Assembly: GCA_964199315.1 (NCBI GenBank)
Contig: OZ116708.1
Location: forward strand, 21,452,001-21,516,000
Reading direction: 5' to 3'
Length of the DNA stretch: 64,000 bases
DNA from: Orbicella franksi
Lineage: Eukaryota
Shown: piece after piece, positions 1 to 64,000 of the stretch
Layout of the letters: each line of letters begins with the position of its first letter
Numbering within the stretch: position 1 is the stretch's first letter
The notes under the pieces: generated by a model
What the model was told of the DNA's origin: nothing
Seen by the model: only the letters and a program-made list of their open reading frames with translations
The model's database searches: none
Program-made: the position numbers and the translations under genes

Positions 1-438
1 ATTCTTTTACATAAAGAATTAAAATTCTACATCATTAGACTTCAGTAGGCACAAAATCATGACATTTTTCGTTTCCGCGTTCTAGCTACCAGGCTCTACA
101 TGGTTTTATTGTTAAGTTCTGTCTGTTTTCCTGGTCAGCGGTTTGTTGTTGATGGAATGATATGCGCATCTTTGCACGTGGCGGGAAAGATAAAAATGGC
201 GTCCAATTCGCGGACTATTGATAATCAAAATCAAGTATATCAACGCAAAAAATGCTGTAATGCGCACAGAAAATAGTAAACTTATGTCTTGGAAATGGTG
301 GCATGTTAATTGGTGCATCCAACGCTACAAAGAGTATTTACTCGATCACAACTGATTTTGACGGAGACGGGAGTAGGTGTCCTCGGAGCATTGAATGTTA
401 TGTGCAGCTATGCAGGCAGTTGAACAAATGTTAGTTCT

Positions 439-1556
439 TTGGCACCCTCAGGGGATGAACTTGCTGTTTGTGCGGATGGTGTTCTTCATGTCTTTGTTCA
501 ATCACAAGGTGTCAAACTAACCAACAGACCGTTGACAGGGATTGCAGAGTTCCTTGGGAAGTTACAAGTCCTGGTAAAGGCTTTTAACATTCATTCCAGA
601 AAACGCACAGTTAGAGAACCACAGAAGTCGGTTAAAGAAGCAATTGCTATGGTGGATGAGGTGCTGGAGTACGTGAAGTATTGCTCTCGGAAGGCAAGAG
701 AGCTACAGTCCTTGGCAAAAGAAACCACTGATGTGCCAGAGGGTAATTTATCAAACAAGCGTTCGTAGTCATTGGAACTGGTGGCACGCTCGCTTCGCAA
801 GGTAGAGAACAACATCAAAGATCTGTCTTCATATCCAGGTTTCGAGGTGAACTTGAATTTAAAATCACTCCTGACGTTAAATGTTGAGAACCAACATGCA
901 GTCACTCATTTTATGAAGGAAACAGTTACTCTCGAGAATACGCACAGATTTTTGGTTCATCAGTTGAAGAAGGAGTAAAGAGAGTGACACCATGGTCTTC
1001 ACATTATTACACACATCCTAACTCATACTACCCTGTTGAACTTTCTGTTACTGGCCAGTTAGTCCTTGTTGAAATTCCCAAACCGGTCGGAGAAAGATTG
1101 TCCAGAAATGATGAAGCAGAGATGGGAGTGTGGGCAAAACGATACGGCAAGTGTGTAAGGCAGCGAAATGTACGAAAAGACAACACCATGGACAGAGCTG
1201 GGACACTGCCTCTGAATTTGTATGAAACACAGACACTGCTTAATCCATTAGATTTGCAGTTTGTACTTCCTCGTGCGCAAAGTTCAGTGCCGGGGAAAGT
1301 GCAGAACGTCCAGAAGGTGAGTCTGATGAACAGCCTGCTTCTCACATGCACTTATCAACGTGAGGACTACAGCAGCAGCGAAAGGGGAGACAGTGAGTCT
1401 GACGAGGATTGTGAAGATGATACAAGTGGTTTCAATATGGTTATGCCATCAAGGGCTGGAAGACAAAGACTGATCACTAGAAGAATGAGAGATTTTCCTC
1501 AGTCCAGCTGGAGGTATGTGTGTATCCAAACGAGGTCAGTCTGCGCTTTTGATTAA
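439..1556 (+). pseudogene. Degenerate intronless ORF of an uncharacterised, possibly transposase-derived family
   Basis: ORFs 439-768 and 772-978 are in the same frame, separated by a TAG at 766-768; 984-1556 follows after a frameshift. The combined ~370 codons read as protein-like (e.g. SLLTLNVENQHAVTHF, HYYTHPNSYYP, VRQRNVRKDNTMDRAGTLP). I cannot assign a family with certainty. Confidence 0.35.
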
Positions 1557-2215
1557 TTATACACATTAGGCTGCAAACAATCACTGGCAATGGGATTTTA
1601 GATTTGGTAACTAGGATTTGGATCAAATTTAAGCTGAGAACTGGCATTTGGCAAAAATTTGGGCTGGGAACTGGGATTTGGTACCCCCCTTCATGACCCT
1701 CCATATAAAATAGGATGGGGGTGCTTGTGGTACCTTTTAGAGGTTAACAAGGCTTGATATGATTTAAGTAAACTCTACCCCCCCCCCCCCTCCCCCTGCA
1801 CCTTATTTCCAATAGTGCATTTTAACGAAAAACATAAAGGAGGCCATTTGAATTCACAATTTATCCGTTATGTGAATAAATGACATACTTGAATTAAGTG
1901 TTAATTTGAGTGGCAGCGCATTCTGCAGTTAAACCGAAATGTGTAATAATATGAAATATCGTGGGAGATTACATGGTATACAACTCGCAGGCGTTGCGTG
2001 ACTAGTTGCGATCACGTAGGGTAACGCAATCATGATCCAGTCTATCGACATGTTTTGGGACGGATTTGTTCGACCATTTGTTCGAATGAACCTTTATGAA
2101 GCCTACAGAAGCAGACGGCAGGCAAAAATGGCTACGAACAGTGCTATATATAGACTCGATATAGTGTAACACTCAGCAAAAAGAACAATCGATTTTATGT
2201 GGCACATAAAGAGAC

Positions 2216-2221
2216 TTTATT
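2216..2221 (-). promoter_or_regulatory. Candidate polyadenylation signal of BRICHOS gene 1
   Basis: AATAAA on the minus strand ~515 nt after the stop. It is retained in the same homologous context in gene 2 (15063-15068) and in the inverted paralog (10644-10649, + strand). Confidence 0.45.
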
Positions 2222-2673
2222 AACTTTGTTTAATTCAGTATTTGCTTTTAAATTGTAATTATCTAATTAAGACACCTACAATTAACTTATCACAACTTTG
2301 CTAAAGCTATTAGTTGCTATTCCATATCGACAAGCTCACTTAAACATGTTTAGTCACGTTAAAACAAATTGAAAGAGTTGTCATTTAAAAAAACTGAAAT
2401 AAAATCTTACTTTAAGTTTCTCGACCAAACAATGAAAATAAATCTTTGTAGTGCGACTTACATGTAAAATGTATTGATCTGTTTGCTTGACTTCAAAGAT
2501 TTTATGAGCAAAACTGTAAACTGAACTCGATGATCATATAACGCCTAATTTCTACTAATTTTAATCCCTCAAGAACCACTTGTTCAAGTGAAGTGAAGTG
2601 AAAGACTTTATTTAATGAGGGTGACCCGTGACAGTAACTTAAAGAGAAAGACCGAAAAAAAAAGCTGGTTAAA

Positions 2674-2708
2674 GAAGAAAAGCCGGCAGGGCAAGCCGGC
2701 TTTTCTTC
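2674..2708 (-). other. Stem-loop in the proximal 3' UTR of BRICHOS gene 1
   Basis: Perfect 14-bp inverted repeat GAAGAAAAGCCGGC-agggcaa-GCCGGCTTTTCTTC, ~25 nt after the stop codon. Homologs lie at ~15464-15504 and ~28207-28247. Confidence 0.8.
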
Positions 2709-2732
2709 CCTCTGCCATTGTTTTTTTCTTTT

Positions 2733-5636
2733 TTACCCGCAAACTTTTAAGCATTGTATTACAGTAACTAACCAGCAGCGATACTTAGAATTGACAATCC
2801 TACAAATGCTCTTGAGAACAGGTTTACACTTCAGCGGGCAATCTGGTAAGAGACCTAGAACAACAATCAAAAGCTCAGTTAATTCGGAATGAGAGGGGAA
2901 AGGTAGTGAGTACATCACTGAATGAACTTGTATTTTTTTCTGTTGCATATTCTTTTCGTATTGTGCTCAAAATCTGCTGCAATCATTTCTGCTTTCTGCT
3001 CATTTAGTCAATTGATGCACAAAAACCGAAGACAAGTCTGACCCTTATGCGTATATGCGAGACCGATAACAATCGCCTTTTCCTAATCTATGAAAGAGAT
3101 AGATATCAAGTTCAGTGGGGATTTATGAGGCGTGCAATGTGAGGCGATGGTGAAAAACAGGGCGAACTCCAAAAGAAAATACAGATCAGATGTGAGGTCA
3201 GTGCGTTAAACGACAACGGCTACCATAGCTACTAATTTTTAAATTAATGTCAACCTAATGATGCACAGCATACTGATACCGGCTTTAAAAACTATGTAAT
3301 CTTAGCGTCGCTGATAATTTCCTTAACAGAGAAGGAAGATAGAGTTCAAAAACATGTACGCGTGTTTCACTTACCTCTTGCGGCTATTTTGCCCGTGGAT
3401 AAGCTTCTAGGTGCCCTATCTACCTTGACAACAAGATAAATGGGTAGCTCTGCACACAGATTCTTCATTTCGTCAATCAGATTGCCACGTGCATTGTCAT
3501 CAAGAGTCCCCACAGCCTCCAATTTCACTACAGGTGGACTTTTGTTCATCGTAAATCCCGCGTCGTTCTCCTAGTGGGATTAAATTAAAAAACTGACCCT
3601 CTGAACTACTGTACAGTCATGATAGTTATTACTGAAATTTCTAAAGACGACGCGGAACGTTTTGTGCAGAATCTCTAATCTGTAGGCATGACAAAGGAAA
3701 CAAGACTAGGTCTAGTTTAAATACACTATACGTATAAGGAAGCTGTTTTGCCAGTTCTATATTAAACCATGCTACTGTGTTAATACTATTGCACAACAGT
3801 GGATGTTTGCCTCATTGCCAAAGCTTCTGTTTAGAAATTGTTTCCAGTTCTCCCGCTAATATATTTTACCATGCGCGTTGCAGTAGATGTTTTTTTTGTT
3901 TGTTTGTTTGTTTGTTTTGTTCGATGATGTAAGCGGGATAAGCAATAACAAGTATTTCAGTTAATTTTCAATCATATTTCGAGTACCTTCAGTGTTAACA
4001 ATTCAGCACAACGAAACATGGGATACAAACTTACCAGAAGGCGCGCCAAGTCGGCCGGTTTAGGAACATTTTCAGTTGATGGACTCAGATAGCACGATTT
4101 GGCCTCTGGCATACGGATCATCATAAAATTCTGCAAAGTTCGAATGCATTAGTTATGTGCAAGTGCTGTCTGTATAAACGTAACGCTCCTATACTAAGAT
4201 AGCATGTCGCACACTCAGGTCATATGAATTTTGCCTTGAAGTTGAAGTAAAGTTATTTATCAAGGACCCATTTTGCACACCACTCAAAATGGCTTTAACT
4301 CCACATTTACTAGTCAACTGCTTCTTCCTTTACATGTAGTGTATACGAAGAGAACTCCTTGCTAAGCGAGGTGTTGTGCCTTGGATGTCGCTGAAAATAA
4401 TCTTTGGAAATAAGAACGAATGATAATAATAATAATCAATGAATCATATCTTTATACTAGCCCCGTACCCTCCCCTCTCCCTGAACAGGTCTTCCTACTT
4501 CTGATATTCGCCTCGACCCCGATAGCAAGTTATAAATTAGTGAATCGAACATGCAGTGCTCTAAAGTCACTAACCTTTTTAAAGTCAATGACCACGTCTG
4601 CCTCTTCTTTATCAGGCGAAATCTTTGGCACATGGAAAGTCTCTGTTTCCTTCTTTGTGTCAATTTCAACCTCTCCCTCTTCCTCTTTTCCATCTTCTGT
4701 CTTCAATTTTAATCTGTATTTCTTCACCGGATCACTAGCAGGTGAATCCTGCAAAGCCTGAAGAACGAAAAGGTATACCTGCATTTCAACTCATCTGATT
4801 ATACTGAGAGAGGATCAGGATAGCTTGGGTCCGAATTTGGTCGTCTTGAAAGTTCCATGAAAGTAAGCAATATTAGAAAGCAGGGAATTTCCTCTCAACT
4901 AATATTACACTGACACACATCGCTAAGCAAGTTTTAATCTGTAAGTCATGTGCTCTTGGATACGAACAAATACATCAAATGAAAACGCATGCGGCAGAGA
5001 AAGCAAATATCTGTTGTTATACTTCAACCGTTACCTTTTCCTCAGGTGAACCGCATTTACAGATTGACGAGGCAGACACAGCGACAATCGACAGAGCAAG
5101 GCACAAAATGAACAATTTGAAACCCTAAAGAGGAAAATTGGGTAAATGAACTTTTTTAAGTATCCTCTCTTATCAACTGAATTAGCGACTAAACGTTTTA
5201 CAGCGAGGATCCCGCGGCATGCAGCACAAGTGTGACCTCTTTTGGTCAATTCCCATTGTTTCGTGCAGATCATCCAATTAGAAGACAGGTTGCTTGAAGA
5301 AAAACAATTCAAAACCGCAAGTGATCGTGCGGGAAAGATTAAGTTCAAACTTTACAGTTTTAATTGTTAAATCGTACTCAAACCTAATTTGCAGCTCCAA
5401 AATGTGAAATGTTTACCACAAAATCAAATAAACAGGCATCTGCTTGACAGCCTATTTGCCCGGCAACAACTTAAAACTCAAGAAGTGATGAGAAATAATT
5501 TCTAGCGCCAGTATAAATGCATTCTTGCGTACTTTAACTCGAAAATACGACAAAATTTCTGGGTATATTTTGTTGTCTTGCTTTTGTGTATGGATCTAGC
5601 AGCAGACAAATGGCAAAATGAAAATAGACTTACCAT
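2733..5636 (-). CDS. Secreted BRICHOS-domain precursor with a C-terminal 6-Cys cationic beta-hairpin peptide (gene 1, 229 aa)
   Basis: Coding exons 5636-5634 (ATG), 5124-5035, 4757-4575, 4130-4035, 3570-3375 and 2854-2733. All introns are GT-AG with phases 0,0,0,0,1 and the frame is open throughout. Protein: MGFKLFILCLALSIVAVSA (signal-like) ... VVIDFKKNFMMIRMPEAKSCYL ... MKNLCAELPIYLV (BRICHOS Asp plus two Cys) ... RAPRSLSTGKIAAR-GLLPDCPLKCKPVLKSICRIVNSKYRCWLVTVIQCLKVCG*. Confidence 0.88.
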
Positions 5637-5720
5637 TTTTCTTTTGTGAAAAAGCGTCAAGTCTTCTTTCCTCTTGTAGCTGATGCAAAGTAGTATGGAT
5701 GCAGGTTCATATGAGCGAAC

Positions 5721-5814
5721 CCTTTTTATATCATCTGAAGGTTGTACAATGCCACCTCACTCCGGCTTAATCGGCTGATATCTGAAAATGTTACACCTAA
5801 ATTTGACCTGACCT
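5721..5814 (-). promoter_or_regulatory. Core promoter of BRICHOS gene 1 (TATA box and AGGTCAGGTCA motif)
   Basis: TATAAAAAGG at 5730-5721, ~90 nt upstream of the ATG, and AGGTCAGGTCA at 5814-5804. The same TATA is at 18443-18452 and 31186-31195, and in the inverted paralog at 9469-9477. Confidence 0.6.
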
Positions 5815-6079
5815 GGTTTCAGCACATTGGTGGCATAGTTGCTTCGCTATTTCTATGAAATTACAGGAAGTAGCGCTGAAACAGTGTGGCTATTTTCGAC
5901 CAAAGCTCGTATGCCAGGTGCCCTCGTTTCAGCACTTCCTTGAGACATGAATGGATAAAGCCTACCATGAATGCAAAAAGGCAAAAATAAAGATATCGTA
6001 TATCATAATAAGGATAAAGATAAATTGCCAGAGCCTTCAGCCGGTGAAACGTGTTGAAAGTCTCACTGAGAATTATCGC

Positions 6080-8760
6080 TGATTCAGTGTGAGAGGTCAT
6101 GTATGTTTGCGGTAAGCAAAAGATTTAGTTAAAATTACTAGGACTGACGGTTGCAAAGAGCTAAAAGGAGGACATATTAAAAAGAATGATACAGCAGTCT
6201 GAATATGAAAAATGCTCTGCTAGCAACTGTCCCAATGATCGTTCCTCCCTGTTTCCGTCATGATTTGAATACACTATTTAATATATGGGGAGTCACCGCA
6301 ATCTAGGCGGCGTACTGGTAGAATATCGGCCCGAGGTCTTGACAGTGCGGACCGAATGCATGGAGGTCGATACAAAAAAAAAAAAAGGAAAAAAAAACGG
6401 AAGGTCAATATTGTCCCAGTACGGTCCCGAGTATTATAGGTTAAGTAACAAGAGATTACAAGACTAAATATGTTTATATCAGTATATAAAAAAGTGCCAC
6501 TATCAGGGACTGTAAAAAAACGCGCAATTCTGATTGGGAGCCGACTAGGTGAAGGGAAAGAGAGTTGGAAGAAAAAGAAAAGGATTCTTTTTGTTTTTTT
6601 CAGGAACGTAAGCCATAAAACAAACAGCTTCAAGAGTGATCGCGTGGGCTTCAAGAGTGGTCACGCGGGATCATTCGGGACAGTGCCCGGTCCATTTACT
6701 GAGAGATCATTAGACCGGCGATAGAGCAATAGATTTTAGTTATTGGTCCTCTGAACTAACTTAGTCGTGTTACAAACTCATAAACAAATGACTGACAAGA
6801 ATTTGTGTTGTTGTTCCTTTGTTTTTTCCTGCTGATAGCGTGACATTTCAGATAAACAAGAAATCAGGTTAAAATACATAGGAAACAAAGAGGGAAATTC
6901 TAAACTTTTAAAACAGGTTTTCATTCAATTTTTAAGTCGCTAGATTTTTGGTATCTCTTGCTTATGATAAAGCTGACCTCTCACATTTTATGCATCAGAG
7001 ACACTTTACATATTTCATTCTTGAACGCTCCTTCTCAATATCATGATATAAGATATCTTTAGTTTTGCCCTTTTCGCGCTTCCTTTAGTTATGGTGCTAC
7101 TGCGCATCGCACAAACCTGAACTGAACACGTGTAGTCCAGTTCCTGAACCTCCACACTACCAGAGAACTTCCGGAGTAATAAAAATTGCAAAAAAAAAAA
7201 TCTTCTTCCCATAGGTCCTCTATTTTATGTCTCAAGTAAGGAGGGAACTGGGGAGAGCTAGCAGAGACGAGGTCTGATAGAGGAGAGCGAAACCGTTCCT
7301 GTAATTCTCTAGGAAATATCGAAGCAATTTTGCAAGTAATGCGCTGAAACAAGGTCAGGTCAAATTATAAGGAGTAACATTTCGTGATATCCGGTTAATA
7401 ATGTCTCTACTAGTGTACAGTGAACTTAGAGATTTAGGAACTTGACTATCAGCTCAAGTTTGTGCCATGCGCAGTAGTTCTACAACTGAAAAAAGTTCAA
7501 AAAGGGCAAAAAAAGACATCTCATATAATAACCAAAAAGAGGATATATTTAATACGGAAGCCATGAAGAGTCTGAAACGTGTCGTGGAAGTGTCTCCGAT
7601 GCAGTGTGAGAGGTCAGGTTTATTATAAGCAAAAGATACCAAAAACTAAGGTCAACTGACTTAAAAAATCACGATATAAAAGATTTCAAAGCTAACAAGC
7701 TTGTGGGGTCGTGTACTTCAAAACTACTAGAACTGCAGAAAGTGCTAATGCGAGGACATATTAAAAAGAATGGTACAGCAGTGAACATGAACAATACTCT
7801 GCTAGCATGGCGAAGTTCCTTCCTCTCCCCGGTTAAATTCACTATTTGATATATTTATTTACAAATGACTCAAGAGACATTTTCTTTCAACCCCTGACTG
7901 CGTGACATTTCAGATAGACAAAACGACAATGTGGCCAAATTAATGAGTGAACCCTTCGAGGCTGGAAGAAAAGATAAAAAGTTAAGACGAGTGAAATTCA
8001 AAACTTTTGAAGCAGTTTTTTATTCCGTGGGATGGCTCCGGCGTAAAAAGGACCAGGGAGCTCGTCGGAAATTTTGAAAAGAACCCCTAGGAGGTACCAA
8101 GATCCTGTTTTGCGAGCGTGGCTTGAAAAATTTTTTCACCCCTGAAGAGGTCACAGTTCCAAAACAACAAACTATTCGGCTAGTCACTGTTTTCGGCTCA
8201 ATGCCTTGAAAGGTACTGTCAGAGGCTCCCGCTGTGGAGCTTTTGAAAATACTGACCACTCTAAGAGGTGCCGAAACAGCTTTTTACGTGTTACAAAGCA
8301 CGACGAGTCCCACTGTTTTATTTTGTTTCAACTGTGTAGTCAACTGATCTGGGTTTTTGGTATCATTTAGCTTATAAGGAATAAACCTGACCTCACACAC
8401 TGCATCAGAGACCCTCCCATGACATGTTTCACTCTCGAAGGTCCCGGAAATTTATCCTCCTTCGCATTATAATGATATAGGAGATCTTTGTCTTTGCCCT
8501 TTTTGCACTTCCTTCAGTTATGGTTCTACTGCGCATCGCAAAAACCTGAGCTGAACACGTGTAGTCCAGTTCCTAAAGCGCCGCCACGGGGAAAAGAATG
8601 TCTAAGTCCAGGATTTTAACGGGAGCCGGAACTGGTTGTGTTATTCGCAGAACTACTATAACTGACGGAAGTGCTAATGCGAGGGCGTATTAAAAAAAAA
8701 AAAAAAAAAAAAAAATGGTACAGCAGTGAATATAAACAATACTCTGCCAGTAGAGTCGCC
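6080..8760. repeat. Nested diverged direct and inverted repeats between the head-to-head genes
   Basis: The block G(A/G)G..ACATATTAAAAA..TG.TACAGCAGT recurs at ~6165, ~7750 and ~8680. The motif GATGCAGTGTGAGAGGTCAGG (~7600) is inverted at ~8385-8410; related inverted copies lie at ~6085 and ~6970. Repeated in units 2 and 3. Confidence 0.65.
7341..7403 (+). promoter_or_regulatory. Orphan third copy of the upstream promoter module (no TATA or exon follows)
   Basis: GCGCTGAAACAAGGTCAGGTCAAATTATAAGGAGTAACATTTCGTGATATCCGGTTAATAATG closely matches 9379-9441 and the reverse complement of ~5775-5825. Confidence 0.5.
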
Positions 8761-9389
8761 GTGATCGTTCCGTGCTCTTTCCGGTCTTTCTATAGAAGAT
8801 CGAAGTGGTACCGGCTGTTGTTCAGACTAGTTGAAAAGTGTTCTGGGGGAGTCCAAGTGAAAAGTTAGGTTATACAACGGACATGGAAATGGATATGGAG
8901 ATGTGGCTAAGATCTACTGATCTCCGGAGACCAGTAATAAACATTGCCAAAATTTCACCTTTCTATTTTTGTTGCTGTTTTTGTAGCGTCACAATCAATC
9001 TGGCTGAATTAGTTAGGTCACCTCGTTCTTTCCCCCTTCTCTTGCCCCGGTTACCCAAATACCCCGGGGTCCGGGAAATCGTCTACTGTAAAGTAACCCT
9101 GCCGCAACAACTATCTCTTCTGAGACATGGAAATAAACCCAAAAAATGATGAATTCATTATTAACTGAGCAAGTGTTTGTCACTTTAAAAATCACATAAA
9201 TTTTCCCCTAAAACAATTCTTAATCCAGTACTGAAATTTTGGTTCTGACGCTTCCTGGTTTAGAATTTCTTTACAGTACGGTAGGCTTTGTGCATTTATG
9301 TAAGGAAGAAGTGCTGAAACGAGGACAGTATGCAGACAACCTTCGATCGACAAAAACGAAAGCAACTCTGCCAGCAATGCACTGAAACA

Positions 9390-10649
9390 AGGTCAGGTCA
9401 AATTATAAAGATTAACATTTCCTGATATCAGGTTAATAATGAAAAAACATTGTGCAACCTTCAGGTGATATAAAAAGGGTTCGCTCACATGAACCTGCAT
9501 TTATACTACTCATTTGCACAGCTACAAGAAGAAAGAAGACTTAACGCTTTTTCACGAGAGAAAAGTGGTAAGTTTAATTGTATTGGAAGATATTTTTATT
9601 TTTATGTGCTATTTGTGTGCTGGTAGATTCATAAACAATGTCGGTGTAAAAGTTCCAGGCGGCCTGTGTTTTGCTTTGGATAGAACAAAGTGTACTGATC
9701 GATCACATGCTTTGATTTTGAAGAGGAGAAAGGCCGGTTCCTATTTGTTTAAAATGTTTTTTCAAGATAGACGCACAAGTTTCCTCAATTTAAATTGTTA
9801 CCAAATGTACTTGCGTGACAGAAGTTTCCGAAACGTTTCTTTCGCGTTTCTAAGACTGACAATGTCCGTGAATGTATACTGATTTCACCTTTTAACATTT
9901 TGGATTTGCGAAATTAGTTTAGGCCAAAAACTGTAAATTTGGCTTGAAAGATTCAGTCACTATTAAGAGGGGTTGAATATAAGTAAGAATATCCACAAGA
10001 ATATTTTCAGCCTAAAATAGGAAAAAAAATAAGCCTTGGCCGGAAAAACAATATTCTTACAATAAAAAAGAGTGTAACTGGTTCAGGCTATAAAAAGGGC
10101 CCCGTCGGTGGTTCCCAATCGGCCATCAGCTCTCATCATGAACACAATTTTATAGCAAATTTTTAACTGAGCTTCTGTTTGTTGTTCTAGGTATCAAACG
10201 AGGCTGTTACAAGGTGTGCACAACTAGGATGAAAACCTGTTCTGCTGGCGCCATTCCGTAACAACGTGCTCAGAGAAATGCGAGAAATAAGCATCGTGTT
10301 TCCAACCAAGTGGTACTTGAGGGAATTAATAAGTACAAAGTGCTATATGATCGAGTCCAGTTTACAGTTTCCATTGATAATAACAGTTTGAAGTCAAGTA
10401 AAGTGATCAATATATTTCAAGTCGAGTTACAAAGCTTTATTTTATTATTATCATTTGTTGTTTTGTTTCAGCAAAGTAAGATTTTGTTACAATTTCAGTT
10501 ATTTTTAAATTACAACTCTTACAGTTTATTCCAACGTGACTAAGCATGTCAAAGTAAACTTGTCGATATTGGAATAGCAATAGCAAAGTTGTGATAAATT
10601 GTATGTGGCTTAATTACATGATTACAATTTTAAATGTAAATTTAATAAA
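9390..10649 (+). pseudogene. Internally deleted inverted paralog of the BRICHOS gene (unit 1)
   Basis: Retains AGGTCAGGTCA (9390), TATA (9469), exon 1 ending GTG|gtaagt (9565-9567; ATG lost), part of intron 1, the acceptor TAACTGAGCTT...GTTGTTCTAG, a frameshifted peptide exon (10191-10290) and a homologous 3' UTR with AATAAA (10644). The signal-peptide and BRICHOS exons are absent. Confidence 0.8.
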
Positions 10650-11310
10650 GTCTTTTAATGCAGAATGCTTCTTGTGTTTATCATGTGCGCTGTGCTGAAG
10701 TGTTTCGGAACGCGTTTTTGGGGCCCTCTTTCTGTGGGTTCAGAAAGGTTCATTCTGTTACTAAACCAAGAATAAGCGCCTGTAAACTGAACAAAACAAG
10801 TCATATAAGTTCCTCTTGGTAGTGTAGAATCCCAGAAGAAAGGACCTTTCCCCCTCCCCCCCCCCCCCCCCTTTATATTCTGCCCCTATCCTACACCTGT
10901 TCCCTTAGCCAGTCCTGTTTGGCGTGGATGCAGACCTTTCTCCGATATGTATAATAATGTGTATTTTTTCTTCTTTTCTTTTTCTTGTTTCTTTGAAGAA
11001 GCAGATCTTAGATAAGGTAGATTAGGGGGGTGTTTACTCATGCTGGTGTGGGTTCCATAGCAAAAATGACGGTGATTTCATACTGCATGTAAATGATTTC
11101 TTTCGTTTCACATGCAACTTGCTCATGAACTCATGTCACACCATCTTGAATTGAATTATCAAAAACTACACATACCCTAAACATCGAAGTTTTCCGAGAG
11201 CCTAATTTCAAACCGCAATAGGTGATCGTTCGTTGTTTTAACATGGTACTACTGCTAGTTTTTGTATGGTAATGAAAATCTCAGTAAAGCAGTTACAGAC
11301 GCTACAGTGG

Positions 11311-11596
11311 CAGAACTCGGGCAGGGAAATCACACGCAGGCATAACGCAAATAGGCATAACGCAAAGAGGCATAACGCAAAGAGGTATCACGCAAAGAGG
11401 CATAATGCAAAGAGGCATAATGCAAAGAGGCATAACGCAAAGAGGCATATAACGCAATGCAAGTAGGCAGAACGCAGTGACAGAACTCGGGCAGGGAAAT
11501 CACACGTAAGCATGACGCAAGTGGGCATAACGCAAAGACGGGCATAACGCAAGTAGGTAGAACGTTGTGACAGAACTCGGGCAAGAAAATCACACG
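11311..11596. repeat. 15-bp minisatellite GGCATAACGCAAAGA nested in three CAGAACTCGGGCA(G/A)G(G/A)AAATCACACG repeats
   Basis: The first array has 7 units here, 5 in unit 2 (24032-24287) and 6 in unit 3 (37066-37336). Confidence 0.9.
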
Positions 11597-11877
11597 ATTA
11601 TTACAACGTCATTGATTTCGAAAAGCACCGTCCAGATTAAAATGCACAGCCAGTGTTTTCAATTTCCTCCGGTTTGAAGAGCGTTTTCGAAATGCTCCAT
11701 TCTCGTGAAGGATTAATGTGGACGGAGCCGTAGAGGAGGACGGGGCGTTATTGATCCTTGCTGAGAAACTTAATAAACTGTAAAGCCGTGAACGAAGATC
11801 CTGCTTGATTTCGACGTTGGATCTCACAGGAGATCTCATCAGCCAAACTTGAAAAGTATAACGATGAGAAATCAGCC

Positions 11878-12673
11878 TTCCTTTTACTGGCAGCAACACC
11901 TCTTGAAATCTCAAGGGCAATTAATGATACCATTTTGCTGCTCAGATCACTGGGGTTTACGATCCATGGCACAAAATCTGTCACCACGCCTACCCAAGTA
12001 ATCAACTTTCTGGGATTTACCCTAAATTCTCAGAACATGACCATTTCTATGGTCACCGGGAAAGCAGACACTGATAAAATCCAAGTGTCACGTTTTTGTC
12101 ATGAGCGCCTTGCTCGGGAGATTGGGTAACCACTCCCTACGTTTACGACTTAAAATAAAGTTACCTTACCTTACCTTACATGCAAGAGCCAGTTTCAGTT
12201 AAAGAGGTGGCCTCTGTAGAGGGCCTCATGGTATGAGCTTTCTCAGGTGTGCAGTATGCACCTCTGTTCTATAGGTCTCTGGAAAATGACAAAACTGATG
12301 CCTTGAAATGCAATGGTCGGGACCCTGAAGGGCAAATGACCCTTTTACCTCCGTCCAAACAGGACCTGCTATGGTGGATTTCTAATGTTGACCAATACCC
12401 AAAAGCTATTACTCCACAACCCCCTGATATAACACTCATGACAGACAGCTTACTGAAAGGCTGGGGAGGGGTGATAGAGGGTCATACCAGGAATCTAAAT
12501 TCCACATTAATTACTTGGAGACAAAGGAAATTCTGTTAGCCCTGCAGTCCCTTTGCGACCATGTGCAACGTTGCCAAATAAAAGTGATTTGTGAAAATAC
12601 AACTGCCGTACTCCTTTATCCGCAATATAGGTGGTACGAAATCTATAGTTTGCAATGACATGACTAGAGAAAT
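11878..12673 (+). mobile_element. DIRS1-type (tyrosine-recombinase) retrotransposon remnant, RT/RNase H
   Basis: Frameshifted fragments LLRSLGFTIHGTKSVTTPTQVINFLGFTLNS (RT C-terminus), DLLWWISNV, LMTDSLLKGWGG (TDAS..GWG RNase H motif) and KVICENTTAV..IRNIGGTKS (DNTTAV motif), as in DIRS1-class pol proteins. Confidence 0.8.
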
Positions 12674-12830
12674 ACGGTCGAACCTTCGGTTGCGACCACC
12701 GTTCGTAATCGACCACTTCTCCTCAGCGACCAGTATTCCAAAAGACCAAAAGTTTCCAAGTCAACTCACTATATTTGAACCTCTTGTAAGCGACCACCTC
12801 TCGTAAGCGACCGCGACCACTTTTAGAGCT
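12674..12830. mobile_element. Short repeat/MITE fragment with GCGACCAC subrepeats, truncating the DIRS remnant
   Basis: Begins TAC(G/A)GTCGAACC exactly where RNase H homology stops and contains several (TAA)GCGACCAC motifs. Present in all three units. Confidence 0.5.
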
Positions 12831-12893
12831 AAAAGTTTTGTTTTTGCTCATGGATGACGTAGTCTTCCATGAGCTTAGAAGGCAGTCGAATGG

Positions 12894-12938
12894 CACTCAC
12901 TCACTCACTCACTCACCCACTCACTCACTCACTCACTC
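12894..12938. repeat. (CACT)n microsatellite
   Basis: About 11 near-perfect units here, shorter in unit 3 (38641-38676). The corresponding position in unit 2 is the N gap. Confidence 0.9.
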
Positions 12939-15552
12939 GATTCTGATTAATTTATTCATTAAACCTGGATTAAACAATTATCTACTACTTCCCCTACTAA
13001 GTAATGTTTTTGTCCAAGAGTGTTCGGTCGTCTTGAAGAAGGTTTTTTGACGAAATAGAAGACGAGGGGAAGACGCGGGGGACTAGAAAGGCGTACATTT
13101 TTGCCCAAGAAATCGAGAGCCTGGGTGCGAGTTTGTCGGGCACCCTGAAGTCGGCCATTTTGGCTTCATGTGATTTTCTTTCGTAAATATGTTGTTTTTT
13201 GCCTATCGGCTTTTGCTCACACGTGGATGAAAGCTGGTAGAGGTATTTATGACTGTGGTCATGTATCGGTCACAACAACGCGGTCGGCGAGGTCAAAGAA
13301 TTGATACGAGAGACCCTGTAAGACAAAGTCAGAAAGTGGGATCGTGTTAACTTAGCATATGGGGCAAATTAAGCTCGTAGCTTTTTTTCTTGGCAAGAGA
13401 ATTTGATGGTTTCCACTCGCTTTCTCTCCTTGTGGAGTCCAAGGTAAGCTTAAGTTCTTGTTGAGTTTTAGTTTCATTGTTTCTTTATTGTTTTATTTTG
13501 TAATAATAATAATAGTAATAATAAAGATCTTTCAGCAGGGAGCCCACTTCACATACATGTGGTTTTCAGTGGGGCCCTGCAAAAATAAAATTGCAAAAGC
13601 TAAAGAAATAGTAGATTAAAAATAATAATAAAATTTAACCATTGTACTAATAGAAATATAGAAAACAGAAAAAAAAATGGTAATTAAAAATTAAAAATTA
13701 AGAAATACCCCTAATTCGACGGAAGTTCGAAATTTGTACGTAGTAAGCTTATTTTAAAATACTTCAAGTAAGAAATTCGATTTGCCTCATCGTTTCGTTC
13801 TGTTGTCGTTCACACTACATTTCTTTTGTATTCCATGCAGTTTGACCAGAGTGGAAATTTCTTCACAGATGGTATACGCGTCAACCTACATGTACGATCG
13901 AGTAAATACGAGCTATGTTGAAATATTTTAGTGATGGACGGACAAATTAAAGCAATTAAGTCCAAGAGACTGTGTAGATCTATTTTTTACAAGGGAGATA
14001 TATGCTGTCCAATTGCATCAGGATGGGGGTGCTCGTCGTAACAGATAAATTGTGAGGGGCGGGTGAGGGGTGGAGGGGTAGTGTTTACCTGAATCATACC
14101 AGGATCATTGACTTTCACACCCGTATGAGTTCATCCTAGTTCCCTCCCCGGGGGTACTTTGATATAAAAGGGACGTGGGTGTCCTTCGGAAATTTTTGAA
14201 AAGAATTCCCAAGAGGTACCAAGATCCAATTTTGTGGGCGTGGGTTGAAATTTTTTCTTTCCTAAGAGGTACCAAATATTCTTAAACAACACATTAACTG
14301 ACGATTGCTTCGAATACCCTCTATTCGTAAAGTTGATTATCAAATATTTCCTCATATTTTGGGGGGCTTAATACCCTGCTCCTGCTGTGGACCTTTTGAA
14401 GCTGAACACCATAAGAGGTTGCGTGAATGAATTACATAGTTCAACTTGAATTAAGAAGTTTCCGCGTAGCCGGCTACAAAGAACTTAATTTGAGTGGCAG
14501 GGTACTCTGCAGTTGAACCGAAAGGTATAATAATATGAAATATCGTGGGATACTAAATGGTATAGAACTCGCAGGCGTTGCGTAACTAGTTGCGTTCAGA
14601 GCTTGTAAGAAGTATAATTCCCCGCAATCTGCTTTTGGTTTTCTGTCTGTTTCCACTCAAAACTTTTTACAGAGAAGAAAAAAGATACACATTATTTTAC
14701 AACTAAGCAAGAAATGATCTCGAAGAAAGGTCTGCGTGCACACCGAACAAGTTTGGCGACGAGCAGTGATGTAGGGAAGGGGTAGAATCATACTGGAGAG
14801 AGGAGGGGGGAGGCCCTTTCTTCTGGGATTCTACAATACCAAGAGAAACTTAAAGGACTTGTTTTGCTCAGTTTATAGTTGGTCACTTCTGGGTTTTAGG
14901 GAACACCGAATTAACCTTTATGAACCTACAGAAGGAGACGGCAGGAAAAAATGGCTCCGAAACAGTCCTATATATAGACTCGATATATAGTGTAACACTT
15001 GGACACATTAGACATAGTAAGCAAAAAAAAAGCAATCGATTTGATGTGGCACAAAAAGAGGCTTTATTAACTTTGTTTAATTCAGTATTGGCTTTTAAAT
15101 GGTAACTATCTAATTAAGACACTGACATACAATTAATTTATCACAACTTTGCTAAAGCTATTAGTTGCTATTGCATATCGACAAGCTCACTTAAACAAGT
15201 TTAGTCACGTTGAAATAATTTGAAAGAGTTGTCATTATAGAAAACTGAAATAAAATCTTACTTTTTTAAACCAAAAAATTAAAACAAATCTTTGTAGCGC
15301 GACTTAAAATGTATTGATCTGTTTGCTTGACTCCAAAGTTTTTATTAATAGCAAAACTGTAAACTGAACTCGATCATATAACGCCTAATTTCTACTGATT
15401 TTAGTCACTCAAAATCCACTTGGTTAAAAAAGAAAAGCCGAAAAAAAAAAAAACAAGCTGGTTAAAGAAGAAAAGCCGGCTTGCCCTGCCAGCTTTTCTT
15501 CTTTCTGCCCTTTCTTTTTTTAACCCGGCATAAATTAGGGGGGCCCCCGCAC

Positions 15553-18358
15553 TTAATCGCATTCGTTTGTGCATATTGTTTCGGTAACGGTATACTTGAT
15601 TATCCAAAGTATAACAACAGTTTTCGTAACAGTTCTACACACTTCCTTACAGTGTCGTCTGATACCTAGAACAACAATCAAAAGCTCAGTTAATTCGGAA
15701 TGAGAGGGCAAAGTGAGCGCATAGCTGATTGAACTTGTATTTTTTCGAATTGTGCTCAAAATCTGCTGCAATCATTTCTGCTCTTTCTGCTCATTTAGTC
15801 GATTGATGCACAAAAACAGAAGAAAACACTGACCCTTCTGCGTATATGTGAGACCGATGACAATCGCCTTTTCCTAATCTATGAAAGAGATAGATATCAA
15901 GTGCAGCGGGGATTTATGAGGCGTGCAATGTGAGGCGATGGTGAAAAACAGCACGAAATCCAAAAGAAAATACAAATCAGACATGAGGTCAACGGCTACC
16001 ATAGCTATTAATTTTTAAATTAATGTCAATTTAATGATGCACAGCATACTGATGCCGGCTTTAAAAACTATGTAATCTTAGCGTCGCTGATAATTTCCTT
16101 AACAGAGAAGGAAGATAGAGTTGAAAAAAATGTACGCGTGTTTCACTTACGTTTTGCGGCTGCTTTGCCCGTGGTTAAGCTTCTCGGTTCCCTATCTACC
16201 TTGGCAACAAGATAAATGGGTAGCTCTGCACACAGATCCTTCATTTCGTCAATCAGATTGCCACGTGCATTGTCATCAAGAGTCCCCACAGCCTCCAATT
16301 TCACTACAGGTGGACTTTTGTTCATCGTAAATCCCGCGTCGTTGTCCTAGTGGGATTAAATTAACAAACTGACCCTCTGAACTACTGTACAGTCATGATA
16401 GTTACTACTGAAATTTCTAAAGACGACGCGGAACGTTTTGTGCAGAATCTCTAATCTGTAGGCATGACAAAGGAAGCAAGACTAGATCTAGTTTAAATAC
16501 ACTATACATATAAGGAAGCTGTTTTGCCAGTTCTCCATTAAACCATGCTACTGTGTTAATACTATTGCACAACAGTGGATGTTTGCCTCATTGCCAAAGC
16601 TTCTGTTTAGAAATTGTTTCCAGTTCTCCCGCTAATATATTTTACCACGCGCGTTGCCTAGAGATATTTTCTTCGATGATGTAAGAAGGATAAGTAATAA
16701 CAGGTATTTCAGTTAATTTTCAATCTTATTTTGAGTACCTTGAATTTCAACAATTGATCACAATGAAACATGGGATATAAACTTACCAGAAGGCGCGCCA
16801 AGTCGGCCGGTTTAGGAACATTTTCAGTTGATAGACTGAGATAGCACGATTTGGCCTCTGGCATACGGATCATCATAAAATTCTGCAAAGTTCGAATACA
16901 TTAGTTATTTGAAAGCGTTGTATAAAGGTAACGCTTCTACACTAAGATAACATGTCACACAGGTCATATGAATTTTGCCTTGAAATTGACCCATTTTGCA
17001 CACTACTCAAAATGGCCTTAACCCATAAGCTAGTTAACTGCTTGTTCCTTTACACGTAGTGTACACGTCTTATTTCAATGTATATACGAAGAGAACTCCT
17101 TGCTAAGCGAAATGTTGTGCCTTGGATATCGCCGAAAATCTTTGGAAGTAATAACGAATGAATGAATCATATCTTTATACTAGCCTCGTACCCTCCCCTC
17201 TCTCTGAACAGGTCTTCCTACTTCTGATATTCGCCTCGACCTCGATAGCAAGTTATAAATTAGTGAATCGAACATGCAGTGCTCTAAAGTCACTAACCTT
17301 TTTAAAGTCAATGACCACGTCTGCCTCTTCTTTATCAGGCGAAGTCTTTGGCACATGGAAAGTCTCTGTTTCCTTCTTTGTGTCAATTTCAACCTCTTCC
17401 TCTTCCTCTTTTCCATCTTCTGTCTTCAATTTTAATCTGTATTTCTTCACCGGATCACTAGCAGGTGAATCCTGCAAAGCCTGAAGAACGAAAAGGTATA
17501 CCTGCATTTCAACTCATCTGATTATACTGAGAGAGGATCAGGATAGCTTGGGTCCGAATTTGGTCGTCTTGAAAGTTCCATGAAAGTAAGCAATATTAGA
17601 AAGCAGGGAATTTCCTCTCAACTAATATTACACTGACACACATCGCTAAGCAAGTTTTAATCTGTAAGTCATGTGCTCTTGGATACGAACAAATACATCA
17701 AATGAAAACGCATGCGGCAGAGAAAGCAAATATCTGTTGTTATACTTCAACCGTTACCTTTTCCTCAGGTGAACCGCATTTGCAGATTGACGAGGCAGAC
17801 ACAGCGACAATCGACAGAGCAAGGCACAAAATGAACAATTTGAAACCCTAAAGAGGAAAATTAGGTAAATGAACTTTTTAAGTATCCTCTCTTATCAACT
17901 GAATTAGCGACTAAACGTTTTACAGCGAGGATCCCGCGGCATGCAGCACAAGTGTGACCTCTTTTGGTCAATTCCCATTGTTTCGTGCAGATCATCCAAT
18001 TAGAAGACAGGTTGCTTGAAGAAAAACAATTCAAAACCGCAAGTGATCGTGCGGGAAAGATTAAGTTCAAACTTTACAGTTTTAATTGTTAAATCGTACT
18101 CAAACCTAATTTGCAGCTCCAAAATGTGAAATGTTTACCACAAAATCAAATAAACAGGCATCTGCTTGACAGCCTATTTGCCCGGCAACAACTTAAAACT
18201 CAAGAAGTGATGAGAAATAATTTCTAGCGCCAGTATAAATGCATTCTTGCGTACTTTAACTCGAAAATACGACAAAATTTCTGGGTATATTTTGTTGTCT
18301 TGCTTTTGTGTATGGATCTAGCAGCAGACAAATGGCAAAATGAAAATAGACTTACCAT
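15553..18358 (-). CDS. Secreted BRICHOS-domain precursor with a C-terminal 4-Cys Thr/Val/Ile-rich beta-hairpin peptide (gene 2, 226 aa)
   Basis: Coding exons 18358-18356, 17847-17758, 17480-17298, 16882-16787, 16346-16151 and 15665-15553; GT-AG with the same phases as gene 1. C-terminus: REPRSLTTGKAAAKRIRR-HCKEVCRTVTKTVVILWIIKYTVTETICTNECD*. Confidence 0.88.
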
Positions 18359-21300
18359 TTTTCTTTTGTGAAAAAGCGTCAAGTCTTCTTTCCTCTTGTA
18401 GCTGATGCAAAGTAGTATGGATGCAGGTTCATATGAGCGAACCCTTTTTATATCATCTGAAGGTTGTACAATGCCACCTCACTCCGGCTTAATCGGCTGA
18501 TATCTGAAAATGTTACACCTAAATTTGACCTGACCTGGTTTCAGCACATTGGTGGCATAGTTGCTTCGCTATTTCTATGAAATTACAGGAAGTAGCGCTG
18601 AAACGGTGTGGCTATTTTCGACCAAAGCTCGTATGCCAGGTGCCCTCGTTTCAGCACTTCCTTGAGACATGAATGGATAAAGCCTACCATGAATGCAAAA
18701 AGGCAAAAATAAAGATATCGTATATCATAATAAGGATAAAGATAAATTGCCAGAGCCTTCAGCCGGTGAAACGTGTTGAAAGTCTCACTGAGAATTATCG
18801 CTGATTCAGTGTGAGAGGTCATGTATGTTTGCGGTAAGCAAAAGATTTAGTTAAAATTACTAGGACTGACGGTTGCAAAGAGCTAAAAGGAGGACATATT
18901 AAAAAGAATGATACAGCAGTCTGAATATGAAAAATGCTCTGCTAGCAACTGTCCCAATGATCGTTCCTCCCTGTTTCCGTCATGATTTGAATACACTATT
19001 TAATATATGGGGAGTCACCGCAATCTAGGCGGCGTACTGGTAGAATATCGGCCCGAGGTCTTGACAGTGCGGACCGAATACATGGAGGTCGATACAAAAA
19101 AAAAAACAGGAAAAAAAAACGGAAGGTCAATATTGTCCCAGTACGGTCCCGAGTATTATAGGTTAAGTAATAAGAGATTACAAGACTAAATATGTTTATA
19201 TCAGTATATAAAAAAGTGCCACTATCAGGGACTGTAAAAAAACGCGCAATTCTGATTGGGAGCCGACTAGGTGAAGGGAAAGAGAGTTGGAAGAAAAAGA
19301 AAAGGATTCTTTTTGTTTTTTTTCAGGAACGTAAGCCATAAAACAAACAGCTTCAAGAGTGATCGCGTGGGCTTCAAGAGTGGTCACGCGGGATCATTCG
19401 GGACAGTGCCCGGTCCATTTACTGAGAGATCATTAGACCGGCGATAGAGCAATAGATTTTAGTTATTGGTCCTCTGAACTAACTTAGTCGTGTTACAAAC
19501 TCATAAACAAATGACTGACAAGAATTTGTGTTGTTGTTCCTTTGTTTTTTCCTGCTGATAGCGTGACATTTCAGATAAACAAGAAATCAGGTTAAAATAC
19601 ATAGGAAACAAAGAGGGAAATTCTAAACTTTTAAAACAGGTTTTCATTCAATTTTTAAGTCGCTAGATTTTTGGTATCTCTTGCTTATGATAAAGCTGAC
19701 CTCTCACATTTTATGCATCAGAGACACTTTACATATTTCATTCTTGAACGCTCCTTCTCAATATCATGATATAAGATATCTTTAGTTTTGCCCTTTTCGC
19801 GCTTCCTTTAGTTATGGTGCTACTGCGCATCGCACAAACCTGAACTGAACACGTGTAGTCCAGTTCCTGAACCTCCACACTACCAGAGAACTTCCGGAGT
19901 AATAAAAATTGCAAAAAAAAAAATCTTCTTCCCATAGGTCCTCTATTTTATGTCTCAAGTAAGGAGGGAACTGGGGAGAGCTAGCAGAGACGAGGTCTGA
20001 TAGAGGAGAGCGAAACCGTTCCTGTAATTCTCTAGGAAATATCGAAGCAATTTTGCAAGTAATGCGCTGAAACAAGGTCAGGTCAAATTATAAGGAGTAA
20101 CATTTCGTGATATCCGGTTAATAATGTCTCTACTAGTGTACAGTGAACTTAGAGATTTAGGAACTTGACTATCAGCTCAAGTTTGTGCCATGCGCAGTAG
20201 TTCTACAACTGAAAAAAGTTCAAAAAGGGCAAAAAAAGACATCTCATATAATAACCAAAAAGAGGATATATTTAATACGGAAGCCATGAAGAGTCTGAAA
20301 CGTGTCGTGGAAGTGTCTCCGATGCAGTGTGAGAGGTCAGGTTTATTATAAGCAAAAGATACCAAAAACTAAGGTCAACTGACTTAAAATATCACGATAT
20401 AAAAGATTTCAAAGCTAACAAGCTTGTGGGGTCGTGTACTTCAAAACTGCTAGAACTGCAGAAAGTGCTAATGCGAGGACATATTAAAAAGAATGGTACA
20501 GCAGTGAACATGAACAATACTCTGCTAGCATGGCGAAGTTCCTTCCTCTCCCCGGTTAAATTCACTATTTGATATATTTATTTACAAATGACTCAAGAGA
20601 CATTTTCTTTCAACCCCTGACTGCGTGACATTTCAGATAGACAAAACGACAATGTGGCCAAATTAATGAGTGAACCCTTCGAGGCTGGAAGAAAAGATAA
20701 AAAGTTAAGACGAGTGAAATTCAAAACTTTTGAAGCAGTTTTTTATTCCGTGGGATGGCTCCGGCGTAAAAAGGACCAGGGAGCTCGTCGGAAATTTTGA
20801 AAAGAACCCCTAGGAGGTACCAAGATCCTGTTTTGCGAGCGTGGCTTGAAAAATTTTTTCACCCCTGAAGAGGTCACAGTTCCAAAACAACAAACTATTC
20901 GGCTAGTCACTGTTTTCGGCTCAATGCCTTGAAAGGTACTGTCAGAGGCTCCCGCTGTGGAGCTTTTGAAAATACTGACCACTCTAAGAGGTGCCGAAAC
21001 AGCTTTTTACGTGTTACAAAGCACGACGAGTCCCACTGTTTTATTTTGTTTCAACTGTGTAGTCAACTGATCTGGGTTTTTGGTATCATTTAGCTTATAA
21101 GGAATAAACCTGACCTCACACACTGCATCAGAGACCCTCCCATGACATGTTTCACTCTCCAAGGTCCCGGAAATTTATCCTCCTTCGCATTATAATGATA
21201 TAGGAGATCTTTGTCTTTGCCCTTTGTGCACTTCCTTCAGTTATGGTTCTACTGCGCATCGCAAAAACCTGAGCTGAACACGTGTAGTCCAGTTCCTAAA

Positions 21301-22116
21301 GCGCCGCCACGGGGAAAAGGATGTCTAAGTCCAGGATTTTAACGGGAGCCGGAACTGGTTGTGTTATTCGCAGAACTACTATAACTGACGGAAGTGCTAA
21401 TGCGAGGGCGTATTGAAAAAAAAAAAAAAAAAAAAAAAAAAATGGTACAGCAGTGAATATAAGCAATACTCTGCCAGTAGAGTCGCCGTGATCGTTCCGT
21501 GCTCTTTCCGGTCTTTCTATAGAAGATCGAAGTGGTACCGGCTGTTGTTCAGACTAGTTGAAAAGTGTTCCGGGGGAGTCCAAGTGAAAAGTTAGGTTAT
21601 ACAACGGACATGGAAATGGATATGGAGATGTGGCTAAGATCTACTGATCTCCGGAGACCAGTAATAAACATTGCCAAAATTTCACCTTTCTATTTTTGTT
21701 GCTGTTTTTGTAGCGTCACAATCAATCTGGCTGAATTAGTTAGGTCACCTCGTTCTTTCCCCCTTCTCTTGCCCCGGTTACCCAAATACCCCGGGGTCCG
21801 GGAAATCGTCTACTGTAAAGTAACCCTGCCGCAACAACTATCTCTTCTGGGACATGGAAATAAACCCAAAAAATGATGAATTCATTGCTAACTAAGCAAG
21901 CGTTTGTCACTTTAAAAATCACATAAATTTTCCCCTAAAACAATTCTTAATCCAGTACTGAAATTTTGGTTCTGACGCTTCCTGGTTTAGAATTTCTTTA
22001 CAGTACGGTAGGCTTTGTGCATTTATGTAAGGAAGAAGTGCTGAAACGAGGACAGTATGCAGACAACCTTCGATCGACAAAAACGAAAGCAACTCTGCCA
22101 GCAATGCACTGAAACA

Positions 22117-23376
22117 AGGTCAGGTCAAATTATAAAGATTAACATTTCCTGATATCAGGTTAATAATGAAAAAACATTGTGCAACCTTCAGGTGATATAA
22201 AAAGGGTTCGCTCACATGAACCTGCATTTATACTACTCATTTGCACAGCTACAAGAAGAAAGAAGACTTAACGCTTTTTCACGAGAGAAAAGTGGTAAGT
22301 TTAATTGTATTGGAAGATATTTTTATTTTTATGTGCTATTTGTGTGCTGGTAGATTCATAAACAATGTCAGTGTAAAAGTTCCAGGCGGCCTGTGTTTTG
22401 CTTTGGATAGAACAAAGTGTACTGATCGATCACATGCTTTGATTTTGAAGAGGAGAAAGGCCGGTTCCTATTTGTTTAAAATGTTTTTTCAAGATAGACG
22501 CACAAGTTTCCTCAATTTAAATTGTTACCAAATGTACTTGCGTGACAGAAGTTTCCGAAACGTTTCTTTCGCGTTTCTAAGACTGACAATGTCCGTGAAT
22601 GTATACTGATTTCACCTTTTAACATTTTGGATTTGCGAAATTAGTTTAGGCCAAAAACTGTAAATTTGGCTTGAAAGATTCAGTCACTATTAAGAGGGGT
22701 TGAATATAAGTAAGAATATCCACAAGAATATTTTCAGCCTAAAATAGGAAAAAAAATAAGCCTTGGCCGGAAAAACAATATTCTTACAATAAAAAAGAGT
22801 GTAACTGGTTCAGGCTATAAAAAGGGCCCCGTCGGTGGTTCCCAATCGGCCATCAGCTCTCATCATGAACACAATTTTATAGCAAATTTTTAACTGAGCT
22901 TCTGTTTGTTGTTCTAGGTATCAAACGAGGCTGTTACAAGGTGTGCACAACTAGGATGAAAACATGTTCTGCTGGCGCCATTCCGTAACAACGTGCTCAG
23001 AGAAATGCGAGAAATAAGCATCGTGTTTCCAACCAAGTGGTACTTGAGGGAATTAATAAGTACAAAGTGCTATATGATCGAGTCCAGTTTACAGTTTCCA
23101 TTGATAATAACAGTTTGAAGTCAAGTAAAGTGATCAATATATTTCAAGTCGAGTTACAAAGCTTTATTTTATTATTATCATTTGTTGTTTTGTTTCAGCA
23201 AAGTAAGATTTTGTTACAATTTCAGTTATTTTTAAATTACAACTCTTACAGTTTATTCCAACGTGACTAAGCATGTCAAAGTAAGCTTGTCGATACTGGA
23301 ATAGCAATAGCAAAGTTGTGATAAATTGCATGTGGCTTAATTACATGATTACAATTTTAAATGTAAATTTAATAAA
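22117..23376 (+). pseudogene. Internally deleted inverted BRICHOS paralog (unit 2)
   Basis: Same structure as 9390-10649. GTG at 22292-22294; frameshifted peptide exon at 22918-23017. Confidence 0.8.
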
Positions 23377-24568
23377 GTCTTTTAATGCAGAATGCTTCTT
23401 GTGTTTATCATGTGCGCTGTGCTGAAGTGTTTCGGAACGCGTTTTGGGGGCCCTCTTTCTGTAGGTTCAGAAAGGTTCATTCTGTTACTAAACCAAGAAT
23501 AAGCGCCTGTAAACTGAACAAAACAAGTCATATAAGTTCCTCTTGGTAGTGTAGAATCCCAGAAGAAAGGACCTTTCCCCCTCCCCCCCCCCTTTATATT
23601 CTGCCCCTACCCTACACCTGTTCCCTTAGCCAGTCCTGTTTGGCGTGGATGCAGACCTTTCTCCGATATGTATAATAATGTGTATTTTTTCTTCTTTTCT
23701 TTTTCTTGTTTCTTTGAAGAAGCAGATCTTAGATAAGGTAGATTAGGGGGGTGTTTACTCATGCTGGTGTGGGTTCCATAGCAAAAATGACGGTGATTTC
23801 ATACTGCATGTAAATGATTTCTTTCGTTTCACATGCAACTTGCTCATGAACTCATGTCACACCATCTTGAATTGAATTATCAAAAACTACACATACCCTA
23901 AACATCGAAGTTTTCCGAGAGCCTAATTTCAAACCGCAATAGGTGATCGTTCGTTGTTTTAACATGGTACTACTGCTAGTTTTTGTATGGTAATGAAAAT
24001 CTCAGTAAAGCAGTTACAGACGCTACAGTGGCAGAACTCGGGCAGGGAAATCACACGCAGGCATAACGCAAAGAGGCATAACGCAAAGAGGTATCATGCA
24101 AAGAGGCATAATGCAAAGAGGCATAACGCAAAGAGGCATATAACGCAATGCAAGTAGGCAGAACGCAGTGACAGAACTCGGGCAGGGAAATCACACGTAA
24201 GCATGACGCAAGTGGGCATAACGCAAAGACGGGCATAACGCAAGTAGGTAGAACGTTGTGACAGAACTCGGGCAAGAAAATCACACGATTATTACAACGT
24301 CATTGATTTCGAAAAGCACCGTCCAGATTAAAATGCACAGCCAGTGTTTTCAATTTCCTCCGGTTTGAAGAGCGTTTTCGAAATGCTCCATTCTCGTGAA
24401 GGATTAATGTGTACGGAGCCGTAGAGGAGGACGGGGCGTTATTGATCCTTGCTGAGAAACTTAATAAACTGTAAAGCCGTGAACGAAGATCCTGCTTGAT
24501 TTCGACGTTGGATCTCACAGGAGATCTCATCAGCCAAACTTGAAAAGTATAACGATGAGAAATCAGCC

Positions 24569-25364
24569 TTCCTTTTACTGGCAGCAACACCTCTTGAAAT
24601 CTCAAGGGCAATTAATGATACCATTTTGCTGCTCAGATCACTGGGGTTTACGATCCATGGCACAAAATCTGTCACCACGCCTACCCAAGTAATCAACTTT
24701 CTGGGATTTACCCTAAATTCTCAGAACATGACCATTTCTATGGTCACCGGGAAAGCAGACACTGATCAAATCCAAGTGTCACGTTTTTGTCATGAGCGCC
24801 TTGCTCGGGAGATTGGGTAACCACTCCCTACGTTTACGACTTAAAATAAAGTTACCTTACCTCACCTTACATGCAAGAGCCAGTTTCAGTTAAAGAGGTG
24901 GCCTCTGTAGAGGGCCTCATGGTATGAGCTTTCTCAGGTGTGCAGTATGCACCTCTGATCTATAGGTCTCTGGAAAATGACAAAACTGATGCCTTGAAAT
25001 GCAATGGTTGGGACCCTGAAGGGCATATGACCCTTTTACCTCCGTCCAAACAGGACCTGCTATGGTGGATTTCTAATGTTGACCAATACCCAAAAGCTAT
25101 TACTCCACAACCCCCTGATATAACACTCATGACAGACAGCTTACTGAAAGGCTGGGGAGGGGTGATAGAGGGTCATACCAGGAATCTAGATTCCACATTA
25201 ATTACTTGGAGACAAAGGAAATTCTGTTAGCCGTGCAGTCCCTTTGCGACCATGTGCAACGTTGCCAAATAAAAGTGATTTGTGAAAATACAACTGCCGT
25301 ACTCCTTTATCCGCAATATAGGTGGTACGAAATCTATAGTTTGCAATGACATGACTAGAGAAAT
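24569..25364 (+). mobile_element. DIRS1-type RT/RNase H remnant (unit 2 copy)
   Basis: ORFs 24626-24820 and 24940-25230 are near-identical to the unit 1 remnant. Confidence 0.8.
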
Positions 25365-25569
25365 ACGGTCGAACCTTCGGTTGCGACCACCGTTCGTAAT
25401 CGACCACTTCTCCTCAGCGACCAGTATTCCAAAATACCAAAAGTTTCCAAGTCAACTCACTATATTTGAACCTCTTGTAAGCGACCACCTCTCGTAAGCG
25501 ACCGCGACCACTTTAAGAGCTAAAAGTTTTGTTTTTGCTCATGGATGACGTAGTCTTCCATGAGCTTAG

Positions 25570-25700
25570 NNNNNNNNNNNNNNNNNNNNNNNNNNNNNNN
25601 NNNNNNNNNNNNNNNNNNNNNNNNNNNNNNNNNNNNNNNNNNNNNNNNNNNNNNNNNNNNNNNNNNNNNNNNNNNNNNNNNNNNNNNNNNNNNNNNNNNT
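25570..25700. other. Assembly gap or masked run (131 N)
   Basis: Replaces the 75-nt CACT-microsatellite segment seen at 12879-12953. Confidence 0.95.
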
Positions 25701-28295
25701 ATTCATTAAACCTGGATTAAACAATTATCTACTACTTCCCCTACTAAGTAATGTTTTTGTCCAAGAGTGTTCGGTCGTCTTGAAGAAGGTTTTTTGACGA
25801 AATAGAAGACGAGGGGAAGACGCGGGGGACTAGAAAGGCGTACATTTTTGCCCAAGAAATCGAGAGCCTGGGTGCGAGTTTGTCGGGCACCCTGAAGTCG
25901 GCCATTTTGGCTTCATGTGATTTTCTTTCGTAAATATGTTGTTTTTTGCCTATCGGCTTTTGCTCACACGTGGATGAAAGCTGGTAGAGGTATTTATGAC
26001 TGTGGTCATGTATCGGTCACAACAACGCGGTCGGCGAGGTCAAAGAATTGATACGAGAGACCCTGTAAGACAAAGTCAGAAAGTGGGATCGTGTTAACTT
26101 AGCATATGGGGCAAATTAAGCTCGTAGCTTTTTTTCTTGGCAAGAGAATTTGATGGTTTCCACTCGCTTTCTCTCCTTGTGGAGTCCAAGGTAAGCTTAA
26201 GTTCTTGTTGAGTTTTAGTTTCATTGTTTCTTTATTGTTTTATTTTGTAATAATAATGATAGTAATAATAAAGATCTTTCAACAGGGAGCCCACTTCACA
26301 TACATGTGGTTTTCAGTGGGGCCCTGCAAAAATAAAATTGCAAAAGCTAAAGAAATAGTAGATTAAAAATAATAATAAAATTTAACCATTGTACTAATAG
26401 AAATATAGAAAACAGAAAAAAAAATGGTAATTAAAAATTAAAAATTAAGAAATACCCCTAATTCGACGGAAGTTCGAAATTTGTACGTAGTAAGCTTATT
26501 TTAAAATACTTCAAGTAAGAAATTCGATTTGCCTCATCGTTTCGTTCTGTTGTCGTTCACACTACATTTCTTTTGTATTCCATGCAGTTTGACCAGCGTG
26601 GAAATTTCTTCACAGATGGTATGCGCGTCAACCTACATGTACGATCGAGTAAATACGAGCTATGTTGAAATATTTTAGTGATGGACGGACAAATTAAAGC
26701 AATTAAGTCCAAGAGACTGTGTAGATCTATTTTTTACAAGGGAGATATATGCTGTCCAATTGCATCAGGATGGGGGTGCTCGTCGTAACAGATAAATTGT
26801 GAGGGGTGGGTGAGGGGTGGAGGGGTAGTGTTTACCTGAATCATACCAGGATCATTGACTTTCACACCCGTATGAGTTCATCCTAGTTCCCTCCCCGGGG
26901 GTACTTTGATATAAAAGGGACGTGGGTGTCCTTCGGAAATTTTTGAAAAGAATTCCCAAGAGGTACCAAGATCCAATTTTGTGGGCGTGGGTTGAAATTT
27001 TTTCTTTCCTAAGAGGTACCAAATATTCTTAAACAACACATTAACTGACGATTGCTTCGAATACCCTCTATTCGTAAAGGTGATTATCAAATATTTCCTC
27101 ATATTTTGGGGGGCTTAATACCCTGCTCCTGCTGTGGACCTTTTGAAGCCGAACACCATAAGAGGTTGCGTGAATGAATTACATAGTTCAACTTGAATTA
27201 AGAAGTTTCCGCGTAGCCGGCTACAAAGAACTTAATTTGAGTGGCAGGGTACTCTGCAGTTGAACCGAAAGGTATAATAATATGAAATATCGTGGGATAT
27301 TAAATGGTATAGAACTCGCAGGCGTTGCGTAACTAGTTGCGTTCAGAGCTTGTAAGAAGTATAATTCCCCGCAATCTGCTTTTGGTTTTCTGTCTGTTTC
27401 CACTCAAAACTTTTTACAGAGAAGAAAAAAGATACACATTATTTTACAACTAAGCAAGAAATGATCTCGAAGAAAGGTCTGCGTGCACACCGAACAAGTT
27501 TGGCGACGAGCAATGATGTAGGGAAGGGGTAGAATCATACTGGAGAGAGGAGGGGGGAGGCCCTTTCTTCTGGGATTCTACAATACCAAGAGAAACTTAA
27601 AGGACTTGTTTTGCTCAGTTTATAGTTGGTCACTTCTGGGTTTTAGGGAACACCGAATTAACCTTTATGAACCTACAGAAGGAGACGGCAGGAAAAAATG
27701 GCTCCGAAACAGTCCTATATATAGACTCGATATATAGTGTAACACTTGGACACATTAGACATAGTAAGCAAAAAAAAAGCAATCGATTTGATGTGGCACA
27801 AAAAGAGGCTTTATTAACTTTGTTTAATTCAGTATTGGCTTTTAAATGGTAACTATCTAATTAAGACACTGACATACAATTAATTTATCACAACTTTGCT
27901 AAAGCTATTAGTTGCTATTGCATATCGACAAGCTCACTTAAACAAGTTTAGTCACGTTGAAATAATTTGAAAGAGTTGTCATTATAGAAAACTGAAATAA
28001 AATCTTACTTTTTTAAACCAAAAAATTAAAACAAATCTTTGTAGCGCGACTTAAAATGTATTGATCTGTTTGCTTGACTCCAAAGTTTTTATTAATAGCA
28101 AAACTGTAAACTGAACTCGATCATATAACGCCTAATTTCTACTGATTTTAGTCACTCAAAATCCACTTGGTTAAAAAAGAAAAGCCGAAAAAAAAAAAAG
28201 CTGGTTAAAGAAGAAAAGCCGGCTTGCCCTGCCAGCTTTTCTTCTTTCTGCCCTTTCTTTTTTTAACCCGGCATAAATTAGGGGGGCCCCCGCAC

Positions 28296-31101
28296 TTAAT
28301 CGCATTCGTTTGTGCATATTGTTTCGGTAACGGTATACTTGATTATCCAAAGTATAACAACAGTTTTCGTAACAGTTCTACACACTTCCTTACAGTGTCG
28401 TCTGATACCTAGAACAACAATCAAAAGCTCAGTTAATTCGGAATGAGAGGGCAAAGTGAGCGCATAGCTGATTGAACTTGTATTTTTTCGAATTGTGCTC
28501 AAAATCTGCTGCAATCATTTCTGCTCTTTCTGCTCATTTAGTCGATTGATGCACAAAAACAGAAGAAAACACTGACCCTTCTGCGTATATGTGAGACCGA
28601 TGACAATCGCCTTTTCCTAATCTATGAAAGAGATAGATATCAAGTGCAGCGGGGATTTATGAGGCGTGCAATGTGAGGCGATGGTGAAAAACAGGACGAA
28701 ATCCAAAAGAAAATACAAATCAGACATGAGGTCAACGGCTACCATAGCTATTAATTTTTAAATTAATGTCAATTTAATGATGCACAGCATACTGATGCCG
28801 GCTTTAAAAACTATGTAATCTTAGCGTCGCTGATAATTTCCTTAACAGAGAAGGAAGATAGAGTTGAAAAAAATGTACGCGTGTTTCACTTACGTTTTGC
28901 GGCTGCTTTGCCCGTGGTTAAGCTTCTCGGTTCCCTATCTACCTTGGCAACAAGATAAATGGGTAGCTCTGCACACAGATCCTTCATTTCGTCAATCAGA
29001 TTGCCACGTGCATTGTCATCAAGAGTCCCCACAGCCTCCAATTTCACTACAGGTGGACTTTTGTTCATCGTAAATCCCGCGTCGTTGTCCTAGTGGGATT
29101 AAATTAACAAACTGACCCTCTGAACTACTGTACAGTCATGATAGTTACTACTGAAATTTCTAAAGACGACGCGGAACGTTTTGTGCAGAATCTCTAATCT
29201 GTAGGCATGACAAAGGAAGCAAGACTAGATCTAGTTTAAATACACTATACATATAAGGAAGCTGTTTTGCCAGTTCTACATTAAACCATGCTACTGTGTT
29301 AATACTATTGCACAACAGTGGATGTTTGCCTCATGGCCAAAGCTTCTGTTTAGAAATTGTTTCCAGTTCTCCCGCTAATATATTTTACCACGCGCGTTGC
29401 CTAGAGATATTTTCTTCGATGATGTAAGAAGGATAAGTAATAACAGGTATTTCAGTTAATTTTCAATCTTATTTTGAGTACCTTGAATTTCAACAATTGA
29501 TCACAATGAAACATGGGATATAAACTTACCAGAAGGCGCGCCAAGTCGGCCGGTTTAGGAACATTTTCAGTTGATAGACTGAGATAGCACGATTTGGCCT
29601 CTGGCATACGGATCATCATAAAATTCTGCAAAGTTCGAATACATTAGTTATTTGAAAGCGTTGTATAAAGGTAACGCTTCTACACTAAGATAACATGTCA
29701 CACAGGTCATATGAATTTTGCCTTGAAATTGACCCATTTTGCACACTACTCAAAATGGCCTTAACCCATAAGCTAGTTAACTGCTTGTTCCTTTACACGT
29801 AGTGTACACGTCTTATTTCAATGTATATACGAAGAGAACTCCTTGCTAAGCGAAATGTTGTGCCTTGGATATCGCCGAAAATCTTTGGAAGTAATAACGA
29901 ATGAATGAATCATATCTTTATACTAGCCTCGTACCCTCCCCTTTCTCTGAACAGGTCTTCCTACTTCTGATATTCGCCTCGACCTCGATAGCAAGTTATA
30001 AATTAGTGAATCGAACATGCAGTGCTCTAAAGTCACTAACCTTTTTAAAGTCAATGACCACGTCTGCCTCTTCTTTATCAGGCGAAGTCTTTGGCACATG
30101 GAAAGTCTCTGTTTCCTTCTTTGTGTCAATTTCAACCTCTTCCTCTTCCTCTTTTCCATCTTCTGTCTTCAATTTTAATCTGTATTTCTTCACCGGATCA
30201 CTAGCAGGTGAATCCTGCAAAGCCTGAAGAACGAAAAGGTATACCTGCATTTCAACTCATCTGATTATACTGAGAGAGGATCAGGATAGCTTGGGTCCGA
30301 ATTTGGTCGTCTTGAAAGTTCCATGAAAGTAAGCAATATTAGAAAGCAGGGAATTTCCTCTCAACTAATATTACACTGACACACATCGCTAAGCAAGTTT
30401 TAATCTGTAAGTCATGTGCTCTTGGATACGAACAAATACATCAAATGAAAACGCATGCGGCAGAGAAAGCAAATATCTGTTGTTATACTTCAACCGTTAC
30501 CTTTTCCTCAGGTGAACCGCATTTGCAGATTGACGAGGCAGACACAGCGACAATCGACAGAGCAAGGCACAAAATGAACAATTTGAAACCCTAAAGAGGA
30601 AAATTAGGTAAATGAACTTTTTAAGTATCCTCTCTTATCAACTGAATTAGCGACTAAACGTTTTACAGCGAGGATCCCGCGGCATGCAGCACAAGTGTGA
30701 CCTCTTTTGGTCAATTCCCATTGTTTCGTGCAGATCATCCAATTAGAAGACAGGTTGCTTGAAGAAAAACAATTCAAAACCGCAAGTGATCGTGCGGGAA
30801 AGATTAAGTTCAAACTTTACAGTTTTAATTGTTAAATCGTACTCAAACCTAATTTGCAGCTCCAAAATGTGAAATGTTTACCACAAAATCAAATAAACAG
30901 GCATCTGCTTGACAGCCTATTTGCCCGGCAACAACTTAAAACTCAAGAAGTGATGAGAAATAATTTCTAGCGCCAGTATAAATGCATTCTTGCGTACTTT
31001 AACTCGAAAATACGACAAAATTTCTGGGTATATTTTGTTGTCTTGCTTTTGTGTATGGATCTAGCAGCAGACAAATGGCAAAATGAAAATAGACTTACCA
31101 T
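28296..31101 (-). CDS. Secreted BRICHOS-domain precursor (gene 3), same C-terminal peptide as gene 2
   Basis: Coding exons 31101-31099, 30590-30501, 30223-30041, 29625-29530, 29089-28894 and 28408-28296. Splice sites and frame are intact. Confidence 0.85.
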
Positions 31102-33867
31102 TTTTCTTTTGTGAAAAAGCGTCAAGTCTTCTTTCCTCTTGTAGCTGATGCAAAGTAGTATGGATGCAGGTTCATATGAGCGAACCCTTTTTATATCATC
31201 TGAAGGTTGTACAATGCCACCTCACTCCGGCTTAATCGGCTGATATCTGAAAATGTTACACCTAAATTTGACCTGACCTGGTTTCAGCACATTGGTGGCA
31301 TAGTTGCTTCGCTATTTCTATGAAATTACAGGAAGTAGCGCTGAAACGGTGTGGCTATTTTCGACCAAAGCTCGTATGCCAGGTGCCCTCGTTTCAGCAC
31401 TTCCTTGAGACATGAATGGATAAAGCCTACCATGAATGCAAAAAGGCAAAAATAAAGATATCGTATATCATAATAAGGATAAAGATAAATTGCCAGAGCC
31501 TTCAGCCGGTGAAACGTGTTGAAAGTCTCACTGAGAATTATCGCTGATTCAGTGTGAGAGGTCATGTATGTTTGCGGTAAGCAAAAGATTTAGTTAAAAT
31601 TACTAGGACTGACGGTTGCAAAGAGCTAAAAGGAGGACATATTAAAAAGAATGATACAGCAGTCTGAATATGAAAAATGCTCTGCTAGCAACTGTCCCAA
31701 TGATCGTTCCTCCCTGTTTCCGTCATGATTTGAATACACTATTTAATATATGGGGAGTCACCGCAATCTAGGCGGCGTACTGGTAGAATATCGGCCCGAG
31801 GTCTTGACAGTGCGGACCGAATGCATGGAGGCCGATACAAAAAAAAAAAAAGGAAAAAAAAAACGGAAGGTCAATATTGTCCCAGTACGGTCCCGAGTAT
31901 TATAGGTTAAGTAATAAGAGATTACAAGACTAAATATGTTTATATCAGTATATAAAAAAGTGCCACTATCAGGGACTGTAAAAAAACGCGCAATTCTGAT
32001 TGGGAGCCGACTAGGTGAAGGGAAAGAGAGTTGGAAGAAAAAGAAAAGGATTCCAGTTTTGTTTTTTTCAGGAACGTAAGCCATAAAACAAACAGCTTCA
32101 AGAGTGATCGCGTGGGCTTCAAGAGTGGTCACGCGGGATCATTCGGGACAGTGCCCGGTCCATTTACTGAGAGATCATTAGACCGGCGATAGAGCAATAG
32201 ATTTTAGTTATTGGTCCTCTGAACTAACTTAGTCGTGTTACAAACTCATAAACAAATGACTGACAAGAATTTGTGTTGTTGTTCCTTTGTTTTTTCCTGC
32301 TGATAGCGTGACATTTCAGATAAACAAGAAATCAGGTTAAAATACATAGGAAACAAAGAGGGAAATTCTAAACTTTTAAAACAGGTTTTCATTCAATTTT
32401 TAAGTCGCTAGATTTTTGGTATCTCTTGCTTATGATAAAGCTGACCTCTCACATTTTATGCATCAGAGACACTTTACATATTTCATTCTTGAACGCTCCT
32501 TCTCAATATCATGATATAAGATATCTTTAGTTTTGCCCTTTCGCGCTTCCTTTAGTTATGGTGCTACTGCGCATCGCACAAACCTGAACTGAACACGTGT
32601 AGTCCAGTTCCTGAACCTCCACACTACCAGAGAACTTCCGGAGTAATAAAAATTGCAAAAAAAAAAATCTTCTTCCCATAGGTCCTCTATTTTATGTCTC
32701 AAGTAAGGAGGGAACTGGGGAGAGCTAGCAGAGACGAGGTTTGATAGAGGAGAGCGAAACCGTTCCTGTAATTCTCTAGGAAATATCGAAGCAATTTTGC
32801 AAGTAATGCGCTGAAACAAGGTCAGGTCAAATTATAAGGAGTAACGTTTCGTGATATCCGGTTAATAATGTCTCTACTAGTGTACAGTGAACTTAGAGAT
32901 TTAGGAACTTGACTATCAGCTCAAGTTTGTGCCATGCGCAGTAGTTCTACAACTGAAAAAAGTTCAAAAAGGGCAAAAAAAGACATCTCATATAATAACC
33001 AAAAAGAGGATATATTTAATACGGAAGCCATGAAGAGTCTGAAACGTGTCGTGGAAGTGTCTCCGATGCAGTGTGAGAGGTCAGGTTTATTATAAGCAAA
33101 AGATACCAAAAACTAAGGTCAACTGACTTAAAAAATCACGATATAAAAGATTTCAAAGCTAACAAGCTTGTGGGGTCGTGTACTTCAAAACTGCTAGAAC
33201 TGCAGAAAGTGCTAATGCGAGGACATATTAAAAAGAATGGTACAGCAGTGAACATGAACAATACTCTGCTAGCATGGCGAAGTTCCTTCCTCTCCCCGGT
33301 TAAATTCACTATTTGATATATTTATTTACAAATGACTCAAGAGACATTTTCTTTCAACTCCTGACTGCGTGACATTTCAGATAGACAAAACGACAATGTG
33401 GCCAAATTAATGAGTGAACCCTTCGAGGCTGGAAGAAAAGATAAAAAGTTAAGACGAGTGAAATTCAAAACTTTTGAAGCAGTTTTTTATTCCGTGGGAT
33501 GGCTCCGGCGTAAAAAGGACCAGGGAGCTCGTCGGAAATTTTGAAAAGAACCCCTAGGAGGTACCAAGATCCTGTTTTGCGAGCGTGGCTTGAAAAATTT
33601 TTTCACCCCTGAAGAGGTCACAGTTCCAAAACAACAAACTATTCGGCTAGTCACTGTTTTCGGCTCAATGCCTTGAAAGGTACTGTCAGAGGCTCCCGCT
33701 GTGGAGCTTTTGAAAATACTGACCACTCTAAGAGGTGCCGAAACAGCTTTTTACGTGTTACAAAGCACGACGAGTCCCACTGTTTTATTTTGTTTCAACT
33801 GTGTAGTCAACTGATCTGGGTTTTTGGTATCATTTAGCTTATAAGGAATAAACCTGACCTCACACAC

Positions 33868-34405
33868 TGCATCAGAGACCCTCCCATGACATGTTTCACT
33901 CTCGAAGGTCCCGGAAATTTATCCTCCTTCGCATTATAATGATATAGGAGATCTTTGTCTTTGCCCTTTGTGCACTTCCTTCAGTTATGGTTCTACTGCG
34001 CATCGCAGAAACCTGAGCTGAACACGTGTAGTCTAGTTCCTAAAGCGCCGCCACGGGGAAAAGAATGTCTAAGTCCAGGATTTAAACGGGAGCCGGAACT
34101 GCATCCGAGACCCTCCCGTGACATGTTTCACTCTCGACGGTCCCGGAAATTTATCCTCCTTCGCATTATAATGCATCCGAGACCCTCCCGTGACATGTTT
34201 CACTCTCGACGGTCCCGGAAATTTATCCTCCTTCGCATTATAATGATATAGGAGATTTTTGTCTTTGTCCTTTTTGCACTTCCTTCAGTTATGGTTCTAC
34301 TGCGCATCGCAGAAACCTGAGCTGAACACGTGTAGTCTAGTTCCTAAAGTGCCGCCACGGGGAAAAGAATGCCTAAGTCCAGGATTTTAACGGGAGCCGG
34401 AACTG
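33868..34405. repeat. Unit-3-specific local duplication with a 72-bp tandem repeat
   Basis: GCATCCGAGACCCTCCCGTGACATG...CGCATTATAAT occurs twice in tandem (~34101-34245), and ~33868-34100 is repeated again up to ~34405. Single copy in units 1 and 2. Confidence 0.85.
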
Positions 34406-35155
34406 GTTGTGTTATTCGCAGAACTACTATAACGGACGGAAGTGCTAATGCGAGGGTATATTAAAAAAAAAAAAAAAAATGGCACAGCAGTGAATATAAA
34501 CAATACTCTGCCAGTAGAGTCGCCGTGATCGTTCCGTGCTCTTTCCGGTCTTTCTATAGAAGATCGAAGTGGTACCGCCTATTGTTCAGACTAGTTGAAA
34601 AGTGTTCTGGGGGAGTCCAAGTGAAAAGTTAGGTTATACAGCGGACATGGAAATAGATATGGAGATGTGAATAAGATCTACTGATCTCCGGAGACCAGTG
34701 ATAAAAATTGCCCAAATTTCACCTTTCTATTTTTGTTGCTGTTTTTGTAGCGTCACAATCATTCCGGCTGAATTAGAATTAGGTCACCTCGTTCTTTCCC
34801 CCTTCTCTTGCCCCGGTTATCCAAATACCCCAGGGTACGGGAAATCGTCTACTGTAAAGTAACCCTGCCGCAACAACTATCTCTTCTGAGCCATGGAAAT
34901 AAATCCAAAAAATGATGAATTCATTGCTAACTGAGCAAGTGTTTGTCACTTTAAAAATCAGCTAAATTTTCCCCTAAAACAATTCTTAATCCAGTACTGA
35001 AATTTTAGTTCTGACGCTTCCTGGTTTAGAATTTCTTTACAGTACGGTAGGCTTTGTGCATTTATGTAAGGAAGAAGTGCTGAAACGAGGACAGTATGCA
35101 GACAACCTTCGATCGACAAAAACGAAAGCAACTCTGCCAGCAATGCACTGAAACA

Positions 35156-36412
35156 AGGTCAGGTCAAATTATAAAGAGTAACATTTCCTGATATCAGGTT
35201 AATAATAAAAAAAACATTGTGCAACCTTCAGGTGATATAAAAAGGGTTCGCTCACATGAACCTGCATTTATACTACTCATTTGCACAGCTACAAGAAGAA
35301 AGAAGACTTGACGCTTTTTCACGAGAGAAAAATGGTAAGTTTAATTGTATTGGAAGATATTTTTATTTTTATCTGTTATTTGTGTGCTGGTAGATTCATA
35401 AACAATGTTCAATAGTTCCAGGCGGCCTGTGGTTTGTTTTGGATAGAACAAAGTGTATTGATCGATCACATGCATTGATTTTGAAGAGGAGAAAGGCCGG
35501 TTCTTATTTGTTTAAAATGTTTTTTCAAGATGGACGCACAAGTTTCCTCAATTTAAATTGTTACCAAATGTACTTGCGTGACAGAAGTTTCCGAAACGTT
35601 TCTTTCGCGTTTCAAAGACTGACAATGTCCGTGAATGTATACTGATTTCACCTTTTAACATTTTGGATTTGCGAAATTAGTTTAGGCCAAAAACTGTAAA
35701 TTTGGCTTGAAAGATTCAGTCACTATTAAGAGGGGTTGAATATAAGTAAGAATATCCACAAGAATATTTTCAGCCTAAAATAGGAAAAAAAATAAGCCTT
35801 GGCCGGAAAAACAATATTCTTACAATAAAAAAGAGTGTAACTGGTTCAGGCTACAAAAAGGGCCCCGTCGGTGGCTCCCAATCGGCCATCAGCTCTCATC
35901 ATGAACACAATTTTATAGCAAATTTTTAACTGAGCTTCTGTTTGTTGTTCTAGGTATCAAACGAGGCTGTTACAAGGTGTGCACAACTAGGATGAAAACA
36001 TGTTCTGCTGGCGCCATTCCGTAACAACGTGCTCAGAGAAATGCGAGAAATAAGCATCGTGTTTCCAACCAAGTGGTACTTGAGGGAATTAATAAGTACA
36101 AAGTGTTATATGATCGAGTCCAGTTTACAGTTTCCATTGATAATAACAGTTTGAAGTCAAGCAAAGTGATCAATATATTTCAAGTCGAGTTACAAAGCTT
36201 TATTTTAATATTATCATTTGTTGTTTTGTTTCAGCAAAGTAAGATTTTGTTACAATTTCAGTTATTTTTAAATTACAACTCTTACAATTTATTCCAACGT
36301 GACTAAGCATGTCAAAGTAAGCTTGTCGATATTGGAATAGCAATAGCAAAGTTGTGATAAATTGTATGTGGCTTAATTACATGATTACAATTTTAAATGT
36401 AAATTTAATAAA
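35156..36412 (+). pseudogene. Internally deleted inverted BRICHOS paralog (unit 3; ATG retained)
   Basis: Exon 1 ends ATG|gtaagt (35332-35334). The peptide exon at 35954-36053 has the same frameshift as in units 1 and 2, and exons 2-5 are absent. Confidence 0.8.
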
Positions 36413-37617
36413 GTCTTTTAATGCAGAATGCTTCTTGTGTTTATCATGTTCACTGTGCTGCAGTGTTTCGGAACGCGTTTTGGGGGCCCTCTTTCTGTAG
36501 GTTCAGAAAGGTTCATTCTGTTCCTTAACCAAGAATAAGCGCCTGTAAACTGAACAAAACAAGTCCTATAAGTTCCTCTTGGTAGTGTAGAATCCCAGAA
36601 GAAAGGGCCATTCCCCCTCCTCCCCTTTATATTCTGCCCCTACCCTACACCTGTTCCCTTAGCCAGTCCTGTTTGGCGTGGATGCAGAACTTTCTGAGAT
36701 ATGTATAATAATTTGTATTTTTTTTTTCTTTTCTTTTTCTTGTTTCTTTGAAGAAGCAGATATTAGACAGGGTAGATTAGGGGGGTGTTTACTCATGCTG
36801 GTGTGGGTTCCATAGCAAAAATGACGGTGATTTCATACTGCATGTAAATGATTTCTTTCGTTTCACATACAGCTTGCTCATGAACTCATGTCACATCATC
36901 TTGAACTGAATTCTCAAAAACTCTACATGCCCTAAACATCGAAGTCTTCCGAGAGACTAATTTCAAAACACGACAGGTGATCGTTCGTTGTTTGAACATG
37001 GTACTACTGGTGGTTTTTGTATGGTAATGAAAATCTCAGTAAAGCAGTTACAGACGTTACAATGGCAGAACTCGGGCAGGGAAATCACACGCAGGCATAA
37101 CGCAAGTAGGCATAACGCAAAGAGGTATAACGCAAAGAGGTATCACGCAAAGAGGCATAATGCAAAGAGGCATAACGCAAAGAGGCATATAACGCAATGC
37201 AAGTAGGCACAACGCAGTGACAGAACTCGGGCAGGTAAATCACACGTAGGCATGACGCAAGTGGGCATAACGCAAAGACGGGCATAACGCAAGTAGGTAG
37301 AACGCTGTGACAGAACTCGGGCAAGAAAATCACACGATTATTACAACGTCATCGACTTCGAAAAGCACCGTCCAGATTAAAATGTACAGCCAGTGTTTTC
37401 AGTTTCCTCCGGTTTGAGGAGCGTTTTCGAAAAGCTCCATTCTCGTGAAGGATTAATGTGTACGGAGCCGTAGAGGGGGACGGGGCGTTATTGGTCCTTG
37501 TTGAGAAACTTAATAAACTGTAAAGCCGTGAACGAAGATCCTGCTTGATTTCGACGTTGGATCTCACAGGAGATCTCATCAGCCAAACTTGAAAAGTATA
37601 ACGATGAGAAATCAGCC

Positions 37618-38415
37618 TTCCTTTTACTGGCAGCAACACCTCTTGAACTCTCAAGGGCAATTAATGATACCATTTTGCTGCTCAGATCACTGGGGTTTAC
37701 GATTCATGACACAAAATCTGCCACCACGCCTACCCAAGTAGTCAACTTTCTGGGATTTACCCTAAATTCTCCGAACATGACCACTTCTATGGTCACCGGG
37801 AAAGCAGACACTGATCAAATCCAAGTGTCACGTTTTTGTCATGAGCGCCTTGCTCGGGAGATTGGGTAACCACTCCCTACGTTTACGACTTAAAATAAAG
37901 TTACCTTACCTTACCTTACAATCGAGAGCCAGTTTCAATTAAAGAGGTGGCCTCTGTAGAGGGCCTCATGGTATGAGCTTTTTCAGGTGTGCAGTATGCA
38001 CCTCTGATCTATAGGTCTCTGGAAAATGACAAAACTGATGCCTTGAAGTGCGATGGTTGGGACCTTGAAGTGAAAATGACCCTTTCTCACCCCTGTCTAA
38101 ACAGGACCTGCTATGGTGGATTTCTGATGTTGACCAATACCCAAAAGCTATTACTCCACAACCCCCTGATATAACACTCATGACAGACAGCTAACTGAAA
38201 GGCTGGGAAGGGGTGATAGAGGGTCATACCAGGAATCTAAATTCCACATTAATTATTTGGAGACAAAGGAAATTCTGTTAGCCGTGCAGTCTCTTTGCAA
38301 CCATGTGCAACGTTGCCAAATAAAAGTGATTTGTGAAAATACAACTGCTGTCTCCTTCATCCGCAATATAGGTGATACGAAATCTATAGTTTGCGATGAC
38401 ATGACAAGAGAAATA
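37618..38415 (+). mobile_element. DIRS1-type RT/RNase H remnant (unit 3 copy)
   Basis: ORFs 37675-37869, 37989-38174 and 38257-38547 (KEILLAVQSLC..KVICENTTAVSFIRNIG). Confidence 0.8.
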
Positions 38416-39657
38416 CAGTCGAACCTTCGGTTGCGACCACCGTTCGTAAGCGACCACTTCTCCTCAGCGACCAGTATTCCAAAATACCAAAAGTTTCCAA
38501 GTCAACTCACTATATTTGAACCTCTTGTAAGCGACCACCTCTCGTAAGCGACCGCGACCACTTTCAGAGCTAAAAGATTTTCATTTGTTTTTGCTCATGG
38601 ATGACGTAGTCTTCCATGAGCTTAGAAGGCAGTCGAATGGCACTCACTCACTCTCTCACTCACTCACTCGTTCACTCGATTCTGATTAATTTATTCATTA
38701 AACCCGGATTAAACAATTATCTGCTACTTCTCCTACTAAGTAATGTTTTTGTCCAAGAGTGTTCGGTCGTCTTGAAGAAGGTTTTTTGACGAAATAGAAG
38801 ACGAGGGGAAGACGCGGGGGACTAGAAAGGCGTACATTTTTGCCCAAGAAATCGAGAGCCTGGGTACGAGTATGTCGGGCACCCTGAAGTCGGCCATTTT
38901 GGCTTCATGTGATTTTCTTTCGTAAATATGTTGTTTTTTGCCTATCGGCTTTTGCTCACACGTAAATGAAAGCTGGTAGAGGTATTTATGACTGTGGTCA
39001 TGTATCGGTCACAACAACGCGGTCGGCGAGGTCAAAGAATTGATACAAGAAACCCTGGAAGACAAAGTCAGAAAGTGGGATCGTGTTAACTTAGCATATG
39101 GGCAAATTAAGCTCGAAGCATTTTTTCTTGGCAAGAGAATTTGATGGTTTCCACTCGCTTTCTCTCCTTGTGGAGTCCAAGGTAAGCTTAAGTTTTTGTT
39201 AAGTTTTAGTTTCATTGTTTCTCTATTGTTTTATTTTGTATACACATATTGAAATTCTGCCCTGTTAGTATCCTACGGAAGTTCGAAATTTGTACTTAGT
39301 AAGCTTATTTTAAAATACTTCAAGTAAGAAATTCGATTTGCCTCATCGTTTCGTTCTGTTGTCGTTCACACTACATTTCTTTTGTATTCCATGCAGTTTG
39401 ACCAGAGGGAAAATTTCTTCACAGATGGTATGCGAGTCAACCTACATGTACGATCGAGTAAATACAAGCTATGTTGAAATATTTTAGTGATGGACGGACA
39501 AATTAAAGCAATTAAGTCCAAGAGACTGTGTAGATCTATTTTTTGCAAGAGAGATATATGCTGTCCATCTGCATCAGATATAAGCCGGATGCATGGTGGC
39601 TGGTGATGTAGAGTGTTCTTTTTTTTTTTTTTTTACTTCTAGAAATGAGAGATTTAA

Positions 39658-40445
39658 GGGCCCATTAACCGATTTATGCGCGCGCTCGCGCGCGTTGCTA
39701 AGGAGGTGAAATTTCACTTCCGGTTACTTACGTCAGCCTGAGCGCGGAAAATAAAAACAACTCAATAACTTGCAAATTCGCTTACATTTTAGATGTTTTT
39801 CTTTGTGTTTCACAAAATGCAAAGTAAAAAAAGTACAAGCAGACACAAAATAAGAAAAGGACAGAACAACGAGAGCAATAGCAAGAAAAAACTCCGTGTG
39901 GCTTTGTTTGATTTTACCAAAGTGCGTTGGTAGTGTAAATTGCGCACGCGCTGATAGGTTGTAACTTCCAATATATATCGGGCGCACTTCCGGTTTCTTT
40001 AAATGCTAAAGGAAACGCAGTTTTTCATTAAATCCAGCCTTTTTCGACGGATTTCGATCAAAGCCAACGTTGAAAAGATAGCTATGCATTCCTTTTACAA
40101 AATCCTGCTTTTTTCAGAAAACAACGAATTTTTTAATATTTTGAAATTCTCTCAAGATCTGACCTTTTAGAAATGAAACAAAATCAATGCATAGCGTAAT
40201 GAGGATTTAAATTAAAATATTAAATCAATGAAAAAAATCCCGATAAAATAATTTGCCTGGGAGCCTTTGCGTTTTTTCAGTATTAGTCACATGACCATGG
40301 GCGTGGCCTGATGACGTCATCACTAGTGTTACTAATCATGAAAAAGTTGAAACACAGGAAATAACTCTGAACTAAGTAAAAATGATGAGGTTATTTGAGA
40401 ATAAATTTACCTTAGAACGGCTCGAAAAGATCGGTTAATGGGCCC
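39658..40445. mobile_element. Non-autonomous DNA transposon with TTAA target duplication (Kolobok-like GG...CC ends)
   Basis: TTAA|GGGCCCATTAACCGAT ... ATCGGTTAATGGGCCC|TTAA: a perfect 16-bp TIR with TTAA on both sides. 788 bp, no transposase ORF. Confidence 0.8.
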
Positions 40446-41646
40446 TTAAACAAATTGAAATCAAAACTTGAAATAATTATGGAGAAGAGAATGCTTGATA
40501 CTTGTCAACATAAGTATGTTCTGTAATCATTGCAATAACCTATTAGAAGAGAGATATTTGCAATCCTTTTGAATATTACTGCATTGCTAGTGAGATTAGC
40601 ACAAACAATTACCAAGATATATAGGAATAAAATGCTGTGATTTTTGTTTCCAAGAAATAAAATTATTGTTGGTTTACTTGCATACATACACTACAGTATT
40701 TAGCACCCTTATTATTGTATTGCACCAAGATGGCGGCCTTCTCCCTACAGTTGACTTAAGGTGCACCTTTTTCAGGCTGGAGGTATTATAAGACTTAACA
40801 GGACGGGGATTGCAAACATTAACTGATTATTTATCCAAGAAATAAGATCTAGTGGGGCCACATTAAGTATGTGAAAGGTGTTTCAAGCTAGAAGCTAAAT
40901 GCAGTTGAAAGGGAAAAATTTCTTGTCAAAAACACTATGTAAAATGGATAGGGCTTTGACCTTCCTTGAATGAAACTTCGTTACTTCCCTTCCTCCTCCC
41001 CATGGACATAGTTATATAGTAAAATAAATAAGTGGTAAATAAAAGCATCCCCTTCACTTCAGGTTCAAGATTGAAACAAAACTGTCTGACATGATTCTTG
41101 TAATATTGAAGGAATTACTTTTCTTTCTATAGATTTTCCATTTACTAGCAAGCTAATATTAAATTGTTCATGTTTGACATAGCTTAAAGTAAACAACATT
41201 TTGCCAATATCCAAGTCTCACTTAAGTAAAATTGGGCAAAATACTCTTGAAAGTCTTGGCATTCTCAATTTGGTTGTCGAAAATAAATGTCAAAATCATG
41301 AATTATAATTTTTGCATAATTGTCATACAGCTGTTTCATAACGTTAACTGAACAAGGACCATAACCAGTTTACCTTGGCCCAAAATGCACTCCGACTCAC
41401 TAATATTATACATATATTATAACCAACACCAGTAAACTTTGGACTGACTGGTAAATATGGTGAACTCTCATCCAATGATTTCATTTTACAACAGACTGTT
41501 GTTATTCTTTGACACTATATCATGTACAAGTTAATATAATAACAATGTTCCAGTTCCAATCAAAATTAATCATTAGCCATTTTTAAATTTTTAAGTAGTC
41601 TGTGTATACAACCTGTTATTTGATTTTTGTATTTCTTTTCTATTTT

Positions 41647-41901
41647 GAGCAGTCTGGGTTTGAGCTCTGCTGGGAACATTGTAATTGTATTGTGTTTTTG
41701 GGCAAGACATTTTACTCTCACAGTGCCTCTCTCCACTCAGGTATTTAAATAGGTACTGGCAAATATAATGTTGGGGCGTAACCTTTCGATGGACTAGCGT
41801 CCCATACAGGGGGTAATAAAAATACTCCTAGTCGCTTCATGCTACAGAAACCGAGAGAAGTGCCGGCCTCACGGGCCACTTGGCTCATAGGCAGACTTTA
41901 C
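41647..41901 (+). mobile_element. tRNA-derived SINE with the conserved GGGCAAGACA.TTTACTCTCACAGTGCCTCTCTCCAC core
   Basis: Degenerate B-box-like GGTTTGAG.C, the core motif typical of cnidarian/invertebrate SINEs (recognised from memory), and a GCAGACTTTAC 3' end. Confidence 0.65.
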
Positions 41902-43546
41902 TTCCATTTCTGAGTTGCCGTTTGGCCCTTTTCAGGATGAGTGCTCGTGCAGAACGTTTCACGTAAAATTAAAATGATTTGATTTTCATGAGGATGAACG
42001 TACAGGTGACATACATTTTCATAGGAACAGTTTCGCACAAAGACTCGTTTCGTCACAAAGGTGAGAGTCAACTTGGAATTGGCCTATTCATCCATGAGCT
42101 GGCTCAGGGAGCCTTTGATTTACCTCCCGTAAGGGACCACTTAGCAGATAATACAGCGGAAATTATCGCATTATCTGGTTGGTACAAGAGACGGAAATTT
42201 CTCAATGGCAAGTACCGGGTTTTTTCTCGAAATGAACTTTTCACACAAATAAAGCATTTAAAACATGGGTAAGTCTCTGCAGTTACCATATGCTAATGAG
42301 GCGAAATTTTGACCCAATATGGTCTAAGCTCGCGTAAGCGAACACCTCCAGTAAGCGCTTACGGGAGTTAGACTGTATTTATGGGGTGCATGGCCCGGCA
42401 CCTAACATTGTCAATATCCCATTTACCAGGCAAAATAAACAGAGAGGCGGACAGGGCTGGCCGAGTTTTTCACAACAGTAACATTGTCCGTCTTCAATGA
42501 ACTTAAGGCAAAGTGGGATGAGCCTGACATAGACATGTTTGCATCAAGGCTAAATTACAAAGTACCTTAAGGACGGTGCCAACTAAATACTAAGGTTTTT
42601 GCGCCAGGTAAGGACCACGTGGGAAAAGTAGACCTTTGGAAGGGCTATTAGAATCCACAAAGAAAAATTGGGGTAACCACGCGTTTTTTCGAGATAATTA
42701 GCCTTGAATCTCAACAAAAATGCTGACATCAGCATTTTCTGAAAAAAAAAGGGAAAGGATATTTCTTCACAGATTTCCTTCGAATTCACCTTTACAAACA
42801 GAAAGCAAACACATTTATCAAGATCTTAAAACTGCATGGTAAATGGTAACATAGAAACCATTTTTTTTGTATGTTTTTAATGACAAAATCGTTGCAACAG
42901 CGCTTTTAGAGTCTCTGACAGCCTTCCGATCTGGTTCAGTTAAAATATAGTCTAAATACCTTTTGCTCACAACCTGAAACTAATCACGTGTTGAATAGGC
43001 TTGCCACTTCCATTTCATAACATGAAATGTGGGGGTAACCACGCGTTTTTTAAAGTAATTGATCTTTTTTGAAAACTTTTACGGTGCCCGTTACGTTTGT
43101 AACCTACCCAGTAAGTAAAAAATTTGCGTATTTCGTACTTGTTTTGCGCGCGCACTACGCCATCTGCAGGTACATGTTTACAGGTGGATTTACCTCAAAA
43201 CTTTTCCAGCTTTTAATAGCATGTCATTAAAACAGCTCACCCTTAAACTCATGCTGATGGGTTTTCCCTCAGCACAGAGAACTCAGACCTTCCAGAAACT
43301 CTCACTGGACGAAATGTACATATCACCTGGAAAATATACGTTCTACATATCATCTCTGTTGAAACAAACCAGTGCTAAAGGGGGCCAGAACAGACACTTA
43401 CTTCCTGTTGTATTTCGGAGTTTCAACTTGGACAAAAGACTTTACGGTTGCTGCGTTATAACAAGCTTATATCAAAGGACTGCCCCACTTTAGGAGGGGA
43501 ACAAAGCAACTGCTGATTTGTTATTAAGCACCTTACGGTGGATTAT

Positions 43547-44126
43547 TCCTCGGACGTACAAGCTAACTCATACCCCTACCGTGATACACTCGGGTGGGGA
43601 GGGGGGTGGATGGAAAACCCCTCTGAATTTTCGCACTGATAAGGCACAGCGAAATAAAATTGCTCTGATTAGATCGCCCTGAGCTGGCTCTACAAGATGA
43701 TACCATTTTTGTTGGTTATGACGTCATATGACGTCATTTGACCCGCCATCTTGGATTTCACTATTTTCTTAAAAAGTCAAGAAATATCGGAAATTAACAC
43801 AAAATCAAGAGAGAATGCTTATGAAATGTACATAGCCATGAATTACTGCAATTTGGTGAAGAAAACTGGAGAAAAGCTACAGAATTATCTCGAAAAAGTT
43901 GATTTTTGGCCAGACCTACATGAAATTTGATGGTTGCCATGGCAACGTCAAAAATGATGGACACAATTGACATATCAAAATTTCCGCAGAGAATGAAGGA
44001 ACAGCTGCTGAAAGTTTCAGCCCCCTAGGGTAAATTGTCTTTTCAAAACTTCGGAAAAAACCTTATAGGTGGGGGGGGGGGGTGAATGCCACCCCCCCCC
44101 CCATAAGGACCTTGTACGTCCGAGGG
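43547..44126. mobile_element. piggyBac-like MITE (degenerate)
   Basis: Inverted termini (T)CCTCGGACGTACAAG ... CTTGTACGTCCGAGGG flanked by TTAT/TTAG (decayed TTAA). Confidence 0.55.
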
Positions 44127-44653
44127 TTAGCACAACTATTTTTGACATGTCTCGTGCATGTCTCCCCGGCTAACCGAACAACCCTGGGAGAGACAACTTT
44201 TCATATGTTTCTTTAGAAAACGCAGGGTAACCTGCCTTCCAAGGGCACCTTCTCTATTTGCCTCTTGCAACCTTCTAGGGGGGCTATCTTTTTGCCTTGT
44301 AAATGGTGCATGCCGACTTACCCGGCTAGCCGAGGTGTGAAGGCCGCGAAAGTAGCGTTACATTTCAAGGCAGCTTTTAACGTTACTTGCCTCTGGTCAC
44401 TACGCTTAATATCTGTATGTATAGTGCAAAGTAATAGCCCTAGTCAATGAAAAGCAGCGGCTAGTGAATCGAGTTATAAAATAAAACTAAACTTGCCGCT
44501 AAGACGTTTATTTGGTCCGCCATCTTGTTTGTTTTGCTTAGCGGTGGCTCAAAAGATAGTGCATTGATTATCCCGCTAAGGTCAGTTGCATGTAAAGGCG
44601 GGCTATGTTTTAACCATCCTAACTGGGTAGCCCGATTAGCCCGGGCACCCTGC

Positions 44654-45215
44654 CTAGAGAGTTATTTCTTCATAAGCGTCTTGCGGGTCTGCCCGCCCAG
44701 TAGTTTCATGTTTGTTGTCCAATGAGTCATTTCCTTGTTGTGTATCTTTCCGGCTAGTCCCACTTTGTGCTTGTTTAGCATTAGCTCTAACTCCAATCTG
44801 TCTTGTTCCAAAGGTTTTCCTTTCAAGTTCCTCAGCTTGTGCAACGGTTTTCCTAGGCAGCAACTGAATGAAAGCTACGCGAAAATATCTTATTCTAACA
44901 GCGTAAATCAACGGATTAACAACGAATTCAGAACTGGCAATAAAGTAAAAAGATAAAAAGAAGTAAGTCTTATATTGGGAGGGATTGTTTCCTTAAAAGA
45001 GATCATAATAACAGCACAGATATTTGATGGAATATAACACATGCAGTAAGATAATTAGCAGTACAATAACAGTCGTGTATAAAGCTTTCCTTTTCTGGAG
45101 CAACTGCTCCTTCACTTCTAAAGAGACCTGATTAGCAACAATTTCTTTCTCGTTGCGGCGGACTTCCTTAAATACAGAGACATTGAAGTAAATAAGGAGA
45201 ATGATAAGCATCGTT
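44654..45215 (-). pseudogene. Class A GPCR relic (TM5 to C-terminus), paralog of 49985-51076
   Basis: ILLIYFNVSVFKEVRRNEKEIVANQVS..KALYTTVIV and NPLIYAVRIRYFRVAFIQLL align to the intact receptor. The frame is broken and the N-terminal half is missing. Confidence 0.8.
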
Positions 45216-45339
45216 TCCTAAGATTAAGTGATCTGAATTTCTCTTTCTGACATCTAGCCATTAACAGTGCCAATGTTTTCCATTTAGGAAATAATGTTAT
45301 TTAGTTGCCTTTCATTGCATTTTAAAATTGTGTTACCTT

Positions 45340-48300
45340 TGAAGTTCTGCGTTCATCCCATATACGGAACTTGTTTAATAATGATGTTCAATAATGTTCC
45401 TCACTTTTCCTGGTGTGTTTTTTCTTTTCTGCTGCAGCCATCTTAACAGCTTGCGAGAAACTGGTCGTAAAATTTTCTCTTCTCGCATAAGTTTTATGTT
45501 TTAGCATATTAATAAATCTTTGTGCCTTTAATTTTGGAATTAAAGTGACCGCTATTTCTAATGTGTACCCCCTTAAGCGAGGCGCAGTTTTCAAAGAGAA
45601 CAAGATCAATTTTCAGCCATCTTTAGCGGCTAAGCCTGATCCATAAAAAAAACTTTTTGACAGAATACTAATTACATCGGTAGTTATAGTTACACGAAAT
45701 ATCTAATGTTAGGACCGACAATTCGAATTTTCTTTTTTGGAATGATAAAGACCTTTTTGGTGAATTATTTTCAGAAGTATGCTTTAAACGTTCAAGCGAA
45801 TTCACATTTTATTTCTGCTAAATTTCAAATGACTTGAGAGGGTCATAGCTCTTCTTTATTTTATTTTATTTTATTATTGTTTTTTTTGACAGTACAATAA
45901 AATACATTACTTACAATACTACATACTTACACTAATAACAATACACTATATCCCCTATATGTACAAGATTACAGTTAAATAATAAATACGGAATTAAATA
46001 TTAATTAATCATAAACATCAGCAGCATATAAAATTAAAGTAAAAAAGTCCACGTGCGATAAAATTTCGGAAATGCTTTTTTTGCAGTCGCAATCTCTTTA
46101 AATTTTTCAAGTTTTCCGGGAATGAACGATAGAAAATTTTGAAAATCTAAAACATCTCGGCGAAGGCTTGTGTAGAAAATGCAATGTTTGGCTATCAGGA
46201 GACAATAATTTAGGACTTGCCAATGCTTTGTCATCTCATGCCAGCCGTAGAGTATATGGCTTATGGATATCGTTATTGTTTCATTTGTTTTTTGGTACCA
46301 CCAGTCTTGAAACAGAATCCAGAAATCGGCTGTTAGCTATAGTGTGCAGTTTATTAGCAGGTGATGCAACGTTTGTTCTTCTGCGTTGCATAAGTTGCAT
46401 TAAAGGGCTTTCTGAAATGCCGTCTCGATAAAGTGTAGCGCGGGTTTGTAGCACGTTGTGAATAACTTTATACTGAAACATTATTATTTTTCCTTCATTT
46501 GTGACTGCAAATGGCATAAGATAAACCTTCTGGATGGTATTTTCTGTAAATCCGTGGCGTAGAATTTTGGTTACGACAGTGGGAGGAACGAAGATGGTGT
46601 TTAAAAGAGAGGAGTAAATAGAACTGGTTCTTAGGGTGTTGACTGTGGTATTGTGTGTGACGTTCTGAATAGGTTTTTTAAGATAAGCTTTCCAACTTTT
46701 TGGGATTGCGTTAACCTGGCCATAGTCTTTAGTGAAAGGAACCTTCAAATCGAATTTTATTTCATACCACAAGTTCATACCACTTCAAAAAATCCTGATT
46801 TTGGTTTAATATGTCGCTTATCTTGGTAATGCCGGCGTCATACCAATTTTGATAAAAAATAAAAATAATAAAAAAAAAACAGGTTTTTTCCTACAAGAAT
46901 TTTCCTGTTATTTCACACTATTTCGTTTTTAGAAATCGACGCCCGTTGAGATTTTAAACTCGCACCAATAATCTAACATTTTTTTATAAAATGTGGGAAG
47001 CGTATCATCAAGGTCAAGTATACTTGTTGCAAAGTTGCATTTTGTTAGGTAGGCAAGACCACCATGTTTGTGCAAGAGCTGATTAGGGATTATTTTCCAG
47101 GTGGCTTGTGACTCGCCTTGAATTCTGTTGACCGGGTCATAGCTCTTCTAGCATACCAACATCTCGTGAAATAAGGGGTTGCAAAAAGAGCTGTGCTTTT
47201 GGTACACCATATTTATCCATAACCATTAGATATTGTATACCCACAGCACAGCTTTTTTTTCAGGAACCTCTTATTTGTCGAAATATTTGTTTACTAGAAG
47301 AGTCATAGCCCTAGCTCTCAAATCAGTTGCAATTTCGTATGTAAATTAAATTGTGGTAGTTGTATTTTTCAAGCAACCAAAAGGCAAAAAAAAGTAGACC
47401 TACCCGCAGTCTTCAAACAGAACAAGATCAATTTTCAGCCATCTTTGGCTGCTAAGCCTGGTGCATAAAAAGCTTTACTGAAAAGGTTTTTTGAGTGTCC
47501 GGTGAGTTTTGACAGAATACTTGTTACATCGGCAGTTACACCAGATACTATTTTTAACCCTCGTCTGTTTTGTGTTGGAAATGGAATCAATTGAAATAAA
47601 ATATAATATAAGTGTAATTTTTTTAATTCTGGTTATTTTTGGTCAAACAGCTTTGTGATTTTTTTGAGTAAAAAATGTATTTTTTAAGTCTTTTAGCGCA
47701 GAAAATGAACACAGTTTTTAACCGCAATCATGTAGCAATCATGTTTCTTCAATTAGGTTAAAGCGCGACAGCTAACAAAGTTTTCCATTACATTTTTATA
47801 TTACATATAAATTTATAATTTTGTGTGTGTGTGTGTGTGCTGCTTTTCCCCTTGCTGTTCAAGGATAGGATTTTACCGACTTTGATTTTAAAATAATTAC
47901 TTTTGTGCTGTCAAGATTAAATGTAATTGTCGTGGTCAAAAAGCTAAAGAAAATAACCGTGGAATCCTCAATTTTTGAACCTGCAAGGGAAACAAAACTC
48001 GAGGTAAAATTATAAACTCAGATTTGAAAATATTCATTTTTGTGTTCTAGGGTGTAGAAATAGATTCGTGTCTTCTCTTGTGCTGCTCCAAGATAATACA
48101 TTTACAACTGTTTGATTTTGAAATAATTACTTTTGTTCAGTAAAATTATTTTTTTGTGCACGATAGAACAATAGATACTGAATTATGGGGTTAAAAACTG
48201 ACACTTTTTACATCCTTCTTAAGTGAGATGCTTGGCTATTTATTTGTCCTTTTTTGATACATTTTTTTTTTCGCTCTCTCTGATTTCTTCTTTCTGGGAA

Positions 48301-49070
48301 GGCGGCTGTATCACAGGCCATCTATTTTGTTGTGTACCCCGAATAAATATGAAAAGATCCCATCTCATACGAATTAAACAACGACAACAAAATTGAAACA
48401 TTTAAAAATGAAAAAACTTTGTTCCTTTTGAAGTTTTACTTTCATCCGATTTACACAACTTGCTTGATATTATGTTCAATAATATTGCTTACTTTCGACA
48501 GAGATGTTTGTCGTTTAGGTTGGAGCCATTTTTGCAGTCATTTTAACAGCTTGCAAAAAACTGGTGGTAAATTGTCTTTTCTCGGGCTTAGTTCCAGCGT
48601 TAGCAATAAAACTCGAACAGTAGTTTGTACTCAGCTGTAATTTAAAGGTAAATGGTATTCAAGTAATAGTTCGAAAAGCTTTGCTTAAAAGACTTTTGAG
48701 TGTCCGGTGAGTTTTGACAGAATACTAATTACATCTTCAGTTACACGCAAAATTATTTCTTAACCCTCGTCTGCTATATCTGGAGTTTTCCGCATTAACA
48801 TTATCAGTAAGTTAGTTTACAAATATAAAAACATTCAAGTTTTCGATAAAATGAAAATAAACTCAACTCGAATAAAATATAATGAGTGTATCATTTTTCT
48901 TGTTATTCCGGTTATTTTCCGTCAAACAGCTGTGAGATATTTGTCTTAACTGCCTAGGAAAAATATTTTTTCATACACCTTTTAGCGCGGAAAAAAAACA
49001 CGATTTTTACCGCAATCATGCAACAATGCTCCTTCAAGAAGGTTAAATCGCAACGGGTAACAGTTTTTTG
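45340..49070. repeat. Diverged triplicated non-coding segment
   Basis: Shared blocks AACAAGATCAATTTTCAGCCATCTT (~45598, ~47421), TTTTGACAGAATACT..TTACATC (~45655, ~47507, ~48713) and TTAACAGCTTGC.A.AAACTGGT (~45443, ~48543). Confidence 0.55.
45856..47133 (-). mobile_element. 5'-truncated L1/Tx1-clade LINE with a 16-bp target-site duplication
   Basis: ORF2 C-terminal fragments (WKIIPNQLLHKHGGLAYL; IIMFQYKVIHNVLQT..LYRDGISESP, zf-RVT-like; NYCLLIAKHCIF), an (AAAAT)n tail at ~45856-45880, and GGGTCATAGCTCTTCT duplicated at 45840-45855 and 47134-47149. Confidence 0.85.
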
Positions 49071-49984
49071 CACGATGACTGTACATTTGCATTATTTTGA
49101 AATAGGCCCGAATCGCAGTTTTCAACGCCATCTTGACGGGTGAGCAAAGCGGTGAGAAATTACAGCGTTTGACTGGGAATCCGAAAGCAAATAACTTTTT
49201 TTAAAATCCAATTTCCCGCACTTTGTAAATCGCAACGTTAAAATGCTAGGTAGAAGATTGTACTCACCAAGTTTGAAGAATGTTGATTGGCTAGAAGACG
49301 CTCAGTTAATTTTTCTAATTTTACATACATTTGTCTGTAAATTTGGCTGGGTAGACGGGGTTCGCGGGAAAAAATCATTGACAAATGTATGGGAACTTAA
49401 AACTTAACTGAGCGTCTTCTAGCTCAGCTACATTCTTCGAATTTGTTGAGTACAATCTACTACCTAGTATGATAATGTTGAAATTCATAGGTTGTGCAAA
49501 ATCAATATTTTAAAAAAGCTATTTGCCATCCGATTCCTATGCAAAAACTGTACTTTTAGACCACTTTACCCACCCAACAAGATGGCGTGAAAAACCGTTT
49601 AGGCTTATTGTTTTGGTCCACATAGGGAAAACGAAAATTACAGTGGAATACAGATTTTTGGAACCCTTCAAACGAAACGAAAATTAGTTTGAAAAGTCGA
49701 GGAATCGGCGGTAATTACGAAGAAGTATTTTCTAAACTCCTATTATATTTTTGTTTTCTTAACCGGATGTAATAGATTCCACCTCATCAGATAAATAAAC
49801 AAGATCAAAAATAAATAGAAAATAAAGAAAGCAATAAAACATTAGCAGCTTAATGAGTTTATGAAATTCAGGGAGCGTTTGTTAATTATTTTTCCTCCAT
49901 ATCTTTTTACACATCTAAATGAAATTTTAATTTTTGCACTTTTTAATTCATTTTTGTTTTCAGTGCGCAAATTTTCTCTGGATT

Positions 49985-51076
49985 TTATTGCAGAGGTGTT
50001 TCTTTCCATCCGCCGTTCGGATCTGCCTGCCTTGCCGGTTCTTGTTCATCGTTAAAGGTCCGATTTCCTTGTCCTACATCAATATTACCGTTGAATCCAA
50101 TCTGTCTTTGTCCAAATATTTTTCTGTCAATTTTCTCGGCTTGTGCAGCAGTTTTTCTTGACAATACCTGAATGAAAGCTGTGCGAAAATTTCTTATTCT
50201 AACAGTGTAAATTAACGGATTGAAAAATGAATTCAGTACTGGCAATAAAGTAAAAATATAAAGAACAATAAGCCTTACATTGGGAGAGATTCTCTTCTTA
50301 AAAGAGAACAGAATAACGAGACATATATTCAACGGGACATAACATAGTAAAATAACCAGAGTTACGATGACAGTGGCGTAAAAAGCTTTCTTGTTTCTGA
50401 GTATCTTTTCCTTGGCTTCTGAAGAAACTTGGTTGGCAGCAATTTGTTTTTCGTTGCGACGGACTTCCTTGTATACAGAGACGTTAAAGTAAACGGGAAG
50501 AATTAAAAGAAAAATTTTAGAAACTGCTAGTATGGTCTTAGATAGTTTTGTTGCGTTCAAGAAGTTATTGGTGGGAATTATGATGGCTGTAACCCAGGCC
50601 AGAGCAGAGGCCATGATGATGCGACCTTCAGTGACCTTGGTCTCGTATGTGAAGGGGTGTTTAATCGCAACAAAACGCTCTGCGCTTATCAAAACCAAAT
50701 GATGGAGTGAAGCCAGTAAACATTCCAACGTGACAGCTTTTGACACCTCGGTTATAGTACAAAACATGTTGTGTTCACCTTTGAGAAGCAAACTCTCCCT
50801 GGCAATATGAAGAGGTTGAAGAACTATTCCAACAACAAGGTCAGTTGTGGATAAACAAGCGAGTGCTATGTTGGATTTGGAGCGAAGCTGTCGTTTGGTT
50901 TTCACTGACACCATCACCAGGATGTTGAGCAAAATGATGAGAGGACAGGTGAGAGTGTTCACGGTGATTCTAACCGTGAACACAGCGCGTACATGATGCG
51001 AAATATTTGCAGGATTTAGAGGAAAAGAGGAGAAACCACAACTAGATAAGGTGGTGTTGGATGTGGTGTCATTCAT
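49985..51076 (-). CDS. Intronless rhodopsin-like (class A) GPCR, 363 aa, cnidarian-type orphan receptor
   Basis: Seven hydrophobic segments; LN.LV in TM1, LACLSTTDL in TM2, SAERF (DRY variant), LCYVP in TM6, NSFFNPLIY in TM7; N-terminal N-glycosylation sequons. Confidence 0.92.
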   Translation of the reverse strand: MNDTTSNTTLSSCGFSSFPLNPANISHHVRAVFTVRITVNTLTCPLIILLNILVMVSVKTKRQLRSKSNIALACLSTTDLVVGIVLQPLHIARESLLLKGEHNMFCTITEVSKAVTLECLLASLHHLVLISAERFVAIKHPFTYETKVTEGRIIMASALAWVTAIIIPTNNFLNATKLSKTILAVSKIFLLILPVYFNVSVYKEVRRNEKQIAANQVSSEAKEKILRNKKAFYATVIVTLVILLCYVPLNICLVILFSFKKRISPNVRLIVLYIFTLLPVLNSFFNPLIYTVRIRNFRTAFIQVLSRKTAAQAEKIDRKIFGQRQIGFNGNIDVGQGNRTFNDEQEPARQADPNGGWKETPLQ

Positions 51077-53286
51077 CTTTGTTCGATTCTGACTCGTGAA
51101 GGCTTCTTCACTTTGAGATTGTTTGCTTGCCTTTTGCAGTTTGCCACTTAGATGAGTTCATGATCAATCGTTTATTGGACGGTTTGTAGACAATTTACAG
51201 TGCTCCAAATTGTATCATTTCCCTTGATTTGGAATATTAATCACTTAATGACTATTTACCTTGTGGGCCGGTAAGTAACCCTACTTAGGATTGATTTATA
51301 TGTAAATTGAAGTGGAAAAAATTATGAAAAGTAATGACTTCTGAAGACTAATTAATAATTATTTTTTGAAGTGGCAAGGGAAAGCGGAACATATTAGTCG
51401 GGCATGATAAACACTGTTTGGCCTATTTGAATTCCATGTACTACACTGATTAGTTTCAAACGAGTGAAAACAATTGAGGTCTATGGGAAAATACCAGCTG
51501 TGAAAACAATTGTACACTTACAAATAAACCTCTCCGACTAGTACGTGGTTGAATGATAATTTCTGCGCTTGGGTTAGCATGAAAGATAATCTTTCCCAGT
51601 TTATAAGTTGAAAAAATACTCACAACCACCAGCTTTTTTCCTTTATATAAGGAGTCGAATGATTCTCGCATTTTGATTGGTTCTCACCTACGATCTATTA
51701 GAGGACAGACGCATAGATAACGTCAATATAATATCATTTTTCCTCTGTTTTCTTTTTAAATGGCGGAAGGTTTTAAGCCTTAAGATAATATTTTACGTGC
51801 CTGGGCGAAGGATCAGGTAGAGAAAATGCTTGTCGAGGCTGTGAACAGGTACGAGAACAAGTAATGAGAAAAAAAGGACTTTTCCGGCTCTTTTAAAAAA
51901 TTGCTCGGAAAAAATACTCGAGCACAGTCTCCGTCGGCAGTCGAACGAGACTAAACGAAACACAAAATTGGTCTTGAAATTAGTTCAAGGAAAGAAGGCA
52001 TTGTTTTGCCTCGAATTTAACAAACCCAATAAGCAAAATGTTTATGAGATTAATGTAATTAAAAAGTGCAACTTTTCTCAGTCTCAAAATAATTCTTTAC
52101 TCAGATTGGTGTCAGGAAAGAAACATCACATAAAACACCAAACCTAGCTTTCCAGCGCGAATGTTCCAGTCAGTTTCAGGGCACAGTAGCGAGCAAATTA
52201 AAGCACACTACAGCTCTCGGCCGTCTGTATCGCAGCTAACAATTGTCACCGACACTATATCAAATGCACTTGATAATTTCCAACCACAGAGGACAGAAAT
52301 TTCCAACGTCACTAACTCTCCATTCATTTAACGCTCGAATCGAATGACTTCCAACGCCTATGTCAATGTTGATCACAACCGCAATTCCGAGCGGATTTTT
52401 CAACTTTTTTCAAGGTAACGTCCAGGTTTTTTCGGCTCACGGTGGTGTTCTATGACAAAAACTGACTTGATTTTTCCAGCGTCTTGTATAAGATCAGTAG
52501 ATTTCGCAGTTCAATTCTGCTTTCCCTGTAATTTCTCTTTTCCGGACAAGCGACTCTTGATTCAGGTGTGACAGTGACGTGATTTCCCTGAACCAATCAC
52601 AACTTTTTTCTACGTATAGCAACCAATCAGTTTGCTACATTTTGTACAGATAGTTTTCACTGTCACGCAATAAAAAAAATAAATCGAAAACCATCCAGCG
52701 GAAAAAGCTAAGAAATTGTGATGTAACAGAAAATAACTAAATAAGATACTTCTCCAAGTTTTAGGTCTGTGCGCTTCCCCAAATTTGGATATTCGTCGAA
52801 ATGTTTCGCAGAAATTTACAGAGCCCAGTATGAAAACAGCATATTTTTACGGCAAATCGAGGATATTGTGTTTGTTATCCTTCAAATATTTTTCGCACCG
52901 CGCGCTGTTTTGAAAACTGGTGAATTATTATCTCTCTGAATCCCCAGTTATAGCCGGGGCATTAGGCCTTTGTACATTATGCTTTTAATTCCCTACTGAA
53001 ATGCTCCACCTTAATGCTTCATTTTTTCGACTAAAATGCTCGACTTCCCCCAAAAAAGAGTCACTAAAATGCTCGGTTAATGCTCACACGCAGGGTTTTT
53101 TACATTTTAATAATTTTAATGTTTCAACACAATTCACAGTTCAGAGTGGAAACAAAAATGTATAACCAGTATAACAAGTTAACAACAAACTATGTAATAG
53201 TTTTAAGACACCAAAAGATAATTCTCTAAATGATCTGTTGTTCTGTTAATCCTTTGTCCCCTTTCAGTGATACTCAAGTAAAGAGG

Positions 53287-53721
53287 TTAATCGCAACACT
53301 GGGCGGTCATCAACACCAAATGATGGAATGAAGCCAGTAAACATATTAATGAGAAAGTATTTGATAGGTCGGTTATGATACAAAACATGTTTTCGCCCTG
53401 AGAAGTGAACTTTCGCGTACAATATGTAGTGGTTGAAGAACTAGTCCAACTACATGGGCAGTTGTGGATAAACAGGCGAGTGCTATGTTGGCTTTGGTGC
53501 GAAGCTGTGGTTTGGTTTTCACTGCAACCATCACCAGGATGTTGAGTACAGCGGTGAGAGGACAGGTGAGAGAGTTCACGACCGACGATTCTGACGATTA
53601 ATACAGCATGAAGATCAGGAGAAATGTTTGCGGGATTTACAAGAAAAACGGGAAAACCACAACCAAAGGGTATAGTGTTGAAAGTAGTGTGATTCATCTT
53701 TGCTCGATTCTGGCTCGACAA
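53287..53721 (-). pseudogene. Class A GPCR relic (N-terminus to TM3), paralog of 49985-51076
   Basis: NSLTCPLTAVLNILVMVAVKTKPQLRTKANIALACLST and LLASFHHLVLMTA, split across frames and truncated before the ERF motif. Confidence 0.85.
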
Positions 53722-54199
53722 GGCTTCACTTTGCGTTTGCTGAACATGAATTCATCCTACAAAGCTATTCATTGTCAAAGCAGCATGATGCGAGGGTTAA
53801 TAGGTAGGTTATTGAACTGAAGTTTTTAATTATTCCAAAGCAGTTTGTTTATCGATCTGCAACTAACTTACATTTTGCGAAGCACGCGCTGGACAGCGTG
53901 GTCTCGAACGAAACCAAATTTGGTTTAATTCGTCTTTTTCTTTTGTCGCACAGTACTTCTTAGAACTTAATGAAATTTTCTCTAACAAATAAGCGGTGGA
54001 AAAGACGCAATTAAAGTCAATTGTCGAAAATAATTTGAAATTTGACTGCGTTCAAACATTTTGAATGACAACGGCACGAGACTTGCGATATGCTAACGTA
54101 ATTCAAGCTTGCACGACAGGAAATCAAACGGTTCGGAGCAGAGGTTCCCTCTCGACTCTTACCGAGCAGAAATAGGGCAAAATCTCTGTCTCGTGGGGA

Positions 54200-55010
54200 A
54201 GAGATTACACAACTTGCCATCAGATCTGGTTTGGATGTAGATACCTTTTCTTGATGCCTTGAAAGCATGCCTGAGAAGGAGAGCAAAAGAGATGACAATC
54301 AGGGGTGTCCCAATTAACACACAGCCTCACGCCACTTTTAATGTTAAATGCTTCACAGAGGTGCTGCCATCATACTGTACCGTTTCCATCATCATGATAG
54401 CATCACGAAACTGAGGACTTTAAGATGCTGTGCGGCTTAGGCGGGCAACCAGAGGAAGAGATTTAAAGAGAGCGTCTCTGCTTATCAAGTCAAACGCCTT
54501 AGTGAGGTCTATAAATGCCAGGTTGTCGCTGATCCCTGCACTTATCTTGTAGTTGTCGCAGGACAAAGATCATGTCGATGGTGGATCAATGTCTGTTAGA
54601 CCTAAATCCACACTGAGATTCTGGGTGTGCCGTTTCTGCCAACGTTTGAAGTCTACGAGCACTTTTTGGGCAAACAGCTCCCCGAGGATGACTACAAATA
54701 AAAGATTACCCAGTATTTGTTACATATGCTTTGATCGCCCTCGTTTTTGTGCAGAGTAACAATGGCTGAGTTTCACATGTCCTTTGGCACGGCACCTTCC
54801 TCCCAAAGCGGATTCAACAGTGTTGTATTGCCACACTTGATGACTTTTACAGGGATGGCGTCCTTACATCGTGAATTTACTGAGGGGAGTCTGTCGATAG
54901 CTATCTTTAGATCTTCCCTGGTTGGGGTCTTGTCAAGATAGGACAATACTGGGTTCAGCTTGGGACCCTTGGTTCTCTCTGGCACAAGGGTCGGAGTAGT
55001 GGTCTACCCA
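54200..55010 (-). mobile_element. RTE (BovB-like) LINE reverse-transcriptase remnant
   Basis: Degenerate fragments WEEGAVPKDM, HPESQCGFRSNRSTIDMIFVLRQLQDKC, LAFIDLTKAFDL and GIYIQTRSDGKL; multiple frameshifts. Confidence 0.85.
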
Positions 55011-55492
55011 TCTGTCGATCTGTTTGGGTTTTCCTTCATGATTTCGCCAGATTTTGTTTTTATTGGAGCTGACTTGCTTTGTCTGAGACCAATGGCTTTC
55101 CTGAGACCAACGTAAATTTTTCTGATCACGCCGCCGACTAAACTTAAGAAATAATACTAAAAGTAACTAACTTTCCTGTTCATTCCAGTTGTACAAAAGA
55201 GAAAAGGAAAATACAAAGAGTGGTTGCAAAATATGTTAACAATAATCAAAATCATAATCATAGTAAAACAAAAATACAAGTAAAATAACGATCTCTTAAG
55301 CCCAATCTTGCATGAACAAGATTTTTTATTTTATGATTCATGAAAGAGATCAATGATAATTTGTAGTAAGTCCATCTCTATCTTAAAATTAAGGCACTCA
55401 GAAAGACCGTGAGAGCTCTGTCTGTACTAATCATCAGAACCAAAATTTTCGAGACCGTTTTTCACCGAATCTACTTCACTGCCCCACCAGAT

Positions 55493-56434
55493 CTACGCTG
55501 ATTTACAGCAGTTTAATTGTTTGATCATGTCCTTGGCTGCTTTTCGCACACTTCTGATCCTCCAGCAGTAAAGAATCGGGTTTAGAGTCGAATTTAGGTA
55601 GACAAACGTTATTGCAATGTGTCGAGCAATTTCAATTTGGCTAGCAGTTGTTTGGTTAGATGTCCCGAGCATCACCACAACTGAAATTGGAACATAACAT
55701 ATGATTAATGACACCTGTACCCATATTGCGCTAGAAACTGACTTCTTGTATCGTACTATATTCAGAGAGCCTGCTTTTCCCTTGGGTTGTCCTTGTGTTA
55801 ATGGGTACACTGGAAACCGATGTTGTCGAAGCTTGACAAAAATCGTAGAGTAGGAGAAGACGGAGGTTATAACAGAAAATAATGTAAGCGCAAAGCCTAC
55901 AGTAAAGGCAATACTAGCATTTAAAAAATATATCGATCCAACTGAAATCCCAATCAACCAAAAGCACGTGATAACTGCACGAGCTCGTGGTAATGTTACA
56001 ACTTGTCTGTATCTCAGTCCAGATAACAGGGCTAGGAGTCTATCCACGCTTATTGCGCTGGGTGTAAAGATCGATATCTGACACAAAACAAAGCTTAAAG
56101 CGGTCCATAGTTTACCGATGTAGTAAATAAGTTGCCAGTTCATTCCAGTTGTTACAGGAGACAAAAGGAAAACGGCGTAGAGTGGCTGCGTAATAACGCC
56201 AACACAAAGATCAGTGATCGTCAGACATTGCAACAAAAGTTTCGTTGGAGGATGAAGGGCAGTCTCTTTATGAAGAGCAACAAGAATTAGAGTATTGCCC
56301 AGGGATGCAGTGATGGACAGCAAAATGTTTAAGGTTGAAAGAAATACTCCTATTCCTGTTAGTATTGAGGATTTGCTTGCTTCGTTAACGTTCAGCTCGA
56401 TTGTGGTGTTTTCGGTTACAGTGAAGTTCGCCAT
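55493..56434 (-). CDS. Intronless class A GPCR, 313 aa (cnidarian melanocortin/adenosine-receptor-like orphan group)
   Basis: GNTLIL in TM1, LTITDLCVG in TM2, SVDRLLAL, ICYVP, NSTLNPILYCWR; no Cys at the top of TM3; intact ORF. Confidence 0.92.
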   Translation of the reverse strand: MANFTVTENTTIELNVNEASKSSILTGIGVFLSTLNILLSITASLGNTLILVALHKETALHPPTKLLLQCLTITDLCVGVITQPLYAVFLLSPVTTGMNWQLIYYIGKLWTALSFVLCQISIFTPSAISVDRLLALLSGLRYRQVVTLPRARAVITCFWLIGISVGSIYFLNASIAFTVGFALTLFSVITSVFSYSTIFVKLRQHRFPVYPLTQGQPKGKAGSLNIVRYKKSVSSAIWVQVSLIICYVPISVVVMLGTSNQTTASQIEIARHIAITFVYLNSTLNPILYCWRIRSVRKAAKDMIKQLNCCKSA

Positions 56435-59400
56435 TCTTGTTCACTGGCTCTTGGTTATGGTAAGCGTGGTTATGTTCAAAGGACTTTTATAACGTGTTGT
56501 ACACTAGCAGGTGAGACATTTCCTTTACGTGCATCTTGATTCAGAGTTTTAGAGTGAACACCATTAAGATGACAGCAAACAAATAGTTGTCGGAAGAACG
56601 TTTGACGGACGATCGTTAACGATTCTATAAAACGCCTCCTTTCAATTAAAACGATTCTTTTAACATGCTATTACGTACGTAAAATCTCTGTTGCGGAATT
56701 GACTTTTAAGTGGCGTTGCCTTTTTTTCTCAGTAAGTAGAGACGAATTTAACCAATCATAGTTCGCTCCGCAATCTCATTCTATACACGGCACTTCACGA
56801 TTCTTTCCTACACACGGTACTAAGTGCCATCCATTTATTCAGATGCCATCTGTATTCAGTCCGGAATGACTTAAGTAGCAATTTTACGACATGGTTTATT
56901 CAAGGATATTATGAGTTTTTTCGCTTCCATTTTGAAACTTTTGAAAAATAGTGGTTCCAATACAGCCCAATATGACAGTAAATGGCTTATTCGCGTTTAC
57001 TAGTTTGTTCCACTTTTTGTACTGAAATGAACCTTGAAATTTTCTTCGGCAAAGTAGACTTGTTCTACTTCAACACCTCAACAGGCCAGCAAGGGAAATA
57101 TTGTAAGCACAAAGCACAATTCTAATGGAATACCAGCCAACCAAAATCTTTCTCCTTTTCTCGCCCTATATGTTTAAAAAGGAAACATCTTGAATGAAAA
57201 TATAACGGCCGCAAGTGGAAAAAGGAAATTATCTATAATTTTCAGTTTTTTTGCCATAGAAGTATATGTCTTTAAGGCAGAAATAGTATTTTGTTATGCG
57301 TGCGAAAAACATTTTAACCACCTCTTGCACTCACTTTCGGGTGAAAAATACTCTTCTTTTATGATTCATGAATAAGCTCACCAATCTTGGGCTCATGAAG
57401 AAAATTGCCTAATTATCAATGAGATGCAGTTTTTCGATTATGAATGACATTGTCTAATCAGAACTTTGGGTTTAGCTTGATTGATGGCAGTGATTAGCGC
57501 AAGGAAAATCTCAGGTTATAAAGAACCTCATTTCACCACGCCACTTGAAGAGAATGGCAGTGTTGGAAATCAGTGCTCGCCCACTCGCCAGTGGGAATGT
57601 GAAAAGCATTGGGCGAGTACAAATCATTATCACTGCCCGTTTGGCAGATACGATCTTCATAATAGAGAAATCATTTAACTGTTAACTATTGATAACAACC
57701 ATTTTTTTATTTTCCATTTTGGCAAGAATATCTTTCAACGTAAACTTATCAGTGTTTCTTTACCTGTTTTTGTTTTTTTTGTTTTTTTAGTACACAACTT
57801 ATGAAATATGGCTTCCTGGAAGTGATAACTTACATAACTGTTAAACTTGTATGAAGTGATACTGCTGGTCTGTTGTACTGCAGATTATGCCGACAAGCAG
57901 TTTACTCCAATGTCTCGATTCAAGGGATGTATGCAAACTCGGCAGTGCCACCTGTTCGTTTAGCTTTTTTTCAGTTAAACCTCAGGAAATGTGGAAATTT
58001 TCCCAAGGAGTGTCAAAAGTTGGTGATAAAAACGAGGATAAAACAGTAAAATCGGTCTGTGATCCTAAGGAGCCGACACGTTAATGGAATAGAGCAAGAA
58101 AGCTTGACACGCAAGCTGGGCGTCCGTGATTACGAGATACCATAAAAACGTATGGTTTTTGCATCATTGCAGAATTTTTTTGGAGGAGGGGGGGGGGGGG
58201 GAGGGAAGGGGGAAGGGGGAAGAGACCTTTTCTGAGCACGTGAAATTACACCTGGCGAGTGCATGCATTTTGAGAGTCTCTCGGCCTAATGGCGAATGGT
58301 GTCAAAATTTATTTTCCAACACATAAACGATAAGATTTATAGGCATACGTTAATTTAAGTTATATTTTTATTTTTGACACAAGTGGTCAATCCTAGCTTG
58401 ATCTGTACTCTGTCATTGTGTCATTAGATATTGTTCCATTTCTGTAAATGTCGATTTGACGGAACTAGAACTGCAGCACTGAACCAAGTAGTACACATTT
58501 CAGGTGAAATATAATGAGACTAAAGTATTACTAGAATCAAAGAATATTTTATTCTTTGCTTATCTACAAAATAATTAATGCTTTAAAATGAACACAAGAC
58601 AGAATATCGATCAACAAAAATTTGGGACAAACTGTGAAATCAAACTGAGAGCAAATATACGCGAGTAATTTTGCCTCTTGTTTAACCTCAAAGACTAATA
58701 TGATTCATTTCTGGTCTATTCTTATTGTCAAACTTTTTCCAAATGACGACTATCAATCCCAACAACCACAAAAGCAATCTATCAAGAGAAACTTAAAGAC
58801 ATTTTTGTCCCTGTGGACCATTTTTTGAGAATTTTACTTGTATGAGCCAATTTTCCGCAGAAGGGCTTGAGGAAGCCAGGTTAGAAAGTAATTATTATAT
58901 GACGCGAAAAGAAAAAAAAAATGAGCAGCTTGCGACCATTTCCATGGAAACGGTCCGTTTGGCAAAATTTCGACGACAGTTTATCGTTAAAAGGACATGA
59001 ATTACCACATATGATAGGTACTTTACAGATTTTTAGGACTTATTTATCGTTGTCTTTGTATATAAAAAGACGAATTACAAAGAAAGTGTGTGGAAAAATA
59101 AGACAGTTCTCCCTTTTCAGGAACAATGCCTAGTTAGCTTATTTTAATACAGATTAAGGCTAAATCATCGATCTGTCAAAAATTCAGAGTTACCCGTATT
59201 TTTTACAATAGGTGTTATTAAGATCTGCTTCGTTTGCATGGATGGCATTCATCACGTACATGGCCTTTGTATTTAGGAAGTACTGTATTTAATGAAATTC
59301 AAGCAGCAATAGCCAAACCTTTTGACCTGACGTAAAGACATTTGAAGTTCGGCAGTGCAATACTATGGATGCCGTCACGTCGACACTCATGCTAGATCCT

Positions 59401-60372
59401 TCGTCTTAAAGTTCATGGATTAGCACACTGTTACTTGGGTGCAGCGTTTGCTGTGGCTATATAGCGCAAATCAAGATTTTGGATTTTGATTTCTACCGTG
59501 ATGGAGAGATTACCGGTATGCACACCATGACATAGTTAAGACAGGGGAGTCTTATGAAAACCGACAAATTTCTTTGTTGTATGTTTTTGTTCTCTTTTTA
59601 GGCCTTGACTGTGCACAAAACACAATAGTTGTTTACTCCCCACTGAGGAACTAACCAATAGAAACGTGTTGGTTACGTAATTCATGCATAGAGTATGAGC
59701 GCAAAACAAAAGATTGTGCACGGTCGTGGACCTTCCAACATAAATCTTGCCATCTTTGTTTTCTCCTTTGATGTTTGCCGGGCTTCATAGCCATTTCCCT
59801 CTGTAAAACTACGACCATGTGAAGGAGATTCCTCTCTCTTTCTTCTAGATCTCGGAGAATGACGCCAGGGAACCTTGGCTCGCAACCGGTCGATAAAACA
59901 TAAACATAAAACATTTATTTTAACACGATAAGAATTAAAGCTTTGATTTCGTCGATCGTGTGATCAATCGCCATCCACAACAAGGGAAGTAAGTTTTAAT
60001 GTAGCTCACGCATGACAGATAGGTTTCAACACGCTGCCACTTTGCGCCACCGCGGACAATAATTGCTGCCCTGTGATTAGCCACTAATTTACTGGTGGGA
60101 CATTGCACTGACATTTGCTCGTCACGTACGGGTCAAATTCAAAACTTTTCTCAGGTGACTAACTGGCAATATTTCGCACAGTTTCAGAAACCATCGCGGA
60201 GCATTACTTCATCCTAACAAGCTATTCATTGTCATAGGAGCATAATGTGAGGGCTAATAGGTAGGTTATTGAGCTTAAGTGTTTGATTATCTCAAAGCAG
60301 TTTGTTTATCTGCAACTAGCTTGCATTTTGCGAAGCACGCGCTGGACAGCGTAGTCTTGGATGAAACTATAT

Positions 60373-60846
60373 CCCGGGGGGGGGGGCACTCCCTTTTATG
60401 GGCTATATAGGTATGTGCAGCCCCAAAGGGTATGGTTTTTCAGCCGTTTTGGTCATAAATAGGGTATCGATTTCAGCTGATTTCGGCCATTTTGGGCCAT
60501 TTTGGCCATATCAAGGTTAGGGTATAATTTTTGCACCCTAACCTTGATATGGGTATGTTTTTAAGAAGAAGCCACAATTTCATCATGTAATCAACGAAAG
60601 GCCTTCACAAATTATGTTTACGGTAATTTAACATTGGTCTGAACCAGGGAACTAATTATAACGCAGGTCTGAAACAGGGTTTTGATGTAAGGGTCAGGTA
60701 ATAAATAGGGTTTGTAATTATTGGTTAGGTCATAAATAGGGTAGGGAATATCGCATATTTTGGTCATAAATAGGGTAAGTGTTTTGGGAAGCGGGCCGCA
60801 CATCCCACCCAATTTTTCTGAGAGTACCGCCCCCCCTCCCCCCCCG
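60373..60846. mobile_element. MITE with C/G-rich GGGG.ACTC-type termini
   Basis: Left end CCCGGGGGGGGGGGCACTCCC, right end GAGTACCGCCCCCCTCCCCCCCCG (imperfect inverted); internal TTTTGGTCATAAATAGGGT subrepeats. Absent from the paralogous site at ~53915. Confidence 0.7.
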
Positions 60847-60870
60847 AGCGACATTAACACTATACGAACT

Positions 60871-61105
60871 ACAAAGATCAGTGATCGTTAGACATTGCAA
60901 AAAAAGTTTCGTTGGAGGATGAAGGGAGCTCTCTTTGTGAAGAGCAACAAGGATGAGAGCATTGCCCACTGATGCAGTAATGGACAGCAAAATGTTTAAG
61001 ATTGAAAGAAATACCCCTATTCCTGTTGGGATTGAGGATTTGCTTGCTTCGTTCAGCTCGATTGTGGTGTTTTCGGTTACAGTGAAGTTCGCCATTCTTG
61101 TTCAC
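60871..61105 (-). pseudogene. 5' fragment (TM1-TM2) of a paralog of the GPCR at 55493-56434
   Basis: [75 protein letters not shown]. Homology stops at 60871, 24 nt from the MITE. Confidence 0.9.
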
Positions 61106-61833
61106 TGGCTCTTGGTTATTGTAAGCATGTTGACGCTCAAAGGACCTTTATAATGTGTTTTACACCAGCAGGTGAGATACATCATTTTCGAGTATCTTGA
61201 TTCAGAGTTTTAGAGTGATCACAATAAAGTTGACAGCTAAGAACAAATGGTTGCCGGAAGAATTTTTGGCGGACCATCGTTAACGATTCTATAAAACGCC
61301 TGCTTTCAATTAAAACGATTCTTTTAACATGCTATTAAGCTCGTAAAATCTCTGTTGTTGAATTGACTTTTAAGCGGAGTTTTTTTTTTCTCAGTAATAA
61401 AAGACGCATTTAACTAATTATAGCTCGTTCCGCAATCTCGTTCTATAGACAGCACTTCACAATGCTTTCCTACATACTGTTCCAAGTGCCATTCATTTAT
61501 TGATCCATTTGTATTCAGTCCGGAATGACTCGAGTAGCAATTCAGTAGGAAGCTTTACAACATATTTTATGCTCTTCAAGGAAATCATGAGTTGTTGTTG
61601 TTGTTGTTTTGTTTGGTTTTTTTTGCCTTCTTTTTGAAACTTTTGAAAGTATTTAGTTCCAACACGTACAACCCAATACGACAGTAAATGCCTGATACGT
61701 ACGCATTTAGTAGTTTGATTCACTTTTTGCACTAAAGTGGACCTTGAAATTTCCCTCGGTAAAGCAGACTTTTTTCTTCTTCAGTATGCACTTCAAGAGG
61801 CCGGGAGAGAAAACATTATAAGGAATACGAAAT

Positions 61834-62044
61834 GTAGAAATGACATCAACTCCGAAAAAAACCCGAGTTCCAGATGGGATTTGAATCCAGGACCCTGCTC
61901 AATCTAGCCGGACACTAACCATTTAGCTACTGAAGACTCTATGGTGACCAAGGGTGGTTAGAGCGTCCGGCTAGATCAAGCAGGGTCGTGGGTTCAAATC
62001 TCATCTGGAACTCGGATTTTTTTCCGAGTTGATGTCATTTCTAC
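61834..62044. mobile_element. Palindromic tRNA-derived element (foldback SINE/MITE)
   Basis: Arms 61834-61921 and 61955-62044 are near-perfect reverse complements around a 33-nt spacer. The right arm has A-box-like TGGTTAGAGCG (61955) and B-box GGTTCAAATC (61991). Absent from the paralogous segment near 57100. Confidence 0.8.
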
Positions 62045-63740
62045 TAACAGTTAACAGAGAAAATATTGAAAGTAGAAATCCTACAGTAAGGGATATTCTA
62101 ATAATGATATACTAGTCAACCAAAATCATTCTCCTATTCTTGCCCTCTGCGTTTAAAAAGGAAGAAACTTGAACAAAAATATAATGAACAGGTGAAAAAA
62201 GGAAATTATATATAATTGTCATCTTTTTTTTTTTTTTTGGCCACGCACATGTCTTTTAATCTTTTTTTATGCGTGGGAAAAACATTTTAACTACCTCTTA
62301 CACCCGCTTTCGGCTGTACAATAGTCTTTTTCCTATCACTCATCAATAAGTTCACCATTCTTGAGTCATTAAAAATAAATGAAAAGAAAGTGCTTTTGTT
62401 TTGTACGTCACATTATCCATCCATACGAATCAAAACTTTGGGTTTACCTTGATTGGCAGCAGTGATTAGGGCTAGTAAAATCTCTCGTTATAAAGAACCT
62501 CTTTTCCAGTAACGTCACTTGGAGAGAACGGTCCATTTTTTTCTTACTTACATCAGTTAGATTGATGGACATACGCTAATTAAAGGTTTAGTTTCATTTT
62601 GACACAAGTCGTCAATCCTAGCTTGATCTGTACTCAAACATTGCGTCATTAGATATTGTCCCATTTTTTCGAATACTGATTAGTAATTTATCAAAAGAAA
62701 CTTGTAAACTTTTTTTTGTGGACCATTTTTTGAGAGTTTGACTGGTACAGGCCAATATTCCCCAGTGCGGCTCGAGCAAGCTAGATTAGAAAGTAGTTAG
62801 TTATATAGCGCGAAAAGAAAAAAAATAAACGGCTTACTGCCAGTTTACATGGAAACGGTCCGTATAGCAATATCCCGACGAAACCTTTCCGTTAAAAGAA
62901 CATATCATGATGTTAATAATTTTTACGTAATTTATAGATTTTTAGGATTAATTTATCGTTGTTTTTGTATGTCAAAAAGCAAATTACAAGGAAAGTACTG
63001 TATGTGGAAAAACAAAACTAAGACAGTTTTCACTTTTCAGGAACAATACCTAGTCAGCTTATTTTTTTACAGATTAAAGCATACTCATCGATCTGTTTGA
63101 AATGCGGGCTTAGCGTATTTGTCTCTTTTTGAAGTCCGGCAATGAAAGCCGCCATATTAACATTCATGCTACGTCTTAAAGTTCATAGATTAGCACACTG
63201 TTACTTGGGTGTAGCGTTTGCTGTGGCTAAATAGTGCAATTCTTGATTTTGAATTTGATTCGAAGCGTGATTGAGAGATTAAATACCCTACAAGACAGCG
63301 ATTTCTCTCTCTTTCTGCTCGGAGAGAGACGAGAGGGAACCTCTGCTCGCAACCGATTGATTGTTTGATCGGTCGCCTTCCGCAACAAGGGACGAATAAA
63401 TTATTGACTTTTGACAAGTTTTAATCAGTGTAAGCTACGCTTAACAGATGGGATTCAAACGCTGTCAGCCGTTTGCGCGACTGCCGACAATATCTGCTGC
63501 CCTGTGGTTGGCTACAAAATAACAATTGGCAACACGGTACTGACATGGGTTCGCCACGTACGTATCAAATTCAAAACTCTTGTCTGATATTTTGCTGTTC
63601 GCACGGTTCCGGAAACCATTGCTGTACATTAACAAATCCTAACAAGTTATTCATTGCCATTCGCCGAAAATAAGTAGAAATTTGCAACTGATTGCGTAAA
63701 AACATCTTGCATAACAAAGCATGGCACATACATGCGACTT

Positions 63741-63906
63741 AACAAATTGACGTCAGTTTTACATGCGTCTGTCCTGTTATTGATCATGAATTTCGTCATA
63801 ACATTGTCAAGGTAGCTGTGGATCCGCCGACTACTTTGACAATGTTTTGCCGAAATTCATTGTCAATAACAGGACAGACGCATTAAAAAACTGACATCAA
63901 TTTGTT
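63741..63906. mobile_element. Foldback hairpin repeat
   Basis: AACAAATTGACGTCAGTTTTACATGCGTCTGTCCTGTTATTGA...CATTGTCAA mirrored by TTGACAATG...TCAATAACAGGACAGACGCAT..AAAACTGACATCAATTTGTT; ~75-bp arms. Confidence 0.8.
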
Positions 63907-64000
63907 TTTTGCGATAGCAAATTGTCAAATTGCCCGCTGTCGCTCGTTGACGCATCGCATAAATTATAAATTCATGTGTCTGTCCGCTTATTGACAATAA

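What the first reader, a model, noticed from the sequence alone, without database searches (positions are those of the whole stretch)
2733..31101. Tandem array of secreted BRICHOS + beta-hairpin peptide precursors: candidate cnidarian counterpart of the arenicin-type system
Seen: three intact spliced genes encode signal peptide, acidic/basic linker, BRICHOS-like domain (VVIDFKK..IRM..KSCYL...LCAELPIYLV, with the conserved Asp and Cys pair), basic processing sites and a single-exon Cys-symmetric peptide. Established: BRICHOS (ITM2B/Bri2, proSP-C, chondromodulin/tenomodulin, gastrokines) chaperones beta-prone client segments. Polychaete AMP precursors (preproarenicin, preproalvinellacin) have this same signal-BRICHOS-hairpin layout. 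Inference: this is a diversifying BRICHOS-chaperoned peptide-effector family in an anthozoan. From recall, the characterised coral AMPs (damicornin, AmAMP1) are ShK-like and not BRICHOS-linked, so this may be undescribed. I could not search the literature.
Basis: partly seen in the sequence, partly recalled or inferred. Interest (0 to 1): 0.92.

Follow-up and report, generated by a model that had tools for sequence, protein, structure and literature searches.

The report
Coral BRICHOS hairpin-peptide precursor gene array
Three tandem coral genes each encode a secreted precursor in which a BRICHOS chaperone domain is followed by a disulfide-laddered beta-hairpin peptide on its own fast-changing exon; this is probably a host-defence peptide family, but a 2026 coral proteomics paper had already predicted it and nobody has tested its function.

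Summary
Three minus-strand six-exon genes (229, 226 and 226 aa) lie in three 12.75-kb tandem units, and every intron is GT..AG. PolyA RNA contigs reproduce all five splice joints of gene 1, including exon 5 to exon 6.

Each protein has a signal peptide, an acidic proregion, a BRICHOS domain and a C-terminal Cys-symmetric peptide. I could not hand the spliced proteins to Pfam. The BRICHOS call therefore rests on:
- exon 4 alone (E 0.037);
- 70-72 % identical coral homologues that pass Pfam's cut-off;
- the conserved Asp and Cys pair;
- an AlphaFold model of a homologue whose 30 best Swiss-Prot fold matches are all BRICHOS proteins, arenicin-1 and -2 among them.

AlphaFold folds the window's own gene 2/3 peptide as a hairpin (pLDDT 90).

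Caveats:
- Genes 2 and 3 encode identical proteins and are separated by the intergenic N gap, so copy number is uncertain.
- Their exon 5-6 joint was not seen in RNA.
- Gene 1 has only a single Arg as cleavage site.
- The gene 2/3 peptide is nearly neutral.

The "undescribed" claim fails. Coral BRICHOS genes were reported as heat-induced in 2017, and PMC12960093 (2026) predicted "PaBRI-AMP1/2" from the same family.

The scan's other notes on this stretch concern this same window; none is on other DNA.

Verdict: a new member of a known, so far only predicted, kind.

The parts
2733..5636 (-). Gene 1 (229 aa), six exons: 5636-5634, 5124-5035, 4757-4575, 4130-4035, 3570-3375, 2854-2733
   Evidence: Model from the sequence, all introns GT..AG. 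All five joints are present in polyA RNA contigs of run X3.
2733..2854 (-). Gene 1 exon 6: a 6-Cys peptide with spacing C-x3-C-x7-C-x8-C-x7-C-x3-C, net charge +6, terminal Gly
   Evidence: The three symmetric Cys pairs share one register (i+j constant). The six Cys fall on the six invariant family columns.
15553..18358 (-). Gene 2 (226 aa), six exons: 18358-18356, 17847-17758, 17480-17298, 16882-16787, 16346-16151, 15665-15553
   Evidence: Joints of introns 1-4 are seen in RNA contigs, but those contigs carry gene-1-type letters at 16833 and 16838. The exon 5-6 joint was not seen.
15553..15665 (-). Gene 2 exon 6: a 4-Cys peptide (C-x3-C-x21-C-x3-C) preceded by the K-R-I-R-R site
   Evidence: AlphaFold on this exon alone gives pLDDT 90.1, strands 5-18 and 22-35. 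Net charge 0 to +2.
28296..31101 (-). Gene 3 (226 aa, protein identical to gene 2), six exons: 31101-31099, 30590-30501, 30223-30041, 29625-29530, 29089-28894, 28408-28296
   Evidence: Exons are 100 % and introns 99.5-100 % identical to gene 2.
2850..39577 (.). Three tandem units of about 12.75 kb, with boundaries near 15661 and 28404; the array ends near 39577
   Evidence: Self-BLAST and the mosaic identity profile.
10191..10290 (+). Orphan relic of a peptide exon in the opposite orientation. The acceptor is conserved. The first half (C-x3-C-x7-C) runs into a stop, and the second half (C-x7-C-x3-C) lies in another frame. Copies at 22918-23017 and 35954-36053.
   Evidence: No exons 1-5 lie upstream. 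The inverted 3' flank is seen at 10304-10974.
25570..25699 (.). Assembly gap, intergenic, between unit 2 and the start of the stretch that is 99.6 % identical to 12953-21357
   Evidence: Not filled.

Best explanation
These are paralogous genes for secreted prepropeptides of a stony-coral family.

Proposed mechanism:
- A cleavable signal peptide sends the protein into the secretory pathway.
- A BRICHOS domain in a mildly acidic proregion acts as a built-in chaperone. It keeps the very beta-prone C-terminal segment from aggregating.
- A furin-type convertase cuts after the basic site (K-R-I-R-R in g2/g3, a single Arg in g1).
- A 33-40 residue beta-hairpin is released, pinned by two (g2/g3) or three (g1) rung-like disulfides. 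The terminal Gly of g1 is probably converted to an amide.
- The released hairpins are most likely host-defence (membrane-active, antimicrobial) effectors, used during stress and at settlement.

The peptide sits on its own exon, which is swapped or diverges as a cassette while the rest of the gene is kept nearly identical by recombination between units.

Shown here: gene structure, splicing of g1, BRICHOS relationship, hairpin prediction, cassette divergence. Inferred: cleavage, amidation, chaperoning, antimicrobial activity.
For: Gene models and splicing.

BRICHOS relationship:
- Exon 4 alone has Pfam BRICHOS as its only hit (E 0.037, profile positions 14-45).
- Homologues 70-72 % identical to g1 over about 180 aa score 37-51 bits against a cut-off of 25.
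- g1 and g2 carry D89, C105 and C163 at the invariant family columns and score 235-257 bits on the family profile.
- The family profile hits the human Bri2 BRICHOS chain 8rnu_A at E 2.5e-5.
- In the AlphaFold model of the Oculina homologue the BRICHOS part has pLDDT 88-94. It matches 8rnu and 2yad in PDB.
- All 30 best Swiss-Prot fold matches are BRICHOS proteins, including arenicin-1 (E 2.6e-7) and arenicin-2.

Hairpin:
- The homologue's peptide is modelled as strands 193-208 and 213-228, pLDDT 85-92.
- The window's own g2/g3 peptide gives pLDDT 90.1.
- Cys positions keep a constant i+j register in 24 of 26 homologues, with 2-4 rungs.

Processing: the Arg before the peptide is invariant in 16 homologues. 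Many peptides end in Gly.

Cassette evolution: exon 6 is 56 % identical between g1 and g2 (shuffles 46 +/- 2.5). Intron 5 is 87 % identical and its last 42 bases are identical. One RNA contig shows a further exon-6 variant behind the same intron end.

Context from papers:
- BRICHOS AMP precursors of annelids (PMC11767717).
- Coral BRICHOS genes induced up to 380-fold by heat (PMC5299404).
- Precursors of the same family detected only in settlers and predicted as AMPs (PMC12960093).
Against: - No activity has been measured for any coral member.
- The g2/g3 peptide is nearly neutral and very hydrophobic or Thr-rich, unlike classic cationic AMPs.
- g1 lacks a dibasic or R-x-x-R site.
- The reported induction is by heat and at metamorphosis, not by infection.
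- The full spliced proteins of this window could not be handed to Pfam or to a signal-peptide predictor. BRICHOS membership of the window's own proteins therefore rests on one exon, on alignment and on close homologues.
- The full-length fold model is of a homologue, not of these proteins.
- Mature, spliced g2/g3 mRNA was not demonstrated.
Confidence: 0.6

Rival explanations
1. The useful product is the secreted BRICHOS chaperone itself, as part of a heat and proteotoxic-stress response. The C-terminal hairpin would be only a built-in client or lid that is discarded.
For: Coral BRICHOS genes are among the most heat-induced genes and were read as chaperones (PMC5299404; PMC8590396). The BRICHOS part is the conserved part of the family.
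Against: - The six-Cys ladder and the preceding Arg are invariant across genera.
- The peptide has its own exon with cassette-like turnover.
- Many peptides end in Gly and are strongly cationic. These are marks of a released product, not of a disposable lid.
Confidence: 0.12
2. The released hairpins, at least the neutral Thr/Val/Ile-rich g2/g3 type, are not antibiotics. They would be self-assembling or surface-binding beta peptides (adhesive, matrix or mineral-associated material, or signalling peptides) needed at settlement. That would explain why an anti-amyloid chaperone is attached.
For: - The g2/g3 peptide has net charge 0 to +2 and a long confident hairpin.
- Similar T-x-T-x-T cores occur in Oculina and Montipora homologues.
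- Family members were detected only in settlers (PMC12960093).
Against: Most family peptides are cationic, +4 to +18, like known hairpin AMPs. Nothing links these proteins to skeleton or adhesive. Thr, Val and Ile are simply the best strand formers.
Confidence: 0.18
3. Only two genes are real. Unit 3 would be the other haplotype of unit 2, placed in tandem by scaffolding across the gap.
For: A stretch 99.6 % identical to 12953-21357 starts exactly at the right edge of the gap. The g2 and g3 proteins are identical.
Against: - Beyond 34.1 kb, unit 3 is only 94-98 % identical to unit 2, while units 1 and 2 are 99-100 % identical there.
- Near-identity between neighbours is thus a general, mosaic feature of the array.
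- In run X3 the unspliced g2-type exon-6 contig has about twice the word depth of the intron contigs (9.6 against 4.5-5.6). The tool warns that depth is no copy number, so this is weak.
Confidence: 0.25
4. The peptides are venom or prey-directed toxins made in gland cells or stinging cells.
For: The layout resembles many cnidarian toxin precursors: disulfide-rich secreted peptides with a propeptide, a basic cleavage site and a hypervariable mature exon (my own knowledge).
Against: No Pfam or fold match to any toxin family. BRICHOS is not known in venom precursors. Expression reports concern stress and settlement.
Confidence: 0.05

Closest known systems
Annelid BRICHOS-related AMP precursors (preproarenicin, preproalvinellacin, capitellacin, abarenicin, HfBRI-25)
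   Same: Signal peptide, BRICHOS in the proregion, a basic cleavage site and a C-terminal disulfide-pinned beta-hairpin. The fold model of the coral homologue aligns with arenicin-1 and -2 over the BRICHOS part and the tail.
   Different: - Different phylum, and only about 14-15 % identity in the fold alignment.
- The coral hairpins are 29-49 residues with 2-4 disulfide rungs, against 20-25 residues and 1-2 disulfides for capitellacin, alvinellacin and HfBRI-25 (the arenicin length is my own knowledge).
- No activity data exist for the coral peptides.
- The coral peptide lies on its own exon in tandem gene arrays.
'PaBRI-AMP1/2' of Pocillopora acuta (CAH3125467.1, XP_058945786.1; PMC12960093, 2026)
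   Same: Same coral family. The stretch equivalent to exon 4 is 20/32 identical to g1. Same layout, with KR then a Cys-rich hairpin, and predicted as AMPs.
   Different: Another genus and other paralogues. Their peptides were described with two disulfides. They were only predicted (AMP Scanner) and detected as precursors by proteomics. That paper gives no genomic organisation and does not state the family-wide Cys-ladder rule.
ITM2B/Bri2 and ITM2C
   Same: BRICHOS followed by a convertase site and a short C-terminal peptide with a disulfide loop (my own knowledge). Best solved-structure match by sequence profile and by fold.
   Different: Bri2 is a type II membrane protein with no cleaved signal peptide, and its peptide has one disulfide. 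It is a single conserved gene, not a diversifying array.
Gastrokine-1 and -2
   Same: Small secreted protein with a signal peptide and a BRICHOS domain. Highest TM-scores in the fold search (0.49/0.60). InterPro files the Pocillopora homologue under the Gastrokine family.
   Different: Gastrokines have no released Cys-ladder hairpin, and the fold alignment stops at residue 196 of the coral model, before the hairpin.

Membership tests
BRICHOS domain (Pfam PF04089) | Profile match above Pfam's gathering score | tested here: inconclusive
Exon 4 alone gives 14.7 bits, E 0.037, as its only hit. Homologues 70-72 % identical score 37-51 bits against a cut-off of 25.
BRICHOS domain (Pfam PF04089) | Conserved Asp and a pair of Cys | tested here: met
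   D89, C105 and C163 of g1 and g2 fall on the invariant columns D87, C103 and C160 of the 16-sequence alignment.
BRICHOS domain (Pfam PF04089) | BRICHOS fold | tested here: met
   Tested on the Oculina homologue only. PDB: 8rnu_A at E 1.6e-3 and 2yad at TM 0.62-0.65 by target. The 30 best Swiss-Prot models are all BRICHOS proteins, E 4e-8 to 2e-6.
BRICHOS-related AMP precursors (arenicin type) | N-terminal signal peptide | tested here: met
   By inspection: M-G-F-K, then a 14-residue hydrophobic core (mean Kyte-Doolittle 2.85), then V-S-A-S-S. No signal-peptide predictor was available.
BRICHOS-related AMP precursors (arenicin type) | Basic cleavage site between the proregion and the C-terminal peptide | tested here: inconclusive
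   g2/g3 have K-R-I-R-R, which fits R-x-R-R. g1 has a single Arg (K-I-A-A-R). The Arg column is invariant in 16 homologues. Cleavage itself was not tested.
BRICHOS-related AMP precursors (arenicin type) | C-terminal disulfide-stabilised beta-hairpin | tested here: met
   Prediction only: AlphaFold pLDDT 90.1 for the window's g2/g3 peptide and 85-92 for the homologue's peptide. The Cys register is constant.
BRICHOS-related AMP precursors (arenicin type) | Cationic, amphipathic mature peptide | tested here: inconclusive
   g1 is +6. g2/g3 are 0 to +2. Most homologues are +4 to +18, a few are neutral.
BRICHOS-related AMP precursors (arenicin type) | Measured antimicrobial activity of the released peptide | not testable with these tools
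   No paper found reports an assay of any coral member.
Coral BRICHOS hairpin family ('PaBRI-AMP' type) | Full-length homology to named coral members, with the six-Cys ladder columns | tested here: met
   g1 and g2 score 235-257 bits on the family profile, end to end. Identity to Oculina, Desmophyllum, Porites, Pocillopora, Stylophora and Montipora proteins is 37-72 %. 63 % identity to CAH3125467.1 over exon 4. g2/g3 lack the middle Cys pair.

The most novel reading that the evidence does not exclude
The neutral, Thr-laddered g2/g3-type hairpins may not be antibiotics at all. They could be self-assembling or lattice-binding beta peptides: a flat T-x-T-x-T array next to the disulfide rungs on one face, and hydrophobic residues on the other. 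They would be used as extracellular material, or to bind surfaces, at settlement or under stress. BRICHOS would then serve as a true anti-amyloid escort for a functional amyloid outside vertebrates.
Probability: 0.12. Interest if true: 0.8.

Novelty: new member of a known kind. Interest (0 to 1): 0.5.

Why it matters
- Corals have few characterised immune effectors. Their BRICHOS genes have been a puzzle since they turned up as some of the most heat-induced transcripts (PMC5299404).
- Reading them as precursors of released hairpin peptides gives that response a concrete, testable product.
- This locus adds what the 2026 prediction lacked:
  - verified exon structure;
  - the peptide on its own cassette exon;
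  - tandem units with mosaic homogenisation;
  - a relic exon;
  - a simple family rule (2-4 disulfide rungs in one register) that defines peptides ready for synthesis.
- If the peptides are active, they would be the first BRICHOS-linked defence peptides outside annelids among the literature searched, and unusually long, multi-rung hairpins.

Tried and rejected
- Pfam on single exons. Only exon 4 gave BRICHOS; exons 3, 5 and 6 gave chance-level hits (Membrane_bind, LcrV, SAMD1_WH), which I ignored.
- Getting a reference for the window's own full-length protein. It was absent from all three word-index searches and from the representative search. I therefore did not run Pfam, a signal-peptide check or a full-length fold on the window's own proteins, and I did not type the long sequence.
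- P0004 (1728 aa, bacterial beta-propeller with a Por secretion tail) from the representative search was rejected as a spurious match.
- Two exact-pattern scans of JGI metagenome contigs found nothing: one for the g2 exon 5-6 joint, one for the shared exon 3-4 joint.
- Raw-read runs X23 and X24 of the same species label held almost nothing of gene 1.
- dN/dS of the prepro part between g1 and g2 is about 1, but rests on only 13 changed codons, so I draw no selection claim from it.
- A helical-hairpin reading of the C-x3-C motifs was considered. I rejected it because all Cys spacings place the Cys on one strand face, and because both AlphaFold models give strands.
- One broad literature query was too loose and added nothing.


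Full report
**What is there**

Self-comparison shows three tandem units of about 12.75 kb, from 2850 to about 39577.

From the sequence I built three six-exon genes whose ends coincide with the finding's coordinates: g1 2733-5636 (229 aa), g2 15553-18358 (226 aa) and g3 28296-31101 (226 aa). All fifteen introns are GT..AG. Exon 1 holds only the ATG. The g2 and g3 proteins are identical. tblastn finds no further copy in the window.

**The gap**

The N run at 25570-25699 is intergenic. It lies 2.6 kb below the g3 stop and 7.2 kb above the g2 ATG, so no reading frame depends on it. Its flanks are collinear with the other two units, where the corresponding flanks lie 74 and 66 bases apart. I did not fill it.

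It matters in another way. A stretch 99.6 % identical to 12953-21357 begins exactly at its right edge, so unit 3 could be a haplotype copy placed in tandem.

Against that stands a three-way alignment of the units, which shows a mosaic:
- Gene 3' half: unit 1 differs from units 2 and 3 (78-94 %), while units 2 and 3 are 99.6-100 % alike.
- Gene 5' half plus 3 kb upstream: all three units are 99.4-100 % alike.
- The rest: units 1 and 2 are 99-100 % alike, and unit 3 differs (94-98 %).

Near-identity of neighbours is therefore a general feature of the array. That fits unequal crossing-over or gene conversion. The copy number is still not proven.

**Transcription**

PolyA RNA contigs of run X3 show all five g1 joints at the predicted bases, with CT..AC ends on the plus strand. 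They include the exon 5-exon 6 joint 3375|2854.

For g2, joints of introns 1-4 appear. The contigs that show them carry the g1-type letters at 16833 and 16838, so they probably come from g1-type transcripts.

The g2/g3-specific exon 5-6 joint was not seen. The only contig over g2 exon 6 runs 26 bases into the intron. Exact-pattern scans of JGI contigs found neither joint. Words of g2 exon 6 plus its 3' UTR are held by several polyA libraries, which does not show splicing.

One contig of run X4 continues from the same intron end and the first eleven exon bases into a different exon 6 that again encodes a C-x3-C motif. This points to more cassette variants in the population.

**BRICHOS**

The evidence is therefore indirect but consistent:
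- Exon 4 alone has Pfam BRICHOS as its only hit (E 0.037, profile positions 14-45 of 91).
- A representative search with exon 5, followed by word-index searches, found a family whose named members are all stony corals: Stylophora, Pocillopora, Oculina, Desmophyllum, Porites and Montipora.
- The closest full-length homologues are 70-72 % identical to g1 over about 180 residues. They pass Pfam BRICHOS at 37-51 bits against a cut-off of 25.
- In a 16-sequence alignment the BRICHOS Asp and Cys pair are invariant. g1 and g2 carry D89, C105 and C163 in those columns and score 235-257 bits end to end on the family profile.
- The family profile finds the human Bri2 BRICHOS chain 8rnu_A at E 2.5e-5.
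- An AlphaFold model of the Oculina homologue P0036 has mean pLDDT 73.7, with the BRICHOS part at 88-94. It matches 8rnu and 2yad in PDB.
- In Swiss-Prot models its 30 best hits are all BRICHOS proteins: chondromodulin, ITM2B/C, gastrokines, tenomodulin, arenicin-1 (E 2.6e-7) and arenicin-2.
- The ESM Atlas places it next to two cnidarian BRICHOS clusters and gastrokine-2.

**The peptide**

Across genera the C-terminal peptide keeps six invariant Cys, spaced C-x3-C-x7-C ... C-x7-C-x3-C, after an invariant Arg. Other members have four or eight Cys.

In 24 of 26 homologues the Cys positions obey one register (constant i+j), as expected for rungs across an antiparallel hairpin. Most peptides are cationic (+4 to +18) and many end in Gly.

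g1 fits the six-Cys rule, has net charge +6 and a terminal Gly. g2/g3 have lost the middle pair and have net charge 0 to +2.

AlphaFold gives a long hairpin for the homologue (strands 193-208 and 213-228, pLDDT 85-92). For the window's own g2/g3 exon-6 peptide folded alone it gives pLDDT 90.1, strands 5-18 and 22-35, with the turn where the register predicts it.

In g2/g3, Thr 11, 13 and 15 pair with Thr 29, 27 and 25 on the face that also carries the disulfides.

**Evolution of the locus**

- Between g1 and g2, exons 1-4 are 98-100 % and exon 5 is 95 % identical.
- Intron 5 is 87 % identical, with its last 42 bases identical.
- Exon 6 is 56 % identical (shuffles 46 +/- 2.5), and the next 150 bases are 50 % identical.
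- Identity recovers to 81 % further downstream.

The break sits exactly at the acceptor. This fits cassette replacement, or old divergence of the peptide exon with homogenisation of the rest, better than local point mutation.

Each unit also holds, on the other strand, an orphan relic of a peptide exon (10191-10290, 22918-23017, 35954-36053). It has the same acceptor. Its first half (C-x3-C-x7-C) ends in a stop, and its second half (C-x7-C-x3-C) is in another frame. No upstream exons are present.

**Mechanism**

Best reading: a secreted prepropeptide in which BRICHOS escorts a strongly strand-forming tail. A convertase then cuts at the basic site, g1 is amidated, and a disulfide-laddered hairpin is released for host defence.

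Gene structure, g1 splicing, BRICHOS kinship, the hairpin prediction and cassette divergence are shown here. Cleavage, amidation, chaperoning and antimicrobial action are inferred from the annelid precedents and from general BRICHOS biology.

Weak points are the single-Arg site of g1, the near-neutral g2/g3 peptide, and expression reports that concern heat and metamorphosis rather than infection.

**Prior knowledge**

- BRICHOS-linked AMPs are characterised only in annelids (PMC11767717; PMC13001179).
- For corals, Maor-Landaw et al. 2017 found BRICHOS genes induced up to 380-fold by heat in Stylophora. They collected 238 coral BRICHOS domains and left the function open (PMC5299404).
- Montipora capitata shows the same induction (PMC8590396).
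- A February 2026 proteomics paper on Pocillopora acuta detected two family members only in settlers. In a supplementary figure it predicted KR cleavage and Cys-rich hairpin AMPs, 'PaBRI-AMP1/2' (PMC12960093).
- One of those sequences is 20/32 identical to g1 across exon 4.

So the idea is published, as a prediction. What this locus adds is the genomic anatomy and the ladder rule.

**Verdict**

The novelty claim is not: this is a new member of a known, so far only predicted, kind. Interest is moderate, mainly because the peptides are now well enough defined to be synthesised and tested.

Noticed in passing
window 10191-10290 (+); also 22918-23017 and 35954-36053: Orphan relic of a peptide exon in inverted orientation in every unit. 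The acceptor is conserved and the six-Cys ladder is split by a frame break and a stop. No upstream exons are present.
   Followed up: yes
window 2083-39577: Mosaic identity between the three units. The gene 3' half sets unit 1 apart, the distal half sets unit 3 apart, and the gene 5' half plus 3 kb upstream is 99.4-100 % identical in all three. This suggests recurrent unequal crossing-over or gene conversion.
   Followed up: partly
window 15655 (run X4 contig): An RNA-library contig shares the end of intron 5 and the first 11 bases of g2 exon 6. It then continues into a different exon 6 that also encodes a C-x3-C motif, so it is a further allele or paralogue not in this assembly.
   Followed up: no
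window 49985-51076, 55493-56434, 60730-61095 (-): Single-exon rhodopsin-family GPCR ORFs in tandem downstream of the array (Pfam 7tm_1, E 1e-25 and 1e-24). The third is a fragment. DNA repeats at 56204-57557 and 60871-62531 show they are duplicates.
   Followed up: partly
P0010, P0013, P0014 (Stylophora, Pocillopora meandrina): Some family members carry two BRICHOS modules in tandem before an acidic tail and a basic site (Pfam: two stretches, 78.5 bits for P0010). The gene models are marked partial.
   Followed up: no
g1/g2/g3 residues 23-25 (window 5058-5066 in g1): A C-x-C motif right after the predicted signal cleavage site is conserved in most homologues. Its partner Cys or role is unknown.
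   Followed up: no
model of P0036, residues about 40-110: The strands ahead of and into the BRICHOS domain give weak fold matches to ependymin-related and LolA-like proteins (PDB 6jld, E 0.05, rmsd 3.5 over 75 residues). The Atlas also lists ependymin clusters at low score.
   Followed up: no
window 984-1556 (+): A 190-aa ORF with no Pfam match, at the window's start.
   Followed up: no

Follow-up and report, generated by a model that had tools for sequence, protein, structure and literature searches.

A BRICHOS precursor of the stony coral Orbicella franksi with a six-cysteine tail as a candidate hairpin host-defence peptide

The BRICHOS precursors of polychaetes release proven antimicrobial peptides (AMPs) (PMC10745061, PMC7761999), and their BRICHOS domain is thought to act as a chaperone for the aggregation-prone tail (PMC10745061, PMC7761999, PMC6265681). 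Arenicins, alvinellacin, capitellacin, nicomicins, and the HfBRI peptides share with the O. franksi gene described here (gene 1) a signal peptide, an acidic BRICHOS pro-region, and a cationic, hypervariable C-terminal peptide, and the twin C-x3-C rungs of gene 1 are also found in arenicin-3 and capitellacin. However, the polychaete peptides are of annelid origin, comprise 17–25 residues, and contain one or two disulfides, whereas the tail of gene 1 is of cnidarian origin, comprises 40 residues, and has three rungs with the spacing 3-7-8-7-3. Moreover, gene 1 has no dibasic site of the kind by which processing of the polychaete precursors is defined.

In corals, an arenicin-type BRICHOS system had previously been only predicted, in a single proteomics paper published in 2026 (PMC12960093). 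That study predicted the AMPs PaBRI-AMP1 and PaBRI-AMP2 from the Pocillopora proteins CAH3125467 and XP_058945786 and detected both as proteins in settlers. Like gene 1, these are BRICHOS precursors of stony corals with Cys-rich tails (~39 residues, following KR), and their pro-region is clearly homologous, with conserved blocks visible. They differ in that they were presented in a supplementary figure only, with two disulfides assumed, and that CAH3125467 has five Cys residues in a different spacing; the paper makes no mention of a 3-7-n-7-3 scaffold, of a C-terminal Gly rule, or of the spread of the family across corals. Outside the BRICHOS family, the ladder β-hairpin AMPs (tachyplesin, polyphemusin, protegrin, gomesin, and theta-defensin) likewise combine mirror-symmetric Cys residues, nested non-hydrogen-bonded pairs, a cationic character, and common amidation (PMC13001179). 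They consist, however, of 16–18 residues, with three disulfides only in the 18-residue cyclic theta-defensins, and are made from unrelated precursors; the likeness of the gene 1 tail to them is one of mechanism, not ancestry.

The only characterised AMPs of stony corals, damicornin, AmAMP1, and digitiferin, are all ShK-related (PMC12496222). They resemble the gene 1 tail as secreted, Cys-rich, cationic coral peptides, but possess ShK-type domains and no BRICHOS pro-domain, and thus have another fold and belong to another gene family (PMC12496222). A Pfam search with the gene 1 tail gave no ShK match. Damicornin is also an amidated peptide of 40 residues with six Cys residues. Among these systems, we place gene 1 with the arenicin-type BRICHOS peptides, as a variant.

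Gene 1 is encoded on the minus strand of the window (the whole stretch of 64,000 nucleotides analysed) by six exons. In its 229-residue precursor, a signal peptide and an acidic, BRICHOS-containing pro-region precede the 40-residue Cys-rich tail. All five introns are of the GT..AG type, and all five splice joints were present in polyA RNA contigs of low depth (all in run X3, one of them in X5 as well), demonstrating splicing and expression of the gene. The coding part of exon 1 (5634–5636, minus strand, as are all features below) is the ATG only, directly followed by the donor GTAAGT, and the 5′ UTR lies upstream in the transcript; its joint (5123/5633, cut +1) was contained in an X3 contig. 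Exon 2 (5035–5124), delimited by its translation, its splice sites, and joints 4756/5034 and 5123/5633 in RNA, encodes the signal peptide and a conserved CKC motif. The precursor begins with MGFKLFIL, as do its database relatives; MGFK and the hydrophobic core are followed by VSA|SS, and the N-terminus is conserved in relatives; by inspection, the signal peptide is probably cleaved after VSA. Exon 3 (4575–4757) encodes the acidic pro-region together with the beginning of the BRICHOS domain, as indicated by its splice sites, an RNA joint, and an alignment at 45% identity with the BRICHOS repeats in the Stylophora protein P0010. The BRICHOS core with the first conserved Cys (KSCY) is encoded by exon 4 (4035–4130), assigned from an RNA joint, the P0010 alignment, and a match of this exon alone to PF04089 (E 0.037). 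Exon 5 (3375–3570) encodes the second half of the domain with the second conserved Cys (NLCAELPIY) and a short linker with R-A-P-R, ending in GKIAAR and the first base of a Gly codon.

The last coding exon, exon 6 (2733–2854, stop included), coincides exactly with the interval in which an earlier note, made from the letters of the window, had placed a peptide. It supplies the last two bases of Gly1, tail residues 2–40, and the TAA at 2733–2735, with the codon of Gly1 being split across intron 5 (G at 3375, GT at 2854–2853; joint 2852/3373, cut +2). A polyA RNA contig that spans the exon 5/exon 6 joint extends 129 letters into exon 6. A candidate polyadenylation signal, AATAAA, was found in the 3′ UTR at 2607–2612 from sequence only, and the RNA contigs reach ~2586. 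Exon 6 is single-copy in the 497-Mb genome. The near-identical allele L002, like RNA contigs whose runs carry the labels of three organisms, shares with the window an intact frame and all six Cys residues.

Homology of the precursor to the BRICHOS family was established by BLAST against fetched relatives. Residues 42–172 aligned with P0010 at 45% identity (E 3e-30), and P0010 itself scored 78.5 bits on PF04089. Residues 1–183 were 70–72% identical to P0030, P0031, and P0035–P0037, all with precomputed PF04089 annotations. C104 and C162 of gene 1 aligned with the invariant Cys residues of the family. In addition, the top PDB match of the predicted model of the relative P0036 was the human Bri2 BRICHOS domain (prob 0.99), and the proSP-C BRICHOS domain was also matched. 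When gene 1 was searched exon by exon against Pfam, only exon 4 touched PF04089, below the cut-off, and the single-exon matches to Membrane_bind, LcrV, and SAMD1_WH were weak chance matches. The exon-by-exon search of the whole genome with PF04089 returned only three sub-threshold matches, none of them at the gene 1 locus, and the model is therefore too weak on split exons. We regard it as nearly certain that the exon 6 product is the tail of a real BRICHOS precursor.

The tail, translated from window positions 2736–2855, has its Cys residues at positions 6, 10, 18, 27, 35, and 39. This translation bore out the composition read in the earlier note, namely the spacing C-x3-C-x7-C-x8-C-x7-C-x3-C, seven K/R against one D (net charge +6), and a Gly as the last residue before the stop codon; at 40 residues, the tail is also far longer than arenicin or tachyplesin, in line with the note. 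Random placement of six Cys residues in 40 positions gave mirror symmetry in 0.5% of cases, a fraction that fell to 0.1% when all Cys residues also had to share a strand face. The scaffold C-x3-C-x7-C-x(n)-C-x7-C-x3-C (n = 4 to 13) was found at the extreme C-terminus of the BRICHOS precursor in 12 other scleractinian tails (P0015, P0016, P0017, P0021, P0024, P0028, P0030, P0031, P0035, P0036, L004, and L005), with n being 8 in gene 1 and 4, 5, 6, 10, 12, or 13 in the relatives. Because the pattern recurs in these 12 members, it is a conserved scaffold, and the 3-7-8-7-3 spacing is not due to chance. Relatives with eight Cys residues have one extra rung at the same four-residue spacing, and the six Cys residues were the only invariant positions of the tail alignment. 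A terminal G was found in 9/17 Cys-rich tails including gene 1 (P ~6e-7 if independent), with one further tail ending in GR, and one genomic tail ends in RG. The family is present in both major coral clades, with Pocillopora, Stylophora, Oculina, Porites, and the O. franksi genome among its carriers; on sequence comparison, the gene 1 tail belongs to a Scleractinia-wide family that shares only the Cys scaffold in the tail.

Several deposited coral gene models end at KRK or KRE, which is read-through of an intron donor. Such models lack the mature-peptide exon, and proteome-based AMP screens would therefore miss the family. A database homologue search with the 71-residue genomic ORF holding the tail gave no candidate, and no database protein shared the words of the tail. 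The protein-representative search with exon 5 returned mostly short ORFs running from exon 5 into the intron, besides P0004, an unrelated bacterial protein. The ESM Atlas yielded no usable look-alikes of the tail, and one match of the tail profile, L007, was false, being a low-complexity SVCL repeat.

AlphaFold2 predicted the tail alone as a β-hairpin (pLDDT 89; two of five models confident) with strands at residues 8–21 and 24–37 and a turn, N22-S23, at the symmetry centre of the Cys residues. The positions of each of the three Cys pairs sum to 45 (i + j = 45), which places all pairs at non-hydrogen-bonded sites, a register that suits nested disulfides. We propose that the tail would fold as a long hairpin with the three nested disulfides C6-C39, C10-C35, and C18-C27, the favoured fold being a β-hairpin with the turn N22-S23. 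A nested three-disulfide hairpin is highly likely, and nested disulfides are expected with either a β or an α fold; for the fold itself, β is moderately favoured over α. When the tail model was compared with PDB entries by Foldseek, all matches had E-values of 1.8 or higher, which is not surprising for a bare hairpin. The β-hairpin of the earlier note was recovered for the isolated tail, but a relative modelled within its precursor was helical, and across the family the hydrophobic periodicity of the arms was helix-like. The accompanying claim of an amphipathic hairpin did not hold for the faces of the hairpin, since the asymmetry is strand-wise: the Cys face is hydrophobic, and the non-Cys face is cationic on strand 1 (K9, K11, K15, and R19) and almost wholly hydrophobic on strand 2. 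Because strand 2 is almost purely hydrophobic, the tail could aggregate or serve another role.

The best-surviving alternative concerns this fold. Plant α-hairpinins and the twin-CX3C small Tim proteins also display C-x3-C ... C-x3-C motifs with nested disulfides, although they contain one disulfide fewer (two, not three), come from unrelated precursors, and lack Pro and Gly in their arms. By analogy, the tail may be a cystine-stapled α-helical hairpin, which would leave the precursor and the nested disulfides unchanged. In the AlphaFold2 model of the full P0036 precursor, the tail formed a helical hairpin (H193–205 and H210–229; pLDDT 66–80), but its loop (206–209) lies off the Cys symmetry centre at 210.5, and the model would therefore not pair C205 with C216; the turn predicted for the isolated gene 1 tail lies at this centre. 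In the family consensus CxxVCxxVxRRxCxxV, C, V, and I fall at positions 0, 3, 4, 7, 11, 12, and 15, which corresponds to the stripe of an amphipathic helix, and the hydrophobic moment of the arms was higher at 100° than at 180° in most family members, gene 1 being ambiguous. One classical BRICHOS client, proSP-C, is likewise a Val-rich helix. On the other hand, the arms are interrupted by Pro or Gly (P12 in gene 1; CSFGC, CRSGC, CPIGC, and NSVGSWA in relatives) and contain many V, I, T, and Y residues, with a mean Chou-Fasman P(β) of 1.09–1.20 against a P(α) of 0.82–0.97. The eight-Cys relatives carry four rungs at four-residue intervals about a central C-x4-C, in the manner of tachyplesin and capitellacin, and capitellacin and alvinellacin also contain the C-x-R-V-C motif. 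We consider the α-helical hairpin somewhat unlikely.

With the β-hairpin as the favoured fold, we propose that the BRICHOS domain would hold the aggregation-prone tail in solution during its passage through the secretory pathway, that the terminal Gly would be converted to an amide, and that the tail, cut from the pro-domain, would serve host defence in mucus or epithelium as a membrane-active peptide. We consider this reading as a whole, from the secreted precursor to the cleaved, amidated, nested-disulfide hairpin with membrane activity, reasonably probable, and by analogy give antimicrobial action of the tail a little better than an even chance. The tail may instead be a BRICHOS client with a non-antimicrobial role, either a toxin or venom component or a secreted peptide related to settlement, adhesion, or the skeleton. 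At the protein level, coral BRICHOS proteins are represented solely by data from settlement-stage larvae, with detection only in settlers (PMC12960093); cnidarian Cys-rich cationic peptides are often toxins, and the known coral AMPs are all ShK-related (PMC12496222); and the C-terminal strand is very hydrophobic. Conversely, every functionally tested invertebrate precursor combining BRICHOS with a cationic tail gave an antimicrobial peptide (PMC10745061, PMC7761999), and the net charge of the gene 1 tail fits this pattern. The tail exon is also hypervariable: between genes 1 and 2, intron 5 was 94% identical and exon 6 only 54.5%, and the two differences of allele L002 in exon 6 both alter the protein (S23F and L36S) while keeping all Cys residues. 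Such a hypervariable exon beside conserved introns would fit a host–pathogen conflict, although a toxin would fit too. We regard a non-antimicrobial role as unlikely.

The release of the tail bears on a further alternative, in which gene 1 is a paralog without proper processing, whose tail stays on the BRICHOS pro-domain or which drifts to loss of function. The sequence before the tail is K-I-A-A-R|G in gene 1, A-A-A-K-R| in genes 2 and 3, and KR or RR in all Cys-rich-tailed database relatives (16/16). Where genes 2 and 3 have a dibasic K-R, gene 1 thus has R-G; its tail is the sole Cys-rich one examined without K/R-R directly before it, and because this site is absent, the N-terminus of the tail and its release are uncertain. 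Convertase cleavage at AAR|G is doubtful since the K is at P5, not at P4 or P6. Gene 1 nevertheless retains the P1 Arg, which does not vary across the family, and cleavage at R-A-P-R (R-X-X-R), 10 residues upstream of the tail start, could free a 50-residue form. Release exactly as a 40-mer starting at Gly is accordingly somewhat less likely than not. Improper processing would also be in line with the lack of any relative of the tail elsewhere in the genome or of its words in database proteins, and with the protein-altering nature of both allelic changes in exon 6; it is opposed by the intact frame and Cys residues in all three sources described above, by correct splicing, and by presence in polyadenylated-library RNA. 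We judge such a paralog to be quite unlikely. Amidation of the tail is probable, being favoured because a terminal Gly is a family trait, and the genome has coding exons for proprotein-convertase P domains and for the Cu2 monooxygenase family, which includes PHM. Finally, the reading of exon 6 as a chance ORF in non-coding DNA with coincidental Cys symmetry, for which one may cite its place among 56 mechanically listed ORFs, has a negligible probability and is refuted by the RNA joints onto BRICHOS exons and the scaffold common to 12 relatives, the symmetry itself having a random P of 0.005.

We suggest, tentatively, that reef-building corals may possess a large, unrecognised class of BRICHOS-chaperoned hairpins of 35–60 residues with three or four disulfides at fixed four-residue rungs, often amidated, often missed by annotation, and encoded by tail exons that diversify much faster than the adjoining introns. 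Gene 1 would be a lineage-specific member with non-dibasic release, acting as a salt-tolerant, membrane-active defence peptide whose triple-stapled β-hairpin would be longer than any other known among AMPs. With its Cys ladder fixed and its loops and arms free, the family constitutes a natural library of long stapled hairpins, which could aid the design of peptide antibiotics. For the corals themselves, BRICHOS tails would be a second arsenal, unrelated to the ShK AMPs and much more diverse, with relevance to coral disease and the control of the coral microbiome.

The C-terminal tail of gene 1 carries six Cys residues at positions 6, 10, 18, 27, 35, and 39, giving a spacing of 3-7-8-7-3 in which each of the three mirror pairs sums to 45. 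This 40-residue sequence was obtained by translating 2736–2855 on the minus strand and was the same peptide as that quoted in the earlier note; its mirror-symmetric spacing was borne out by the translation and by recurrence across relatives. The translation also bore out seven K/R against one D and the terminal Gly, which precedes TAA. The gene, annotated by hand on the minus strand, comprises coding exons at 5634–5636, 5035–5124, 4575–4757, 4035–4130, 3375–3570, and 2733–2854, with GT..AG introns throughout and a 690-nt coding sequence for 229 residues. The last of these exons, stop codon included, matched the earlier coordinates exactly, and an intron splits the first Gly codon of the tail (G at 3375, GT at 2854–2853).

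The gene 1 stretch was represented in public polyA RNA-seq runs. Contigs of run X3 on 2560–5760 contained all five predicted joints, each CT..AC-ended on the plus strand, and one of the five was also present in run X5; the RNA contig spanning the exon 5/exon 6 joint extends 129 letters into exon 6. Because all five joints occur in RNA contigs, exon 6 is transcribed and joined by splicing to the upstream exons as predicted; the contigs were of low depth and some were unspliced. In the 3′ UTR, 2586–2642 showed very high contig depth with many loose ends, indicating a dispersed repeat, and a 54-bp indel (2586/2641) was found in two runs. A G+C-rich inverted repeat (aaaagccggc...gccggctttt; ~2680–2710) lies directly past the stop, with a diverged copy at the equivalent place past the stop of gene 2, a paralog in the window.

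The gene 1 product opens with a segment resembling a signal peptide and continues with an acidic stretch, a domain in which two Cys residues are conserved, and finally the tail. In single-exon Pfam searches, exon 4 barely touched BRICHOS (E 0.037) because the domain is spread over three exons, and membership was assessed via relatives. The exon 5 search retrieved the Stylophora protein P0010, which scored 78.5 bits against PF04089, and gene 1 residues 42–172 were 40–45% identical to both of its BRICHOS repeats (E about 1e-30). Two further searches returned ~40 scleractinian proteins (Pocillopora, Stylophora, Oculina, Porites, and Desmophyllum, together with Logan and JGI records), nearly all with precomputed PF04089. 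Residues 1–183 showed 70–72% identity to P0030, P0031, and P0035–P0037, the last three being Oculina patagonica proteins. The AlphaFold2 model of P0036 matched human Bri2 BRICHOS best in the PDB, and proSP-C BRICHOS was also matched (prob 0.99 each).

BLAST alignments of gene 1 to these relatives end at ~residue 183, so the tails cannot be aligned as sequences. Common to tails that do not align is the Cys spacing C-x3-C-x7-C-x(n)-C-x7-C-x3-C, where n is 4 in P0031, P0035, L004, and L005 (a second locus of the host genome), 5 in P0024, 6 in P0030, 8 in gene 1, 10 in P0036, 12 in P0015, P0016, and P0017, and 13 in P0021 and P0028. An alignment of eleven six-Cys tails showed the six Cys as the only invariant columns. 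Six more members have eight-Cys tails spaced 3-3-3-n-3-3-3, a pattern that reads as the six-Cys ladder with an extra rung halfway along each x7 segment. Six Cys placed randomly in 40 positions are mirror-symmetric in 0.5% of cases. Recurrence of the scaffold across genera excludes chance, and comparison of the tails identifies the Cys pattern as a family scaffold.

BRICHOS-plus-tail genes form at least two other clusters in the host genome. L005 (G000:C11:25194861-25195721; 25.19 Mb), a second locus, encodes a six-Cys tail with n = 4 that is almost identical to JGI protein P0031. A genomic eight-Cys tail with an RG end lies at C9:14.48 Mb (L006; G000:C9:14479965-14480069), and additional BRICHOS exons occur at C9:14.50-14.73 Mb. 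A more distant relative of the window genes, on an ENA contig (ERZ27245421; L003:887-1309, about 81% DNA identity), encodes a Cys-free tail of ~24 residues with hydrophobic/polar alternation around a central W-P, resembling a disulfide-free hairpin. The models of P0026, P0037, P0038, P0040, P0042, P0039, and P0029, from Oculina, Porites, and Desmophyllum, end a few residues past KR, typically in KRK/KRE, as produced by read-through of the donor C/GTAAGTGA in the window; these models probably lack the small mature-peptide exon.

In all relatives, KR or RR, often as R-x-K-R, stands right before the tail, and the P1 Arg is invariant across the BRICHOS tail family. In genes 2 and 3, the split codon C+GT encodes Arg and yields the junction A-A-A-K-R/. 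The gene 1 junction K-I-A-A-R/G keeps the P1 Arg, but with Ala at P2 and the next basic residue upstream only at P5, cleavage there is doubtful. The R-A-P-R motif of gene 1, ten residues before the tail (3406–3417, minus strand; residues 176–179), could release a 50-residue form. The linkers of genes 2 and 3 contain R-E-P-R, R-X-X-R being the minimal convertase motif; the closest relatives have no R-X-X-R in the linker and read DRAPT. Compared with relatives, all three window genes have a much shorter post-BRICHOS linker.

Gly is the final residue of nine of the 17 Cys-rich tails, and one further tail ends in GR. Against a 7% Gly background, this count has P about 6e-7, assuming independence of the tails, which holds only partly, and it supports the amidation suggested in the earlier note, as a putative family trait. 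Exons of the copper type II monooxygenase family, which includes PHM, are numerous in the host genome; they are permissive evidence only, because the family takes in DBH-like enzymes too.

AlphaFold2 prediction of the gene 1 tail alone, with an 11-row tail alignment, showed strands at 8–21 and 24–37 joined by a two-residue turn, N22-S23 (mean pLDDT 89; five models, 89, 88, 69, 65, and 58). This turn coincides exactly with the Cys symmetry centre, which would place all three Cys pairs on a single face, as cross-strand neighbours in non-hydrogen-bonded positions. In contrast, the P0036 tail modelled within its precursor formed a helical hairpin (pLDDT 66–80). The consensus CxxVCxxVxRRxCxxV has helix-like hydrophobic periodicity, and most members show a larger moment at 100 than at 180 degrees; in the gene 1 tail the two are similar. 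The beta-hairpin of the earlier note is moderately favoured over the alpha form, since the helical loop of P0036 (206–209) misses the symmetry centre (210.5), and the arms contain Pro and Gly and are V/I/T/Y-rich, with P(beta) > P(alpha) in all members. The same preference follows from the eight-Cys relatives, whose four rungs, one every four residues round a central C-x4-C, resemble the ladders of tachyplesin and capitellacin, and from Pocillopora-type loops, which show an NG turn with F and W on either side. Under either fold, nested pairing (C1-C6, C2-C5, C3-C4) would be expected. As a hairpin, the gene 1 tail has no facial amphipathicity, with K9, K11, K15, and R19 on the non-Cys face of strand 1 and a strand 2 that is almost wholly hydrophobic.

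Comparison of gene 1 (2560–3374) with gene 2 (15380–16150), both on the minus strand, showed 94% identity in intron 5 against 54.5% in the exon 6 coding sequence and 61% in the 3′ UTR, with the break exactly at the splice acceptor. The tail exon may have undergone either very fast evolution or replacement. L002, a near-identical allele of gene 1, has two differences in exon 6 and one in the 520-nt intron. The tail variants, S23F and L36S (at 2788 and 2749), are both protein-changing and leave all Cys untouched; L002 carries both, and L36S also occurs in contigs from RNA runs X2 and X3. The gene 1 tail type is single copy in the host genome and was not found elsewhere in the protein database homolog search. 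Genes 2 and 3 (15553–17847 and 28296–30590, minus strand), paralogs of gene 1, encode a tail with four Cys (spacing 3-21-3) and a net charge of about +2, preceded by an intact K-R site. Their copies, offset by 12743 bp, show 100% identity across at least 15.5-19 kb and are separated by an assembly gap (N run, 25570–25699); the duplication could therefore reflect misassembly and not the presence of two genes. Two ORFs without introns, 363 and 313 aa long (49985–51076 and 55493–56434, minus strand), matched PF00001, the model for rhodopsin-family 7TM receptors (E about 1e-25).

The literature search returned one paper on BRICHOS-linked peptides in corals, a 2026 larval proteomics study of Pocillopora acuta that detected two BRICHOS-linked proteins in settlers and presented them as predicted AMPs in a supplementary figure (PMC12960093); that study does not describe the three-rung scaffold, its coral-wide spread, the Gly rule, or the missed exons, and the gene 1 tail sequence was not found in the literature searched. 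The three coral AMPs characterised so far are all ShK-type (PMC12496222). The observation in the earlier note was confirmed and its interpretation partly supported; we infer the function, fold, disulfide pairing, amidation, and release of the tail. Gene 1 shares its precursor architecture with the BRICHOS-related antimicrobial peptides of polychaetes, the tails of which are proven antibiotics (PMC10745061, PMC7761999, PMC6265681). It is a cnidarian BRICHOS system of arenicin type, differing in its much longer, putatively three-disulfide tail.
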